DNA from: Pelagomonas calceolata
Taxonomy: Eukaryota
Assembly (NCBI GenBank): GCA_918797485.1
Contig: CAKKNE010000006.1
Span: 2,480,001-2,544,000, forward strand
Length of the DNA stretch: 64,000 bases
Direction of reading: 5' to 3'
Part shown: positions 1 through 64,000 of the stretch, piece by piece
Layout of the letters: the number at the start of each line of letters is the position of its first letter
Numbering within the stretch: the first letter of the stretch is position 1
Position numbers and translations under genes: made by a program
The notes under the pieces: generated by a model
Told to the model about the DNA's origin: nothing
What the model saw: the letters and a program-made list of their open reading frames with translations, nothing else
Database searches by the model: none

Positions 1-1444
1 AAGCATGTCTTGATGAGGGTTCGTCGATGGCCACACTTTTCGGGTACTCGAAGCGAGCTATGGAAGAGTTCCCGTCCCGATACCCCGGGACACCACGAAC
101 ACAAGGAGGGGGACAGCCCTCTTCCACATTCTTCCTCACAATTTGTCCCGCAATGGTAAACACAAACCGCGTCGCGTTGATCTTGCGGATCGCGTGGTTG
201 TTCGTGTCTGCTACTATGAGGTCCCCGCTCTCGTGGTGCACGGCCAAGCCGCGCGGCGCGTCGAAGCGCGCGAAGGTCCCAAAGCCGTCGGCGTAGCCCG
301 GCTCCGGCGCCGCGTCCTGCAACGAATCTCGATAGTCATTGGTACCCTTGCCGCACCTTCCGGCGAAACACGTCACTTGGACGTTCGTAGGCGAAGCGAT
401 GCCGCCCCCCGTGACCTTGCGGATCCTGTGGTTGTCCGTGTCCGCCAAATATATGACGAGTGCGTCGGGGTCGCCCCAGGTACCGTCGTAGGTTATCGCG
501 ACGGCCCTCGGTGACGAGAGTCTTGCTGTACTGCCAGCTCCGTTTTTGTCTCCCTTCTGCCGATGAGGTGGCACTGACCCAACGAGCGTGATCACGCATC
601 CCGACGCGTCGATCCTTCGCAGCGCGTGATTCCCACTATCGGCAACATACACATATCGGTCAGCGTCGACGGCCACGCCAGACGGGTCTTTGAACTTCGC
701 ATTAGTTCCACATCCATCCGCATAACCCTCCTCTGATGAGTGACCGGCCAGAGTGGTCACTTGGCCCTGGGCTTCCGCTCTTCTAGCATATTCCCACTTG
801 TCGGTCGCGACCCACTCCTCGCCGTCGACTAATCTGATTGCATCGGTATTAATACCGGAGCCGGGCTGGTCCTCCAAGTGCGTCCCTGGTGTCGCGCGCC
901 CGCCGCCCCAGCCCCAACATCTGGTAGCGCACTTCGACATGTCCCTTGCTAACGGATCGGTGCAGTTGAAGCCCGACGTGATGACGCACACATGACTGGT
1001 GTGGGGGTTCCCAAAATCATAGCGATGCGTGCCGTTCACACTCCAAGGTGAATCGGACGCCGTGGGGATGTTCTTCGACATTTCCGACGACGGGGCGCCC
1101 TGGATCTGGTAGTCGCACTCGTACCGGTTCTTGGACCCGCAGGCGATCTTTTCGCACCTATGGCATTTGGAAGAACATCCCCTAATATTACACTCGTGGC
1201 GCATGTCCTGGAGATCCTGGTTCGTGCGGCCCTTCCGCTCCCACAAACTCCCCTCCCACTTCTGGTAGGCGAAGGGCCAGGCCGGCTCCTTCACCACGTC
1301 GCACCAGTTCTTCGTGAGCGTCCAGGGCCGCGAGAGGCGGAAGGCCTCCGTGAGCGGCACGGCTATGAGCCGCGTCGGCGTCCAGCCGTCCGCCAGCTGC
1401 GGGAGCAGCACTCCGAGGAGCAGCATAGCTATCCGCGTGATCAT
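1..1444 (-). CDS. Secreted NHL-repeat (beta-propeller) protein, 3' end outside window
   Basis: Manually translated open frame absent from the ORF track (no stop found). Signal-peptide-like start MITRIAMLLLGVLLPQLADG, then NHL repeats VTTLAG...FKDPSGVAVDADRYVYVADSGNHALRRI and LSSPRAVAI...IYLADTDNHRIRKV. Confidence 0.8.
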   Translation of the reverse strand, partial: MITRIAMLLLGVLLPQLADGWTPTRLIAVPLTEAFRLSRPWTLTKNWCDVVKEPAWPFAYQKWEGSLWERKGRTNQDLQDMRHECNIRGCSSKCHRCEKIACGSKNRYECDYQIQGAPSSEMSKNIPTASDSPWSVNGTHRYDFGNPHTSHVCVITSGFNCTDPLARDMSKCATRCWGWGGGRATPGTHLEDQPGSGINTDAIRLVDGEEWVATDKWEYARRAEAQGQVTTLAGHSSEEGYADGCGTNAKFKDPSGVAVDADRYVYVADSGNHALRRIDASGCVITLVGSVPPHRQKGDKNGAGSTARLSSPRAVAITYDGTWGDPDALVIYLADTDNHRIRKVTGGGIASPTNVQVTCFAGRCGKGTNDYRDSLQDAAPEPGYADGFGTFARFDAPRGLAVHHESGDLIVADTNNHAIRKINATRFVFTIAGQIVRKNVEEGCPPPCVRGVPGYRDGNSSIARFEYPKSVAIDEPSSRHA

Positions 1445-1893
1445 GGCGGCCCGCCGCGGCCCTCCGCCCCACCCTGGGGTGGCTGGGCTGCCCAGCGGGC
1501 CCTGTCGCTCCGAACGGCTGCCCGTGCGATCGAAGCGCGTCGATCGCAGTGCTCCGGGCGCCCGATGAAGCCTTCGGCTGCCTCGAGTGGCCAGCGGCCT
1601 GCGGCCAACGCGAGTCCCAGCGGCTATCCCTTCGCGTCGAAGCCTAGTATGTGCTAGTACGTCGCTGCCGCTCGCGACGCCTGTTGGTACCATTCAGGCG
1701 CCAGAGAGTCCGTGGAGAGATGGGTGTACGCTCCATGCAAAAAGAAAAAATGTTGGCTGCTCTTTGCCGGGTCTCAGCACCTGGCACTGCTAGTAGACAG
1801 CAAGTTGTGCGTCGTGCGTAGTCGTGTACGTTCAGGCACGCCGCCGACGACGCGTCGTCGTGTCTGAGAAGGGACAAAAAGTACAACTTACAA

Positions 1894-2880
1894 TCAACGC
1901 GTGTCGACGGTATAGTACCGCTCCACCGACGACACGTAGCTCCGGCCGAGGTCGCGGCCCTGGGCCTCGATCCACTCGAAGAGGGACCTCCGAGCCTTGA
2001 TGCGCGGGTCGTCCGGAACGTCGGCCACCGTGAGGCCCGACGTGAGCAGGTCCAGGTCGTCCGCGTCCAGCAGCGTGTCACCCGTTATCCAGTCAATTGG
2101 CTTTGTGAGTGCGGTGATGGTCGCCGTCGAGAGGAGCGGTCCGGCGGCCGCGATGCGAGCCATGCCGCCGGACGCGTCGCGCAGCTTCGTAAACAACTCC
2201 ATTGCCGTCGGCGCGTCGGGGCCGCACGCATCGACCTCCTCCCCCGACGTTTTGAGAGAAGTGCCCAACTCTTCCATCAGCGCCGCAATATCTCTCACGT
2301 GCACCGGCTGGAAGCGGTGGCTCCCGTCGCCGGCCAACAAGAATAACGGAGACCGCCGCAACACCCACGCCGCATTATTCATCAATATGGACTCCTGGGC
2401 GGAGTCGCCAAAGATGCCGCACGGCCGCACGATCGCGTAGTTGACGCCTGAGTCCCGCAGCGCCGCCTCGGCTTTAGCTTTGCCGGCGATGTACGGGAAC
2501 GGCGAATCTACAGAAGTTCGCGTGTGCGACGCCATCACTATCTTCTGGACGCCCGCTCGTTTCGCGGCCTCCCAGAGCCGCGCGCAGTTCGCCGCGGCTA
2601 TTGAGTGGGGGCTCTCACCGCCGCGGTCGGCGAACCGCACCCAGTACGTCGAGAACAGCACGTCGCAACCTTCGAGGCTCCGCGCCATCGCGTCGACGTC
2701 GTTGAAATCTAGTCGTACGCGATGCGTTCCCAATGCGCGCGCCTGTGGTGCGCTCAAAGGCTCTGGAGCTATGGGCACGCCGCGTCTTGATAAATTGACG
2801 ACATCATGGCCCTTGGAGAGGAGTGAGGCTGCTAGGTACCTTCCGCTGTATGACAACGCGCCAGTGATTGCGCACTTCAT
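1894..2880 (-). CDS. Atypical short-chain dehydrogenase / NAD(P)-binding Rossmann protein (NDUFA9-like)
   Basis: N-terminal ITGALSYSGRYL glycine-rich motif, YxxxK (YIAGK), IVRPCGIFG, FQPVHVRD. Start taken at MKCAITG. Confidence 0.8.
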   Translation of the reverse strand: MKCAITGALSYSGRYLAASLLSKGHDVVNLSRRGVPIAPEPLSAPQARALGTHRVRLDFNDVDAMARSLEGCDVLFSTYWVRFADRGGESPHSIAAANCARLWEAAKRAGVQKIVMASHTRTSVDSPFPYIAGKAKAEAALRDSGVNYAIVRPCGIFGDSAQESILMNNAAWVLRRSPLFLLAGDGSHRFQPVHVRDIAALMEELGTSLKTSGEEVDACGPDAPTAMELFTKLRDASGGMARIAAAGPLLSTATITALTKPIDWITGDTLLDADDLDLLTSGLTVADVPDDPRIKARRSLFEWIEAQGRDLGRSYVSSVERYYTVDTR

Positions 2881-3233
2881 TGCTGCTCGCCTGCTGCGGC
2901 TTGCGCTGGCGTTGCTGGTGTGCTGTGTTGTGCTGTGCAGGCAATGACAGCGGCGCAGCGATGCTTTCTTCGATGCGTGCTGCGAGTTACGGGTGTGAAG
3001 GGTATGCACAGATGCCGCAGCGTAGTTTTGACAATCTGCGGGGGCTAGGACGGCTTGCCAAGGTGGCTGCTCTCAGAGCTGGTGCCAGCAAGAGAGCAGC
3101 TTTGCAAACCACGCTAGCGCTCGGTTTCAGACGAGTCCAGCCTCTGCTGCATCTCTCGAGCCACGCATCGGTGCGAGCGACTCAAAATCTTACCGCTGCA
3201 GCGGTGCGCGATAGAGCATAAGACACTGCAGTG

Positions 3234-3648
3234 ATGCAAGCCTTACGCACAGTCGCACTGCTCGCCGCATTGATGCCAGCAGCATCACTCCTCGCCCCGA
3301 CGCCATCACCGCGACGCTTCCTCGCGGTATCGGCGAAGAAAAAGCCCGCGGCCGCGGGCGGCTTTGGCGCGGCCGCGCCGTCGACGCCGAAGACGAAGAA
3401 GAAGGCGCGTCGGCCGCGTCCTGCGCCGTCGACGCGTCCCCGCCACTCACCCGTCGCTGGCCACGCAGGACAAGCAGAAGAAGAAGGACGACGAGCCCGG
3501 CCTCGCTCGACCGTGGGACACGGACGACTCAGACGAGAACGCGACCCGAGCACAGAAGCGCGGCGGCAAGATAGGAAAACGCGGCGACGGCGGCGGACCC
3601 GCTCCGCAGCCGTCCGGGGGCATGAGCGCCGGCGTGAAGCTCAACTAA
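3234..3648 (+). CDS. Small hypothetical protein, probably plastid-targeted; one GC-AG intron at 3405-3468
   Basis: Signal plus transit-like N-terminus (MQALRTVALLAALMPAASLLAP...AKKKPAAAGGFG). Removing GCGCGT...CACGCAG joins ORF 3231 to ORF 3364 in frame (KKK|DKQKKK). Confidence 0.65.
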
Positions 3649-3676
3649 TCTATGTTGTACATGTCACTTAAAACAA

Positions 3677-4888
3677 CTACATATGCCCGCCGCTCAGCCA
3701 GCGCCTTCTCACCCACAGGTACGCGTCCTGGAGGCCCGGGCCGAGCGGGCGCAGCGACGCGAGGAGCGGCAGGAGCGCCTGCTCCGTCGCTGTCGGCGCG
3801 ATAATGAACAATGGCGTCCGGCGCAACTTCTCGGGCACGACGCGGTACTGCTCTAACACGAACGAGATGCGCTTTGTCTCTGGTGTTTGATCCACCGCGC
3901 AGTCGCCCTCGTTGTTCAAACAGAAGGCCTTCACGCGGTGCGACTGGTCGCCCCGGAACACTAACACGGAGCCCTCGCGCGGCGCGTGGCTCCGCCCCGC
4001 CACGACGAGCTCGCCGCCATCGAGACCCTGGGGCACTTGCAAATAAGCGACTGAGACAGAATACGCCGTCTGCTCGCGCTGCGTCGACGGCTGCATGAGG
4101 GTCTGGTCGACGTGCGAGCCCACGCCGACCGTCCTATTTTTATCGCGGCCCGGCGGCACGACGAGGATGTTGAAGACGAAGGCGTCGCATCTATCATCTA
4201 ACAATTCCTGCAACACGCCCTCGTAGAGCCACGCGTAGGCCGGATGTTGAAACGCGTACGCATCCTCGAACGCAGCCCGCGTAAAGTGGAGGACGACACC
4301 CCGCGTCCCGCCGAAGCCCTCCTCGCTGAGCGGATTCGCGTCGCCGACAACTCCCAACAAGTGCTCGCCCTTCTCCACCAAGTCTCTGCGTTTTTCGATA
4401 GAAAAGACGCCGTCGCGCCACGCCACGTCGGGCACTATTCTCGGATCAGAACCGGGCACCTCGTCCTCCCATTTCTCCTTGAACGCTACTACTTCCACTA
4501 GGTCTCTGAGTGTCCAGACGGCAAAGCTGGCGCAGATGAGGAGTAGGAAGACTACGATGTCCAGCAGTCTTTTGATTCTCACGCCCCGCTTGCGATCGGC
4601 GATCAGGTCGATGGCTTGCAGGTCGCCGAACGCCGCCGCTTTTGCGAGCCAGGCCTCCGCCTCCGCCTCGCTGCCGCCACAACTCTCGTGGCGGTAGCCT
4701 AGCGCGTAGCAGGCCCTCCCCTTGAGCGCGGCGTCGCCGTCGCCGTCGAGGATCGGTAGTAAGAGTTTTTCTGCTTCTACGCCGTCGCCGGGACCGTTCC
4801 GTCGCAACAATTGCGTGGCGCGCGTGAAGTATTGCATCGGCGGCTCCTTGGTCTCCTCGGCATAGCGGCCCCGGGCCTCGTCGGCCAT
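3677..4888 (-). CDS. Sel1/TPR-like repeat + transmembrane segment + 2OG-Fe(II) oxygenase-like domain
   Basis: ACYALGYRHE...AWLAKAAAFG repeat, a hydrophobic helix, the HxD motif (HVDQ), GGELVV...GSVLVFRGDQSHRV and RISFVLE. Confidence 0.6.
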   Translation of the reverse strand: MADEARGRYAEETKEPPMQYFTRATQLLRRNGPGDGVEAEKLLLPILDGDGDAALKGRACYALGYRHESCGGSEAEAEAWLAKAAAFGDLQAIDLIADRKRGVRIKRLLDIVVFLLLICASFAVWTLRDLVEVVAFKEKWEDEVPGSDPRIVPDVAWRDGVFSIEKRRDLVEKGEHLLGVVGDANPLSEEGFGGTRGVVLHFTRAAFEDAYAFQHPAYAWLYEGVLQELLDDRCDAFVFNILVVPPGRDKNRTVGVGSHVDQTLMQPSTQREQTAYSVSVAYLQVPQGLDGGELVVAGRSHAPREGSVLVFRGDQSHRVKAFCLNNEGDCAVDQTPETKRISFVLEQYRVVPEKLRRTPLFIIAPTATEQALLPLLASLRPLGPGLQDAYLWVRRRWLSGGHM

Positions 4889-5074
4889 TGATGCTATATG
4901 CGCTGCGCTGCGATGGCGTGCGGTGGTGCTATGGCTGTATCGGGCCAAATCCTGACGGTTTTTTTGTGCGTTTCGGCCGCGCGCAGCCCTGACAGCGCTG
5001 TCGCGACGGGATCTGGCCTCTGCTAGCCCCGTGTGCGCCGGCTGTGGATATTAAATGCCCGATTAATTCTTCTG

Positions 5075-5098
5075 GGTAGCGTCGTTGTAACACACTAG
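5075..5098 (-). promoter_or_regulatory. CTAG-bipartite intergenic motif, copy 1
   Basis: Minus strand CTAGTGTGTTACAACGACGCTACC, between divergent genes. Confidence 0.55.
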
Positions 5099-5306
5099 TA
5101 TTTCAGCCGCGGCCTCGTAAAACGCGCACCGCTCCTCTATACGGACTGCGCGCACGCCTGTAGAGCGTCTGCGACCGCGCGATCACTGCGCCGGGCAACT
5201 CTGCAGACGCGCCGCAAGCGCCGCGCGCCTTTGGACCCCAAAGGCTTCCACTGACCAAAACGCCGCCGCGGCGCGAGCGACGAGCCGCCGCGCGCGCACG
5301 GCCACC

Positions 5307-6530
5307 ATGCCCCTCGAAAGCACGATAATATGCCTCGACACGAGTGAATTCATGAGGAACGGCGACTTCACGCCGACGCGGCACGAGAGCCAGCAGGACG
5401 CCGCCAATCTCGTAGTAGGAGCGAAGATGCAGCAGAACCCCGAATCATCAGTAGGTGTCCTGACCATGGCGTCGACCGGTCGAGGCGCTGGAGCAAGAGT
5501 GCTTGTGAGCCCTACGGACGACATGGGCAACATTCTGAATTCGCTGCACAACGCGTCCGTCGGCGGCCAGTTGAACTTCGTCGAAGGTGTCCAGGTGGCG
5601 CAGTTGGCTCTCAAACATAGAAGAAACAAGAACGGCGCGCAGAGGATTGTGCTCTTTGTTGGGAGTCCGGTAGAAGCGGAACAAAAAGCACTGGTGAAAG
5701 TGGGAAAACTCCTCAAGAAGAACAATATTGCGGTCGATGTCGTGGTGCTGGGCGACCGGGACGGCAACGCGGACAAGCTACGGGCCTTTGTGGACGCCGC
5801 AAATGCTAATGATAACTCGAATTTAGTTGCGATTCCCGCGGGCGTGGTCCCGTCGGACGTGCTTATATCTTCTCCGGTGATCCAGGGCAAGGACTCCGGC
5901 GGTGGGGGAGGTGGTGGCGAGGCTTCTACGGGCGGCGGCGGCGGCGGCGGTGGCGGCTTCGCGGAGTTTGGGGGCATCGATCCGAACCTCGACCCGGAGC
6001 TGGCGATGGCGTTGCGCATCTCCATGGAGGAGGAGCGCGCGCGCCAGGAAGCAGCCGCGTCCGCGGAGGGGGGCGCCGCGCCGGCGGACGGGGCCGCCGC
6101 CGAGGCCTCGCCGGCCGCTTCAACGGAGGAAGCGCCCGCCGCCTCGACGCCGAAGACGCCCGAGGCGCCGCAGGACGACGACGCCATGGACGAAGATGAT
6201 GCTCTATTACAGGAAGCTCTCGCGATGTCGATGAAGGAGGACACGGAGGGCGCGACCGTCGAGCCCCAGGCTGATCAGATGGAGGACGACGAGGAGGACG
6301 AGGAGATGAAGCTCGCCCTGGCCATGTCCATGCAGCAGGCGTCGTCCGAGGCGCCGGCGCCCGCCGCGGCTGCTGGCGAGTTCAACGACCCCGCGTTCGT
6401 CAACTCCATGCTCGCGCAGCTGCCGGGCGTCGACCCGAACGATCCTGCTATTCAAGCAGCTTTAGCATCGATCAACCAGGGTGGGGAGAAGAAGGACGAC
6501 GACGCGCCGGCGCCGGCGCCGGCGCCCTAG
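5307..6530 (+). CDS. RPN10: 26S proteasome regulatory subunit Rpn10/PSMD4
   Basis: vWA domain MPLESTIICLDTSEFMRNGDF...QLALKHR; UIMs DPELAMALRISMEEE, LLQEALAMSM and MKLALAMSM; C-terminal LPGVDPNDP. Confidence 0.97.
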   Translation: MPLESTIICLDTSEFMRNGDFTPTRHESQQDAANLVVGAKMQQNPESSVGVLTMASTGRGAGARVLVSPTDDMGNILNSLHNASVGGQLNFVEGVQVAQLALKHRRNKNGAQRIVLFVGSPVEAEQKALVKVGKLLKKNNIAVDVVVLGDRDGNADKLRAFVDAANANDNSNLVAIPAGVVPSDVLISSPVIQGKDSGGGGGGGEASTGGGGGGGGGFAEFGGIDPNLDPELAMALRISMEEERARQEAAASAEGGAAPADGAAAEASPAASTEEAPAASTPKTPEAPQDDDAMDEDDALLQEALAMSMKEDTEGATVEPQADQMEDDEEDEEMKLALAMSMQQASSEAPAPAAAAGEFNDPAFVNSMLAQLPGVDPNDPAIQAALASINQGGEKKDDDAPAPAPAP

Positions 6531-6700
6531 CCTATCTATCATAACGTTACGTAGTACACAGCGAGTTAAAGAGATATCGGGTCGGACGACGATAGGCGTG
6601 GTGGTGGCGTGGACTGGGGCCAGCGCGACCACTCAGCTCACGCGACAGACCCTCGCACACAGACCTCGAACGGACGATGATGGGCGCGTAGTACAAGGAC

Positions 6701-7516
6701 CTAGCTCACGCAACACAAGCCCGGGGGCCCCTCGCCCGCGTCCGCCCGTCTTCGAGCCTCGCGCCGCCGCATCGCGTCCTGGCGGATGCGCCGCGCGTGC
6801 TTCCCCGAGGGCTGCGGTCTTCCTAAACGCGAAAACCGCCGACATCGATCCAACACGTCCTCGACCAAGGCAGAAGCGGCGCCTCCAGTGGACACGTTGT
6901 CCAATAAACAGTGCCCTCCCCGCAACGAGTCCGCGGCGACCCGCGCGTCGCCGTCCAAACCCTCCAAGAATTCTTGGAGCGACGCCTCCTCCAGCAAGTC
7001 GGCGTGCGTCCACACTAAGCATGCACTATTCCGCCAGGCCCGTCCGAGGGCGAACCCAACAGCTACCATAGCTTCCAAATCGGCCGTGTTCAAGCGAGAC
7101 GCGCAGGACGCCACATACAGTACGGAGAAGCGCGCCTCCTTTCCCGTAGTTGTGACGGCTTCTTCGGCCTCCTGCGTCGCTTTTCTAATAGCCGCGGCCG
7201 TGGCGTTCGTCCCCAAACCAGCATCGCCGAAGCCCGGCGTGTCCAGGACCACTAAAGCGTCGCCGCAGGCCACGCCGCAGCTCTTCGTGACGGGGCCCGC
7301 GGATCTTTGAGCCCGGCGCTTTTCTACATTACCAGACAAGCGGTTCGCGGTCGCCGATTTACCGGCGCCGCAGAGGCCGACGAGCACTATAACTAGGACT
7401 TCATCCTTTGCTTTGGAAGCGCACTGCATGATCTCTTGCGCGTCGCTGGCGTCGAGGAGGGACGGCTCGTCATTGGTGATGGACAAGTTGTTGAGTTGCG
7501 CCTCAAGCTCGGCCAT
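6701..7516 (-). CDS. AIG1/GIMAP-type P-loop GTPase
   Basis: IVLVGLCGAGKSATAN (G1), VTKSC (G2), VLDTPGF (G3), WTHAD (G4). Confidence 0.85.
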   Translation of the reverse strand: MAELEAQLNNLSITNDEPSLLDASDAQEIMQCASKAKDEVLVIVLVGLCGAGKSATANRLSGNVEKRRAQRSAGPVTKSCGVACGDALVVLDTPGFGDAGLGTNATAAAIRKATQEAEEAVTTTGKEARFSVLYVASCASRLNTADLEAMVAVGFALGRAWRNSACLVWTHADLLEEASLQEFLEGLDGDARVAADSLRGGHCLLDNVSTGGAASALVEDVLDRCRRFSRLGRPQPSGKHARRIRQDAMRRREARRRADAGEGPPGLCCVS

Positions 7517-7679
7517 TTTGCAGCTGTGGGTGCTGCTTGTTGGGCCAGCGGCGTTACGCCTCGAGCGTGAGTGATCTAGCCTTCGCAGCAGTCGATAGCG
7601 ATCGATGGTGCAGTGCGGCGCCCGTTTTAACACGCCAGCGGGCCAATGCGTGCAACTCAAAAAGCTGCGTAAACTCGCA

Positions 7680-7703
7680 GCTAGCGGATCGTAACACACT
7701 AGG
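7680..7703 (-). promoter_or_regulatory. CTAG-bipartite intergenic motif, copy 2
   Basis: Minus strand CTAGTGTGTTACGATCCGCTAGC, about 165 bp upstream of the GTPase ATG. Confidence 0.65.
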
Positions 7704-7734
7704 AAGTAGAACCGACAAAAGACTCACACAACTA

Positions 7735-10700
7735 CTACTTATGCCCCTCGTGCCGGTGGTGCTCCTCCTCCGCAAGATGGTGAAGCCCCTCGCGCAACCG
7801 CGACACGCCGCCCATGCTGTGGAGCCCGTGCTCGCGCGCCCATTCCACGTCCGCGCCGTCCGCGACGGCACCTAACGCCTCAAGGGCGTTGTCCTCGTCC
7901 CTCCGAACGACGTGGCTCTGGTGTTTCGTGGTCTTCATCCGCACTTCCACATCTGCTCTCCTTGTCTTATATCCCCTAATAGAAAACCACCGGTCCTGCT
8001 GTTGGGGACTGAGGAAGTGGCCCATCCGCACCGAATGCGTCTGCGTGCGCACGGTCCCGCGGTACTTAATAACTAAATTTTGAAAACAGTAGATCAGTGT
8101 GAGTGACACTTTCTCCGCCAAGGTACAAGAGGTATCAGGATCCATGTACCGATGAACTCTCTCCACATCCGCGTCACTCTCGTCCGTACTATGGTCGCAG
8201 CGCTGCGTCAGGGCCTCGTAGAACTCCGTGAGCTGCGTACAGCCCAGCTCCCGCATGTCTTTTGCCGACGGGACTTGTACGCTTCGATCGACTAACCTAA
8301 CAAAGGCCTCCAAAAAAGTGACCCACGACAACGCTCTGAATTTGGGAGCGCCCTCATCAATGAATTTCATCCTACTAAAGACGAAGGCATGGGTGGCTTC
8401 TGAACGAGATAGATTCCTAGCATACAGGCCCGAGTGCTCGACGAACAAAAACCACTCCTTGAGGCCGAATAAAGTTCTTCCAGCGATGGGGTGCATCCCT
8501 GAGTATAGTTCAAATAGCCCTCTCAGGATGGATTTGTGTCGCAACAACGCCGTATCCACTTCCTCGCAGTACAACTTCCGCCGCCGAAACTCGTCCGCGT
8601 CGACGACCACGTCGTGCGGCAGATGTAGTAAATGATCTCTCAAAACGTGATGTAAGGCATCGCTCAAAATTTCCACCGCATGTTCCGGGTGTTCCCTAGC
8701 GTGTTGCTCCACATTACCCTTGGCCACGGCGATCCGTAATAAAGCTTCCACCAGCTCGTGGCGCATCATGGCCGTGTCGTCGTTCGCCGCGTTGAGCTTG
8801 CTGTCCTTGTTGCCGACTTCGACGTTGACCTGGACGAAGATGCGCTGGGCGAGTTCTGAGGTAATCTTGGTGCCTTCAGCCTCATGCCGGTGGTGCTCCT
8901 CCTCCGCGAGGTGGTGGAGCCCCTCGCGTATCATGGTAACGCCGCCCAGGCTGTGGGGCTGCTCCTGGGGCGCCGGCGCCGGTCCCCTCATCGAGGCACC
9001 ACGCCGGAGGCTTCGTTTATCCTCGAGTAATGAAGCATCTCTGAGTAAAGAAAAAAAGGCGTTTTGCGACATGTCGAAGGGATCCGCATTCGAACTTCGA
9101 TAGCCGTAGTACTCCATGCACTGCGACAGGAGGCGATACATGGGCAGCATCTCGTGTCTTATAGCTTCGACGATCGCCTCGGTGCCGGAACCGTCCGGTA
9201 ATTGCCCAGCGAGTCGATTGATGAATTTCGGCCAGCGCGGTTGCTCCTCCAAAATCCTCAGGTCTTGCGCGAGCATCCGCGCGTGAACCTTCTCAGGGTT
9301 GTAGAAGCCGTGCGAATCGGCCTCCTTGATTCTGGGGGCGTATATAGATTCAGCTAGCTTCCAAACAGGTCTAGGTGTCTCCACATGAACGACGGGCGGC
9401 GGTGGGGGTACGTACTCCACTAACAGATGCAGCGTGTACCGCGGCAGCATGCCCAGTGGCGTCCTCGAGTGGCCTAACAACTCCATGCTTCGTAGGTGTG
9501 GCATGTGGTGCCTGTGGCATCTTGGACAATCAACTACGTCTCTCTCCGACAAAGGGTCGATGTCCTCAAGTGTATCAAGTGCAGGCGTCTTCAGATCCGA
9601 CAACGCGTCGTCGTCCGACCATAATTGAGGTTCTGTAGGCCTCAACCATGCGCCAGGATCCAACACCTCACACGGCACACGACTAGCGTGATGTAAGTGG
9701 TACCGCTGGTCGGGCCCGCCGTCGGGGTCGGCAAAGGCGTAAGAAGAAAACATGTCTCCTACCACTGATCCTGGGACATGTTTAAATGCACACAAATGAG
9801 TATCACGCATAGCGCGCTGGTCCCAGTTCATATTGCCACCTCTGGCCTCGTTAAACGTAAAACAGTGAGGTTTTCCACCAGGTGCGACAACACAAATTTT
9901 GTCGAGCTGTTGCGCGACCATCGACGAGGCTTGCGAGTAGTCGTCGGGCCATTTCTCCGCTTCCGCATTCACTATGAGGGGCGTCCAGGGGTCGTGCCCT
10001 TTCTCGGTCGGGACACTTCCTTTCCTTCCAGCAGGACCTATCCGATGCGAGCCGGCTCTCGGTCTTGTGGCGTCTAACGCCGCGCATTTCTGCCTTCGTT
10101 TAGATGGTGCACTCTTGGGTCGAGGTGGTATGGGTTCGCGCACGGCCCGCACCGCGAAATACGGATCTTTTTCTCCCTCGACTTGAGGAGTCCAGAGTGT
10201 GGACGCGTGGCGGCCCCATTCGGTGCAAGCCTTGCCGGGGTGTTTCCGGTAGGTCGCCGACTGGGGCCGCGACGGCTGCGGCGGGCCGTACGGTCGCATC
10301 AACCGAGGCACGTACTCGTCATTTTTGAATGTTTCCAGGAACCAGGTTTCATACCTCTTCGTCAAGTTTTGTTTGATGCGCGGCAGATTCTCGGGCGTGT
10401 TTTCTGGTTCGTCGGAGCCTAGGCGTCTTGGAACTACGGGCGCAAATCCCGCGTCCAATCGCTGACAGTAGGCTAGGAACCGGGCGCGCGCGTCCCTTTG
10501 TAAGTTTGAGAGAGTAGAGACGGCGAGTTCCCTCGTAACGACATCCACGTCACTTTCATCGGGTGCCGTGGCCACGTCAACGAGAGCGGCGAGGCCGTGC
10601 TCCGCCAACACAGTCGTCGCGTCCTTGCCTCCTGTCGACAGGTTCAACAGGCAGTGCAACGCTTCTTTCCGGAATGATGCGGAGCGCTCCATCATGACTA

Positions 10701-13590
10701 AGCGCGACAGCCCCTTGGCGCACTTCTGGGCCAATGGAGCTTTCGTTTTAGGATCACGGGAAGCCAGAAATTGAATAGCAAACAGGGCCGCGCGACAGAC
10801 GCCGTCGCATCTATCGGAAGCCAAGGCGGCGCTCGGCGCCTCGATGAGCTGCTTCGTCGAGTGCATCCTTTCTAATCTTTTTCTATGTCGTCTCGAGTGA
10901 CATACTAACCACAGTAATAACATTGAAGACTGCGTCGTTAACTCACTCCTTGTATGAATAGATCCATAGGAAGAGAACGTGATGCGATCTAACGATAGTA
11001 TGAGAGAAGAGGGCGTCCTTTGTAAGTCGGGGTCTTGCGCGAACTCGGTCTCGACGGAGACCCGCCATAACACAGCGAGCACGTCCCGCCGACAAGCTAT
11101 CAGAGCTTCGTCGTCCTCTGGCTCTTTCTCTCTTAGCAACTCCCGGGCGAAAGGCATGATGTCCAGGTCTGAAGACTCGTACAACAACTCGAACTCCATG
11201 AGCATACGAATGGCACACAACGACGCCCGACAGACCGTCTCCAGTATCCGAGCATCCCTCGACATGCGCCCGGCCTTCTTCGCCGCCAAGGCCCCGATCT
11301 GACAGCACAAGCGGACGCCTCGCACTAAGACTTGTAAAGCGTCGTGGTCATTTTTCTGAGCAGCTTTACGACTGCATCGAACGAAGGCCACGAGCACGAA
11401 GACCAACGCATCAGACCGGGGACCGGCTCGCGTCGGCACGATCAAGCACTGCTGCCACTTTGCGACTGCGTCTAAGGCTGATACCAATTCCTCGCACTGC
11501 GCCGACGGCAAGGTACACGATGCCGAGACCAATGCTAGACACTGAGCTAGTGTCGAGACGACGCCACCCTCGCTGTTCGTGGAGATGAGGCGACAGATGC
11601 GCCGCCACGCACTCCTCCCGACGACCGCTTGTTGCCCTTCGGGTGTTTGTGCCGTCTCCAAGACAACAATAGCCAGGGCGAGTTGCGTCTGCGGGTCCTT
11701 CGAGTGTTGTATTTGCTCGAGGCAGCGCCAGATGCCACTAGGGGAGGGGTCGGCGTCGCCGCTTTGTAAACCCAAGGCCAGTAATTGGGAAGCGACCCTA
11801 CATGGTTCTTCAAAATCGAGGTCGTGGGACCGTTCCAAAGCTCGCGTGCACTCCTCCACCAACAACGCGCAAGCGTCGCCTTCGAGGCCCGGTTCCGAGG
11901 TCTTTGTTGCCGCTCTTAATGACAAAAAGGCGTGGGCCGCTCTCGTAGCTAGTTTCAGCGTTTCTAGCCGCTCTTCTCTCGAGGCTTGTGCGGCACGCGT
12001 ATCGCGGTCGTCTTCTATATGACCCTCGGTGATCGACGGCGCCGGGGCCGGCGCCGATTCGATCTCGACCTCGCGGAGGCCATCTCCCACACAAGCCCGG
12101 GCGCAGGCTCTTGAAAGATCAACACAAGCGCGCAACGCGTCGGCGAGGCCCGGTATTACCGTCGATGTCGCCACGCCCGCGAGCGACGCGACGTCAGCAT
12201 CTTTGGTCATACAAAGCCGCAACGCCACGGCGATGGCGTAGCGCGCCGCCTCCAGGGTCGGAAAGGTCCGCATCAGATCCGCTAACGCAAAAAGACCGCA
12301 GTCGTTCGTATAAGAACGCCGCGCTTTCCTCGACGTCGAAAAAACGTCGTACAGACCCCCCAACGCCAGTAACACGAGGTGGTCGTCGTGAAAGTAAGCG
12401 GACGCGGCCCCCTCGAGCACTTCCAACGACTCGCTACTATCTAGTTCAGAATGGCGGCACTGCCGCGCGAAGCATAGCAACGCACCTATGGCCACGTACG
12501 CGACGTCATCCACAATGTCCCTACCTTTGTCTGTTCGCCGTCCGACGAAGCCATGTCTATCACGCGTCGCCCGCCCCTTCTTTGTCTGAGTTATACTATG
12601 AGCCTTGTCGCGCAACCTCCTCATGCCTCTCAACTCTGAAGTATGCTGAGGATCAGGTACACCTCTCCGCAACAACTCGATCAACGCATGGACGTACCCA
12701 CAACTTTGCAAGCGAGAAGCCATCAGACAACTTTGATCAGCTAATCTCCAAGAGGCGCGAATACCGCTCACTAAAATTTCATCATTCATATCTAAACAAC
12801 AACGATGAACAAGTTGTCGCACCAATGAGTCAGAAACGCCGGGCAAGTTCTCGGGCCGCTCCGCGAACTCCCAGACTTCATCTAAAGTTCTTTTTATATC
12901 ATCAGTACTCTGAGGCTTTTCTAGATAATGCGCATACCGCTCCGAGAACTGTTCCGCCTTCCGCTGATACCTCTTGGAAGCGAACTTGTCCCAGGCCTTG
13001 ATCGTGTCGAGCCACTCCTTGTCTGACGTGATTTTCACGTGACCCGGGGCATGAAAAGACGCGTGGTCGCCCCGATCTTCGGCCTCCAGCTCGCGCCACC
13101 AGGCGTCCTCGTTGTCATCCTCACAGTACGGTCGACACAACACGAGGTCGTGGCCGAAGAGCTCCAAGGCTTGTTCTTTCACTTTGTCGAAATGATGGAA
13201 GTGCTTGCGTTCGATTTCCGCGTCTTTCAGTAGTGCGGGTAGCGTGTCCGTCGCTTCCCTAAATAACTTCACTTCGCTCCCGCGGATGTCGGCTTTTTTT
13301 CTCCTTTTCTTTTTTTTGGAATGATGCGCCTCGTGCGCGCGGAGCGCGTGGCCCCTTACGATCTTGTGGACGCGGCCGTCGGCTAGGGCTGTAGCCAGGA
13401 CGCCCTTCGGTAAAGCATCGAGGGCCTTTCGCGCGGCGGCGGCGGCGGCGGCGGCGGCCTCCGCGTCGGCTTTGCGCGCGGCCAGCCGCGTCGCCTCGGC
13501 CTGGGCAGCCTGCTCCTCATCAGACAATTGCGCGCTCTTGTCGGGCTTCGGCGGCGACTTGGCCTTCTTGCCCTTCTTCTTCTTCGCCAT
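7735..13590 (-). CDS. Large (1951 aa) armadillo/HEAT-like helical repeat protein with an EF-hand-like helical C-terminal region
   Basis: Uninterrupted 5.8-kb ORF. ARM-like segments EALHCLLNLS and ELAVSTLSNL; C-terminal MRHELVEALLRIA and WVTFLEAFVRL helices. Confidence 0.7.
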   Translation of the reverse strand: MAKKKKGKKAKSPPKPDKSAQLSDEEQAAQAEATRLAARKADAEAAAAAAAAARKALDALPKGVLATALADGRVHKIVRGHALRAHEAHHSKKKKRRKKADIRGSEVKLFREATDTLPALLKDAEIERKHFHHFDKVKEQALELFGHDLVLCRPYCEDDNEDAWWRELEAEDRGDHASFHAPGHVKITSDKEWLDTIKAWDKFASKRYQRKAEQFSERYAHYLEKPQSTDDIKRTLDEVWEFAERPENLPGVSDSLVRQLVHRCCLDMNDEILVSGIRASWRLADQSCLMASRLQSCGYVHALIELLRRGVPDPQHTSELRGMRRLRDKAHSITQTKKGRATRDRHGFVGRRTDKGRDIVDDVAYVAIGALLCFARQCRHSELDSSESLEVLEGAASAYFHDDHLVLLALGGLYDVFSTSRKARRSYTNDCGLFALADLMRTFPTLEAARYAIAVALRLCMTKDADVASLAGVATSTVIPGLADALRACVDLSRACARACVGDGLREVEIESAPAPAPSITEGHIEDDRDTRAAQASREERLETLKLATRAAHAFLSLRAATKTSEPGLEGDACALLVEECTRALERSHDLDFEEPCRVASQLLALGLQSGDADPSPSGIWRCLEQIQHSKDPQTQLALAIVVLETAQTPEGQQAVVGRSAWRRICRLISTNSEGGVVSTLAQCLALVSASCTLPSAQCEELVSALDAVAKWQQCLIVPTRAGPRSDALVFVLVAFVRCSRKAAQKNDHDALQVLVRGVRLCCQIGALAAKKAGRMSRDARILETVCRASLCAIRMLMEFELLYESSDLDIMPFARELLREKEPEDDEALIACRRDVLAVLWRVSVETEFAQDPDLQRTPSSLILSLDRITFSSYGSIHTRSELTTQSSMLLLWLVCHSRRHRKRLERMHSTKQLIEAPSAALASDRCDGVCRAALFAIQFLASRDPKTKAPLAQKCAKGLSRLVMMERSASFRKEALHCLLNLSTGGKDATTVLAEHGLAALVDVATAPDESDVDVVTRELAVSTLSNLQRDARARFLAYCQRLDAGFAPVVPRRLGSDEPENTPENLPRIKQNLTKRYETWFLETFKNDEYVPRLMRPYGPPQPSRPQSATYRKHPGKACTEWGRHASTLWTPQVEGEKDPYFAVRAVREPIPPRPKSAPSKRRQKCAALDATRPRAGSHRIGPAGRKGSVPTEKGHDPWTPLIVNAEAEKWPDDYSQASSMVAQQLDKICVVAPGGKPHCFTFNEARGGNMNWDQRAMRDTHLCAFKHVPGSVVGDMFSSYAFADPDGGPDQRYHLHHASRVPCEVLDPGAWLRPTEPQLWSDDDALSDLKTPALDTLEDIDPLSERDVVDCPRCHRHHMPHLRSMELLGHSRTPLGMLPRYTLHLLVEYVPPPPPVVHVETPRPVWKLAESIYAPRIKEADSHGFYNPEKVHARMLAQDLRILEEQPRWPKFINRLAGQLPDGSGTEAIVEAIRHEMLPMYRLLSQCMEYYGYRSSNADPFDMSQNAFFSLLRDASLLEDKRSLRRGASMRGPAPAPQEQPHSLGGVTMIREGLHHLAEEEHHRHEAEGTKITSELAQRIFVQVNVEVGNKDSKLNAANDDTAMMRHELVEALLRIAVAKGNVEQHAREHPEHAVEILSDALHHVLRDHLLHLPHDVVVDADEFRRRKLYCEEVDTALLRHKSILRGLFELYSGMHPIAGRTLFGLKEWFLFVEHSGLYARNLSRSEATHAFVFSRMKFIDEGAPKFRALSWVTFLEAFVRLVDRSVQVPSAKDMRELGCTQLTEFYEALTQRCDHSTDESDADVERVHRYMDPDTSCTLAEKVSLTLIYCFQNLVIKYRGTVRTQTHSVRMGHFLSPQQQDRWFSIRGYKTRRADVEVRMKTTKHQSHVVRRDEDNALEALGAVADGADVEWAREHGLHSMGGVSRLREGLHHLAEEEHHRHEGHK

Positions 13591-13744
13591 CGCTTTGCAC
13601 GCTGCCCCGTGGGGCTTGCGATGCTGCCCAGGCGCTAGCCTCTCACAGCGCCACGACTCGCGGGCGACGTGGGAACTCGCACTAAGACTCGTCCGGCGGC
13701 TCGGGCGGATGCGTGGTTGACGTCGAAAGAGCGATTCTTGCTTG

Positions 13745-13769
13745 CTAGTGTGTCTTACGTGCCGCTAGC
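13745..13769 (+). promoter_or_regulatory. CTAG-bipartite intergenic motif, copy 3
   Basis: CTAGTGTGTCTTACGTGCCGCTAGC, between divergent genes. Confidence 0.65.
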
Positions 13770-13946
13770 CGCGATGGCATGAACTTTGAAGGCGGCACGA
13801 CGCGAGCTGTGCATACCCACAGCTTGTAAACACGCTTTGAAAATCAGCAAAATCATCCATTTCAAACGCTGCGGCGCTCGCTTGCTCGTCTCCGCGCGGC
13901 CGCACTACAAGCAGGCTGCTCTCTCTCAGCACTGTGACGCCGAGGC

Positions 13947-14933
13947 ATGGCGCGCACGTTCTCATTGATAGCGCTCCTCTACAGTGCAAGCGCAGCACGC
14001 AGGGGAGCAAGCAGACCGCCGCCCTGCCCCTACAAGGAGTTAGGAGTAACAAAAACGGCGTCCGACGACGACATCAAGCGGGCCTACAAAGCAGCAGCGC
14101 TCAAGTTACATCCGGATAAGGCGCCGCCCAACAAACGGCAGACATACGAGGCGAAGTTCAAGCGCGTCAACGCGGCCTACCAGAAAGTTCGCGACGCCGA
14201 CGCGCGGCGAAAACACGCACGCGAGACCCCAGGGTCGCCGTTTCGAGCTCCACCACCAGCCCAGGAGCTGCGCGTGCCTCTGCGCGTGTCCGTCGAGGAC
14301 TTGTTGAGAGGCGCGACGCGCTACGCGGTGATTTCATCATCTGGTTTTACGTTCCTGTTACCTGTCAAAATTGAGGTGGGCATGCGTCCTGGAGATATTG
14401 TGGATAGAAAAGCACACGGCGACACTATCTTGACTGTGGTCCTCGAGCAGAAGCCTGGGTTATATAGGGTCGACGGCGAGGACTTGCATCGAAGCGCCTG
14501 GCTGCAGCAGTGGTCAAAACCGACGTCCTTGAGGTTACGGGCGCCCGGGGGCCGCTTCCCTTTCCTGGGGAAGGATGATGTGGTCGTGCTGCCGCGCAAG
14601 GGCAAGAAATGGGGAGACGGCTTTCGGCTCCGCAAGAAAGGTAGGGGTTTGTACGCCAAAGGTGGCCTGGAGCGCGGCGACTTGGTCGTGACCGTGCGGC
14701 GGCGATCATTACGAGGCTCTCTTGCAGTACTTGCGGCGAGATTGAGCCCGCTCGTTGCGGTCATAACCGCAATTCAGAACCGGACGCGTACGATACAGCA
14801 AGCGCGTCAAGCGCGAGATCTAGCAAAAAAACACGGTCCTGGAATACTGGAGGGCTTCTCGTCGTTTTTGGCCGCGCGGCGCGTCTTCGACGACCTCCAG
14901 CGCTACGCGGGCGCGCCCGCGACGCAATGGTAA
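13947..14933 (+). CDS. DnaJ/Hsp40 family protein
   Basis: J domain YKELGV...DIKRAYKAAALKLHPDK...FKRVNAAY; C-terminal GKGRGL...RGDLVV; signal-peptide-like N-terminus. Confidence 0.88.
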   Translation: MARTFSLIALLYSASAARRGASRPPPCPYKELGVTKTASDDDIKRAYKAAALKLHPDKAPPNKRQTYEAKFKRVNAAYQKVRDADARRKHARETPGSPFRAPPPAQELRVPLRVSVEDLLRGATRYAVISSSGFTFLLPVKIEVGMRPGDIVDRKAHGDTILTVVLEQKPGLYRVDGEDLHRSAWLQQWSKPTSLRLRAPGGRFPFLGKDDVVVLPRKGKKWGDGFRLRKKGRGLYAKGGLERGDLVVTVRRRSLRGSLAVLAARLSPLVAVITAIQNRTRTIQQARQARDLAKKHGPGILEGFSSFLAARRVFDDLQRYAGAPATQW

Positions 14934-14951
14934 TGTATAATGTGAATAGTA

Positions 14952-15809
14952 TTACAAAACATGGCCCGGGTCGAGCATCCGCAGCACGGTCCCATAATCA
15001 ATGTCTCCGTTCGCCTCCGGGTTGAGGTCGTCGCATACTTGATCCGCCTCACTCCTTGGAAGCTTGGGCCCGAAGTTCCGCAGAGCTGAAGATAGAGTAT
15101 CCCGATGGATCCGAGAAGACCCATCTAAATGATTGTGACTAAGCCCTCGCCTCAGATCCTCGAAGGCCTGCTGCACCTCATACACCGTGTATTTCGACAT
15201 GGTAGGCCTCAAAATAGTTTGACAAAACTCCCCAAAATCCACTTCTCCGCTTCCATCGGCATCTACTTCAGACATAATAACTTTGACCGTTTCATCTGAA
15301 GAGTCCATACCTACTAATCTCATCAGAGATTGCATCTCCCCAAAGTCGATTTCTCCGCTCCCATCCTTGTCGATCAAGTCGAAGACGTCCCTCATTTCTC
15401 GGACTTCGCTCGGGGAGATCCCAAGCTTGTTCCCGACGTCCGTCAAATGATGATCTGACGACGCCTGGCTCGGCGCCGTCGTCGGCCGCGAACCCACCGA
15501 CGAATGGCGACTCCTCCTCAAGTCTTCTTGCGACCGGCGACACGTCTCCCGAAATCTTTCGGCGGCATCACCCTTCGACATGCGTTCCTTGCGCACGATT
15601 TCGGCCGCTCGTGCCTTCAGGAGGCGCTGCTTCTCTACTCGTCGTCGTTCCTCCTCTTCCTTGGCCCGTCGCTCGTCCTCTTCCTTTGCCCGTCGCTCGC
15701 GCTCCGCCTCGGCCGCCGCGTCGGCCTCTGCAGGAGCAGGGGCAGCCGCTTCCCCGTCGGACGCGTCGCGGGGCATGGTTGCGGCCTCTTCCTCGTCGAG
15801 CAGGGGCAT
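14952..15809 (-). CDS. EF-hand calmodulin/centrin-like protein with a charged N-terminal extension
   Basis: Canonical EF-hands DKDGSGEIDFGE and DADGSGEVDFGE, plus a degenerate C-lobe. The start could instead be at 15953. Confidence 0.8.
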   Translation of the reverse strand: MPLLDEEEAATMPRDASDGEAAAPAPAEADAAAEAERERRAKEEDERRAKEEEERRRVEKQRLLKARAAEIVRKERMSKGDAAERFRETCRRSQEDLRRSRHSSVGSRPTTAPSQASSDHHLTDVGNKLGISPSEVREMRDVFDLIDKDGSGEIDFGEMQSLMRLVGMDSSDETVKVIMSEVDADGSGEVDFGEFCQTILRPTMSKYTVYEVQQAFEDLRRGLSHNHLDGSSRIHRDTLSSALRNFGPKLPRSEADQVCDDLNPEANGDIDYGTVLRMLDPGHVL

Positions 15810-16219
15810 GGTTGCGGCCTCGGTGGCGCGCGCCGCGCGTCGCGGGGCTGCCCTTTGCACAGCGCTGTGAGACGCTTTTTGCTTGGGCAGGGTGCGGGTC
15901 TCCACCCGGACGCGTCCGCCCACCGGTCGAAGTGGTCGAGCGGCGTCGGACATGGCTCGGAGGCGCCGGGTTTGCGACCGGCCCGCCCCGCACCGAGGCT
16001 TTGATCGCGCACCAGGCAGTGCTTTCCGCTTAAAAAAGCTGGCCCGCGCGGCACCACCGGACGCCAGCGCTCGTCCCGCGACGCGTTTTGCACGTATCAA
16101 GCTGCCCCGGCGCCGCCACGCCGCGAGGAACTGCCAAAAAATAAGTGCAGCAAACTACTGGGCGCAGCGCCCCCGACGCCGTCGCCGCGCCCCATCAATT
16201 GACACACGCATCGATCAAA

Positions 16220-17125
16220 ATGGCCTCCTTCCCCCGCCCGCCGGGCATGGGCGAGACGGGCATCTTCACGCCGGGCGTCGGCGGCTGCGGCGCGGAACTG
16301 AAACGATTTCAAGCGCTGCAGGGCTGCAACAAGCGAGCTGCTGATCAAGAGATGAAAAGAGGCGCGCTGCTCGTAGGACTAGCGCGGAAGGGCGACGTCG
16401 ACCGGTTACACTTGGCCGTGAGATCGGGACCGAGACCGTGGTTCTGGTTCTCGTGCCAGATGTTCAAGGAAGCGGCCGTTAATGGGCAGATCAAAATTCT
16501 GAAGTACATGCTCGTGCATGGCATTCAGCTCGACCGGCCGCCTTTGGACGAGTGCCTGTGCACGTTATGTGAAGCCTGTGACGATACGGACGGGGGTGCG
16601 AGTGTCGTGGCCGCGGCGCGTTACTTAGTTACACAAGGCGGCGCCGACGTCAACAAGGTACGAAGGAGGGACTGGCGCGGGCCTCTTCACATTTGTTCTG
16701 TGAGGAATTTGCATGAGCTAGGGGCGTTCCTAGTGGACGCGGGCGCGGACGTCAATGCCGTTGCTAAAGACGACTCGACGCCTCTCGGCTTATGTGCAGA
16801 GGGTGCGTTAATGGACGTCTTGAAAGCGCGAGGCGCGCGTACGACGTGGCGGCGCGATGCCGAACCGACGCAACCGCCGCCTCCGCAAAAGAAGCGCACG
16901 GCGCCGCTCGTCACTGCCGGAGCGACGGCATCCTCGACCGTGGTCGAGGACGGTCACGTGCGGCCCGAGCGCAAGCTCACGTCCAAGACCACCAAAGAAA
17001 TTAGTGCGGAGGTCGCGCGCGAGCTCGCATCGTTGGAAATCGACGAGGGCTTCCGCTTCGACACGGGCATGGGCCCCGACGACCTCGTGCCTTCCATCAG
17101 GTTCGGGCCCGTGGATAAGAGCTAG
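16220..17125 (+). CDS. Ankyrin-repeat protein
   Basis: GADVNK...PLHICS...FLVDAGADVNAVAKDDSTPL. Confidence 0.8.
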   Translation: MASFPRPPGMGETGIFTPGVGGCGAELKRFQALQGCNKRAADQEMKRGALLVGLARKGDVDRLHLAVRSGPRPWFWFSCQMFKEAAVNGQIKILKYMLVHGIQLDRPPLDECLCTLCEACDDTDGGASVVAAARYLVTQGGADVNKVRRRDWRGPLHICSVRNLHELGAFLVDAGADVNAVAKDDSTPLGLCAEGALMDVLKARGARTTWRRDAEPTQPPPPQKKRTAPLVTAGATASSTVVEDGHVRPERKLTSKTTKEISAEVARELASLEIDEGFRFDTGMGPDDLVPSIRFGPVDKS

Positions 17126-17142
17126 TCACATTAGTAGTATAT

Positions 17143-18089
17143 TTACAGGGTCTGGCGGAAGTGCTCGCGGACCTCGAGCTTCTTCGCCTTTTTCTGCGCG
17201 GGAACGATCGGTGAGTGATGGGTCGCGCATCGCAAGTTTTTGAAGGCACCGCATGGGACGCCGGAGGCACCTTCTCCTTTTTTTTGCGGTTGATCTCGGC
17301 GCGCCGCAAGGCCTCATTCTTCTCCGCTTGTTGTGCTTTGCGCGCGGCGATGTCTGGTCTTGCGACGGCCGGCCGCCGCGGCTTCGGGGCCGCCCGCTTC
17401 CAGTCGTCGACGCTCTGGACCGGGTCGAACGCGTCGTCGTCATCATCAGTCGGGGCGCGTGGCCGCGGCTTCGCCGTCAGCGACGCCGCGTGCGACGTCC
17501 GCGGCTCGGTGGGCGCCGGCGCGCCGCCCTTGGAGTAGGCGACGAGGCCGTCGAGCTCCGGCGCCGGCGCGGCCGGGGCAACTGGCTTTGCAGGCACAGC
17601 TTGTGCCGCGGTGCCGCCGACGCGCCGGATGAACGCCGCTGCGACGCCCGTCTCCGTCGCGCCGTCGTCGTATTTGAGAGCATACGAGTACTTGCCGCCG
17701 CCGAGCGGTTTTGACCCCGTGATTGTCGCCGGGAAGTAGTCCTCGCCGCCGCCGAAGCGCGCCTCGACCTTGTCGCCGTCCGCGAACGCGGCGGGTGCTG
17801 ACGTCGTCGCGAGCGGCCGGCGCGGCTTCGGCTTGGGGCGCGGCGGCGGCGCCGCTTTCGGGACGCGTACGGGAAGTGGGTCCGCTGCAGGTGCAGGTGC
17901 TGGCGCTGGTGCTGGCGCGGGTGCGGGCGGCGGCGCCGGCGCGGCGGCCGCGGCCGGCTCCTTCGACTTCTTCTTATTGGCTTTGCGCCCTCGGTGCGCT
18001 TTCTTCTTGGGTTTGCTCGGTGCTAATAGCACGTACCACGCGGCTGCCGGCAGGGCAATGATCGCTGCGGCTTTGGCCAGGGTCTCCAT
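17143..18089 (-). CDS. Membrane-anchored Tudor/Agenet-domain protein; GT-AG intron at 17270-17194
   Basis: N-terminal hydrophobic anchor and FADGDKVEARFGGGEDYFPATI...YALKYDDG Tudor-like motif. Splicing gives KKKEK|KKAKKLEVREHFRQTL*. Confidence 0.7.
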
Positions 18090-18229
18090 TATTGGTGGTT
18101 TTGCGTGGCACCAACGAATGCAAAGTGCTGTCGCCTTCGCAAACAGTGCAGTGATGCACCACACAATCGCGAGGACCACTTGTGCTGTCGTTTGGCTGCT
18201 GCAAAGCTTTTTTTGGGCTTGAGCACCGA

Positions 18230-18250
18230 GCTAGCGGAGTAAGACACTAG
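18230..18250 (-). promoter_or_regulatory. CTAG-bipartite intergenic motif, copy 4
   Basis: Minus strand CTAGTGTCTTACTCCGCTAGC, between divergent genes. Confidence 0.7.
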
Positions 18251-18419
18251 CAAGCAAAATCCTCCCCGACTGCAGCAGCTCGCACGACTGCCTGCAGCGC
18301 TGACAAGCTGCCGCACGTGCAATCCGGCTGTCGTGGGCAGCCTCCCAAAAGCGCTGTCCTGGGCAGCAGGGATCAGGCTCAGGCTCAGGCTAATTACGTC
18401 GGATCGCCTGTAGGAGAGG

Positions 18420-19775
18420 ATGTCCTGGTTCCTTGAGGATGACCAGGTGAAGGCCCAAGGCGAGGGCGCGATCCTGGTCCTCGTCCCGCCCGGTGCGGCG
18501 CCGGGAGCGTGGATACGCACGGACACTGATGCGTCGACCGGCCCAATCGACGTCCAGATCCCGCGGGGCGTATGGCCCTATGGGTATTTCGAAGTCCAGG
18601 ACCCGAAGAACCCGTACCCGGTTACGGTCCGATTCGAGGTCCCTGCGACCGTCGCCGCGGGCGATCTGGTGCAGGTGCCGCGGCCCGGCGGGGGGCTGGT
18701 GCCTGTCCGCGTGCCGGCGGGCGCGGAGCCCGGAGACTCGGCCGAGGTCTCGCTGGGGGCGAACTATACGAACTCTGGGTCCGTGGACCAAGTCTCGCCT
18801 GAGCACGTCTCGCTGACCGAGCGGACAAAACAGCCCACCTGTTGCCAGTGTTGCGGCGATAGCGACATGACCGATTTCAACCAGCACAAGAGCGGGTGCT
18901 TCGTCAACGATTGCTGGGGGTTTCCCTGCTTCTGCTTGAAGACGAATCGGCAGCGCGCGGCCCTCGTCCTCGAGAAGTTCAGGGCGGTGCCGGTGGACAT
19001 AGCTTCGCCGGGCGACGCCGTCGCGGTGGCCGGGCGCGTCGTCGCGACGGATGGCGTGCTGCATGCGCCGTGTTCTGGGCGCAGCTGCGTCTATTTCGAG
19101 GTGGGCACCGGGAGCGAAGGAGAAGGCTACTACGTCGTCACGCAAGGAGTCGATTTTTCCCTTGAGGCGGGCGACCGTGGTTTCCTTGAGGCGGGCGACC
19201 GTGGTCACGGACCTGTCCGCTCGTGCCGAGTCAGCCAGAATGCCAGCGACGGGCTGCGCGCCACCTTCAAACACGACTCTAGGTATTTCGCGGGCACATG
19301 GCAACGGGGCGCGGACGGGACTGTGGCCCAAGGCACCCTGCCGCCGGCGCTCGTCGACGTCTTCAAGGAACGGTGGCCCGGCGTATCCTGGGAAAACAAA
19401 ACCTTTTTCGAGAAGGCCTTCGTCGTCGGGGAGCCGCTCACGTGCCTCGGCCGCCTCGAGCGGCAGTATTTTGAATACGGCGGTAATAATCCGCAAGTGA
19501 AGCTCTTCCTCACGCCGGCCGCGCGGGGCGCCGCCGACAAAACGGGCTGGAGCTGCACCGAGAGGCGGTCGTGGAACGCGCTGCTCGCCCCGGGTCGCGC
19601 CCGAGTCCTCGCCTCGGACGACCCCAAGCATCTACCAGAAAAGCTACGCAAGCTCGAGGCGCCGCTGCCCGAGGCCATCGGCGAGCGGGGCAACCCGCCC
19701 GGAGGCAGCGCTGGCGGCGACGTGAACACGACCGACTGTTGTGTTGTGTGCCTCGGTGCCATCTGCGGTGGCTGA
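18420..19775 (+). CDS. Hypothetical protein with VPxGxxPG beta-repeats, a Cys-rich linker and a possible GIDE-like domain
   Basis: 451-aa ORF with repeated VPPGAAPG/VPAGAEPG units. VAVAGRVV...LHAPCSGRSCVYFEV resembles the GIDE (E3 ligase-associated) domain (inference). Confidence 0.6.
   Translation: MSWFLEDDQVKAQGEGAILVLVPPGAAPGAWIRTDTDASTGPIDVQIPRGVWPYGYFEVQDPKNPYPVTVRFEVPATVAAGDLVQVPRPGGGLVPVRVPAGAEPGDSAEVSLGANYTNSGSVDQVSPEHVSLTERTKQPTCCQCCGDSDMTDFNQHKSGCFVNDCWGFPCFCLKTNRQRAALVLEKFRAVPVDIASPGDAVAVAGRVVATDGVLHAPCSGRSCVYFEVGTGSEGEGYYVVTQGVDFSLEAGDRGFLEAGDRGHGPVRSCRVSQNASDGLRATFKHDSRYFAGTWQRGADGTVAQGTLPPALVDVFKERWPGVSWENKTFFEKAFVVGEPLTCLGRLERQYFEYGGNNPQVKLFLTPAARGAADKTGWSCTERRSWNALLAPGRARVLASDDPKHLPEKLRKLEAPLPEAIGERGNPPGGSAGGDVNTTDCCVVCLGAICGG
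19158..19205 (+). repeat. In-frame 24-bp tandem duplication
   Basis: CTTGAGGCGGGCGACCGTGGT core occurs twice (LEAGDRG x2). Confidence 0.9.
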
Positions 19776-19862
19776 TGCCACCCTCCCCTCTTCTTCGACA
19801 CACCTATCCTTTCACTCCTAGTTTTCTCATCCCTACTTAAGATTAATACCAAGACCGCGCGA

Positions 19863-20150
19863 TCAGCACGAGGTGCTAATGCGCCCCACGTTCTTGCGTG
19901 TAAATGCCTCCATGCAAGCATCGGCATCGATCTCTCCTCGGGCGAGAGCGAGTACAGCCCGCGCGCGCCGCAGGTCGTCTTGGAAATTGAGGTGCTTGGG
20001 ATGCGTGGGGCCCATAACGCGTCGCGAGATGCGCACGCAATCTTCGCACGTCGCCACGGCATCGACGAGGTTCTTCTCGTCGGAGGCGGCGCGTTCATCC
20101 ATGTAAATAGCTTGCGCCCAGGATCCGCGCAGGTTGAGCGTGATGTCGAT
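19863..20150 (-). pseudogene. Orphan C-terminal fragment of the pelagophyte MYND/RING-v/TPR-like family
   Basis: IDITLNLRGSWAQAIYMD...LVDAVATCEDCVRISRRVMGPTHP...LRRARAVL resembles the C-terminal RRVxGxxHP module of that family as I recall it; no matching 5' part lies upstream. Confidence 0.5.
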
Positions 20151-20360
20151 TGGTGGCGCGGGGCGTCGGGCGGTTCGCGGCGTGCAAGGGCTCGGCCGCG
20201 GAGTTCGTCGCGCCGATCACGATGCGGCACCGGCTGCCCTTCGCGCACTACGCGGCGCCGTATGCCGCGGTGCTGGCTTGTAAATCCGCAGATGACTGCT
20301 CGGAGTTTTGCGAGGAAGCGGGCTTGTGCACGGCGTAAGGAGACACATTTAGTTACACGA

Positions 20361-21965
20361 CTACGTCGACCGCCAGCGAGGCCGCTTCGCCGCACCAGGC
20401 TTCGGCGCGAAGAAGCTCTGGACGTCTGCCGCATTAGCTGGTCGCAGAGCCTCCGGCGCGGTCTTCCGCCGCGTCGTTTTTTTCTTGGCCGCGGGCTTCG
20501 CGTCACTACTCGACGACGACCGCGGCCTAGCGCCGCTCGCTCGCGACGACGACCGGGCCCGCGGCTTTGGCGCGGGCGCGTCCGTCGAAGGAGGCGGCGG
20601 CGACCGCGCCGCGCCGCGCCGCGTCGCGCGCCAGAGCATGAGCTGCCTTTCAACTTCCGCTCTCACGTCCGGCGGCAGCTCGTTGAGCGTTTCCAAATCG
20701 ACCTCCGCGCCGTCGATGCCGGCGTCGACTGGGGCCGGTGCGGGCGGCTCGGGCGCGGGCGGCGGCGCGGCCGGGGCGGCTGGCGGCTCGCGAGCCGGGG
20801 GAGGTGCGGCCGGGGCGGCGCGCGCAAAAGCCGCAGCGACGCTATGCCGCGCCGGCGGGAACGCCGCCGCGACGCGCTCGCGCTCGCAGGCCTCAAAATT
20901 TAATGAAGGACCGACCTCCGCGTCGATATCAGCTCCTGGAGGCGGCACCGACACTCGAGACGGACACACGAGCTCTGATAGGGCGACGCAGCGCGGCACG
21001 ACGCCAGCACCGGGCAGGCCCTTCCAGACCTTAGCATGATAAAAAGCGCGCTCCGCGGCCCTCGCGCCTTCGACGTTCGTCAGTCGTTTGACGGCCTTCT
21101 CGATCCTTTCATTATCGGGCAAGCGCCTAGCCGCACAGACGTGCTCCGCCGCGCCCACTAAACCCAAACCCGCCTCCGACGCATAATAATCACAGCCCGC
21201 CAGGACGCACGCCTGCACGAAGCACCTTGCAGCAACCCGCGCGTCGACCCGCAACGCCTTCGCGAGGGCCTTGGCGAACTTGGAACGCCTCAGATCAGTT
21301 ATCAATTTCGTCAGGTCGCCTGGTATTAATAAATCACCAGTCCCGTCTCTATCGAGCTTCGTGACGAGGAGACACCTACTAAGACGCAGGCCACATAATA
21401 AACAAGCCAAGTCCGAATCCTCAGTTATGATACCATCAGCCAAACCAAGGACACAGAGCGCCGCGAGCTGCGCGTCGGCCTCGTAGGGCGCGACGAGGCA
21501 CCTCACACTGACTTTCTCGAGCTCGCGCTTGGTGACTTCGACCATGACTGGCGTAATTCTAACAGTCTTGCCGTAGGCCTTGCGCATCTCTCCAATAGCA
21601 TCGTCGCGGTCTTCGCCGGCGGCGTGCCTCCGTTCGCATTCTAGCTTCCACTGACGCGCGTCCGCGAGGGCCTGGTCTCGCACCGCGCGCCGGTCATTAT
21701 TAGTTTGCCTCTTGAGCGGCGTTGGCGCACCGTCGAAGACGACGATCGACGTCACACCCTTGGCCGCGAGCATCTGCACGCGTTGTACCGCAAAATGCGC
21801 GTAGCGCGTCGTCGGCTCGCCCTCGGCGAGGGCCTCGGCGCACGAGAGCGCGCCGCGGTGCAGGAGCGCGTGGCCGTCCAGTGCCAGCGTCCGGCCGCGC
21901 AGTTCGGAGACGTTTATTTTCTTTTGTCCGGCTTTAAGCTGGTGGTGGAGGCCCGAGATGCCCAT
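20361..21965 (-). CDS. EXO1: Exonuclease 1 (XPG/RAD2 family)
   Basis: MGISGL...ALDGHALLHRGA, VFDG, VAPYEADAQLA, IITEDSDL, AGCDY. C-terminal UBM-like LNELPPDVRAEV and PIP-box-like ADVQSFF. Confidence 0.9.
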   Translation of the reverse strand: MGISGLHHQLKAGQKKINVSELRGRTLALDGHALLHRGALSCAEALAEGEPTTRYAHFAVQRVQMLAAKGVTSIVVFDGAPTPLKRQTNNDRRAVRDQALADARQWKLECERRHAAGEDRDDAIGEMRKAYGKTVRITPVMVEVTKRELEKVSVRCLVAPYEADAQLAALCVLGLADGIITEDSDLACLLCGLRLSRCLLVTKLDRDGTGDLLIPGDLTKLITDLRRSKFAKALAKALRVDARVAARCFVQACVLAGCDYYASEAGLGLVGAAEHVCAARRLPDNERIEKAVKRLTNVEGARAAERAFYHAKVWKGLPGAGVVPRCVALSELVCPSRVSVPPPGADIDAEVGPSLNFEACERERVAAAFPPARHSVAAAFARAAPAAPPPAREPPAAPAAPPPAPEPPAPAPVDAGIDGAEVDLETLNELPPDVRAEVERQLMLWRATRRGAARSPPPPSTDAPAPKPRARSSSRASGARPRSSSSSDAKPAAKKKTTRRKTAPEALRPANAADVQSFFAPKPGAAKRPRWRST

Positions 21966-22115
21966 GGCTGTAATCGGTGCTTAGCGCAGCTTTTTTCACC
22001 GCTTTTGGATCAGTGCCAGCGTCGCGGCTATGTCACGGCTGCTCTGCAGCGTTGGCACACTGCACGGCGACGCGTGGCAGGGCGTAAATTCAATTTGCAA
22101 GCACTGCCCGGCTTC

Positions 22116-22138
22116 CTAGTGTCTTACATACCGCTAGC
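22116..22138 (+). promoter_or_regulatory. CTAG-bipartite intergenic motif, copy 5
   Basis: CTAGTGTCTTACATACCGCTAGC, about 150 bp upstream of the EXO1 ATG. Confidence 0.7.
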
Positions 22139-22545
22139 CGACTATTTTGGCCACACGTTTTCATAGCACATCGTCGTGGTCAGGCGATAAGAGGGGCATT
22201 ACACGACGGCGACCAGTCACTACCAACCACCCACGCTTGATTTCTTGGGCGCTGGGCCGAAACGGGCCGCCGAGCCAACATCGTGTTTTTTCCAGCTTTG
22301 TTGAGGCAACAGAGGAGGCGGCGCGGTACCCACCCTAGATCTGGGATTTTTTGGGTCGAGTTGACGTCGCAATGAAGGCGACGAGGCGTCACCTCTGGCG
22401 CCGCACCGCCGCCCTCGCCGGTGGCATCGTCGTCGGCTTTCTTTGCATTTCTGCGCTCCGCCGGACGCCGGACGAACCGCGCGCGAGACGACTCCAGGAC
22501 TGGGACGGAGAGAAAGTCCGACCGGACGGCACGGGCATCCGCCCT

Positions 22546-23118
22546 TTAAAATGTTTCCAGGGCTACCAACAGATCCAGGGCGGGGGCCACTGGACGCAAC
22601 GCCTCGTCGTACTCGTCAGTTCTACAATAGCACTTGTTCTGGCGGATCGTTCTCCCACCGACCCCGTAGTTGTCGACCGTCCAGACCGCCTCAGACTCCT
22701 GCGTGACGCACTGGACGCCGCCGCACAGGAGTCTGTTGAGCTGGGACGGGTAGTTGTTGCCGGGCGTCGACTTCGAGCCCTCCGTGATCGAGTCGCCCAT
22801 GCACGCTACTTTGAGGCGCTGCGGGGCCTTGTAGCTCAGGATGACGCGTTGTTTGGGGAGCTCCAGCGGTCCGAGCGTCGACGTCGTCGACGATACTGTA
22901 CTGATGGTGGGCGGGTACGTTACTGTATAATCAGGGCACCATTCCAGGCCGGGCACGGCGCTACACGTGTCCGCTTCTATCTCATGATACAGGTCCTGTT
23001 GTCGACAGGCGCAGGGGTCCGCATACGTCGTGTACTCGTCGAAGATGCAGCAGGCGCCGTCGGTCGGTTGCGCCGCGGCGGCGGCCGCGAGGAGCGCCGC
23101 GAGCCCCAGGGCGCGCAT
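22546..23118 (-). pseudogene. Secreted SGNH/GDSL hydrolase, apparently truncated
   Basis: Signal peptide, block I KVACMGDSITEG and block II NYGVGGRT are present, but the ORF stops before block III (GxND) and the DxxH motif. Confidence 0.55.
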
Positions 23119-23520
23119 GATGGCGGCGCCAAATATTTTTGAGTTGTCTTGATGACTGTGGACGTCTGGCGCGGCGCGTTCACGTACGCCGCGCGGACAA
23201 AATTGTCCAGCCTTCCTGGCAGTTTTCGCAAATCGACAGGGCGCGCTTCGTTCTCTTAGCGGTTCGCGTCAATGTCGATGATATAGGTCGCGATAGACGA
23301 ATGCGAAAGTTGAGCTCGCTTAGCCGCCCTCTCGCGGAGGTCCGCACGCTGCCAAAGCGAAACAAATGTCGCGACGGCCGAGACGGCCGCATGCTCCAAC
23401 TCCGCGCGAAGCCCACGGGAGGCATCCGAGGACTCAGTAGAGCGCTCTCGTGGAATATCAGCGACAGCCGCCTGCGGCGCGCTACACCGCGGGACCGCGC
23501 TCATACTAACTATCCTGGTA

Positions 23521-24258
23521 TCACTCCCCACTTACACGACACCGCGGCGGCGACGGCGTAAAGACGCGCCGCGCAGTAGGCGGCCCCGGCGACTCCGGCT
23601 GCTCGATCTCGAGCTCCTCGCACGCGTCGGTCGGATCCGCGGAGACCGCGTCGGGCGGCGCGCAGGAGCAGGCCATGAGGAGCTCCGCGACGGCGTCGAC
23701 GCGGGTAGGCTCGGCATGCCGCCTTCGCCCGGTCAACGCGTCGAGGCCCGCCTTTGCCCTCCGCAGGCGTTCATGGGCCGCTAACGCCGCGAGCTTTTCC
23801 GAGGGCGTCGCCTCGGACGAGTCGGGCACCGGCGCGGCGGGCGGCGGCGACGGTCGCGGCACGTCAACGCGGGGCGCGGGCGGCGGCGACGGCGGAGGTA
23901 CTGAGCAGCAGTTGGTCAGGGGCGTCGACGTCACCGCGGGCTCCTCGCTCCTTCGCCGCGCCTTTTGAGCCGCGGCGGCGTCGCGCTTCTCCTGGCGCCG
24001 CCGCCGCCGCGCTGCCGGCGTCACCGCGGAGAAGAGCTTCGCCTTCGCGCCTCCGATGTGCGCGAGCACCGCGCGCGATGCGCGTCGCACGGGCGGCGTC
24101 GACTGTTTCAGCGGCGTGATCTGCTCCACGTTCACTAGATTTTCTTTTGCGTCGAGGAACTCGCGGTGGCCGAAGCTCACGCGCTTCTTGCTGGAGCTGC
24201 GGCGCCGCCGCCGCGGCTTATTGGCGTCGGAGTCCTCGTAGATGTCAAAGTCGATCAT
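23521..24258 (-). CDS. Hypothetical low-complexity protein
   Basis: ORF from MIDFDIYEDSD; contains KRVSF (RVxF-like) and AKEN (KEN-box-like) short motifs. Confidence 0.5.
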   Translation of the reverse strand: MIDFDIYEDSDANKPRRRRRSSSKKRVSFGHREFLDAKENLVNVEQITPLKQSTPPVRRASRAVLAHIGGAKAKLFSAVTPAARRRRRQEKRDAAAAQKARRRSEEPAVTSTPLTNCCSVPPPSPPPAPRVDVPRPSPPPAAPVPDSSEATPSEKLAALAAHERLRRAKAGLDALTGRRRHAEPTRVDAVAELLMACSCAPPDAVSADPTDACEELEIEQPESPGPPTARRVFTPSPPRCRVSGE

Positions 24259-24612
24259 GGTCGCGTCGACGGCGTCAAGCGTGGGCCTCGGTGGGCGTGT
24301 TATGGCTGGTCGCGTACGGCGTCGGGCGACTGGAGGTGCGAATTTTTGGCCGGAATCAGTGGGAGCCGGAGACACCCCAGGTCCACGTACAGCCCCGTCC
24401 GTCGGGGCAGTCCGTCTGTTTGCGGGCGCTGCGCCTGCGTCTCTCGGGCAGTGGTGGCACCGGCGCGCGTACAAGCTCGTACGAGCAGACCGACGTTTTT
24501 TGGGACCAAAAGTGAACGGACGATGTGACATTCGTGCGAAAGCTCTCAACGGCGGAAGGAGCCGGTGATGCAGTGGTGCTGAGACGCCTGGGTGCCCGCA
24601 AAAAAAGCGTGA

Positions 24613-24633
24613 GCTAGCGGCCTAAGACACTAG
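24613..24633 (-). promoter_or_regulatory. CTAG-bipartite intergenic motif, copy 6
   Basis: Minus strand CTAGTGTCTTAGGCCGCTAGC, between divergent genes. Confidence 0.7.
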
Positions 24634-24772
24634 CAAAGCAGGCAAGCTTGTGTGTGGCGCGCCAAAAACGCTGCAAACGACGACTGTGCGAACCCAGAAA
24701 CGCGTTCAGAGTACCGCACAGTTGCGTACAACCGGCCAGAAGCATCGCTGGTGACTACGGCTCCCCTAAGCA

Positions 24773-25535
24773 ATGCAGTACACACTGCTGACTTTGCTGC
24801 TCTGCAGCACAAATGGATGGCAGCTTAGTACTCGTCGCACAAATGGCTGGCAGCTTGGGACTCGTCGCGCACGCATCATTCGCTACGCAGAAGACGCAGC
24901 ATCTCTGCAGCAAGCCGCCGACGCGCTGCGCGCTGAAGCGGCATCCCTGGAGGCGACGCTGCCTCGCACAACGACGCCACCACCAGCAGTCGTAACCGAG
25001 CTGCCCGGCAGCACCTGGCGCTTCGCGTGCCGCTTGGACGAGGGGAAATCGTTCGACTTCGTCGCGACGCTCGAGCGGGAAACGAACCCCGACTATCTTG
25101 CCGACGACGCGAATCGGTATCGGGAGGCGGGGCCGCTGACGCTGGTCGAGCCCGGGCCGTCCATTAGAAAAGCTTACGGGTGGTTGGCGGACAGAGCATA
25201 AATCAAATTATCGCGGCGAAATGACTTTGTGCACCCGACTCACTGGTTGATTTGCGCACAGGCTCGCGGAGGACGACGGCCCCCCAAAGGGCGAATTCAC
25301 GAGGATCACCGTGAGCATGAGGGACGGCATGCTGGCTTCGACAGATGGTGATCTGATGTACCTGCAAGCGCGCGTGAAGCGCGGCGCCTCCGTCGCCCTC
25401 GACGAGGGCACGCTCACGGTGAAGCGGCAGCGGCCGGGGACGCGCTTTTTGTTCGTCGAGTACCCCTCGCTCGTGGCCGACCTCAAGATCGTCGGGAGCT
25501 TCTCGGCGACGCCAACATCGAAGAGTCCAGACTAA
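24773..25535 (+). CDS. Hypothetical plastid-targeted-like protein, split by an introner intron (25180 or 25183 to 25261)
   Basis: Signal peptide MQYTLLTLLLCSTNG-W. Removing GT...CACAG fuses ORF 24773 to the frame of ORF 25311 (AYGW/LAEDDGPP). Confidence 0.65.
24808..24867 (+). repeat. In-frame 30-bp tandem duplication in the presequence
   Basis: TNGWQLSTRR followed by TNGWQLGTRR. Confidence 0.9.
25183..25270 (+). mobile_element. Introner-like element A (partly decayed)
   Basis: Left TIR CAGAGCATAAATCAA (25192), right TIR TTGATTTGCGCACAG (ends 25261), degenerate flanking direct repeat GTTGGCGGA/GCTCGCGGA. Shares GTGCACCCGACTCACTG with element C. Confidence 0.8.
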
Positions 25536-25542
25536 TCAAAAA

Positions 25543-27375
25543 CTATACAAATTCCCCCCCGCGCTCCACCATCTCCAAGTTTCGTTTCCGAATGGTAGTT
25601 GTCGGGGACTCGGGCGGCTCGTCCTCCTTGTAGTCGTCATCATCAAGAAGGTTTTCTTGCAACGAGGACTGCCGCCGGACGTCCGACGAGCTCACGCGCG
25701 CGTAGGCGCCGCCCGGGTCGCCGCCCGGCTTGTGCAGCATCCGCCGCGCGCAGGCGAGCGCCGCGGCCCCGCAGAAGACGAGCATGACCGCGACAGCCAA
25801 AGGTGCGTCGAGGCTGATCGGCGGCCGCGCGTGGACGAAGATCAAGAGGGATGCTGGCGCGAGGCACAGGCAGTCCATGCGGACCTTTGGCGCGAGCATC
25901 TCCGCGACGGCCGCGAGCACCGCGACCGCGACCACGGCGTAGACGCAGAACGCGAAGTCGTCCGCAGCAGTAGTAGGCGCCCGCGGTGGCAACGCTGACC
26001 GTATGGCGGCGTGCTGCGTCACCGCGGCCAGCATCAGCGTCACGTGGTAGACCAGCCGCAGGCCCGCGTTGCCTGTGTGGAAATCAATCAGTGAACGCCA
26101 TCGAGCAGACGCAGGAATTGATTTCCACACCGGGCGTTGCTCTGCGCGTAGGAAACGATCGCAAATAAAGCGATGAACGACGGCGGCAGGAGTACGAATG
26201 CGCCTAACCTCGAAGGTGGCGCGAACTTCAGTTCTAAGGACAAACGACTGGTCTGCCTGGTCGGCGGGCAGCCGGATGAAGGATAAGACAATTGCGCCTC
26301 GCAATTTCTCGCGAAGGGCGGCCGCCGAGCCGCTTCGTCGACCACAACTTTGGCGGACAGAGTCGCATCTTTTTCGTCCACAGACGCGAAAGAACTGAGT
26401 TTGGTCGCGAAGCCGCTGTACGTCTCGAGCAGACAGAGGACTTTGGACGGCGCGCCTGCCGATAGCTCCGGTGGTAGTTCCAGCGTAATGGGCAAAGTTT
26501 GGGTTTGAAACGGATACTCGGCGATGGACGGAGAAAAGTAAAATTCCGACTGCACCCGGAGGTGGTCAAATCTATCATCCTGGACTATGGGATTTTTTGA
26601 AGGGTTTTTACCGATGTTCACAAACTGGAGCTCGGGTAAATCTTCGTTCTTGAAGAAGAGCCACTTGTCTGTTGCATCGACGTCGCACGCTCGGCCGCGG
26701 TCGGTCGGTCGCGTCGCTTCCTTGAGGGCGCTGTCGAGCTCGAGGAAGGGCCGGTAGTACTTGAGGACGTAGACGTCGACATCTCCATACCACGTCGACG
26801 ACTGCAGGTCTATTGAGGCGACATCGGAGACAAATATACCTAGGCCGTAGACCTCGACTTGGTCTACGGTGGTGGTCGTGTTCGCCGTGGTCGCCTGTGT
26901 GGAAATCAAATTTTACGGCGCGTTCGACGCGACACCTGCTCGATGGCGTGGTGCACCCGACTCACTGCTTGATTTACGCACAGGTGGTCGCCTCGTCGTC
27001 GACCTCCGGCTCCGTCACCGTCTGCACGGTCCAGCGCACGGGTTCCGATAGTGCAGTACCGTTTACGGCACAAAACACGCCTTGCGCCAGGGCGATGTCG
27101 TACCGCGCGTCGAACTGCTTGAGCTCATTTGGTAACTTCACTACACCCCTCTTCGCATCGGCCTCTGGCGCGCCGTCGCTGCAACTACGGTCCTTGCCGT
27201 TCTGGTAGACGCAGATAGCAGCTGACGGCTGGTCCTCACAAGCGCTGACGGCTTCGTCGAAGTCGACAAAAACAGAATCGGTGCCCACTTCCACGAGGTC
27301 GTGGTTGCGGCCGGGGCCGTAGTCGAGGACTTGTAATGCGCTCGCGGTTGCGAGTGCTATGGCGAGGCGTCGCAT
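25543..27375 (-). CDS. Cys-less (GLIC/ELIC-like) pentameric ligand-gated ion channel; three exons, introns 26991-26895 and 26140-26073
   Basis: Splicing joins three ORFs in frame (VDDE|ATTANT and YAQS|NAGLRL). Signal peptide; extracellular motifs GIFVSDVASID, PELQFVN, YPFQTQTLPITLE; M1 LLPPSFI; M2-M3 loop RSALPPRAPTTAAD. Confidence 0.75.
26065..26140 (-). mobile_element. Introner-like element B
   Basis: TIRs CTGTGTGGAAATCAA (26073) and TTGATTTCCACACCG (ends 26132), 14/15 match. 8-bp TSD CGCGTTGC/GGCGTTGC. Forms a 68-nt GC-AG intron. Confidence 0.9.
26887..26991 (-). mobile_element. Introner-like element C
   Basis: TIRs CTGTGTGGAAATCAA (26895) and TTGATTTACGCACAG (ends 26983). Perfect 8-bp TSD GTGGTCGC at 26887-26894 and 26984-26991. 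Forms a 97-nt GC-AG intron. Confidence 0.93.
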
Positions 27376-27635
27376 CGTTGGCGTACGCTTTGGCAGCCTC
27401 CGGTGCAGGGAGCTAATGTAGAGCGCAGTGCGTCGCTTCGAGGACTTGGCAACCGTTCGACACGTGCGCAAGCGTATTATTCACGGCGTGTCGTTGTTCT
27501 AACGATGCGTAACCACGAGCACGGCTCGATTTACGGCTCGGTTTGGCAAAGTTCCTACTCTAGGTAGCCCCTCTAGCCTACGGACGCCATCGCCGCGATC
27601 CTTCTACAATATCCTATATTTAAAAGCAGGACGGC

Positions 27636-28205
27636 TCACGCCCCGTCCGACACGTTCAGCGTCTCCAGCGAGAGCGCTTCCCTAATGCACCGGTCGCTGT
27701 CGTCCGGCGCGAATATTAAATTGCCCATGTCCAGCTCGACCTGGTAGGGGGCGTAGAAGCCCGGCGGGAAGCCCTCCTCGGTGTACCATAGAGCTACCAC
27801 GGTACCAGGCTCCCAGTGGTCCGCGCCGACGCAGCACTCGACGCGACTGCCCACCTCAAACCGCAACTCATCATTTGGTGGCGGCGGCCAAGGTGCATCC
27901 TCTCCAGCCATCCACGCCGTCAGCACCTCGTGTGGTGGAAACAAGTGATCTAAAATTTCCTCGGTGACGTCCTGCGCCTCGTAGGGCAAGGCGACCATCC
28001 TCGACTGGTCCTCGAACAACAGATCGATGACCGTGTCGACGGGGGCGCAGGTCGGGTCGCCGCACAAGACCTCCTTGCAGGAGATTTTCGGGGCCTTGCC
28101 CGTCTGAGGCATCCGTTTCGCGACCCAGGTCCGCACCTTCTCCAGGTGGCGCTTCGTGTGGCTCTTGCCGTCTACGATTTTGCTGGGGTCGAAGAGGTGG
28201 GGCAT
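27636..28205 (-). CDS. Two-domain hypothetical protein (CxDPxCxP module + SH3-like LRFxVGxRVEC...PYQV module)
   Basis: KEVLCGDPTCAPVDTVI and LRFEVGSRVECCVG...WEPGTVV...PYQVELDMGNLIFAPDDSDRCIR. Confidence 0.65.
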   Translation of the reverse strand: MPHLFDPSKIVDGKSHTKRHLEKVRTWVAKRMPQTGKAPKISCKEVLCGDPTCAPVDTVIDLLFEDQSRMVALPYEAQDVTEEILDHLFPPHEVLTAWMAGEDAPWPPPPNDELRFEVGSRVECCVGADHWEPGTVVALWYTEEGFPPGFYAPYQVELDMGNLIFAPDDSDRCIREALSLETLNVSDGA

Positions 28206-28754
28206 CTTTGCTTTCTTTCGCCTGAGGTCGTGTCAGAGTGTTAACGGCGGCTTCGTGGTCGTGAGGTTAGTGTTGAAAAACACTGTGCTTCTCGCGCTCT
28301 CGCGCTGGTTCCTTGTTGTTGCGCCCTTTCCCGGGGCTTGTGCGGCACGCAAGCCGCGGTTTGTCGCCCTGGTTGGTTAATTAAGTGCTAGGCGCACTGA
28401 GCAGGCTCGACGCCCTCAGCGGGGCTCTGGCGGCGCTTCGGCGCACGCGCCACGGGAACGTATTGTTAGAGCTGGGAAGCACCGCAGCGCTCCTCCTCCC
28501 CCGCCCGCAGGCGTCCTACCGCGGCACCGGCAAAACGTAAAAGTACTGTATGGTACCGTATACCTACCCGTATGATGGTGCGTATTTTTCTCAGGCATAG
28601 CCTGCCTTGCCCGAAGCGCGGGGCCCTTTAGTATACGGACGACGCGTGCATAAATACCTCGAGCAAACGACGCGACGCATCGACGCCATCGACGCGACGA
28701 ACGACAGAGTCAACGAAAAGACTATTTAAACGGGAGGGAGGCACAATGCGTCGT

Positions 28755-30164
28755 CTACGCCGCGACCTTGGCCGGCGCCTCAACCTCGACCTCGACGCCC
28801 GAGAGCTTCTCGTAGAACTCGCGGATCTTGAGGGACGCGAGCGTCTGGAAGAAGCCTGCGCGGAACGAGGGCGTCGCGATACGGCCGCGGTCTCTCTCGC
28901 GAGACGCGTCGACGACGTCGAGGCGGCGCGGCATCGCGTCGACGTCTTCATGAAGACCGCGTCGACTCGAAGCTCGTTTCCCACGCCGCGCCCGTGCCCG
29001 TGCCGTTGTCCGAGCCCGGCGAGTCGCCCATCTTGATCATCTGCTGCGTGAGCTCGCCGTAGAACTTCGTCGCCGTGTTCGAGAGGTGGGACTCGACGTA
29101 GATCTGTGTGGAAATCAACATGTGAGTCGCGGCGACGGCGTGCGGTCGTGGCGTCGCGGAAATGAAGGACTCTGGTAAAGCACGAGTTCCTGCAAATTGT
29201 CGAACTTGCCGTCCATCTCGAGCACGGTCACGTCGTTGCCCAGGAACTCGTCGGGGCCGTAGGCGAACTTGATGCCCGGGTAGGAGCAGGTCAGCTTCTT
29301 GCCGCACGGCGTCCACTCGATCGTCGAGCCCTCATCAAACAAGTAGGCGGGGTCGAAGTTCGCCTTGCCCTCCTTCTGGATGAACTTGACCTTGAGGACC
29401 TTGCCCTCCTTCTCGTCGGGGATCAAGTCCGTGGGCAGGACCTGAATCACGACGTCGGCGTCGCCGCGCTGCGGCGCGACGAACGCGTCGAAGTCGGGCT
29501 TGCGCGCCTCGATGGACTGCTGGATCGACTCGAGCGAGTGGCCGCGCTCGACCATGTCGCGCTGGATCTTCCAGGCGAACTTGACGTCATCGGTAATATC
29601 GAGGTAGAGCGAGAAGTCGAGCAGTTCGCGCACGCGCGGGTCCGCCATCGGGTGGAGGCCCTCCACAATCACAATTTGGGTGGGGGTGATCTCCTCGGGC
29701 GTGTCGAGCGTACCGTTCACGTGGTTGTAGATGGGCTTCTTGATGGCGTTGCCCGCCTTGAGCTCCTTGAGCTGCTCGTACATGAGGTCGAAGTTGTTCT
29801 CCGCCAGGTCCAGAGCCGTGCGGCCCGTGACCTTGCGGCCTCCTCTGTCGTTGAGGTGGTAGTCATCCAAGCAGATGACCGTCGTCGTGTCGCTCACGAG
29901 CGTGTTCGTCTCCCAGCCGCCGTTGTCGAAGCCGCCGCCGAGCGGGCCGACGTTCGTGCCGCCGAAGATACCGGTTAATCGGCGCATGAAGGTCGACTTG
30001 CCGCAGCCGGAGTCGGCCGCGACGCCGATGAGGACGACGCCGCCGTCCGCCGCCATGGTCATCTCGGACCGGGCGTTGGCGCGCACATTCGTGGATTTGA
30101 GGGCCGTGCGCGTCGGCACGAGGGCCTGGGCCGCGAGGGCGAGGGCGAGGATGATCTTCGCCAT
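28755..30164 (-). CDS. PRK: Phosphoribulokinase, plastid-targeted; introns 29183-29104 (GT-AG) and about 28997-28856 (GC-AG)
   Basis: IGVAADSGCGKSTFMRR, VICLDDYH, KPIYNHVNG, KIQRDM. Spliced C-terminus LQEL|IYVESHLSN...GSDNGTG|FFQTLASLKIREFYEK. Bipartite leader MAKIILALALAAQA-LVP. Confidence 0.96.
29104..29183 (-). mobile_element. Introner-derived intron D (one TIR retained)
   Basis: The 3' end CGACTCACATGTTGATTTCCACACAG matches the family end; the 5' TIR and TSD are not recognisable. Confidence 0.75.
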
Positions 30165-30729
30165 TTTTTTCTTGCCTGCGTGTGACGCGGGTGACGAATT
30201 GCGTCGATGGCGTGCTACTGCTAGCGTCGCTCGTGACGGCGGACGCGCGACGGCTGAGGTTTGCACGAGCGGCGGCCGAGGATTGGCCCAGGCGTGCCAC
30301 GTGTCTCCCGTGCTGCTGTGGCGCGGCGACAGCGTGCGTGCGCACGGCTGTGCAGAATACGGCGGCTTTTGGGCGAGATGGGCTTTGAGAGCTGGTTGCT
30401 CGCCGTGCGGCTCGAATCAGCTGGAGATTTCTTGCAAACGCCGAAGCAGCAATTCGATGAAGGCCACCAGCTACCTCAAATCTCGCGCGATGCAGGACGC
30501 GGCGACTGCTACCGTCTATCCGTACAGCGTGTCCTTTGTGCGTGGTCAGCAGAGCCTCGAGTGCGACCCCACGCAAACGCCCAAATCCACCAGCATCAGG
30601 TCTCGCATTGCTCGCGACGTCTACGTCAACGTCAGCTGAAGGGAAAAAAGCCCCGGCGCGCGGGCCGACCGTGAGCAAAGATAACATAACTAGGTTAATT
30701 GCCAGAGCACGACCCAGTGGAGGCTCTGC

Positions 30730-33700
30730 TCACCTTTCTCTCAGCCGCGGCGACCGCCGCGGCGGCGGCGCCGGCGACCGGTCCCGCTTCCGAGACGTCG
30801 CCGTCGACCGCGGCCGCTTAGCAGTAGGCTTCGCGGTCTCGCTCCCCCGGGTGCCTTTCCGGCCGCGCGGCTTCTTCGGCGGCGCGGGCGCCGGCGCGGG
30901 CGTCCCGCGCTTCCGGCTGCGCGGCTTCGCGGGCGCGGGCGCGGGCGCCGGAGCAGGCGCGGGCGTGGGCACCGGAGTAGGCGGCGCAGGCGCGGGCACG
31001 GGCGCCGGAGCCGGCGCCGGCGCCGGAGCGGGCGTCGTCGGGGCCGGCGGAAACGGGTACGGCACCGGCGCGGACGCCGGCCCCGCCGCCGCGCCATCCA
31101 ACGACACGACGCGCTCGTAGGGGCCGCGGATCTTCTCCGCGACCCGAGCCCGCGCCAGGGCCTGGGCCTCCTTCGGCGTCTCGCAGAAGTCACACGTCGA
31201 AGACGTGGCGCCGGCCGCGAACGACGCGAGCGAGCCGGCCCAGCGGCACACGACGCTGCAGCCGGTCGTCTTCACGACGTACGGCCGCCTGTGGCCGAGG
31301 GCCGTGCCCCGCACCAGCTTCTCGTCGACGTCGTCGTCCGTGGCCGTGGCCTCGAGCGGCGGCGGCACGTCGTCGCTGAAGTCCGTCAGCGGCCGCGTCG
31401 GCTCCTCGTCCTCGTCCGCCTCCTCGGGCGCGACGACCGGCGACCGCACGTGGACGACCACGTCGGCGGGCGCGTCCGGCACGGCCATATAGACGGCGTG
31501 CGCCGCGACGTCCGCGAAGCTGCCGCCCGCCGCGATCGCGAAGTGCAGGACGCGGTCGGGCCAGTGGCGCGCCGCCCAGGCGTGGAGGGCCCGCTCGAGG
31601 CGCCCGGCGATCGACTTGTGGGCCGTCGAGGCCAGGCGCGTGCCGCGGAGCGGAACAGGTCGACGATCCGTCGGCTCGAGGTCCTCGTCCTCCTCGAGAA
31701 ACAGCCGCCAGCGCCACGACGACCGGAGCGCGACGCGCTGTACCTCATCCTCCCACCAAGCGTCGCCCGCGAGGCCCACGTAGACGGGGAGCGTCGTCTG
31801 CCCGAACACGCGCCGCAGCTCCGCCTTGCACGCATCTAGCAACGTCCGGTACTCGGACTCCAGCTGCCGCGGCGACGCATGCGTCGTCGCCGCGTCCACT
31901 AACGAAGCCAACCGCCGCGCGCCCTTCGCCGTCTTGCGCAAAGTCTGGCACATCGCGCCGAAGGCGCGCTCGGCCGCCGCACCCCGCACGCCCCGCGCGA
32001 CGAGAGAATCGTACTTCTCCTTCGCCCTCATCCCTTCCGCGAGCAGTCTCTCGACCCGTCGTCTCCTACAAACAGCTTGGGTCCGACCCCTCGCAGCCGC
32101 CGCGGCCGCGCGCGCCCCCAGCAACTCCGAGTCCTCCTCGCCCAGGCCCCGCGCCTCCAACTCCCTAACTAACGCGTCGGCCGCGGCCGCGGTCGCGCGG
32201 CGTTCCCTGTAAACCCGCGTCTGCCGCGGCACGGCCTCCGCCGTCGCAATGGCCAGCGTCGCGCTCGCGGCGGCCAGCGCAGCATCGTCGCCGCCCTCAA
32301 CGGCGGCCGCGTGGCGCGCCTTGGCCACCGCGAGACGCGCGTCCGCGGCGTCTTCGCGCTTTCTACGGCCCCGCGTCGTCCGCGGCACGGCCTCCTCCTC
32401 CGCCGCGGCGAGGGCCGCGCGCGCGGCCGCCTTCTCCTCCTCGTCGTCGCCCGCCTCGGCGACGTCGCGGCGCCTCCTCGCCGCCTCGGCGCGCGCCAGG
32501 GCGTCGGCGCGCCGCCGCTGGTGGTCCGACAGCGCGTCCCGCCGCGCGTTGGCCAGCTCGCGTTGCACGGCGAGGGATCGCACGAGTCCCGCCGCTGAGT
32601 TATCGTCCCGCAGCTCCTCGAGGAGCGCCTCGAGCACCGGGATCCGCGTCGTGGCGTCGCGCCGCCGCCGCTGCTCGGGAGACAGCACGGCGTCCTCCGC
32701 CGCGGCGACGTCCTCGCGCGCCGCCTCGAGCTGGCGGCTTCGAGCAAGAGCCTCGCGCCGCCCATCGCGCGTCTCGCGATCCGGAGGCTCGGCCGCCACG
32801 AGCACATCTAACACGGCCGCCGCCGCGACCACCCTGTCTTTCCGTTTCGCCCGGCGCCGCTTCGTCGCCGCAGTCGCCATCACGGAAGGCAGTGCCGCGT
32901 GTGCCTCCTCCGCGGCGTCTCGCGCCGCCGGCAACGCCTTCGCCGCAGCTCGGCGACCAGCCCGTGCAGCCGTACAGCGACCCGAACCGGCCGCGTCGGC
33001 TTCTAATCGCGAAACCTCCGCGGCAGCACTCGCGTGCGCCGTCTTACGCCGGTGGGTCTTCGCCGCTGCCTCGCCCCTGGGCGCGGCCGCGTGGAGCGCG
33101 CGCTCCTTCGCGAACGCGGCGTCCACCGACTCCATGCCTCCGCTTCTCAACTCAGCGACGGCGGCAGCGCCTCCGCGGGCCCAGGCCTCGTCGTGAGCCT
33201 GCCTGACGACGGCGAGCCGGTCCCTCGCCTCATGCCACTTCGCGGTCCGCTCCCGGGCAGACAAGGCATACTTACGAGTATGATGTCGTGGGCCTTTTTC
33301 AATGCCGATGGGCATTTCTCTTAATAGATGGCTGTAATCGCCGGGTTGAGGAGCAGCTTTTCTGGCGGGACGCCGATCGCTCGTCAAGCCATCGCCGCGG
33401 CCGCGGCCGCGTCCCCGTCCGCCGCGTCCGCCGCGTCCGCCGCGATCACCGCGACCACCGCCGCGTCCACGCGGTGCGCGGGCGCGCGTCATGAGCAGCA
33501 CCAGCACCACAAACCAAATCCCAGCCTTTGCCGCCCAATTCAAACCCCAGCGCTTGCGCCGCAGCAATGCAGCGTTTGCAGACGATAACTGCGCAACGTC
33601 GAAAGTCTTCCGTGCAGTAACGGTTGCCGTGGCCAGCGACGCGGCCGACACAGCCTGTGGCGCGCAGGGAGGCCCAGTCGCCTCGAGACTAGAGCGTTTA

Positions 33701-33810
33701 TCCATCTTAGGAGTTATTTCGGTGAATTGATTGCGACCTGGGCGGCGGCCCGGCCGCCGCCGCGGCGTCGTAGGACGCCAGCAGCACCCCAAAACGCTGC
33801 TCTGCACCAA
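30730..33810 (-). CDS. Long Ala/Arg-rich hypothetical protein (start uncertain)
   Basis: 1026-codon open frame with an RGG tract, coiled-coil-like repeats, a globular segment (PVYVGLAGD...) and a Pro-Ala tail. Extreme GC content lowers confidence. Confidence 0.45.
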   Translation of the reverse strand: MVQSSVLGCCWRPTTPRRRPGRRPGRNQFTEITPKMDKRSSLEATGPPCAPQAVSAASLATATVTARKTFDVAQLSSANAALLRRKRWGLNWAAKAGIWFVVLVLLMTRARAPRGRGGGRGDRGGRGGRGGRGRGRGRGDGLTSDRRPARKAAPQPGDYSHLLREMPIGIEKGPRHHTRKYALSARERTAKWHEARDRLAVVRQAHDEAWARGGAAAVAELRSGGMESVDAAFAKERALHAAAPRGEAAAKTHRRKTAHASAAAEVSRLEADAAGSGRCTAARAGRRAAAKALPAARDAAEEAHAALPSVMATAATKRRRAKRKDRVVAAAAVLDVLVAAEPPDRETRDGRREALARSRQLEAAREDVAAAEDAVLSPEQRRRRDATTRIPVLEALLEELRDDNSAAGLVRSLAVQRELANARRDALSDHQRRRADALARAEAARRRRDVAEAGDDEEEKAAARAALAAAEEEAVPRTTRGRRKREDAADARLAVAKARHAAAVEGGDDAALAAASATLAIATAEAVPRQTRVYRERRATAAAADALVRELEARGLGEEDSELLGARAAAAAARGRTQAVCRRRRVERLLAEGMRAKEKYDSLVARGVRGAAAERAFGAMCQTLRKTAKGARRLASLVDAATTHASPRQLESEYRTLLDACKAELRRVFGQTTLPVYVGLAGDAWWEDEVQRVALRSSWRWRLFLEEDEDLEPTDRRPVPLRGTRLASTAHKSIAGRLERALHAWAARHWPDRVLHFAIAAGGSFADVAAHAVYMAVPDAPADVVVHVRSPVVAPEEADEDEEPTRPLTDFSDDVPPPLEATATDDDVDEKLVRGTALGHRRPYVVKTTGCSVVCRWAGSLASFAAGATSSTCDFCETPKEAQALARARVAEKIRGPYERVVSLDGAAAGPASAPVPYPFPPAPTTPAPAPAPAPAPVPAPAPPTPVPTPAPAPAPAPAPAKPRSRKRGTPAPAPAPPKKPRGRKGTRGSETAKPTAKRPRSTATSRKRDRSPAPPPRRSPRLRER

Positions 33811-34617
33811 ACAGCAACCCGCAAACGACTAAAGTTCGGGCTTGGGAGGACAAGTGAGACTCGGCATCGAGTTTTTGGGACTCCACGCGCAGCACCGCAG
33901 CGCGTTGCCTCACGTGAGTGCACGACGGAGCACTCTAAACGCCGTGGGTCGCCTGACGGGGCTGCCGGTAGCTCGTGGAGCCGCCAGGGGCAGCCCATGC
34001 CCCCGAGACATCATCGACGCCCCGCGATCGGCGAGACTTCCCGCGCGCGACAGTAAGCGACGAAGTCGAGGCCACTTGAATGTAGCTGATTACGTTGCCG
34101 CCGAGTCCCGCGCGTCGACGGCTCAGGTTCAGCGGCGTCGACGGGTTGCGGGCCGGTTCGCATAGACCGGGCTTCTCGCGGGCTAGCTGGACACGCTCCA
34201 CGGGCCTGGGCCACCGCTGGACGTGCCGTTGGCAGTCTTGCATGAGCTGGGCATCTCCGGGCTCGTCGCGTCGCTTCGCGGGCCTGCCGGTGGCGAATGT
34301 TATTGTGTGAAAATGGGGGGACGCTCCTCTAGGGGGACGCCGCATCGGTAACTTTAGATCGCCCGACCCCACGCGCGCGCCCAAAACCGCTAGCATCAGG
34401 TCTCGGATTGCTCGGGACTCTAGCTCGGGACGCCTACGTCGACGCGCTCCCTCGTAATTCAGGAAATTTTGACACACCGCGCGAGAGGCCAAATGGACGG
34501 GGAAGTTCCCCAGGGTCTTTCGAGTAGGCGTCACCGCCCGAGACAACCGAGCGGCACGAAACTGCAGGGTAAGCGTGGTCTTCACGCGCCCCGCGGACGC
34601 CCCAACTAGAGAAGAAA

Positions 34618-37407
34618 CTAGAGCTCAAGAGAAATTACCCCCCCACTCGCACAAACAACAACCCCACCAGAGAGCACGCGGCGCGCCGGCGACGATAACG
34701 CACAAGCGCGGCCCGCGGTCAGCCGCCGCACGCAAGGAGCATGAGATGGCGGCCCGAGGACCCGCGCTGAGTCTTCCGAAACGTCCAGGACCTTCACGTA
34801 CCGGTCGCACCCCAGTATCAACTGGGAACCGGCAAAGCCGAGGCACCGCACCACACTCGGATCCTGAGCTAAAGCCACCATTTGTAGATCCCCGCCATTG
34901 TACGAAAACACAGAGACGGCGTGGCCCTCGGCCGCGACGGCGACGCAATTTTTGGTACATGCGAGGGCCGTCACGGTCGATGGAGTAGAGGCCGACGCCA
35001 GTACTTTCAAGTCGTAGGACGGCAGGCGCCACTCGTCAGCACTTTTTCCGTTGTTGACCCAGCCCACGACATGCAGAGAAGCCCCGGCGGCGACCGCGAT
35101 CGCATCGTTAAATTCTGAGGCGCACCGCGGCTCTCCATCAACATCGCACGCCCCGAGAGCAATACAAGCCAGCCGGCCGTTCGTTCCTCTTAGCTCGCAG
35201 ACGGCTAGCGCATCCTTCGTAATGATGGAGACGCCCGGCGCCCCCTCGGGGCCCCGGCTTCGACAGACCGCGATCACGGCGCCTGACAGCTCTACTGAAC
35301 AAACTTCCGCGAACGCCCCGTCGTAGAAGCGTACTGAAGGACCACCAGCCGCGGCAAGGTAGTCTCCCATTGATGCTACAGATGAAGCGGCGCCGACGGC
35401 CGTCGCTAGGACCTCAGTCCTCAGGCTCGCGCGGCTCAGGCGGCCCCGCCCATCTCTCCTGACGAAGTCTTTGCCAATAGAAACGTAGTCTCCGGTGCCC
35501 AATTGACACCCATCGTGATAGTTCACGACGGCCCCGTCGCCCGTCTGAACGATGTTGTCTGAGACAAAGGTCAAAACGTTTTTGACAAACATGCGTTTCC
35601 CGTCCACGAGGACGCCGTCCGGCAATAGTACAGCCAGCGTCCCGTCCTTCAGTATTCTAACGTCCGACGCCGGGTCCGTCAACGCCACCTGCTCCACGGT
35701 GTCTAGTGTGTCGAGCGTTAAAATAACAGCGTCGCGACCGTACGCCACGGCCACCTTCGAACCTCGCAGGTGGAGCGCATATATTTCATGAGGTAACCTT
35801 TTTGAGGCGAGTTTCCGGCCCGCGGCGTCGAGGGCCACGAGCTCGTCGCGGCCCGCGGCAACGATGCGACCCCCATCTATCGACGCGCAGCAGAAGCGGT
35901 TCACGACGTAGGTGCCGTGGAACTCAACACAATCTCCATTCACGTCACAGGTGCGGAGGCCGTCGGTGCCCACGTGCACGATGCGACTTCCGTCGAAGCC
36001 GAGCGCGAGCGTGCCATGAGATAGTATGGAAGCGATCCTGCCCGACTTAACGAAGTTGTCGCCTTTGAGCACGACAGCAACGTCGCCAGCAACCACGAGC
36101 GTCGCATCTTTTAGTTTAGTGGCGAAGAGCTCGTGCCGCGGCACCGTGAGATCATACACTCCATCGTCCACTAAACGATCGTGGCGACTCCACAACATAC
36201 CACCACCGACACACACGACCCTCTCATGAACGAGGCACGCGTCGCCCACGTCTCCGCTCGCATCCAGCACGTTCGTCGCCGTCGACGCCGCGTCGCCCGA
36301 GAACTTGACGAGAGCAGCGCCGGCGGGACCGGCGCCGAGGCAGCGATCGCCCAGACGCGCGGCGCAGTCAAAGACTTTCGACGTCACGACGCGATTCGCC
36401 AGACCGTGCTCATCAAACCGCAACGCCTCCGTGCCCTGTTCGGAGCACACTATTACAGCGTCCCCCAGAGGTAGCACGAGGTACGGCACCACCCGGTGCG
36501 GCTCGTCGATCGTCACTACCCCAAAACTTTCGCCGTTGGATGAACGGAAGAGTCTACACTCGTAAGCCGCGACGCACGCCACGGCCGCGCCCTGGCGCAC
36601 ACTACAAACGCAAGCCCCGGGTGACACGTGGTCGACGCGCCAGGGGCCCTCCTCGACCACCAATCCTTTGGGGGTGTCGAAGCACACCACAGTTGTGGTC
36701 TCTATCGCCTCCTGCGAAACAAGGGCGAGGCACATGCGCTGGTTTTCGAGACACGTGGCGCTCGTGACGAACCCCTCGAAGGGCGCGTCGACGGGCTTCG
36801 CCGTCTTGCCCACGCATTCGACGGCCGCGAATTTTCCAGCCGACCACGCGAAGATAAGGGCCGTACTTTTCGTACCTTCGTCGTTCACTAACGGCGCGAC
36901 AACAATGGCGGGGCTCCTCACACCACTTATGCCGAAGCCGCTCCGCGCGATAATCGACAGAGTTGATCCCTCGACGACGAGCGCCGTCCATCGCAACGAT
37001 CCTCGATTCTCTTCGTCGACGACGACGACGGCGTCCCGATCGTGTGCGCACGTCACGGCCAGGGCCACGACGCGCTCGTGGGAGTCGTCGGAGGTTGCAA
37101 TTAACTCGAGCTTTTGGTCGACCTCCGCCCAGACCTCGACGCGACCGCCCTTGGCCACGGCGACTTCGGGCCGCCACTTCGCGCGCCACGCCGGGTCCAT
37201 GGTGCTCACCGAGAAGCATTGCCTTTCCGAACACGCGGCGACGGCGTGGACGCGGCGCGGGGGCTGCATGGTTGTGGGGTGCAGTTTACCAGGCGGCATT
37301 GCGGTCACTGGTCTACGGCTGCCCGACGCATCAGAAGCGGTGCGGCAGCCGCATAAATCGACGAATGGCTGCCTCTGGACCGACGTTCGACGCGGCGGTT
37401 GGCGCAC
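34618..37407 (-). CDS. Multi-beta-propeller protein, DDB1/CPSF1/SF3B3-like (start uncertain, possibly 37200)
   Basis: 929-aa beta-strand-rich ORF; VAVAKGGRVEVW resembles the start of DDB1-family proteins (inference). Confidence 0.55.
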   Translation of the reverse strand: MRQPPRRTSVQRQPFVDLCGCRTASDASGSRRPVTAMPPGKLHPTTMQPPRRVHAVAACSERQCFSVSTMDPAWRAKWRPEVAVAKGGRVEVWAEVDQKLELIATSDDSHERVVALAVTCAHDRDAVVVVDEENRGSLRWTALVVEGSTLSIIARSGFGISGVRSPAIVVAPLVNDEGTKSTALIFAWSAGKFAAVECVGKTAKPVDAPFEGFVTSATCLENQRMCLALVSQEAIETTTVVCFDTPKGLVVEEGPWRVDHVSPGACVCSVRQGAAVACVAAYECRLFRSSNGESFGVVTIDEPHRVVPYLVLPLGDAVIVCSEQGTEALRFDEHGLANRVVTSKVFDCAARLGDRCLGAGPAGAALVKFSGDAASTATNVLDASGDVGDACLVHERVVCVGGGMLWSRHDRLVDDGVYDLTVPRHELFATKLKDATLVVAGDVAVVLKGDNFVKSGRIASILSHGTLALGFDGSRIVHVGTDGLRTCDVNGDCVEFHGTYVVNRFCCASIDGGRIVAAGRDELVALDAAGRKLASKRLPHEIYALHLRGSKVAVAYGRDAVILTLDTLDTVEQVALTDPASDVRILKDGTLAVLLPDGVLVDGKRMFVKNVLTFVSDNIVQTGDGAVVNYHDGCQLGTGDYVSIGKDFVRRDGRGRLSRASLRTEVLATAVGAASSVASMGDYLAAAGGPSVRFYDGAFAEVCSVELSGAVIAVCRSRGPEGAPGVSIITKDALAVCELRGTNGRLACIALGACDVDGEPRCASEFNDAIAVAAGASLHVVGWVNNGKSADEWRLPSYDLKVLASASTPSTVTALACTKNCVAVAAEGHAVSVFSYNGGDLQMVALAQDPSVVRCLGFAGSQLILGCDRYVKVLDVSEDSARVLGPPSHAPCVRRLTAGRACALSSPARRVLSGGVVVCASGGVISLEL

Positions 37408-37597
37408 GCCGTTTAACTAGCATCATCGATACTAGCCTTTGACAAGAACAAGCTTTTGACACACGGCCGCGTACGCCGCCGACGCGACGACCGGTTATCA
37501 AGAGGCTGCCCCAGAGCCGGACCCGCCCCGCGAAGACGCTCTGGGGACCCGCGCTTGGTGCCGCGCTCAGTAAGCCGGTACCCAAGAGCCTGGAACC

Positions 37598-38308
37598 ATG
37601 CCGTGCTGCCTCTGCTTCTCCGACGCGCCCCTGAATGAAAATGAGTTGAAAGGGCAGCGGGCGGTCGCCATCGGCCGCTACGTGGCCAACGTGAACACGT
37701 TCCAGACGAAGATGATCGACGTTCCCTGCTCTTGTGCGACGTTACCGTGCTGTTTGATCTCGACGTGCCCCTACGTCTCGCTGTGCGTCCAAATAGACAT
37801 GCGGCACCGTGTGCTCAATCATGTCAGTCCGGGCTCGGGCTGGACGCACTACCAGTGCTGCCAGGGCCACTGCCCCGTGTGCTGCTTCAAGCCGTCTGAT
37901 ACACCACATACCTTCCCGCGCACGTGCATGTGCCTCGAGGCCTTCTGCTGCACTGGTCTGGCGGCGTCGGCGAACCGCTTCGTGATCATGGACAAGTACG
38001 GGCTGATGCCAGACCCGTGCGACAACAGTCTCATCCGGATGAACAACTTCCTGCTACTCGCGCGCTGTATCTGCGACATCGCGGCGATATTCGATAAGAA
38101 TCTGCGACACGCGGCCCAAATCTTGGATTGTCTTTCCGAGGTCCTCTTCTGGTCGACGCTCGGCTGCATGACGGCGCAGACCTACGCCGAGGTCCAGTTC
38201 CGCGAGCAGGCGGCGAGCGCGGTCGTCTACCAGCCCATGCCCGCCGATAGCGATTATGGGTCCTACGAGGCGCCCAAGGCGCCGGGCGCCCCCGCTTCCA
38301 CGGAGTAA
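37598..38308 (+). CDS. PLAC8-like cysteine-rich protein
   Basis: Many CC pairs: YQCCQG, CMCLEAFCC, DPCDNSLIR, GCMTAQ. Confidence 0.75.
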   Translation: MPCCLCFSDAPLNENELKGQRAVAIGRYVANVNTFQTKMIDVPCSCATLPCCLISTCPYVSLCVQIDMRHRVLNHVSPGSGWTHYQCCQGHCPVCCFKPSDTPHTFPRTCMCLEAFCCTGLAASANRFVIMDKYGLMPDPCDNSLIRMNNFLLLARCICDIAAIFDKNLRHAAQILDCLSEVLFWSTLGCMTAQTYAEVQFREQAASAVVYQPMPADSDYGSYEAPKAPGAPASTE

Positions 38309-38343
38309 TGGCCCCCTTTTTGTGAATCACATCACAAAGCTAG

Positions 38344-39033
38344 TTAGTCCGCCTCGCGGAGGTCGCGCAGCGTGAACATGCGCCCCATGAAGGACGTGTC
38401 CTGAGCTTTTAAACGGGCGTAGGCCCGCAATCCACCTTCCCAGTGCTCGTGGGTCAGGCCGCGCGGGCAGTGGACGCCCATGACTCCTAGATGCGCCGCG
38501 TCGCCGAGGTTCTCGGTGTAGTCGTCGAAAAAGATCATGTCACAATAAGCGACGCCCGACGCCTCCCGGATCCGCTGCAGGTGCTTCCGCTTGTTGCCCT
38601 CGTAGATCTCTCTGTAAGAAAATAACGTCGCGATGGACTGGCCGTGGTCGAGCTTAAAGTCGGCCAGGAGCTTCTCCGCCCAGTCCGTAGCGGTCGCGCG
38701 CGATGCCACGGCCGCTTGCGTCTTTTCCCAGCCTTCGCCCGCCAGGTCGTGCAGTGCGTCTAGCGCTCCAGCCGTCAGCTTGATGTCTTTGTTTGCTTTG
38801 GGTTTCTTGCCTCGCATTTGATACAACTCCGGTTGCCAGAGCGTGTTATCGAGGTCGAACACTATGAGTTTCGGCCGGGCGGCGCCTTTTGGTAATTCCG
38901 CGCGCTTCGGTGGTTCTTTGTTTTTCGCCTTTCGCTTTTTCGCATGGAGTGCTGTCGCAGAGGCGCGTCGCAGACCACTGCTCCTCAGGAGAGCAGAGGC
39001 ATGAGTGAGGAGCATACAGGCAACTACTCGCAT
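38344..39033 (-). CDS. MDP1: Magnesium-dependent phosphatase 1 (HAD IIIC), with a targeting presequence
   Basis: PKLIVFDLDNTLW, AVASR, KxxH (KRKH) and MIFFDD motifs. Confidence 0.85.
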   Translation of the reverse strand: MRVVACMLLTHASALLRSSGLRRASATALHAKKRKAKNKEPPKRAELPKGAARPKLIVFDLDNTLWQPELYQMRGKKPKANKDIKLTAGALDALHDLAGEGWEKTQAAVASRATATDWAEKLLADFKLDHGQSIATLFSYREIYEGNKRKHLQRIREASGVAYCDMIFFDDYTENLGDAAHLGVMGVHCPRGLTHEHWEGGLRAYARLKAQDTSFMGRMFTLRDLREAD

Positions 39034-39135
39034 CACTGTCCAAGCGATCCGTGCGCATACGTTGTGCACACGACGAGCTATTTTGGCCACCAGACGAAGT
39101 ATCGCACGACAGCGTCGTTGCGGTCTGCAGGTTTA

Positions 39136-39158
39136 GCTAGCGTCGTGTAAGACACTAG
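39136..39158 (-). promoter_or_regulatory. CTAG-bipartite intergenic motif, copy 7
   Basis: Minus strand CTAGTGTCTTACACGACGCTAGC, centred between divergent ATGs. Confidence 0.7.
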
Positions 39159-39268
39159 CAAATTTGTGTGGCCAACTGATGGAGCCGTAAATCCACGCAA
39201 GGGCTGCCCCACGGACGAACAACGACGACAGCCGACGCCCGGACGCCCCGCGACGCCGCCGCCGAGCG

Positions 39269-40555
39269 ATGAGCCTCGGCAGCTTACCAAGAGACGCCCT
39301 CGACGCCCTGGAGACCATCGCCTCGAACCTGCAGAGGGAGCCGCACAATGCAAAGTTCCGCACGCTACGATTAAGTAATGCGGCGGTGCAGCGTCGATTA
39401 GGGTCCCACGCCGCGCGCGCGGCGCTCGCGGGTTTGGGCTTTGTTAAAAGAGACGACGCGATGACTCTGGAGACGATCGACATGCGTGCCGTGGAGCGCA
39501 CGCTCGCCGCCGTAAAGGCGGCCAAAAATACTGAAGGTATCACTTGGAACGTCGTCGACACGACGATGCCGTCGCCGCCACCAAAACAAGCTTGGGGTAC
39601 ACAACGATCGCCGTCCCCGAAAAAGCCGCCAAAGCCACGCGCACCCTTGGATGCTGAAAGAAATAGGGTCACGCGGCCCAATACAAGCTGGGACGACGTC
39701 GTCGGTCTCGGTCAGGTGAAGACGGAGCTCCAGCAAATAGCGAGAGAAATGCAAGGAGGCCCGCGCTGGGAGGACCGCTTGATACTGTTATATGGCCCGC
39801 CGGGCTGCGGCAAGGGTTTGCTGGCGGCGTGTCTGGCCACGGAGTGGGGCCGCGGCGATTTGGTGACCGTGCACGGGGCCGAGCTACGAAGCGAGTTTTC
39901 CAGAAGCAAATCAGAAGCCAAGCGCTTCTACGACCGAGCGAGGTCGTTGGCGCCTTGCGTGTTGTTAGTAAGGGGTCTGGAGCTGAACGACTGCGGCGAC
40001 GCGTTGATGGACCTGAAGGGTCCGGATGACCGCGTGATTGTTATTGTGACATGCTCCGTGCTCCCTACGACGCCATCGCGGCGGCGCCGCGCGTTACGAT
40101 CGCGAGCCACTGAAGGGTTAGCGGCCTTCGACCAGCTGCTGAACGTGCCGATGCCTTCTTCTTTTGAACGATCAAGGTTGGTCGCGAGTTGTCTATCAAG
40201 GTCGTCGGGCTCTGATAGTCCGGCGCCGCCATACGATATAGATGTGGACGACCTCGCGGGGCAGATGCTCGGGTTTGCACCCAGGGCTGTAGTAAGGGTG
40301 GTGGACGCGGCGCGTCGAAATGCGAGTCGTCGGAAGCCGCGGGCTTCTGTCCTGGAGTCCGATTTTGACATGGTATTGGACGCCGTGCCCTCCCTGGACA
40401 CGCTCGCGCCGAACCGCGAGGCGTCGGACGGTTTGGTTTGTGACTGGGGCGACGCGTTGGCGTGGCGCGCGATCACGCCGGCGGCCGAGCGAGCTTTGCG
40501 GGCGGCCGACGGCGACGAGTCGGAGGCCACGCCTGTCAAGCGGGGTATTCGGTGA
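39269..40555 (+). CDS. PUB domain + degenerate AAA+ ATPase (CDC48 D2-like)
   Basis: PUB: NLQREPHNAKFRTLRLSNAAV...LGF. AAA: WDDVVGLGQVK, LLYGPPGCGKGLLA. Walker B is altered (LLVRGLE). Confidence 0.75.
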   Translation: MSLGSLPRDALDALETIASNLQREPHNAKFRTLRLSNAAVQRRLGSHAARAALAGLGFVKRDDAMTLETIDMRAVERTLAAVKAAKNTEGITWNVVDTTMPSPPPKQAWGTQRSPSPKKPPKPRAPLDAERNRVTRPNTSWDDVVGLGQVKTELQQIAREMQGGPRWEDRLILLYGPPGCGKGLLAACLATEWGRGDLVTVHGAELRSEFSRSKSEAKRFYDRARSLAPCVLLVRGLELNDCGDALMDLKGPDDRVIVIVTCSVLPTTPSRRRRALRSRATEGLAAFDQLLNVPMPSSFERSRLVASCLSRSSGSDSPAPPYDIDVDDLAGQMLGFAPRAVVRVVDAARRNASRRKPRASVLESDFDMVLDAVPSLDTLAPNREASDGLVCDWGDALAWRAITPAAERALRAADGDESEATPVKRGIR

Positions 40556-40804
40556 CGGTAATGAATATGTTTGTATAGCGGCGATGGCGTGTTAGGGGGA
40601 GCTGGCGTCGCCGCGTCGTTGCACCGCGAAGCACAAGAAACTAGTTTTCGCCCCCTAGTAAGTGTCGTATTGATATCTTTGGACCATTATCGAACTCAAC
40701 TACGCTCAAACAACGTAGTCGCGTCCCGTCGCATGCAACAAAACGGGTTTCTCACGCTTAGCCGCCGCGACCTCACAGACACCGCCAGACACCGCCAGAC
40801 CAAA

Positions 40805-41560
40805 ATGCTCCTCACAAACTGCGCCGCCTGCGCCGCCCCACTGGCCCTCAACGCGCCGCGATGCGTGCGCTGTCGCACAAGATACTGCAATTCCACTTGC
40901 CAACATGACCACTGGCGCCGCGGCCACAAGCAGATCTGCAAGAAAATACACCGCGGCGGCAACGCGGAACAATACCACGCGAACAAAAAATACAAGGAGG
41001 CCCTCGCCGTCGTGGTCGAGGCGTGCGCCGGGGACGCGAAGGGGCAGACTTGCTACATCTGTCTCGAGGCCGTCCATCCGAGCACGGGAGAAGGCCTCGT
41101 GCGCGGATGTGGGTGCCAGGGAGACCAGGGCTTCGCGCATGTGTCGTGTCTGGTGCGGCAGGATGAGGTTTCGCTCGAGGACAGCAAGCGCCAAGACCCA
41201 ATAGTAGGCCTAGTTGCCAAGCACAAAACCGAGGAAAGCCTGGCCGAGGGCGTTTTGGATACGCTTGAAGATCGTTACAAATCAGGGTTATCATGTAAAC
41301 TGTGCAAGAAACAGCACAACGCCATCATACTGCATGCACTCGGATGGGGACATTGGCAAAGGTGCGCAAGTAAGGCAGAGCAGCCTTTGACTGAAGACTA
41401 TACTCAAATTTCAGCGGCGCTTACGTATCTCGGGGTGTGCTTAGCCGAATCGGGTCGGATGACGGAAGCAATGAAGGTGGGCGAAGCATACCAAGCCTGG
41501 GCCGTTAAGACCACGCGAGCAAGCAGAACGGCCGCAGAAGTAATTGCAAATTTAACATAA
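40805..41560 (+). CDS. MYND zinc finger + RING-v/C4HC3 protein
   Basis: CAACAA...CVRCRTRYCNSTCQHDHWRRGHKQIC and CYICLE...GCGCQGDQGFAHVSCL...CKLC. Confidence 0.85.
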   Translation: MLLTNCAACAAPLALNAPRCVRCRTRYCNSTCQHDHWRRGHKQICKKIHRGGNAEQYHANKKYKEALAVVVEACAGDAKGQTCYICLEAVHPSTGEGLVRGCGCQGDQGFAHVSCLVRQDEVSLEDSKRQDPIVGLVAKHKTEESLAEGVLDTLEDRYKSGLSCKLCKKQHNAIILHALGWGHWQRCASKAEQPLTEDYTQISAALTYLGVCLAESGRMTEAMKVGEAYQAWAVKTTRASRTAAEVIANLT

Positions 41561-41576
41561 AATAGAGAGACTCTTC

Positions 41577-42884
41577 TTACGCCACCGCTACCCCGACCCC
41601 CGCCGCCGCGTCGTCGCACGGCGGGTCCGGCGCGCCCGGCGGCGCCTTAAATGGATCTAACGTAGCGCAGCCCGCGAGCTCGTCCACGAGCAAGGAACAC
41701 TGCTCGTAGCCGACCCTCATCAAAAAGGACGAGTTCCGTCCATAGCTCTTCATGCCCAATATATAAAACCGCGGCTCGGGGTTGCGCAGCGTGGCAGCGC
41801 CGGGCGCCGCCTGCTTGAGGCAGTCGCCGCCGCCGCCGCCCGCCGCCGCCGCGAGGAGCGTCGCCGCGAGCTTCATCGGGCCGTCACTCGCGTAACACTG
41901 GTGCACGTGCAGCTCGCGATACAGGTCCGCATTCGGCCGATAACCCGTCAAGGAGACGAGGTGGTCCACTTCTACAATTGTGGAGTCCGTGAGCGTCAGC
42001 TTGAGGGCGTTCCGCACGACGTCGATTCTCTGAATGCGGGCGCCTCGCACACATTCTAATGAGCCGCTCGTGCCTAAACTCGCCAGGCCGTTGCCGTAGG
42101 CCGCTAACGCGTCTCTTTGAGGCAAGGGGTCGCCCTCGACGCGCTGGTAGGGCGCTTCGCTCTTGGCCTTGCGCACGAGCCAGACGGTCTCCACGTTTTC
42201 GTCCGCGAGCTTCCTTATTGTGGTAATGGCCGAGAAGCCGCCACCTAACACAGCGACGCGCTTGCCCTTGAAGGAACCAGGAGATGGAATGACGCGCGAC
42301 ACCAAACCAAGAGCCTCCGCCTTCGCCTCGCCCGGCGCACTCAACCCACCAGAACCGGATCTTTGCGCCGTTTCGGGTGCGTATGTGCCGCTGCAGTCGA
42401 CGACCGCCATCGCCTCCTCCCAGGCCTCGTCGTCATTCCGTCGCAGGAGCGCGCGGAAGGGAAGCGTCTCCCTACGTGAATCTCCGACGGCACCGATGCC
42501 CTCCTTCTTCAGGAGGTGGCCTCGAGCTAACCCGACCACACTACAATGTTCTTGAATCGTACAGCGGCCCGTCGCTTCCAAATACGAGGCGAGAGGTAAT
42601 AAAACGTCCCTGCGAAACTCGTGGCCCGTCAAAAAAGCGTCTTCAGAGGGCACGCAGCGCGGCGGCGCGCCCTCCAGACCCGTCTCCAGCGCTTTTCTAC
42701 AATCGTCGGGCAGGTTCAAGGCCATCGCGGAGAAGAGCGTCACGTGGCCCCACTGCTCGACGTTCGCGCCGATAGAGCCCTTCTCCCAGATCACGACTCT
42801 ATGACCAGCTTTTACAAGGCGGAAGGCGGCATACAAGCCGATGGGGCCGGCGCCGATCACGGCTACTCTGTCGGTTGCGGCCAT
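41577..42884 (-). CDS. Flavin-dependent NAD(P)H oxidoreductase/monooxygenase, bacterial ArsO-like
   Basis: VAVIGAGPIG (FAD), VVDCSGTY, VLGGGFSA (NADPH), LTGYRP, YILGMKSYGRNSSFLMRVGYEQ. Confidence 0.75.
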   Translation of the reverse strand: MAATDRVAVIGAGPIGLYAAFRLVKAGHRVVIWEKGSIGANVEQWGHVTLFSAMALNLPDDCRKALETGLEGAPPRCVPSEDAFLTGHEFRRDVLLPLASYLEATGRCTIQEHCSVVGLARGHLLKKEGIGAVGDSRRETLPFRALLRRNDDEAWEEAMAVVDCSGTYAPETAQRSGSGGLSAPGEAKAEALGLVSRVIPSPGSFKGKRVAVLGGGFSAITTIRKLADENVETVWLVRKAKSEAPYQRVEGDPLPQRDALAAYGNGLASLGTSGSLECVRGARIQRIDVVRNALKLTLTDSTIVEVDHLVSLTGYRPNADLYRELHVHQCYASDGPMKLAATLLAAAAGGGGGDCLKQAAPGAATLRNPEPRFYILGMKSYGRNSSFLMRVGYEQCSLLVDELAGCATLDPFKAPPGAPDPPCDDAAAGVGVAVA

Positions 42885-43067
42885 TCTCCGCCGTCTAATG
42901 CTGGTGGCTGTGAGGCAGTGCTTGTGTTGCGGCGTCTGGCGTCTGCCAGACGCTGAAATTGGGCGCAGAGCTCGAGAGTGGTCAGATGACGACTTGTGTA
43001 CTGGTAATACGGCCCAGCGATGCGTATCGATGCCGCCACGCGCTCGCGGCCGCACCCAGCCTGTTTG

Positions 43068-43090
43068 CTAGTGTCTTACAGGCCGCTAGC
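43068..43090 (+). promoter_or_regulatory. CTAG-bipartite intergenic motif, copy 8
   Basis: CTAGTGTCTTACAGGCCGCTAGC, about 185 bp upstream of the flavoprotein ATG. Confidence 0.7.
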
Positions 43091-43110
43091 ATAGGTGTAT
43101 CTTACATTTC

Positions 43111-43818
43111 TTAGATCTCAATGTCACCATCTATCACGTTGTTTTCAACTACGTGGTCGGGTGAGCGAGGATCGTAGTCCGGTTTCATCGTGACGCGTGG
43201 CGGCGACTCGAGCAACGCAGTCATCCGCTGAACGAACCTCTCCTGCGCCGCGAAGGCGTCGACATGCTGAGAGAATGGCGGCAGCTGGTGCGGGGAGAAG
43301 TCTAAGAAGAATACGTCCGAGGGGATGACCTCGTACATGTTTTCCGACGATGGGTCGAACATGTGTATAATTTGTCTGGTCACCTTGTTCCGTTCCTCAC
43401 GTGTGCAGATTTTTCGGATTGCGAACTCTGCGGAGAAGGTGAAAGCTTCGATCGCTTGCCTCGTGGTGGCGAATCTAGTCTGCGCGCGGGGCGTCTCGAC
43501 GACGTAGCATGGATCGCCGCCCGTCCGCCGCTCCCGGAAGATACGCACGCAGGTCCTTCTTCCTTGATGGGGTTGCGGGGTGTTCAGTGAACCCAAAATA
43601 TAGACTCCGAAGATCGCGTCGGGCCGCAGCTGATCCATCTCCCTTGCTTGGCGCAGGATCTCGCCGCCCAGCGCTTGCGTGAAGGCGCAGGCCGAGCTGT
43701 CGCGCTGCTTGCGCTTGGGTCGGCTCATCGTCACGTTGTTTGGGCAGCGTTTGCACTGACGCGTCGATATCACAGAGAGCATACGGGTTTTCTGCGGATC
43801 GCCGCCCCAAGACGCCAT
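43111..43818 (-). CDS. Hypothetical protein (start may be 43728, MSRPKRKQ)
   Basis: 235-codon ORF of normal complexity; no motif recognised. Confidence 0.5.
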   Translation of the reverse strand: MASWGGDPQKTRMLSVISTRQCKRCPNNVTMSRPKRKQRDSSACAFTQALGGEILRQAREMDQLRPDAIFGVYILGSLNTPQPHQGRRTCVRIFRERRTGGDPCYVVETPRAQTRFATTRQAIEAFTFSAEFAIRKICTREERNKVTRQIIHMFDPSSENMYEVIPSDVFFLDFSPHQLPPFSQHVDAFAAQERFVQRMTALLESPPRVTMKPDYDPRSPDHVVENNVIDGDIEI

Positions 43819-43917
43819 CGCCGCGGAGAACTATGGATTCGACGAATTTAGTGGGGGGGTCGAGGATGGTCTCCCCGCCGCGCTTCTTGCGGGGCGGGGG
43901 TGGGGGGCTAAAAACAA

Positions 43918-45108
43918 TCAGACGGAGTTCACCTGGCGCAGCAGGTCCTGGAACCAGTCGACCCGCACGTCGAAGGCCTTGCCGCCCTTGATGCGCGGGA
44001 ACTCGATGGCCCGCAGCGAATCACCTCGTTCTTCGTCCTGACCAATACAACCGGAGTTGCCCTTGATGCCGCACTCGACGGCGAGCGTCGCGCAGGCGTT
44101 GATCAGGGCCCGGTCGGCCACGTTCGCCGGGGCCGCTCTCGCCATGTAGCCCGACTTCTGGACCAACACTTTCTCCGCACCGAGCTTCTCCGCAAATTGT
44201 TTGGCAAAATAAGCCCCAGGTTGGACTTTATCGAGCTTCACGTGACCGAACGCGTCCCTAGGTACGGATTCGCCCCGCGCTTCGAGCTGCGCGACGATAT
44301 CATGCACGCCCGCACCTTCCGACAAAAAGATGTTCACGCAGTCGTGCGTGTCCATGACCCTCTTGAGTCGACGAGCCTCGGCGTCGACGTCGATGCGCAC
44401 TTCCGGCACGTAGACGGCATGGAGGCATTTTCTTTGTTTGGTGAGATTCAACCCAGGTAATAGAGGTAAGCCGTGCAACGAGTCCATGTAGGCCTTCGCC
44501 GTCGCCGCCGTCAAGTAGCCACAGTCCCGCCCCATGCACTCGTGGATGATCAACATGCGCGGGTTCGCGGACTGCTCGTTCACGACGTTCGCGAAGAACT
44601 TCGCGCCCTCCTCGGCCGCCGTCCACGCGCCGAGAGACTGCTTGATGGGCACGACGTCGTTGTCGATCGTCTTCGGCATGCCGACGACCGTCACGGGGTA
44701 GTTGTGGCCCTCGAGGTACTCGGCGATCTTGGCCGCCTGCGTGTTCGTGTCGTCGCCGCCGATGGTGTGGAGGATCGTGACCTGGTCCATCATCAGCTGC
44801 TCGGCCGCGCGGTGTAAGGGGTTTTCTCCCTCCACCACCAGGCCGCGCTTGACGCAATCTTCGACATTGGTCAGTTTCACTCTAGAGTTGCCGATCGGGC
44901 TTCCTCCGTGGAGTTGTAATACTGACGCGTTTTCTCGGACGGCGTCCGTGACCTTGACGTGCTCACCCGACAGCAACCCTTTGTAGCCCGAGATGTAGCA
45001 AATAATCTCGATGGAGGGGTTTCTAGCTGTGTACTTCTCGATCAGAAAGCCGACCGAGGACGAGAGGCACGGCGCGAGGCCGCCGGCCGTGAGGATGGCG
45101 ACTTTCGC
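43918..45108 (-). CDS. pfp: Pyrophosphate-dependent phosphofructokinase (Propionibacterium-type); first exon not resolved
   Basis: The frame extends upstream of the ORF-track start: AKVAILTAGGLAPCLSSSVG...YKGLL, TIGGDDT (PPi-type Asp), MPKTIDND, ECMGR, QKSGY. A TAG acceptor lies at 45109. Confidence 0.92.
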   Translation of the reverse strand, partial: AKVAILTAGGLAPCLSSSVGFLIEKYTARNPSIEIICYISGYKGLLSGEHVKVTDAVRENASVLQLHGGSPIGNSRVKLTNVEDCVKRGLVVEGENPLHRAAEQLMMDQVTILHTIGGDDTNTQAAKIAEYLEGHNYPVTVVGMPKTIDNDVVPIKQSLGAWTAAEEGAKFFANVVNEQSANPRMLIIHECMGRDCGYLTAATAKAYMDSLHGLPLLPGLNLTKQRKCLHAVYVPEVRIDVDAEARRLKRVMDTHDCVNIFLSEGAGVHDIVAQLEARGESVPRDAFGHVKLDKVQPGAYFAKQFAEKLGAEKVLVQKSGYMARAAPANVADRALINACATLAVECGIKGNSGCIGQDEERGDSLRAIEFPRIKGGKAFDVRVDWFQDLLRQVNSV

Positions 45109-45838
45109 CTACGGAATGCATAGTTTTGGTTCGTTTCGCGCGCGAGGGGGTGTGGGGTAGCGTGTGTGTGGTAGGTGTGCGGCGCGTCCGCGGCGGCGGC
45201 GTGGGCGGGCCGCGATGGCGCAGATCTAACCGCGCATCTGCCGGCCTTCCGCCGTGCGCACAACAAGTGAATGCGCCGTCCGTCGCACGCGCTCACGGCT
45301 GCCAGCAGCGCTGGAACGTGCAACGGGGCCGCGCGAGCTTTGCCACTGACGCGCAGCGGCCGCGGTTAGGCATGATTTCCGCCGTCTCCTTAGTATCGCT
45401 CGACATTCGGCCGCGGCAGCACGAAGCAACTGGCCGCGAAGCCAGCGCTGCGCGAGGGAGCTATAGAAGGGTTTCTTACCTGTTTCGGTGGTTTGTGATA
45501 CTCAGTCATGGTGCCCTCGACCTGTTTGCAGGGTCTGCGGCAAAGCAAGGAAGATCAAATCGGGTTCTTTTTTCGGACGCTTAACACGTCTGAATTCGAC
45601 TGCTCGAATGCTCTTCGACCGCAGACTCGCGTCAAGGGTACAGGCCGCGCTTCGAAGAAAAAAAAGAGCTGCAAAACGGGTTTCTCACGCAATTTTGGCC
45701 TGAAAGTTGCCAGTTAGCAAGTTCCAGGCAGCCAGAAGCTAGGATAAGCATCCCAGGCCTGCCACCTAAGCGCTGCAGAAAGATAGAGAAAGGCGAAAGA
45801 CCGGAGGGCTGTCAACCCAGACAGCACTAAAAGAGAGT

Positions 45839-47530
45839 ATGGTGCGAGTCACCTTCCACAAGCTGCAAACGACAAAGAGCCCCCCGGGCCGCTGCTCCCA
45901 CTCGGCCACAGCCGTAGACAACGGCGTACTAATACTAGGAGGCGGCCGCGCGAACGACGGCTCGTCGAACGGCCAGCCCGCGTTCGTCCACTTTTGCGAC
46001 GCCTGGTTCCTGGACCCGCAGGACGCGCAGTGGCGCGAACTGACGATCGAGAGCCCATTTACCGCGCGGCGGGGCCACTCCGCCTTGCTGCACGAGCGAC
46101 AACTGATAGTCTTCGGCGGCGTCGCCGACAGCGGCGCGGGCGGCCCCGTGGAGCGATTGATAGAGGGCGACCAGCAGCTCGTTGTTTTTGATGTGGACCG
46201 AGACGTGACACGGCTCTCGCGCACAATGATGGAAACGACGGGCGCGCCGCCGCGGCCGCGACGGGCCCACGCCGCCTGGCTCTCGGGCCATACGATGCTC
46301 GTGTACGGGGGCTTCATGCAGACGCTCCAGGAAATACAGGAGGGCGTGCTCGACGCCATCGACGCGGCGTCGGCGCTCCACGCCTTGGACCTGGCGACGT
46401 GGACGTGGTCGCGCGTCGACGCGCGGCCGCCGATGCGACCGCCCGCGGCCGTGGGAGGCCGAGACGCGTCGGAGGAGTGGGCGCGCCGAGCCTCGCGCGG
46501 CGTCGCCCTCGCGGGGTGCTGCTCCCTCAGAGGTATTTCTGTGCTTGTTGGTGGTGTTAGTTCTACGGTCGGAGTCGGCGGCGGCGTGCTCGGCTATTCC
46601 GCGGGGCAGTGGACCAATTTTAGGGACGCCGGGTCGAGGCGCCACCTCGTCCCTGTCGACGGAGAGGCTTGGACGCCGCGCTGCTCGCCGGCCTGTGCGG
46701 CGTACGGTGACCGCTTCGTGGTGCTCTTCGGCGGGTCGGCGGTGCCGCAGGACATTAACGACGCCGCCCGGGACCTGAACGACGTTGTTGTGTTCGACGT
46801 CGCCGCCCCGCGGGCACCGGCCTGGCGGGCCGCGAACAAGGAATCCCTTCAGGTGACCGGCATTGGCGGGCATCCAGAGGGCCTGCTAACGATCGAGCGC
46901 TGCAACGCCACGGGCGCGGTGGTGGAGACGTTGCATACATTTGAACTGCTAACGGTCGCGCGGGCCACGTTTGATCAACTGAGCGAGACCGGAATGACGA
47001 CTGCCGGCTGGCTCGAGCTGCGTCACGGGCCGGATGTCCTGAAGACGACGGAGTGGCGCGTCCGGACGCCTACGCCATTCGAACGGAACGCCGCGTCGCT
47101 GACATCTATCAAAACTGTGGGCGGCGAGGAGGCGCTTGTGTTGTTTGGTGGAGGCGTCTATCCGGACAGGTATTACGACGACACGCACATTTTACATTTG
47201 GAGGACTTGCCGGCCGCGTCGGCAGCGCCGGCGCGACCCCCGCCGCCGTTGGCGAATCTGTGTCAGACCGCTGTTGCTGGGGAAATTACTGACGACAACG
47301 TGTTCGAAATGCTGATGTTCGCCGACGACCGCCAGTTGGCCGACCTGCGCACGGCTTGTTTGAAACATGTCCAGCTGCGCTGGAGTTCGAACCTTCGTCA
47401 CTGGTGGCACAATGCGCACAACGCGTCGCCCTTCCCTGGCAAGCGACCAGCAGGCGTACCAGGCGCCGACGCCGCGTTGCAGGCCCCGTCCCTCAAAAGC
47501 GACGTCGAACGCGCGCTCCGGGGCATCTGA
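45839..47530 (+). CDS. Kelch-repeat protein with a C-terminal BACK-like region
   Basis: PPGRCSHSA...LILGG, ARRGHSA...LIVFGG, LVYGG, VLFGG repeats; LCQ...ITDDNVFEML...LRTACL. Confidence 0.85.
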   Translation: MVRVTFHKLQTTKSPPGRCSHSATAVDNGVLILGGGRANDGSSNGQPAFVHFCDAWFLDPQDAQWRELTIESPFTARRGHSALLHERQLIVFGGVADSGAGGPVERLIEGDQQLVVFDVDRDVTRLSRTMMETTGAPPRPRRAHAAWLSGHTMLVYGGFMQTLQEIQEGVLDAIDAASALHALDLATWTWSRVDARPPMRPPAAVGGRDASEEWARRASRGVALAGCCSLRGISVLVGGVSSTVGVGGGVLGYSAGQWTNFRDAGSRRHLVPVDGEAWTPRCSPACAAYGDRFVVLFGGSAVPQDINDAARDLNDVVVFDVAAPRAPAWRAANKESLQVTGIGGHPEGLLTIERCNATGAVVETLHTFELLTVARATFDQLSETGMTTAGWLELRHGPDVLKTTEWRVRTPTPFERNAASLTSIKTVGGEEALVLFGGGVYPDRYYDDTHILHLEDLPAASAAPARPPPPLANLCQTAVAGEITDDNVFEMLMFADDRQLADLRTACLKHVQLRWSSNLRHWWHNAHNASPFPGKRPAGVPGADAALQAPSLKSDVERALRGI

Positions 47531-47565
47531 TGTTTGTGTGTTCAAGTTCCTAATTTTACATGTAT

Positions 47566-50058
47566 TTAAGATAGATTCGAAAGCAGCGTCGCGACCCCAT
47601 AACTAGCCGCGTCGACGCCGCCGCGGAGGCGCTCGAGCATGCCGTCGGGCCGCAGGTGGTCCGCGGCCAGATCGTCGACGACCTTCCGGATCGACACGCC
47701 CAGGTCGTCGCGCGACCGCCAGGCCTCGACCGTCGCCGCGCAGGCCTCGAAGCGCGGCCCAAGCTTCGCCCGCACGACGGCACACACCGCGTCGTCATCA
47801 AATATTTCCAGCAGCGCGGCGGCCTGGTCCGCCGGCACGAACGGTTTGGCCCGCGTCTCCGCGTCGAAGGCCGCGTTGTCCGCGAGGACATCATTAATGA
47901 AATGCTCCTCCGGCTCGACGATCTCGCGCTCCGCCGGCGTCAGCCAGACGTCGCGCCAGGCCAGGCCATACAACGCGAGCTGCCCGCGCGACGCCTCCTC
48001 GTACCCCGCGTCCCATTTCCTATGAATCTTCGACGGTAATACAGGAGGCATGCGGTAGAAGGCCGGCGGCGCGAGGCACTTGATTGGTAAGTTCGCCTTC
48101 CGCGCGACGCGCTGCATGAGCTTGTCGATCGGGACGACGTCGCAGTCCCGCCTTCTACAATGGAATAAGGACTTGGGGAAGCCGTCTCTGATATATGCGA
48201 GGATCTTCTGATAGAGTACCAAAGAGGGCCGGTAGGCGTAGGTGCCCCAGAGCTCATGATTCTGTCCGTCCGTCGTTAGTTCAGGGGCGTCGCTCAATCC
48301 TCGCGGGATGCGTTGTAGCGTGTCCGCGTGTGCGAGATGGCCCAGATAGAGTAAATCACAGGCGTCGTCCAAAACTTTCAGGACGCTTTGCGAAGCGCCC
48401 TCCAATAATGGTCTGACGTTGTCCTCGACGATTAAGGCATCTCGTCGTTCTTGGACCACGCGCATCGCCCGCAGATTCGCCAGCAAGCACCCGAGCACCC
48501 TCCGATTCGCCGGTCGCGCCAGCCCCGCGCAGCGCCCGAACTCCTCCCGTTGCGCGTCGTCGAGCCGCAGATCATCCAACACGTCGCCACAATGCTGCTC
48601 CGTGCGCTTGCGCGTGCGGCAGGCCTCGCCGGGCACGGCCTCGACGAATTCCAGAATGAAGCCCGCGACCGGCCCCGGTGTTCCATCCCCAAAAGCCTTG
48701 CGCGAGATCGCCGCGTCCCAGACGGTCGGTCGTCTTTCAAACGCCGCGAGTAAGGCGTGCTTCCGCGGGCCGCCGCTCGTGATGGCGACGAGGCGCACCT
48801 CCCGTGTTGTAGGTGGTGACGGCGGCGGCGTCGGGGGCTCGTCAGCCGCAGCCGGCGCGCCCGTGCCGTCGTCGGCGTCCGGCGCCGACGGCGCGCCCAC
48901 GCTTTGCGAGGTAAAGTCGACCGCCTCAACGCTAGGACAGGTGCCGAGCAGAGCGGGCCTCTTCCACCGCCTTCGGCGAGACTGGCGGTCCAGCAGCGCC
49001 GAGGCGAACCGCGCGAACCGCCCGCCGCGCGCGACCACGCGCCGTAGGCCCTCGTTCAGCTCCGCATGACTCTCAAGAGTGGGAGGCAGGTACGGCAGCG
49101 TCGGCAGCTTCATCAATGCGAGCTTGCGGTTCAGCGCCGCCAGATCGGCTTTGAAGTCCAAGTCGTGCCCCGTTCCGTCGTCAGCGTCCGGCGCCGGCGG
49201 CGCGCCGCCCGCGCGCGGCGACGGCTCGTAGCGCTTCGGTACGGCGTCGGGGGCCGGCGGGCAGCCACCTTCCGTCATCGACGCCAGCTCGTAGCGCGGG
49301 GCGCGGCGGCCCCGCGCGTCCAGCACGTAAGACACCAGCAGCCAGGCCGCCGTGACGAAAGCGACCGCGTTCGCTAGATAGGCGAGGTAGGCCCCAGGCA
49401 TGCACGTCGGCTCGACGCCGCGGTGCACCGCGCCGCCCTCCGCGGGTTCGCGGTAGGCCACGAGCACGACGGCCGCGAGCGCGACCGCCGCGCCCGCGTA
49501 GACGGCGTCGAGCGAGCTCTGCCGGAAGTCCGCCTTCTTCTCCGACGCGAGGAGGTAGGCTCCTGTCAACAAGCAGCAGCCGATCGCGACGTGCGCGACG
49601 ACGGCTCTCGACGCCCGTTGTGGGTGGCCCACGAACACCAAAGCGACGACGGCCAGGTTGGCGAACCACGCGTCGTGGGTCCTCGCCAGGCGCTCGCCTG
49701 GGCGCGCCCGCGCAAACAGGAGCTCCTGGAGGCCCGCGGCGAGCAAGCAGCGGCCGATCGCGGTGTGCTGGCGCTGGACCAAGTCTCGCCGCGCGAAGTC
49801 CGGCGTGCTGAGGAGCTGGACCCAGGCGATGAGGTAGAGTCCTGCTGCAGCCGAGAGCGCGCCCGCGGCGGCGTAGCACTGCTTCTTGCCGAAGCGCTCG
49901 GGCAAGACAATGAACGCCCCCCAGACGACGCATATGCATGCGAGCGCTATTCCCAGAACGGTGTGCGCCGTCTGCGACGCCTTGCCGTACATCTCCGGCG
50001 TGAGGTTCGAGGGCCCAGCGAAGCGCATCGGCAGCGTCGCGTTGCCGCACAAGACCAT
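47566..50058 (-). CDS. Multi-pass membrane domain fused to a glycosyltransferase-25-like domain
   Basis: About 7 hydrophobic helices with His residues. C-terminal half has GCLLANLRAM, ALIVEDNV, DLLYLG, WGTYAY and PID motifs. Confidence 0.6.
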   Translation of the reverse strand: MVLCGNATLPMRFAGPSNLTPEMYGKASQTAHTVLGIALACICVVWGAFIVLPERFGKKQCYAAAGALSAAAGLYLIAWVQLLSTPDFARRDLVQRQHTAIGRCLLAAGLQELLFARARPGERLARTHDAWFANLAVVALVFVGHPQRASRAVVAHVAIGCCLLTGAYLLASEKKADFRQSSLDAVYAGAAVALAAVVLVAYREPAEGGAVHRGVEPTCMPGAYLAYLANAVAFVTAAWLLVSYVLDARGRRAPRYELASMTEGGCPPAPDAVPKRYEPSPRAGGAPPAPDADDGTGHDLDFKADLAALNRKLALMKLPTLPYLPPTLESHAELNEGLRRVVARGGRFARFASALLDRQSRRRRWKRPALLGTCPSVEAVDFTSQSVGAPSAPDADDGTGAPAAADEPPTPPPSPPTTREVRLVAITSGGPRKHALLAAFERRPTVWDAAISRKAFGDGTPGPVAGFILEFVEAVPGEACRTRKRTEQHCGDVLDDLRLDDAQREEFGRCAGLARPANRRVLGCLLANLRAMRVVQERRDALIVEDNVRPLLEGASQSVLKVLDDACDLLYLGHLAHADTLQRIPRGLSDAPELTTDGQNHELWGTYAYRPSLVLYQKILAYIRDGFPKSLFHCRRRDCDVVPIDKLMQRVARKANLPIKCLAPPAFYRMPPVLPSKIHRKWDAGYEEASRGQLALYGLAWRDVWLTPAEREIVEPEEHFINDVLADNAAFDAETRAKPFVPADQAAALLEIFDDDAVCAVVRAKLGPRFEACAATVEAWRSRDDLGVSIRKVVDDLAADHLRPDGMLERLRGGVDAASYGVATLLSNLS

Positions 50059-50281
50059 GGATGACTGATATTGGCTGCAGGTCGAGGATTGAGCTCTGCG
50101 CGCCTTGTTTTAGCTCACTGAAATGGCTGCACCCTGAGCATGAGCAGTACGCGCTGCTAGCGCAAAAATGGACTAGGCAGGCCGACCGGCGATGGACACG
50201 AGTTGCCTGACAGCTCTTTGCTTTGCTTGGCTTGCACTTGCAGGCTAGCTTTGCAGCTTTTTGCCGGTGTGGCCTAGATTG

Positions 50282-50304
50282 CTAGTGTCTTACTAACCGC
50301 TAGG
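50282..50304 (+). promoter_or_regulatory. CTAG-bipartite intergenic motif, copy 9
   Basis: CTAGTGTCTTACTAACCGCTAGG, centred between divergent ATGs. Confidence 0.7.
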
Positions 50305-50504
50305 TGCCAATTACCCAAATCGAGCGCGTGCATCGCCTCCGCAGCGCATAGCTGAGTCGCAGACGTCTCCGAGCAGCCGCAAACGAGCCCAGACAAATCG
50401 CTGACTGGCACTCGCAAGCCTGCCCGGCGCTCGCTCCCACAACAAGCACAGCAGAGCAACACACGTAAGTGCTGCAAAACGCCGCCGCCGCGACAAGAAA
50501 CGGC

Positions 50505-52715
50505 ATGGAGGCCCTCACCCTCGCCTGCGCCGGCGCCGAGGCCTTGGTCGGCGTCGCCGGCATCATCGTCGACCAGAACAAGTCGTTCCACTACGACGCG
50601 TCGCTCGAGGACGCTCTCGCAGCGTTAGCGTTCTGCGCATTAGTGACGCTTGTACTAAGACAACAAGAGCGCCACGGCTTGGCCGCCTTCGCCTCCGTGG
50701 TAGGTTTGCTCTACGGCGGTGCCAAGGGCCTTGTCATCGGCCTCTCGCACCACTCGGTGAACACGGCATCTATTGTACTGTGCGCCGTATGCGGTGTCCT
50801 CGCGGTCGGGTCCATCGCGGGCTCCCTGCGGGAACGCCGCATCCTGCGAGATAATGATGATTACCAGCTGCTCGAGGACGGCGCCAAGCCCGCGCGCCTG
50901 TCAGCCTACGCGATATTACGCTTACTGAAACCTTACTTCTGGCCCCGGAGTTTAGTTGGAAGATTAGCTGTGTTCTCCACTCTACTCTTCGTCATACTGA
51001 GCAAGGTCTGCACGGTAGTGGCGCCACTAGTATTAGCGAGTGCTGCGGACGCCGTCGCCGCGAGGGACAAGAATGGAGTACATAAAGCAATAAAAATGTC
51101 GCTGTTCTACGCTCTATTAACGTTCACGGGCAAGGTGATGAAGGAATGTCAATCCCTAGCTTACCTAAATGTGCAAAAATACGCCTTCATCGACCTGTCC
51201 TCAGATACCTTCGCGCACCTCCATTCGTTATCTCTACAGTGGGCTTTGTCCAAGAAGATGGGCGAGGTCGTGAGAATTACCGACAGAGGAATAGCTGGCT
51301 GTGACACGTTTATGAAGTATGGGGTCCTGTACATAGGACCGTCGATCGGGGAGGCGGTCGCGGTCTGTATCCTCTTCTACGTCCATTTCAAGCTCTGGAG
51401 TCTCTCGTTATTAGTCTTTGGTGCTGTGGGTGCGTACGCCATCTTAACCGTAAAGATGACCTTGTGGCGGAAGCGCTTCCGCTCCGCCATGAACAAGTCG
51501 GACAACGCGTGGCACGACCGCCTGACGGATTCGCTGGTCAACTTCGAAACCGTAAAATATTTTACTGCTGAGGCGTACGAGAACGAACAATTTTCCCGAG
51601 AGATCGCCAAGTACCAGAAGAGCTCCGTCTCAGTACAAGCATCTCTATCCGCATTGAACATCAGCCAGCAGGTTATTTTATGTGGTTGTTTAGGAGGGGC
51701 CATGGCTCTTTCTGCCTTAGCGGTTCACAAAGGCGAAGCCAGTGTAGGAGGCTTCGTGGCCGTCAACGTCTGGGTCATCAACTTGTTTGCGCCTTTAAAT
51801 TTCCTCGGGACGGTCTACAACGCTCTCATCACGGCTACTGTAGACTTAAGGAATTTATCAGAGCTACTTGCACAAAAGCCGCTCGTCAAAGACGGTCCCG
51901 CGGAGCACCCGGCGCTCGCTTCCAAAAGCCCTATTGGGGTGGCTTTTGCGGATGTCAAGTTCCGGTATCCCGGCGTCACGGCAGTAGACGCCGGTTTGAA
52001 GCAGGTGTCCTTCGAGGTTAAAGCGGGGACGTCATTAGGCATCGTCGGCCCCACCGGTGCGGGCAAGTCGACGATAGCCCGGTTACTGTTTCGCTTCTTC
52101 GATGTGGAAGGGGGTTCCGTGAGCGTGGGCGGTCTCGATGTTCGTAGTGTCACACAAGCGTCTTTGCGACGGCTCATGGGCGTCGTGCCGCAGGACACGG
52201 TCCTGTTCAACTCTTCCTTAGATTACAATATAAGGTACGGCAAGCGGAACTGCTCTACGGAAGAACGCGACGACGCCGCGAAACATGCATCTCTCAGTGC
52301 TTTCGTTAGTCGCTTAGAGGAGGGCTGGGACACGGTTGTGGGCGAGCGCGGGCTGAAACTGAGTGGGGGCGAGAAGCAGCGCGTGGCCATCGCGCGGTTG
52401 TTCGTCAAGAATCCTCCGATAGTGCTGCTCGACGAAGCGACCTCGGCTTTGGACTCGCGGACCGAGGCGGACATCCAGGGCGCTTTAGCGGCGCTGTCGT
52501 CCGATCGCACGTCCGTGACCATCGCGCATCGATTGGGCACGATCTCGAATTGCGATGCGATCATCGTGTTGAATGCCGGAAGGATCACGGAGCGCGGGTC
52601 GCACGCGGAATTGCTGGCGCTCGAGGGCGAGTACAAGGCCATGTGGGACGCGCAAGCTAGGAATTCGGAGGCCGAGGAGGTCAAGGAGGAGCCTTCCGAG
52701 GCCGAGCCCCAGTGA
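50505..52715 (+). CDS. ABCB6/HMT1/ATM1-type ABC half transporter with an N-terminal membrane extension
   Basis: LKPYFWP, DSLVNFETVKYF, PLNFLGTVY, Walker A GPTGAGKS, VVPQDTVLFN, LSGGEKQR, LLDEATSALD, IAHRL. Confidence 0.93.
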   Translation: MEALTLACAGAEALVGVAGIIVDQNKSFHYDASLEDALAALAFCALVTLVLRQQERHGLAAFASVVGLLYGGAKGLVIGLSHHSVNTASIVLCAVCGVLAVGSIAGSLRERRILRDNDDYQLLEDGAKPARLSAYAILRLLKPYFWPRSLVGRLAVFSTLLFVILSKVCTVVAPLVLASAADAVAARDKNGVHKAIKMSLFYALLTFTGKVMKECQSLAYLNVQKYAFIDLSSDTFAHLHSLSLQWALSKKMGEVVRITDRGIAGCDTFMKYGVLYIGPSIGEAVAVCILFYVHFKLWSLSLLVFGAVGAYAILTVKMTLWRKRFRSAMNKSDNAWHDRLTDSLVNFETVKYFTAEAYENEQFSREIAKYQKSSVSVQASLSALNISQQVILCGCLGGAMALSALAVHKGEASVGGFVAVNVWVINLFAPLNFLGTVYNALITATVDLRNLSELLAQKPLVKDGPAEHPALASKSPIGVAFADVKFRYPGVTAVDAGLKQVSFEVKAGTSLGIVGPTGAGKSTIARLLFRFFDVEGGSVSVGGLDVRSVTQASLRRLMGVVPQDTVLFNSSLDYNIRYGKRNCSTEERDDAAKHASLSAFVSRLEEGWDTVVGERGLKLSGGEKQRVAIARLFVKNPPIVLLDEATSALDSRTEADIQGALAALSSDRTSVTIAHRLGTISNCDAIIVLNAGRITERGSHAELLALEGEYKAMWDAQARNSEAEEVKEEPSEAEPQ

Positions 52716-52736
52716 GTAAGAGGTCTTTTGTTATTT

Positions 52737-52759
52737 CTAGTGTCTTACTGGCCGCTAGC
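52737..52759 (+). promoter_or_regulatory. CTAG-bipartite intergenic motif, copy 10
   Basis: CTAGTGTCTTACTGGCCGCTAGC, upstream of ATG 52990. Confidence 0.7.
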
Positions 52760-52989
52760 CCTGGCACGCGCCGCGTTTTTGCTCGAATTTCGTCCGCAGA
52801 ACCAATTCACGGCCCGATAGTGGCACGCGGCCTTCGAGTGCGCAACACGGCGACCACGGATCGCGGGGTCAAAGAGCTATCTCTTGCTAGGATTGGTGTC
52901 TGGTTGGCAATTTAGCTGGCGTGTGGCCTAATACATATCTCTTGTCCGTCTCGCCTCTAAAGTCGACTCCCAGGAGGCGCACGGTACCG

Positions 52990-53571
52990 ATGTTTCGCCT
53001 CGGTTTCGTGGGCTCGATCTTCACGACCGGCGTGGTCACGGGCCAGGCGGTTAACGACGCGAACCGCGTCAACCGGCAGACCTCGGATCAACTGCTGGAC
53101 AATGAGATACTCGTCGCCGAGACGAAATTGAAGAAAGCCAAGGCGTCGCAAGGGAGATGCTGCGGCGCGTCCGAGCGCACGGTCGCACGACTCGAAGCGC
53201 GTCTCGCGAAGCTGCGCCTGGTCAAGGAGGACCGGGCGACCTTCGACGTCGTTGTGCCGCCGGGGGGGCATGCGGGCGCGCTCCTCCAAGTAACGGACCC
53301 AATGGGCCGCGTCGTCAACGCGACCGTGCCCGACGGCCTCCGCGAGGGCGACACGTTCTCGCTGCCCTACGTCGACAAGCTACCCGTCGCGGCGGCGACG
53401 GCGACTCCGGCCAACACGCCCCTGTCGCAAGCCGTCCCTTCGAGCAGCTCTAGCGGCGCGCCGACGGGCGGCGACGGCGAGCCGTCCGGGTCGTCCGGCC
53501 CGTCGAGCCGCTCGAGCGCCCACCAGAGTGTCATCTCCGAACAGCCGACACTCCAGAGCGATCCCAGTTGA
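52990..53571 (+). CDS. Hypothetical protein with a coiled coil and a VVPPG beta-repeat
   Basis: FDVVVPPGGHAGALLQV...ATVPDGLREGDTF, the same module type as gene 18420. Confidence 0.55.
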   Translation: MFRLGFVGSIFTTGVVTGQAVNDANRVNRQTSDQLLDNEILVAETKLKKAKASQGRCCGASERTVARLEARLAKLRLVKEDRATFDVVVPPGGHAGALLQVTDPMGRVVNATVPDGLREGDTFSLPYVDKLPVAAATATPANTPLSQAVPSSSSSGAPTGGDGEPSGSSGPSSRSSAHQSVISEQPTLQSDPS

Positions 53572-53627
53572 GGCCGACTACGCCGATTGACATTCACGCT
53601 CAGTTCGTAATTCACACTTGATTCTTA

Positions 53628-54677
53628 CTAGTAGTAGTCCGGGTCGTCGCCGAGCGTCAGCGTCGACGATGCAAGTTGTCGCTTTTTGCGCGCGTTCTCC
53701 GCCCGCTGCCTGCCGAGTTCCCCGCCCGTCACGCGCCCGGAAAACAGTTCGTGGTTCGAGTGCCAGTAGTCGTTCGCGTGGTCACCGAGCCGCAGGGTCG
53801 AAGCCGAGTTCTTGAGGCGCAGCTGTTTGTTGTGCGCCCGCTCCGTCTGCAGCTGGCGGTAGTGCTTCTCGTAGTCGATGGGCGCCGCGGGCGACGGGTC
53901 GTATTTTTCATCTCCAGCTTTCCGCTCCCACGAGAGCGCGTCGGACTTGCCGTACTTGAATTGTATTTTTTTGTCCCAGCACGCGCGCCGTTGTTTGAAG
54001 AAGGCCGTGTCCGGCTTGCTCGCGACGCCCTTGCCGGCCGCGCTCACGCGGTCCGCGAAGCGTTTCGAGGGACCCCTATCTTGGCCGCCTTGGGGCAACT
54101 TTTGGATGGGCGGCAGGGCCTGGCGCGGCCGCGGCGGCTCGCGCGGCGGCGGCTCGCGCGCGCGCGGCGGCGACGCGACGAAGCGGCCCACGCCGGTCGG
54201 CGCCGGCGGCGCGCGCGGCTGCCGCTCGTGCGCCGCCAACGCCGCGGCCGTCAGGCGCGCTGGCTGTGCGTTTACGTTAGGTTCCACTGGCCCTCGTCGC
54301 GCAGGCTCGAACCTCGGCGCTTCGGACCGTCGCCGTGCTGGCTCGAGCCTCGGCGCTTCGGGCTGCCGCCGCGCCGCGGGCGCCGCCGCGCGCAGCGGCG
54401 CGGCCACGCGCTCGCGCCACGTCGACGCCCGCCGCGGTTTGAGGATCGTGTCCTCGCGCTCGTCGACCGCGGCGCGCCGTCGCCGCCGCGGCGGCGGCTG
54501 CTTGTAGGACGGCCGCGCCGAGGCCGGCGCGAGGCGCTGCTGCTTGAGCGCGTAGGCGTCGCGGATCGTGCCCGGCAGCGCGGGCAGCTGCTCGCGCCGG
54601 GCGAAGCTGCCCGCGTGGGGGCGGCTCAGGCCGTGGCTCTGCTTCATGCGCGCGAGCATGACCTCCTGGAGGCCCAT
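53628..54677 (-). CDS. Hypothetical Pro/Arg-rich protein
   Basis: 349-aa ORF with a duplicated STL(R/T)LGD motif at the C-terminus. Confidence 0.55.
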   Translation of the reverse strand: MGLQEVMLARMKQSHGLSRPHAGSFARREQLPALPGTIRDAYALKQQRLAPASARPSYKQPPPRRRRRAAVDEREDTILKPRRASTWRERVAAPLRAAAPAARRQPEAPRLEPARRRSEAPRFEPARRGPVEPNVNAQPARLTAAALAAHERQPRAPPAPTGVGRFVASPPRAREPPPREPPRPRQALPPIQKLPQGGQDRGPSKRFADRVSAAGKGVASKPDTAFFKQRRACWDKKIQFKYGKSDALSWERKAGDEKYDPSPAAPIDYEKHYRQLQTERAHNKQLRLKNSASTLRLGDHANDYWHSNHELFSGRVTGGELGRQRAENARKKRQLASSTLTLGDDPDYY

Positions 54678-55086
54678 TTTGTCGCCTCCCGCTGTGCTCC
54701 TCTAGGGCCCTCGCGTTTGTTGCTCCCTGCAGTCGGCTGAGAGCAGTGCAGCAACTCAGCTCGTGGTCCGCAATGCAGTTCCGGACGAAACAGTCGCGTC
54801 GAATGGCGTGCGGGTGGACGATCGCGTCCTTTGGTGGCTGCCCTATGCCTATATCGATCTTTTGGGCAGCGCTCTCCCTGTTTGTTTGCATGGCGCTATC
54901 AAAGTGCTGCACCCGCACCCGCAGTGCACGAGTGAAGCCTAGCTGGAGGGCACAGCCAGTCAAAATAGCGGTCGTAGAGCTCCCTCGCGCTGCGCCGGCA
55001 AAACCCGTTGACTTTCCATAGTTATCCCCGCGGGAGCGGCCGCGTGGGGCGCGCCGCCTGGGCGGGGGGAGGACGCCGTCGGCGCG

Positions 55087-55631
55087 CTAGAGCTCCGCGA
55101 GGTAGTAGTCCAGGGCTCCGTCCACCGCCTGGTAGCCGTGGCCCGTGCGTCGGTTGACGAAGCCCTCGACCTGTTTGTTGAGGTCGTTGGACTCGCGGTA
55201 TACGATGTCCCGGCCCTCGAAGATGTTGTACGACCGGCCCTCCTTCTTGTCGACGCTCACGTCGACTAAGAAGTGCGCGTCGTCGTTATTTTCATCGCCT
55301 TTGATATTCTTGTCGAACTCGAAATCCATCGCTTCGACGCGTTTGCCGTCCTTCTTGAACTCGTTGCGTCCTTCAGCCGATGATTTCTTCACCTCCTCGA
55401 CGCCGATGTCTTTGAGCTCGAGCAGTTTGCCCGCCTTGTCTTTGAGCGAGAGCTCTTTCTCGTCCGCATCCTTGAATTTGGTCGGGCGGCAATCACACGT
55501 CGTGATGACAATCGGGCAGAGGTCCTTGATCTCCTCGGGATATTTTGAGAGGTCTGCTTTGTAGTCGTCCCCCTCCGTCTCCCAGCGCGGGGCCGCGGTC
55601 TTGGACTCGGTCTCCACACGAGAGGCCGACA
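55087..55631 (-). CDS. Hypothetical acidic/lysine-rich protein
   Basis: Strongly GC3-biased codons from MSASRVETESK. Confidence 0.6.
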
Positions 55632-55866
55632 TGATTATTGCTGTAGGCGAGTGGTTTCGAGTCGCTTTGCGCGGTGGTTGGCCGCTCTTGGATGATGAGT
55701 CGCGTCGGCTGGACGGCGTGCGAGAGCGTGTCCTCTGTGGCGAGTTAGCGCTCAATAAAGCCGGAAAGCTGGAAATTTGGGAGATGAGCTGGAGATATGG
55801 AGATGGCTGCTGGGCTTACCGACGCGCGTACGCCGTCGACGCGAACGATCAAACAAACAACACTAA

Positions 55867-57204
55867 TTACCCCTCCGTCCGCCACTCGTGCCCGCACGCC
55901 CGGCACGACACCGCCCACATGGAGTCCGGCGCGTCCTTCGACCCCCAGGTCTCCGTCTTGTGGGTCTGGAGGTTGCCGCCCCCTAAGGGTTCGCGGTCCG
56001 TGCGGCACGACCCGCAGGCGACGCACGGCCAGCCGTCGGCGCGGTCCTCGTCGCGCGTCACGACGATCTCTTCGCCGGCGCGCGCGTAGAGCTGCGTCGG
56101 CCGCGTGGGCTTGCGCCGCGACGCCTCCGCCTCGGACCCGAGCAGCGCCCCGAAGGGGTCGTCGTCGTCGGGCGCCTGCTGGCGCTCGGCCAGCCGCTTC
56201 GCCGCTTCCACTCCAACCGCCTCGGCGGCGCGCGCGAAGGCCCGCTGCCAGGCGCCCTCGACGCGCGGCGCCGCCGCGTCGATGCGGTCCCGCGCAACGA
56301 CGCGGCTCCGGCCTCTCCGGAACGCCGCGCCGGCGAACCAGTGGTAGAGGCAGGCGGCGCCGCCGCGGTCCGTCTCGAGGCAGGCCGGCGCGCCGCACGC
56401 GTCGCAGGTCTGGCGCGGGTCCGGCGGCGCGAGTTGTCGTGGTGGTGGCGCCGCCCCCGGCGGCGCCCGCGCCGGCGCGGGTCGTCGTGGTGGGGGCGCT
56501 GGGCGCCGCGGCGGCGGCGGCGCGGGCGGGCGCGGCGGTGCCGACGCCGGCGCTTCTGCGGCTGCGGCGGCTAACCGCTCCCGCGCGCTCTTCTTCTTCG
56601 GTCGCTTCGGCGCGGGCCGGAGCGCCGCCGCGAGCGGGTCGCGCGGCCGCGTCGAGCGCACTCCAACAATCGTCGCGCCGCGGCCCGGCGCGGGGGCCCG
56701 CTTCGAGGCGAGGTGGCGGCGGTCCGATGGCGGTGGCTCCACGGTCGTCGCGGCGTAGCCGAAGACGTTGCGGTGGCGCGCTGGCTGCTGGTCCACTTGC
56801 GGTGGCGCTGGTGGCGCTGGCGGCTGTGCCGGCGCTGGCGGCGCTGGTGCTGGCGCCGGCGGTGGCGGTGGCGCTGCAGCTGGCGTATCAGCAGCGTCGT
56901 CGTCCCGGGTCAGGTCCACCACTTGTTGTGGCGCTGGCGCTGGCGGCTGCGCTGGCGCTGGTGCTGGCGCTGGCGCTGGCACTACGTCGTCAGACCCCGG
57001 CAATTCCGGCTCGGCCGGCGCAGGGGCGGGCGCGCGCCGCCGCCGTCGCCGCGGCGGTGCGGCCGGAGCCGGCGCAGAGGGCTCCTCCTCGGCAGCGCGG
57101 CGCGTGGCGCTCCGCGTCCGCCGTCTACCGGCGCGTGCGGTCGCCGGCGCGTCGTTGCTGCCGGCCGTGTTGTGATCAGCTATTTCGCGCAGGGCACGCT
57201 TCAT
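55867..57204 (-). CDS. Pro/Ala-rich protein with a C-terminal zinc ribbon (TFIIS-C-like)
   Basis: CDACG...CLYH and CVACGS...CRACGHEW. Confidence 0.65.
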   Translation of the reverse strand: MKRALREIADHNTAGSNDAPATARAGRRRTRSATRRAAEEEPSAPAPAAPPRRRRRRAPAPAPAEPELPGSDDVVPAPAPAPAPAQPPAPAPQQVVDLTRDDDAADTPAAAPPPPPAPAPAPPAPAQPPAPPAPPQVDQQPARHRNVFGYAATTVEPPPSDRRHLASKRAPAPGRGATIVGVRSTRPRDPLAAALRPAPKRPKKKSARERLAAAAAEAPASAPPRPPAPPPPRRPAPPPRRPAPARAPPGAAPPPRQLAPPDPRQTCDACGAPACLETDRGGAACLYHWFAGAAFRRGRSRVVARDRIDAAAPRVEGAWQRAFARAAEAVGVEAAKRLAERQQAPDDDDPFGALLGSEAEASRRKPTRPTQLYARAGEEIVVTRDEDRADGWPCVACGSCRTDREPLGGGNLQTHKTETWGSKDAPDSMWAVSCRACGHEWRTEG

Positions 57205-57382
57205 TGTCGACCGCTGGCGTGAGTACGAGCTTGTACAAGAGAGAGAGCCCACAGCACAGAGCTGCGTCAGCGGGCTTATTCCTCGAGCGGCGTGCACCAG
57301 GCCTTCGCAGCGATCGATAACGCTTCCTGGCAGTGCGTTTTACGCGCCAGCGGGCCAGGCGTGCGCGGTGCCAAAAAACGCA

Positions 57383-57405
57383 GCTAGCGTCCATTGACAC
57401 ACTAG
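57383..57405 (-). promoter_or_regulatory. CTAG-bipartite intergenic motif, copy 11 (divergent)
   Basis: Minus strand CTAGTGTGTCAATGGACGCTAGC, centred between divergent ATGs. Confidence 0.55.
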
Positions 57406-57591
57406 CGCGCAGAGGTCCTTGCGAAAAATATCGCATTGGCAGCCCAGAGACACGGCATTGCTGTTTGTGGAAGCTTCTGCAACCAAATTAATCGCTCCTC
57501 GGCGAGTCCTGCGCGTTTGCAGCACCAGATTTGCCGGAGAGCACGCTTAAAACACAAAGGCTGCGCCAGACGCCATCGACGCGATCACAAG

Positions 57592-59551
57592 ATGGTCAAC
57601 TACTCCAAGTGGGACGCCATCGGCGATTCGTCAGACGACGAAGCACCATCAAGACTAGCGCAGGACGTCCAGACCAAATTAGCGGTCGCGCCTCCGGAAG
57701 CCCCGCCGCGGAACCCGAAAGCGGAAGTGCTCACCGATAGAGCCAACCAGGTCGTCAATTCCTTGATCGAGAAGCACGGCGAGGACAAAAGTCGACTCCT
57801 AGGCCCCGACGAGCGCGCCGCCTACCGCGAAGCCTGTACCTTGTATGATGGCGCCCTCAAAAACATGGAGGTCAAGGACGACAAGCTTTCCAGTCGTATT
57901 TTACTAAATATGGCCACGTGCCACTGGCAGGTCAACGAGTTCGGGCCGGCTAGGAAGGCTGCTTCCAGAGCATTGGACTTTGCCGTCGCAGAAGACAAGA
58001 GCAGAGCTCAAGACATCGTGGATGCCTGCGATCGAGAGCTTCGTAGAGTCGCGTCCACAAAAGACGGCGTCGACCACGCGGCCGCGGGCGACGCGGCTCT
58101 GCACGCGAAGGATTTTGCCGCTGGAGCCAAACATTTCTCCGCACTTTGTAAGGCCTTCAAGGGTAGCGGCGGCGAGGACGAGATCCACGCGTTGGCGCAT
58201 TTGGCTCTTTGTTATGAACAGCAGTCGAAATTCGGCGAGGCGGCTTCGCATTATGATAAAGCCGCCGAGGTCTGCGACAAGACGGATCAGGCCTCCGCAT
58301 CCACACCTCGACGGGCGCAGCTCGCGCAACGGGCCCAAATGTGCTACGAGAAGAATGGCGAGGATTCGAAGAGCGCCGCGTCGTGTGCGCGCGAGACGCG
58401 GCGGTGCGCTGATGACGCTGAATTGGCGCTGAAGTGCGCGGGGGCCTTCGCGCAGCGCTACCGTGAGCGGCAGTGTGGAATTTGGCTCGCTCCGACGGCG
58501 TCTAAGATCTCGCGTCCACGCAGGCAAGGAAAAGAAGAGCAAAGCCCTCGTGCTGCCCGCCTTAACGGTCGCCGTCGAGACCGCGACGAAAGCGAGGAAA
58601 CGGGACCCGAAGTGCCTGAAGACCGCTTCCCAAAGATTACTGTTGGCCACCGTCCTGGACGCGCTCGCGGACGGTCTATCGACACAGAAACAGTTCAAGG
58701 ACGCCCTACCAAAGGCCGAACGCGCCCTCAAGGAGTACGACGCCGTCGCCAAGGCCCATTTGCGGGCGAAGAACGAAGACGAGAACTTCCGCGCGCGGCG
58801 CGCGGCGGCGGGCTGCGCTCTAGCGGTGGCGTCCTGCCGCGCGGCGCTGCACAAGTACGACGACGCGGGGGACCAGTTCCGCGACGCCTCGAACCGCTAC
58901 GCGGGCGTGTCCGAGTTCCTGCGGGCGGGCCAGGCGGCCCTCAGCGCGGCGCGGTGCTTCACGAACGCCGGGTGCTCGCCGGAAGGCACGCAGGGGACCA
59001 TCGACGCCGAAGGTGGCCCGGGCGCCGCCGCGAACGTCGAGGACTACCAGCAGGCCGCGAAACTACTCGCGATTGCGTTAGATCTACCAAAAAACTCCGC
59101 AGACGACAAGGCCGCCATACAATCTTTACTAGCGAAGTCTCTGGTCGGCGCCGGGCGACCCAACGACGCCGTCGGCCCCGCAAAAAGTGCATTAGCTTAT
59201 CTCGATGCGAAACCTCGATCGGCGAATGACTCAAAGGACCGGGCCTCGGCCTGCGAGACGCTCGCCGACGCGCTGGCCGGCGCGGATCGACTCAGGGACG
59301 CGGCCTCGTGCCTCGAAAAGGCCGCGGTGTACTGCTTCGAGGACGATACACATCTGGGCACGGCGGGGGCCCAGCACCTCTTCAACGCCGCCGGCGCGCT
59401 CCAAAAGTGCGGCGACGGCGACGAGAGCGCGGCGATGTTCCGGAAAGCTAGAGACGCGTACAAGCGGCTCGGCCACCCGAAGGCCGCGCAGACGGCGCAG
59501 GAGCACGCGGAAGCGGCGTTGCGGGCGTGCGCCGAGGCCGTGCTGGACTGA
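57592..59551 (+). CDS. TPR-repeat protein with a Cdc37-like N-terminal motif; GT-AG intron at 58463-58523
   Basis: MVNYSKWDAIGDSSDDE followed by TPR-like helices. The 61-nt intron joins ORF 57436 and ORF 58463 in frame (QRYR|KEKKSK). Confidence 0.75.
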
Positions 59552-59584
59552 GGGTTCTTTTTTTGAGACGGGTAAGTTTACTCG

Positions 59585-59606
59585 CTAGTGTCTTTATGCC
59601 GCTAGT
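59585..59606 (+). promoter_or_regulatory. CTAG-bipartite intergenic motif, copy 12
   Basis: CTAGTGTCTTTATGCCGCTAGT, about 100 bp upstream of the rhomboid ATG. Confidence 0.6.
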
Positions 59607-59707
59607 CGTCAGCATCTGCGAGGCGCTTTTGCTACTCGTTGTGCTTGTCGCCACAGTGTTAAAGGACGTCAGCAGCTGCCGCATACGGCTGCGCTGCGCT
59701 GCAGGCG

Positions 59708-60391
59708 ATGGCGTTCGATGGCGTGCCGCTGTGCAGCGCTACCGTCGAGTTATCGAGCCTCACGCAATGGCCGCGCCGACGCCGTCGGGCGCACGCGGAC
59801 GCCGCGACGAACGTGCTCATTTGTGTGAACATTGGATGCTTCGCGTTGCAGTCGTTCTTGCCGCTGCTCGCGTTCGGGCAGCGCTCGACGCGTGCCATCC
59901 TTCGCCGCGGCGAGTGGTGGCGGCTCGCGACGCCGATGTTCTTGCACTCTAATGTGGAACACCTCCTGTCGAACCTCTGTGCCCTCTACAACCACGGCTG
60001 TCATGTGGAGGAAGGCCACGGATGGTGGCGCACGCTGCTCGTGTACGTCCTGTCGGGCATCGGCGGGAACTTCCTCGCGGCCTACATGGAGGGGCCGGCC
60101 TCGAATATTGTAGCAGTGGGCGCGAGCGGCGCGATTTGCGGTTTGGAGGCGGCGCGAGTCGTCGACGCCGTGCGGCACCTCGGCGCGCGGCCGGAGGAGG
60201 TCCTAAGGGACATTGTCATCCGGGAGGTCCTGAACAAGAGGTTGGGCAACATCGACGTCCACGGGCACGTCGGTGGCTATCTGACTGGTTTCGTCGCGGG
60301 CGCGGCCTTCGGAAGGCGCCTGGTCTTGGAGCGGGACGCGAAGGGCGGCCTGCGCGTCGTCGACCGGCCCCTCCTCGGGTTCTTGTTGTAG
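59708..60391 (+). CDS. Rhomboid intramembrane serine protease
   Basis: GEWWRLATPMFLH, HLLSN, catalytic VGASGA, GHVGG. Confidence 0.92.
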   Translation: MAFDGVPLCSATVELSSLTQWPRRRRRAHADAATNVLICVNIGCFALQSFLPLLAFGQRSTRAILRRGEWWRLATPMFLHSNVEHLLSNLCALYNHGCHVEEGHGWWRTLLVYVLSGIGGNFLAAYMEGPASNIVAVGASGAICGLEAARVVDAVRHLGARPEEVLRDIVIREVLNKRLGNIDVHGHVGGYLTGFVAGAAFGRRLVLERDAKGGLRVVDRPLLGFLL

Positions 60392-60679
60392 ACCCTAGAG
60401 AGCGCGTGAGCCCGGGCGAGCGGGCGAGCGACTCCTCCCGCGCCGAGAACCCATATGTAAATATATTCAGTACGAGTAGAGACCGCTAGTACCTTTCTGC
60501 GATGAGCCTGCCTGGCAAAGACAAGCTTTTGGGGCTCGCAAACGCAGCCCCTGACGAGCATACGCGGCGCATAGGCTCCTCGTATCTCGCACGCCACCGT
60601 CCGCCACCGCTGCCGATAAAACGCGCCTCTGTGGCCCGCAGCCCCACGTGCTTCCACAAGGCTCAGAGGCTCTTACAAC

Positions 60680-61033
60680 ATGAATGCCGACGACGGACCG
60701 GAGGCGTACCTGCAAGCGTTGGAGGCCGACGCTACAAGACGTGTAGTAGAAAAGTGGCGAAAGGAGGGTTTTTCTCAGCAACGCATTAGGGAGGGTCTGG
60801 AGCGGCTGGAGCGGTGCAAGACCGAGACCGTAATGCGCCGCTACGTCGACCCGGCGTCGGGCCGGCCGTACTGGCACGACGCGACTACAGGTAGGTCGTA
60901 CTGGGACGACGCGACGACGTCGGCGCCCTTGAATGACCCCGCGGCGCCGGCGCCGGCGCCCGCGGCCGCGCCGGTGCCCGCGGCCGCGGTGTTGGCCGCG
61001 ATTAACCCCGACAAATACGACATCCGGCTCTAG
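60680..61033 (+). CDS. Small WW-domain protein
   Basis: YVDPASGRPYWHDATTGRSYWD (first Trp of the domain replaced). Confidence 0.6.
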   Translation: MNADDGPEAYLQALEADATRRVVEKWRKEGFSQQRIREGLERLERCKTETVMRRYVDPASGRPYWHDATTGRSYWDDATTSAPLNDPAAPAPAPAAAPVPAAAVLAAINPDKYDIRL

Positions 61034-61378
61034 ACGGCCGCTGCTACAAGGTAGATACGAGTTTGATATAAGTCTTTTGCTCATATGTAATTCGAAGATC
61101 GGTCGGGGGGGATTTGGGCATTCCGGCACTCGCCCCTCGGCGCGAGTCCACGACGACGACGACAAGAAGAAGGAGCCACGACTCGTCCGGAAATAGTTAG
61201 GTGTCACGGTCGCGCGACGTCTCGGGCCGACCGTCACTTGCGAGTCAAAAAAGAAACTGGGACCAGTGAATTCACCGTTACGTCGACGTTGACGGGGGCG
61301 GGGGGGGGTACAGGGGGAGGGATGGGGCGGGACGGGCTGGGGCGGGATGTCGTCGACGACGCAACGGCGCTGGCGACT

Positions 61379-62218
61379 TTATGAAGGCGGTGCCGCCGTC
61401 GGCTTGTAGCTGGGAGTGATCGGCGCGGGCGTCGGGACGTAGGTTGGCCGAGAGATCGGGACCTTCGTCGGCACGAACGTCGGCGCCGACGTCGGCGTGT
61501 ACGTGTTCCCGTCCTGGCCGTAGCTGACGGGTTTCGGCGTCGGCCGGTAGCTCGGCATCGGCGTTTGTTTGGAGTTCGGCGGCAGCGTCGGCACGCTCGT
61601 GGGAGTGTACGTGGGCGACCCGACGGGCACCGCCGAGGGTTGTTCCGAGGGCGGCGACGTCGGCGCGTAGCTCGGCGCCGACGAAGGCGCCCCCGACGGC
61701 GATAACGTCGGCGCGCCAGTCGGCACGTAACTCGGCACGGCCGTCGGCGTCCCCGAGGGCATCTCGGAGGGCGACGGCGACGGCGCGTACGTGTGCTGCG
61801 ATTCCAGGGTCGGCGGCTTCGACGGCGACGGCGACGGCACGGCCGTCGGTACGTAGGACGGTGTGAGCGTCGGCTCGGTCGTGGGCGTCGTCGTGGGCGT
61901 CGACGTGGGGGAGTAACTGGGTACGACGGTCGGCTCGCCGGTCGGCTCCGACGTGGGCATAGACGTCGGGACGGGTGAGGGTTTCAACGTCGGGTCGCTC
62001 GTCGGCGTCGCCGTGGGCGTCATCGTGGGCGTGGGCGTCGTGGGCTTCGGCGTCGGCTCGGGCGTCGGCGTCGCCGTCGGGCCGATCGTGGGACCCGTCG
62101 TGGGCGACGGCGTCGGCTTCGGCGTGGGCTTCGGCGTCGGCGCGTACATGTAGTACGGCGTCTTCGCCTCGGCGAGCGGCGCGAAGGCCGCCAGCATGGC
62201 GAGTCGCCTCAGGATCAT
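61379..62218 (-). CDS. Secreted Pro/Thr/Ser-repeat (PT-repeat, mucin/extensin-like) protein
   Basis: Signal peptide MILRRLAMLAAFAPLAEA followed by dozens of P(T/S)xx tetrapeptides. Confidence 0.8.
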   Translation of the reverse strand: MILRRLAMLAAFAPLAEAKTPYYMYAPTPKPTPKPTPSPTTGPTIGPTATPTPEPTPKPTTPTPTMTPTATPTSDPTLKPSPVPTSMPTSEPTGEPTVVPSYSPTSTPTTTPTTEPTLTPSYVPTAVPSPSPSKPPTLESQHTYAPSPSPSEMPSGTPTAVPSYVPTGAPTLSPSGAPSSAPSYAPTSPPSEQPSAVPVGSPTYTPTSVPTLPPNSKQTPMPSYRPTPKPVSYGQDGNTYTPTSAPTFVPTKVPISRPTYVPTPAPITPSYKPTAAPPS

Positions 62219-63115
62219 GGTCGCCTGCGAAAACGGAGGGCGGTTAACCATCATGTCAAAAAATTCGTGTGTGAGCGGCCGCGCGCGGGGCCCGTGGGCG
62301 CACGACCGGCGGGCTTGCGTTGGAGCCAGGGGCGCGCCGCGGGCGCGCCGCGGCGGCCGGTAGACCAAGCCGCGGACGCCGCCCGGCGGGAACGGAAGGG
62401 CCGCTGGCCCGCCCGCCGGAGCGCCGCGCCGCGCTCCGGGGCCACGCCGCCGTCGGTGCAGCCCCGCCCCAGCACCCGCGCGTCGCGTGCCGCGCCGCTT
62501 CCACGTTACGCGCCATGTGATATCGGACTCGGGGCAGGACGTTGTTACGGCGCGAGCTGCCCTTTCAGGCGCGTCAAGCAGCCGTGAGCGACTTATAGAA
62601 CCACAACAGGCTCGGCGTGTTGTGTGGGCAGCCAGCAGGGTGCGGCAGGGCCAAATATTGGTCGATCGGGCTGGGCGAGCTGAAAAAAGCTGGCCTGCAC
62701 TTTTGGCTTAAGCGGTAACGCCACTAGCATACACGCGCGCCTCGGGGCAAAGGACGCCTCCGGAGCGAGCCGCCCGGCGACGACTCCCCCGGCGCCGCGC
62801 ACAACAACACCTCGGACGCCTCACCCCCAAATACCCTTTTCCCCCGCCTGTCGTCGCACCGACCGCCGGGCAGCTTCAACAACTCTCGAAACAAGGGTCC
62901 GCCGCGCGGGGACCGCTCGGCGCGGCCCGCGCGCCCCGACGGCAAACGATTTTGTTTTGCCGCCGCGCACCGTATAGGCCGCCGAGCGCTAGCTCGTGGT
63001 CCGGCAGCCGCGAGGCATCACTGTAAGAGGCCGCCGCGCCGTACGGTTGCTCCACCGCGTCGTCGGACGCCCGAGCGGCTGGGGAGTCCAACCGGTGGGC
63101 AGCCACAGGGCAGCC

Positions 63116-64000
63116 ATGCCGCCGCGCAGCCCGAGCGGTGACGACGACGAGCGGTCGCCGCGCACGCCGCGCGAGGACGACGCCCGCAGCACGGCCTCGT
63201 CGCAACGGTCCGCGCACAAGGACGACGACGACGCCCGCAGCACGACGTCGAGCCGGCGGTCCGCGCGCAAGACGCCACGTGATGAAGAGGACGACGACCT
63301 CGCGTCGGTCCAGTCCGAGCAGGACGCCGCCGTCGCGAAGGCTCGGGCCTTGCGCCTATTACTAGCCTTCGAGGACTCGGGACACAAACTGAACGACGTC
63401 CTGAAAAGCAAAGACTACGACGCCGAGGCTTTGTTGGATGCCTTCGTGGGCCGGGAACATTTGAAGGAGCTTGGTAATGATGAATGCGATGCATTGATAG
63501 CGAAAGCCGGCGACGGCGTCAATGTCACGAGAGACCAACTCGGCCACTGGCTCAAGCTGGAACGGTCGCGGCTCTGCGAGGAGCTCATGCAGCGCCTCGC
63601 GCCGGCGCCCGCGCCGGCGCCGGCGCCGGCCGTGCCCGAAGGTGAAGCGGTACCCATGTCGCCGCTGTCGCCGGCGCGCTCCGATATATCAAACGGGAGC
63701 GACCTCGGTGATTTATTATTTTCGCGCCTCGACACGCTGCCGCGCGAGGCCGGCGCGGCGGCGGCCGCCGCCGAGGCTGCGGCGCGGCAGCGGGCGCGGG
63801 ATCGAGCAAGAGCTTTGGCAAGGCGCCACCGGCGCGCGGCACGCGAGGGCCGCATCCAGAAGGGCGACTGGGCCCGGTCCTCTTTTAGACTACAGCCCGT
63901 CGTCGAGCGGGCGCCGCTGACGATGGACACGGCGCCCGTTTTTTGCAGTGTTGTGAATGACCTTGAACGTGGCTCGCGGCGATGGCGTCTTTGTGAGCCC
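63116..64000 (+). CDS. Hypothetical protein, 3' end outside window
   Basis: Manually translated frame MPPRSPSGDDDERSPRTPR... stays open to the window end. Confidence 0.65.
   Translation, partial: MPPRSPSGDDDERSPRTPREDDARSTASSQRSAHKDDDDARSTTSSRRSARKTPRDEEDDDLASVQSEQDAAVAKARALRLLLAFEDSGHKLNDVLKSKDYDAEALLDAFVGREHLKELGNDECDALIAKAGDGVNVTRDQLGHWLKLERSRLCEELMQRLAPAPAPAPAPAVPEGEAVPMSPLSPARSDISNGSDLGDLLFSRLDTLPREAGAAAAAAEAAARQRARDRARALARRHRRAAREGRIQKGDWARSSFRLQPVVERAPLTMDTAPVFCSVVNDLERGSRRWRLCEP

Follow-up and report, generated by a model that had tools for sequence, protein, structure and literature searches.

A short two-armed element at gene starts of Pelagomonas calceolata is probably the site of a general promoter factor

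The window analysed here, a stretch of 64,000 nucleotides from Pelagomonas calceolata, carries a short CTAG-bounded element between genes of many kinds, which raises the question of what such an element does there. All twelve copies described in the initial annotation are present, and their spans and strands could be fixed. The element is 20–24 bp long, with the consensus ttgCTAGTGT(C/G)TTAC-N0-4-(C/A)CGCTAGc, and has the shape of an imperfect inverted repeat in which two arms are separated by a spacer of variable length. The half-site reads GCTAG(T/C)G(T/G)C; one arm always contains CTAGT and the other CGCT, and the middle, TGTCTTAC, is conserved and asymmetric. Relative to the consensus first proposed, the spacer is widened from N1-4 to N0-4 and a 5' ttg is added. 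The pattern CTAGTGTN{8,14}CGCTA has 10 exact matches in the window against a shuffle mean of 0.04, none of 100 shuffles reaching 10; it misses two 20-bp copies, whose spacer is shorter than the pattern allows. A weight matrix for the two arms was built from 16 sites outside the window, a partly dependent set (eight are orthologues of window copies and eight came from scans with window-derived patterns). It scores the twelve copies at 22.9–33.3 bits, and no match of at least 20 bits occurred in 15 block shuffles.

Eight copies lie in divergent gaps, the strand of each being that on which the CTAGTG arm reads first: 5076–5098 (minus; right arm CGCTAC), between a prolyl-hydroxylase-like gene and Rpn10; 13745–13768 (plus; 24 bp, with an extra TG), before a DnaJ gene; 18231–18250 (minus; 20 bp); 22116–22137 (plus), beside an XPG/Exo1-type nuclease gene; 24614–24633 (minus; 20 bp); 39137–39158 (minus), 103 and 110 bp from two ATGs; 50282–50303 (plus), between two RNA contigs; and 57384–57405 (minus), before a TPR gene. 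The tandem gaps hold 7681–7702 (minus), upstream of an AIG1-type GTPase gene and 32 bp past the stop of 7735–13590; 43068–43089 (plus), 21 bp past the stop of the open reading frame 43111–43818; 52737–52758 (plus), 3 bp past the poly(A) site of an ABC-transporter gene; and 59585–59605 (plus), 33 bp past a spliced TPR stop (59551) and 102 bp before a rhomboid ATG. A weaker thirteenth copy, overlooked earlier, occupies a tandem gap at 1654–1674 (plus; right arm CGCTCG; 15.9 bits), and a doubtful degenerate one a divergent gap at 37417–37435 (minus; 12.3 bits, where shuffles give 0.5 matches per window at 12 bits). The partial copies reported near 3219, 50157 and 62709 do not hold up: neither the first nor the last reaches 6 bits, the one at 3219 is not retained in four relatives, and that at 50157 reaches 6.3 bits, level with 5.5 shuffle matches per window.

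The copies are closely tied to gene starts. As first claimed, all twelve are intergenic, with the nearest ATG 102–234 bp away, and all fall in the 300-bp zones that precede listed ATGs and together make up 14% of the window (p ~6e-11). Divergent gaps of the window contain a copy in 8 of 13 cases, tandem gaps in 4 of 13 and convergent gaps in none of nine, with one copy per gap; the last figure agrees with the claim of absence from convergent gaps but is weak evidence, because these gaps comprise only 1,570 of 11,374 gap bases. The placement midway between divergent genes described earlier does not apply to the four tandem copies, which sit close to the upstream gene, 21–33 bp past its stop codon. 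These face their single gene with the right arm in three cases and the left in one. Genes start off both arms, so the element lacks the fixed direction expected of a core promoter element. Counting either orientation, 19 of the 38 listed gene starts have a copy upstream; the remaining half of the genes, expressed ones included, have none. Pfam assignments agree that neighbouring genes are functionally unrelated.

We compared the copies with assembled RNA, taking the longest listed pieces at eight gene starts and leaving out 39137 and 43068. RNA contigs begin 2–33 bp beyond the element at seven of the eight starts with a listed piece, on both sides, 86 bp from the 5076 copy at Rpn10 and, by depth arithmetic, within the element at 24614 (start ~24623; depth 33, 34 and 67 at 24622); because this RNA was not cap-selected, contigs cannot fix start sites, and the true starts may be nearer or inside the element. 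At most starts compared, the outer edge of RNA coverage coincides with the element. At 50282, minus-strand RNA extends to 50269/50271 and plus-strand RNA begins at 50314/50317/50325, so that divergent contigs stand only ~45 bp (42–55) apart and the element fills about half of the interval. By comparison, RNA pieces end 266 bp apart (15869 and 16136) in 15954–16219, the sole divergent gap that lacks the element and has listed RNA on each flank. Contigs begin at 57408/57415/57422 beside the 57384 copy, opposite a short low-depth piece ending at 57350; start positions agree within 11–14 bp among three runs at 50303 and 57405. Contigs start at 13780 beside the 13745 copy and at 18279 beside the 18231 copy, where depth is 0 at 18237–18238 in three RNA runs. 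Among the transcript-end pieces listed, none lies at 22116.

RNA also ends next to the element. In all three tandem copies with RNA, the upstream 3' end falls 3–35 bp before the element, although short gaps alone predict the same. At 52737, three reads carrying untemplated A place the poly(A) site at 52733; at 59585, 12 molecules end at 59553 and contigs reach 59540–59573; and at 7681 the upstream contig ends at 7738, while the contig on the other side has its 5' end at 7664 and a raw-read end cluster at 7650.

Comparison with relatives, limited to four orthologous promoters, indicates that the element is kept in place. At the Rpn10 promoter a two-arm match is retained in seven of seven relatives, whose four-fold sites differ from the window by 35–55%, while the middle and the spacer change. 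Identity of CTAGT to the window is 0.97, versus 0.37 on one side and 0.64 on the other over stretches of 40 bp. The right arm reads CGCTAG in four relatives, CGCTGG in two and CGATAG in one; its column identity is 0.26 because the spacer shifts. A block at 5162–5176 of the same promoter is conserved as well as or better than the element. One relative, L022, has copies at two further promoters. Its copy 124 bp upstream of AIG1 is near-consensus and lies in a promoter that is itself unalignable with that of the window (7546–7702), and the arms of its 13745 counterpart are identical. The 1654 copy is kept with its flanks in L022 and L027. Since flanks at 13745 (0.88 and 0.76) and 1654 are conserved too, these two sites add little to the case. 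In a sister lineage the element is absent, and ACGGGTTT occupies the four matching gaps.

Searches farther afield returned little. In 68 more distant Rpn10 loci (L028–L095), most of them short transcript-like contigs with little promoter, there was no CTAGTN{9,14}CGCTAG. Viral contigs gave no match to the strict pattern; a looser one gave 18 single matches, which we treated as chance, 16 of them lying within long open reading frames. Prokaryotic genomes yielded 15 single matches. Seven (L001, L002, L004–L007 and L014) resemble pelagophyte fragments on the contig ends of marine metagenome-assembled genomes, as judged by GC, position and nearby open reading frames rather than by homology search, and the other eight were treated as chance. 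Two copies found independently of the scan pattern, L006:921–942 and L014:1639–1660, also lie in gene gaps, 124–173 bp from an ATG.

Transcript ends within tens of bases on either side and retention at the orthologous promoters of diverged relatives support and sharpen the proposal of an orientation-independent general promoter element. We consider it probable that an abundant general promoter factor, specific to this lineage, binds the element; it would keep a short gap open, serve starts in two directions and act as a boundary upstream. The predicted reader of the two arms would be a protein whose two DNA-binding units are joined by a flexible link, or a pair of partner proteins. Binding would exclude a nucleosome, hold the very short gap open and license RNA polymerase II initiation both ways, with starts within a few tens of bases. 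In tandem gaps, by analogy with yeast Reb1, Rap1 and Abf1, the factor would also act as a roadblock, or as a boundary, to transcription of the gene upstream. Spacer variation of 4–6 bp is unusual for a single rigid protein and counts against this model. CpG phasing on the element, the sole nucleosome proxy used, was undetectable at periods of 150–200 bp (all |z| < 2); CG is low near the element.

The requirement for a separate chromatin opener would disappear if the element were itself the core promoter, each arm being read by the basal machinery like a TATA or initiator sequence, with one start at or inside it. Its two arms for two directions, the unusually near and symmetric RNA ends and the one highly expressed RNA that seems to start within a copy fit such an arrangement. 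We nevertheless regard it as unlikely, in that tandem copies present either arm to the gene, the Rpn10 RNA begins well away, three copies have no listed RNA over them, and a variable spacer with a conserved asymmetric middle would be superfluous for two independent initiators. The bipartite, orientation-free and intergenic character of the element, together with the T tracts that it adjoins, could alternatively mark replication origins, as sites of ORC or origin licensing in promoter gaps, and promoter-linked origins do occur in some yeasts. One copy per 5 kb exceeds the usual origin density, however, and the tight tie to RNA 5' and 3' ends is not required of an origin; this makes an origin role highly improbable.

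A further possibility is that the copies have no present function and were left behind by a small transposon or by the copying of promoter segments. The inverted-repeat shape, restriction to one lineage and a reversed left arm beginning CACTA, like the ends of CACTA transposons, lend it some support, as does one pair of promoters. The segments 7546–7702 and 57268–57405, each ending in an element and lying before unrelated genes, share ~110 bp (72% over 109 columns; E 5e-9 among flanks), and by this sequence comparison the pair is a copied promoter. Among 23 sites, however, there was no other shared flank or body and no consistent target-site duplication (chance-like 2–4-bp repeats in 6), and none of the seven relatives has an empty site at the Rpn10 promoter, one of four promoters that could be compared. 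A repeat finder run on the window returned low-complexity coding repeats and no long family with the element. The arms also persist while the spacer and one whole promoter turn over, and a single copy stands in each gap, at the transcript edge. Introner-length introns are described in the P. calceolata genome paper (PMC9481584 and its preprint). The element shares its inverted-repeat shape and CTAG/CACTA words with MITEs, CACTA elements, Helitron ends and pelagophyte introner elements, but differs in being 20–24 bp long, without target-site duplication, shared body or upstream hairpin, never within genes, and conserved in place; a likeness to Helitron ends was dropped for want of that hairpin. 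A transposon footprint is thus very improbable for the present copies, although the element may have an old transposon origin. Least credible is a DNA hairpin or cruciform in place of a site read by its bases. In a 9-bp stem 81.5% of cells could pair, and of six copies folded, two outdo their shuffles (z −3.9 and −3.0). The other four do not, however, and 13 of 30 rows lack the outer pair; the T/G asymmetry never becomes a true pair, and an Rfam search found no family at the gathering score. Base readout is favoured because no compensatory stem change exceeds the shuffle level (covariation is reached by 85 of 500 shuffles) and 16 of 22 cells show a mismatch at pair 11–23.

The favoured reading, a site for a general promoter factor, has partial counterparts elsewhere. 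The Abf1 site is bipartite. Yeast general regulatory factors organise promoter chromatin, the Reb1 core being TTACCCK (PMC5880240), and physically block Pol II and aid termination (PMC5052057). Like Reb1, Abf1 and Rap1 sites, the element is short and found in many unrelated promoters; unlike them it has a varying spacer and RNA ends 2–35 bp off on both sides, and shows no sequence match: the Reb1 core is absent from the consensus, which is not known to resemble the Abf1 or Rap1 motifs either. The yeast roadblock studies deal with NNS-terminated RNAs; in the window, by contrast, it is the poly(A) site of an mRNA that adjoins the element. In metazoans, divergent promoters hold two core promoters within one nucleosome-depleted region and are poor in Motif 1 and M1BP (PMC6203779). 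Like Drosophila Motif 1, the element is promoter-proximal; unlike Motif 1/M1BP, it occupies 8 of 13 divergent gaps, both products being stable mRNAs. The word TAGTGTG of the left arm may resemble Motif 1 read in reverse. Composite or palindromic sites of the ZNF143/THAP11 and DREF/BEAF type are common at bidirectional housekeeping promoters, but these proteins are animal-specific and their site sequences differ from the element. THAP and BED domains descend from transposases. A likeness to RFX and forkhead sites was dropped, the required bases not being conserved.

A more far-reaching account, which we offer tentatively and hold to be possible but rather doubtful, is that a single element of 22 bp combines the roles of core promoter in both directions and of transcript boundary for about half of the genes, with divergent starts ~45 bp apart. 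It would have originated on the Pelagomonas branch, taking the place of an older ACGGGTTT element at the same promoters. Such a genome-wide exchange of the code for housekeeping promoters would have spread by segment copying, possibly with a newly recruited or transposase-derived reader.

We found no published description of the element, and the words motif and promoter do not occur in the available text of the P. calceolata genome paper, which, in that text, places the species among the most abundant ocean eukaryotes (PMC9481584 and its preprint). If the window is typical of the 32.4-Mb genome, there would be ~6,000 copies. The element provides a first handle on how genes are started and separated in this very compact genome, a marker for the annotation of gene starts and, for genetic tools, a small promoter that works both ways. 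It further offers an example, open to test, in which sister lineages carry different general promoter motifs at orthologous genes, one having replaced the other.

The window has 63% GC and densely packed genes; the available text of the P. calceolata genome paper and its preprint (PMC9481584) gives 63% GC and a total of 32.4 Mb in six nuclear contigs. All 12 copies of the two-armed element listed in the initial annotation were recovered, with 10 exact matches against 0.04 expected. Across 23 sites, from mostly different promoters, the consensus is (t)(t)(g)CTAGTGT(C/G)TTAC, a spacer, and (G/A)(C/A)CGCTAG(c), the invariance of the arms being partly circular because the arms served to select the sites. 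The element is an imperfect inverted repeat of fixed asymmetry, 20-24 bp long (22 bp in 12 of 23 sites). Scored with a matrix trained on 16 sites outside the window, the 12 copies reach 22.9-33.3 bits, set apart from chance, from a weaker thirteenth copy at 1654 (15.9 bits) and from a doubtful one at 37417 (12.3 bits). Three further partial copies proposed in the initial annotation score no better than chance on this matrix. Words of the element also rank top for k-mer enrichment in the window's promoters.

On an ORF-based gene map, 8 of 13 divergent gaps carry the element, as proposed, but so do 4 of 13 tandem gaps. Its reported absence from convergent gaps holds (0 of 9), although this zero is weak evidence because these gaps are short. 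A strong copy lies within 235 bp of 19 of the 38 listed gene starts (one of the 38 being misplaced). Two consecutive element-free tandem gaps share a 60-bp repeat, 85% identical (30564-30623 and 34364-34422), possibly another promoter module or a small repeat. Short related sequences that finish in GATTT(A/G/C)C(G/A)CACAG (25221-25262, 26070-26135, 26880-26990 and 29095-29180) are probably introner-type introns, and a 1951-aa gene contains an internal duplication of 80-95 bp (7746-7825 and 8880-8959; 80-84% identical).

Reads of poly(A) RNA, along with contigs of RNA type, were placed on 4800-24799 and 49600-60600, which take in ten of the 12 copies (all except 39137 and 43068); contigs over the latter stretch are RNA, because they skip the GT-AG intron 58463-58523. 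Assembled contigs do not fix exact starts. At copy 50282-50303, leftward RNA extends to 50269/50271 and rightward RNA runs from 50314/50317/50325; at copy 57384-57405, rightward RNA begins at 57408/57415/57422. Further starts near copies lie at 7664, 13780, 18279 and 57350. Among the longest pieces, which are the ones listed and come from libraries that were not cap-selected, an RNA start falls 2-33 bp from the element at 7 of 8 gene starts; the Rpn10 start lies 86 bp from its copy. In tandem gaps, upstream RNA 3' ends directly precede the element: at 52733 before copy 52737, with untemplated A in three reads; at 59553 (12 molecules, contigs extending to 59573) before copy 59585; and at 7738 before copy 7681. 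Copy 24614 is RNA-covered (depths 33, 34 and 67 over 24622), which counts against a strict transcript boundary; this RNA probably comes from starts inside the element. Abundant plus-strand RNA covers 53660-55255, with 5' ends at 53660-53677 and a 3' end close to 55238. It overlaps ORF 53628-54677 of the minus strand, and no long plus-strand ORF opens where it begins; it may be antisense or non-coding, or may derive in part from reads of other loci.

The window's Rpn10 has many marine relatives at 80-97% identity, the nearest named one being the pelagophyte Chrysophaeum taylorii (58%). In seven metagenomic relatives the Rpn10 protein is identical across the aligned N-terminal part and four-fold sites differ by 35-55%. 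The Rpn10 promoter of all seven has both arms at the matching position, with altered middles, a total length of 18-21 bp and a variable right arm; CTAGT identity to the window is 0.97, against 0.37 and 0.64 for the 40-bp flanks. The block AGAGCGTCTGCGAC (5162-5176), which immediately precedes the point where Rpn10 RNA begins, equals the element in conservation across these relatives and is possibly a proteasome-gene or start-site motif. The related locus L022 retains copies 13745 and 1654, with flanks also conserved. The AIG1 promoter of L022 cannot be aligned to that of the window but has, 124 bp from its ATG, a copy close to the consensus. The window segments 7546-7702 (AIG1 promoter) and 57268-57405 are 72% similar and both end in the element, and their genes are unrelated. 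Promoter segments have therefore been copied or replaced with the element retained. The L022 AIG1 gap also holds an extra ankyrin-like ORF beside its different promoter. In pelagophyte-like fragments from marine MAGs, the element lies 126-159 bp from the predicted ATG (L002, L004, L005 and L098) or 347 bp from it (L007), and in L006/L014 each of three consecutive gaps has a copy, two of these copies being outside the scan-pattern selection. Pelagophyte-like DNA at the ends of prokaryotic marine MAG contigs (L001, L002, L004-L007, L014, L096 and L098) is a probable misassembly.

The loci L016/L017, sister to the window's group in the Rpn10 tree (support 98/94; ~74% nucleotide identity within genes), contain no element match of at least 10 bits across 15 kb and five orthologous promoter gaps. 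They contain instead eight copies of ACGGGTTT (L016:356, 3674, 3700, 6236, 6258, 7007, 7448 and 13426) against 0.47 expected from shuffles, an expectation uncorrected for search, as the motif was first spotted by eye. All eight sit in the four gaps matching window copies 1654, 5076, 7681 and 13745; the fifth gap lacks ACGGGTTT, and its window counterpart likewise lacks the element. The window has five ACGGGTTT copies against 1.47 expected from shuffles (among them 40743, 43783, 45676 and 55001), three in listed element-free gaps, one between ORFs (55001) and one coding. The near-palindromic AAAC(GG/CC)GTTT, which resembles telobox and Reb1 words, is a candidate second promoter motif; it occupies the promoters that match in the sister lineage and some of the window's promoters that lack the element. 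On this comparison of one lineage and four promoters, one motif appears to be swapped for the other in the sister lineage; the next outgroup, L025, has neither in 7 kb and so does not polarise the change.

The data establish where the element lies, how near it is to RNA ends and that it is conserved. A transposon footprint had been suggested, but the 23 sites show neither target-site duplications nor a shared body. This, together with inconsistent predicted folding and no base-pair covariation found within the element, fits a site read by a protein. Nucleosome phasing around the element was negative by a CpG proxy. In the model proposed here, a general promoter factor whose two binding units are joined by a flexible link would read the element, hold a gap of ~45 bp open, license initiation in both directions and bound the transcripts of upstream genes. 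That such a factor binds, keeps nucleosomes off and acts as a roadblock is proposed by analogy with yeast general regulatory factors, as described in the available parts of PMC5880240 and PMC5052057.

Neither the element nor any pelagophyte promoter motif was described in the literature searched, whose thin coverage of subscription papers leaves absence unproven; 'motif' and 'promoter' do not occur in the main text, as available, of the P. calceolata genome paper and preprint (PMC9481584). Lineage-specific general promoter motifs are already a known phenomenon; new here are the element's sequence, its variable spacer, its very compact bidirectional architecture and the apparent swap seen in the sister lineage.

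What the first reader, a model, noticed from the sequence alone, without database searches (positions are those of the whole stretch)
25183..29183. Family of introner-like mini-transposons with 15-bp TIRs and 8-bp TSDs that splice out exactly
Seen: four related 60-100 bp inserts within 4 kb (25192-25261, 26073-26132, 26895-26983, 29104-29183), each interrupting a reading frame. They carry TIRs CTGTGYGNAAATCAA...TTGATTTNCRCACAG. Element C has a perfect 8-bp TSD (GTGGTCGC) and element B a 7/8 match. In both, the intron begins at the first base of the upstream TSD copy (a co-opted GC donor) and ends at the TIR's terminal CAG, so splicing removes the element plus one TSD and restores the pre-insertion sequence. 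Known: introners are described in the pelagophyte Aureococcus (about 4-bp TSDs, as I recall), and 8-bp TSDs are typical of hAT-superfamily transposases. Inference: a distinct non-autonomous intron-generating family, possibly hAT-mobilised.
Basis: partly seen in the sequence, partly recalled or inferred. Interest (0 to 1): 0.88.

Follow-up and report, generated by a model that had tools for sequence, protein, structure and literature searches.

The report
Known hAT-type introners of Pelagomonas
Four short introns in three genes of the marine alga Pelagomonas are cut out of the RNA exactly and carry the ends of a small jumping element; three are likely shrunken copies of an intron-making transposon already catalogued in this species, so the finding is real but ordinary.

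Summary
Real, but already known. The window is Pelagomonas calceolata (PRK exon 100% identical). RNA reads splice all four inserts. A, B and C lose the element plus one target duplication (9, 8 and 8 nt). D has one TIR, no duplication, and looks like an older intron with an element end.

In 97 metagenomic copies with both TIRs, the duplication peaks only at 8 bp (48 of 97 match 7/8 or better; shuffles at most 4). All 62 copies with a recognisable duplication have a GT/GC donor in it. The commonest length is 203 bp, so the window's 60-89-bp copies are likely deletion derivatives. The same TIRs occur in an Aureococcus-like host. Protein read-throughs suggest empty sites at B and C in relatives.

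Gozashti 2025 already lists P. calceolata 'fam2': 340 introners, 202-bp TIR element, hAT, 'co-opt 5' carry 3'' (its sequence not seen). Guerin 2022 reports 956 such elements. No transposase was found.

The parts
25183..25261 (+). Intron A (GT-AG, 79 nt): 9-nt upstream duplication copy plus 70-bp element
   Evidence: 23 and 14 spliced reads, contigs of two more runs; frame restored to a 227-aa ORF
25192..25261 (+). Element A, CAG-start subtype, TIRs 11/15; flanks 25183-25191 and 25262-25270 match 7/9
   Evidence: interior hits 25 metagenomic copies
26073..26140 (-). Intron B (GC-AG, 68 nt): 8-nt duplication copy plus 60-bp element
   Evidence: 55 and 37 spliced reads
26073..26132 (-). Element B, TIRs 14/15; flanks 26065-26072 and 26133-26140 match 7/8
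   Evidence: interior hits 28 metagenomic copies, including 203-bp ones
26895..26991 (-). Intron C (GC-AG, 97 nt): 8-nt duplication copy plus 89-bp element, inserted in the opposite orientation to A, B and D relative to its transcript
   Evidence: 15 and 12 spliced reads; orientation
26895..26983 (+). Element C, TIRs 13/15; perfect 8-bp duplication 26887-26894 and 26984-26991
   Evidence: interior hits 48 metagenomic copies
29104..29183 (-). Intron D in phosphoribulokinase (GT-AG, 80 nt): only the last 24 nt or so match the element end; no second TIR, no duplication
   Evidence: 3774 and 2637 spliced reads; same-position introns in relatives
24773..25535 (+). Host gene of A, 227 aa after splicing, no Pfam family in its first exon
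25543..27375 (-). Host gene of B and C, likely a membrane protein; homologues at 54-98% identity
28755..30164 (-). Phosphoribulokinase, host gene of D

Best explanation
A, B and C are spliceosomal introns made of a short inverted-repeat element plus one copy of its target duplication, and are likely old, internally deleted copies of the roughly 203-bp non-autonomous hAT-type introner of Pelagomonas calceolata. Inferred: a transposase acting in trans inserted the element with an 8-bp staggered cut. Shown: the element's end supplies the AG acceptor, the first two bases of the upstream duplication copy (GT or GC) are the donor, and splicing removes element plus one copy, restoring the reading frame. 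Inferred: exonic insertions persist only where the target offers that donor, in either orientation if both ends read CT...AG. Afterwards the interior shrinks by deletion and the TIRs and duplication decay. D is likely an older intron that carries only one element end.
For: Junction reads at all four sites; inserts present in DNA. Duplication peak only at 8 bp: 26 of 97 perfect, 48 of 97 at 7/8 or better, shuffles mean 0.8 and maximum 4. 62 of 62 copies with 6/8 or better have a GT/GC donor in one orientation, chance 0.31 each. Reverse-only donors occur in 14 of 40 copies whose left end starts CT and 0 of 22 others, p=0.001. 10 of 97 copies are exactly 203 bp, and the interiors of A, B, C align to parts of them. 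Homologous proteins on long contigs run straight across B and C. Published: fam2, 340 copies, 202 bp, hAT, co-opt 5' carry 3', gt 281 and gc 42; 956 putative elements with GT/GC donors and TIRs.
Against: No transposase in 45 ORFs beside unpaired ends, 54 ORFs of 11 loci or 56 window ORFs. The published gene table, cut early in contig 6, has no PF05699 entry and one Tc1-like DDE gene. 35 of 97 copies match 5/8 or worse. A fits 9 bp (2 of 97 others do too). The commonest end, CTGTG (55 of 97 left ends), does not fit the hAT YARNG motif. fam2's sequence was not seen, so identity rests on species, length, TIR length, mechanism and donor use. Empty sites are read from proteins, not DNA.
Confidence: 0.88

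Rival explanations
1. Same introner mechanism, but a separate family from the published P. calceolata fam2, for example one of the other ten listed families or an uncatalogued one.
For: fam1 (83 copies, TIR DNA, gt 68 and gc 15), fam3, fam39, fam24 and fam5 also have 122-203-bp TIR models. At least three different interiors share these TIRs, so the group probably spans several catalogued families.
Against: fam2 matches on length, TIR length, mechanism and a 7-position offset between splice site and element start. Summed contig depth on the TIR is about a thousand times single-copy depth in both DNA runs (a rough figure, not a copy number), so this is unlikely to be a missed minor family.
Confidence: 0.2
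2. The mobiliser is another cut-and-paste superfamily with 8-9-bp duplications (P, Mutator or Merlin type; recalled), not hAT.
For: No hAT transposase found. A and 2 of 97 copies fit 9 bp. The introner catalogue also lists a P-type family with 8-bp duplication in switchgrass.
Against: 8-bp duplication and 10-25-bp TIRs define hAT. 20 of 97 left ends are CAGTG, which fits YARNG. fam2 has a RepBase hit to hATv-2N1_EHux and is classed hAT.
Confidence: 0.2
3. Ancient introns that later picked up repeat ends by gene conversion or insertion inside the intron, not introns created by the element.
For: Fits D: four relatives' proteins read into an intron at the same position. Three resemble D's 5' part but end differently, and one has a different interior with an element-like end. 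D's interior hits only 2 copies, weakly.
Against: Does not fit A-C: locus-specific duplications at the exact splice positions, and apparent empty sites at B and C in relatives.
Confidence: 0.06

Closest known systems
Pelagomonas calceolata introner fam2 (Gozashti et al. 2025, PMC12130899, supplementary file sd07; rows seen)
   Same: Same species; TIR DNA, hAT; model 202 bp with 13-bp TIR; co-opt 5' carry 3'; GT and GC donors, AG acceptor; 340 copies.
   Different: Its row gives no duplication length and I saw no sequence. The window's copies are 60-89 bp and may be too decayed to be among the 340.
P. calceolata putative introner elements (Guerin et al. 2022, PMC9481584; passages and Supplementary Note 3 seen, figure S3 not readable)
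   Same: 956 putative elements, GT/GC donors, AG acceptor, conserved TIRs, intron length peak near 210 bp (203 + 8 = 211 here).
   Different: The text I saw gives no duplication length, orientation rule or short derivatives.
Aureococcus anophagefferens introners (Huff, Zilberman and Roy 2016; not held; seen only through citing passages)
   Same: One splice site carried, the other taken from the duplication, either orientation; about 210-bp introns. 203-bp copies with these TIRs lie in a contig whose nitrate reductase is 88% identical to A. anophagefferens.
   Different: That Huff et al. give 8 bp for A. anophagefferens is my recall; I saw 8 bp stated for an Aureococcus sp. family that carries both splice sites and '3-8 nt' citing Huff. 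TIR sequences could not be compared.
Polarella glacialis ILE classes 6, 8, 10 (bioRxiv 10.1101/2020.10.14.339549; passages seen)
   Same: 8-nt duplication supplying the donor, introns in either orientation.
   Different: Dinoflagellate host, GA donors allowed; sequence relation not tested.

Membership tests
Introner (MITE type) | Multi-copy family forming whole introns at unrelated sites | tested here: met
   125 metagenomic matches from 5 of 64 parts scanned, 97 distinct two-TIR sites; unrelated host genes
Introner (MITE type) | Spliced out at element-defined boundaries | tested here: met
   4 of 4 junctions in RNA; A, B, C remove element plus one duplication copy
Introner (MITE type) | TIRs and locus-specific target duplication | tested here: met
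   Met for A, B, C and the family; not met for D
Introner (MITE type) | Empty orthologous sites | tested here: inconclusive
   Proteins on 51-365-kb contigs are contiguous across B and C, and the caller on the 365-kb contig appears not to splice; DNA not seen; A not tested
hAT superfamily | 8-bp target duplication | tested here: met
   definition
hAT superfamily | Short TIRs of 10-25 bp | tested here: met
   15 bp; definition
hAT superfamily | YARNG terminal motif | tested here: inconclusive
   20 of 97 left ends CAGTG fit, 55 of 97 CTGTG do not; right ends were fixed by my search pattern; motif
hAT superfamily | Cognate hAT transposase in an element with the same ends | tested here: inconclusive
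   None in the ORFs scanned or the cut gene table; no whole genome held; contigs are short
P. calceolata fam2 (Gozashti 2025) | Species, 202-bp TIR element, co-opt 5' carry 3', GT/GC donors | tested here: met
P. calceolata fam2 (Gozashti 2025) | Sequence match to the fam2 consensus | not testable with these tools
   No TIR letters found in 12 of 14 supplement files searched; files 13 and 14 not searched

The most novel reading that the evidence does not exclude
One TIR family spans Pelagomonas and Aureococcus-like hosts with at least three different interiors all held at exactly 203 bp (a 211-nt intron, possibly nucleosome-repeat sized). A single A-to-T change at TIR position 2 turned a hAT-type CAGTG end into a splice acceptor and sets which orientations can become introns. 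Copies then shrink to 45-100-nt ordinary-looking introns and are present or absent among wild Pelagomonas lineages, so the full life cycle of an intron could be followed in ocean populations.
Probability: 0.3. Interest if true: 0.35.

Novelty: already known. Interest (0 to 1): 0.12.

Why it matters
Introners are a main route of mass intron gain, and this is a clean, RNA-confirmed example. The species, the mechanism and the hAT label are already in print.

Tried and rejected
No whole genome is held, so no genome-wide count or transposase search. Two pattern scans of viral contigs found 0 matches. 4-bp duplication rejected: 5 of 97 at 3/4 or better against 4.8 in shuffles. One long TIR pair in L008 (1627 bp) spans the rest of a DEAD-box helicase gene and joins two separate short elements, so it is not an autonomous element. 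Some of the 26 unpaired ends are chance matches in bacterial or phage DNA (L027, L029, L006). RNA folding: only intron B folds better than shuffles (z -4.3; A 1.1, C -0.7, D -0.3), so a hairpin is not needed to explain splicing. Intron retention could not be measured because reads from other copies pile onto the elements. Full-length copies keep better duplications (13 of 15 against 35 of 80, p=0.004), but 7 of the 15 are from another host; without them it is 6 of 8, so this is weak support for age. Searching the published gene table for PRK returned only a uridine kinase. Metatranscriptome contigs were too fragmented to add anything on A-C. Searches gave background only; one search also named the 2025 catalogue.

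Full report
Organism. The first exon of the phosphoribulokinase (PRK) gene next to the finding is 100% identical over its whole length to a protein named Pelagomonas calceolata. No whole genome is held.

Observation. The TIR motif occurs 6 times in 64 kb with up to 2 mismatches, all inside the finding, against 0.69 expected. A refined scan adds A's left end and only four weak 3-mismatch hits elsewhere. C has 13/15 TIRs and a perfect 8-bp duplication. B has 14/15 and 7/8. A has 11/15 and fits 9 bp (7/9). D has one TIR and no duplication.

Splicing. Raw poly(A) reads (two runs, one sample, about 6% of each read) join across all four inserts on the expected strands: A 23 and 14 reads, B 55 and 37, C 15 and 12, D 3774 and 2637. 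Contigs of two further RNA-type runs show the same joins. Skipped lengths are 79, 68, 97 and 80 nt, that is element plus 9, 8, 8 and 0. Donors are GT, GC, GC, GT and all acceptors are the TIR's terminal AG. Each splice restores an open frame. Two DNA-type runs keep all four inserts, and none of the 15 joints shown skips them; 55 joints were not shown and these runs may be the window's source.

The family. A scan of metagenome contigs with the 22-letter acceptor-side end gave 125 matches from 5 of 64 parts, about 1800 estimated. 97 distinct sites had a left TIR with up to 3 mismatches within 700 bp and full flanks; 28 were dropped. Flank identity peaks only at 8 bp: 26 of 97 perfect and 48 of 97 at 7/8 or better, against a shuffled mean of 0.8 and maximum of 4. 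35 of 97 match 5/8 or worse. Two copies fit 9 bp, like A. Four bp shows nothing.

Splice-site rule. All 62 copies with 6/8 or better have GT or GC at the start of the duplication in one orientation (48 forward, 29 reverse, 15 of them both), where chance is 0.31 per site. Reverse-only use needs the left end to read AG backwards: it occurs in 14 of 40 copies starting CT and 0 of 22 starting CA, CC or CG (p=0.001). The right end was fixed by my pattern, so only the left end is tested. C is a reverse insertion; A and B are forward.

Size. Lengths run from 46 to 300 bp, with 10 of 97 at exactly 203 bp, in at least three interior types. Element plus 8 gives 211 nt, matching the published intron peak near 210 bp. 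The interiors of A, B and C hit 25, 28 and 48 of these copies and align as end pieces of the long forms. Reads from elsewhere in the same organism carry about 30 extra letters at a point inside C. The window's copies are therefore likely deletion derivatives. One interior type lies in a contig whose nitrate reductase has A. anophagefferens as best named hit at 88%.

Empty sites. P0140 (97% identical to the B/C gene's middle exon) lies on a 365-kb contig and runs straight across both junctions. P0012, a PRK on a contig of the same length, reads into both PRK introns, so that gene caller appears not to splice. P0157, P0159 and P0160, on contigs up to 51, 147 and 67 kb, are also contiguous. This suggests empty sites at B and C, but I did not see the DNA. 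Site A was not tested.

D is different. P0004, P0155 and P0156 read into an intron at D's position whose start resembles D's interior but whose end is not TIR-like. P0012 has a 57-nt intron there with an element-like end. P0144, P0145 and P0147 are contiguous at D while reading into the next intron, which means an empty site or partly spliced RNA. D is best read as an older, variable intron with one element end.

Mobiliser. 8-bp duplications and 10-25-bp TIRs define hAT (PMC3942097, passages), with YARNG ends (PMC3014272, passages). 20 of 97 left ends are CAGTG and fit; 55 are CTGTG, one base off, the base that makes the acceptor. No transposase was found in 45, 54 and 56 ORFs. The published gene table, cut early in contig 6, lists only a Tc1-like DDE gene. 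hAT mobilisation is inferred, not shown.

What is in print. Guerin 2022 (PMC9481584 and its preprint; passages and supplementary notes; figure pages unreadable) reports 956 putative introners with GT/GC donors, AG acceptors and TIRs. Gozashti 2025 (PMC12130899; passages and supplement rows) lists 11 P. calceolata families, of which fam2 has 340 copies, a 202-bp model with 13-bp TIR, a RepBase hit to hATv-2N1_EHux, class hAT and mechanism co-opt 5' carry 3'. Gozashti 2022 (PMC9860276; passages and supplement rows) gives an 8-bp duplication for an Aureococcus sp. family and roughly 200-bp TIR/TSD families in Aureococcus. A bioRxiv preprint on dinoflagellates describes 8-nt, either-orientation classes as similar to A. 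anophagefferens (passages). Huff 2016 is not held; its details are second-hand or recalled. The TIR letters were not found in the supplements searched, and ten paper searches (listings seen) showed no paper devoted to the deletion series. Unread figures and files may hold both.

Verdict. Interest 0.12.

Noticed in passing
window 28856-28997 (-): A fifth intron, in PRK (GC-AG, 142 nt; 2722 and 1914 spliced reads), without these TIRs but repetitive in DNA runs. The public annotation P0002 keeps 17 extra residues here, which the reads do not support as the main form.
   Followed up: partly
window 25183-29183: All clear family copies of the 64-kb window sit within 4 kb, yet have different interiors, so they are not simple local copies of each other.
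   Followed up: no
L007, L095, L118, L105, L009, L023, L063, L075, L094, L099: Three different interiors share the same TIRs and exactly 203 bp, suggesting a length constraint.
   Followed up: partly
window 25183-25191 and 25262-25270: The two differences between A's duplication copies fall in one leucine codon and are synonymous.
   Followed up: yes
window 24600-24722: Another repeat upstream of gene A (high DNA depth near 24622-24664) and a short inverted repeat with the same 6-letter ends at about 24685-24721.
   Followed up: no
window 28684-28698: An interior motif of the 203-bp elements occurs alone in the PRK 3' region, near where many transcripts end.
   Followed up: no
window 26142-26894 (-): The B/C host protein has a YPFQ stretch and hydrophobic C-terminal segments recalling Cys-loop channel proteins (recalled; no Pfam hit for this exon at 1e-3).
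   Followed up: no
P0011: A PRK at 87% identity leaves the frame a few codons upstream of D's position, possibly another lineage-specific intron.
   Followed up: no
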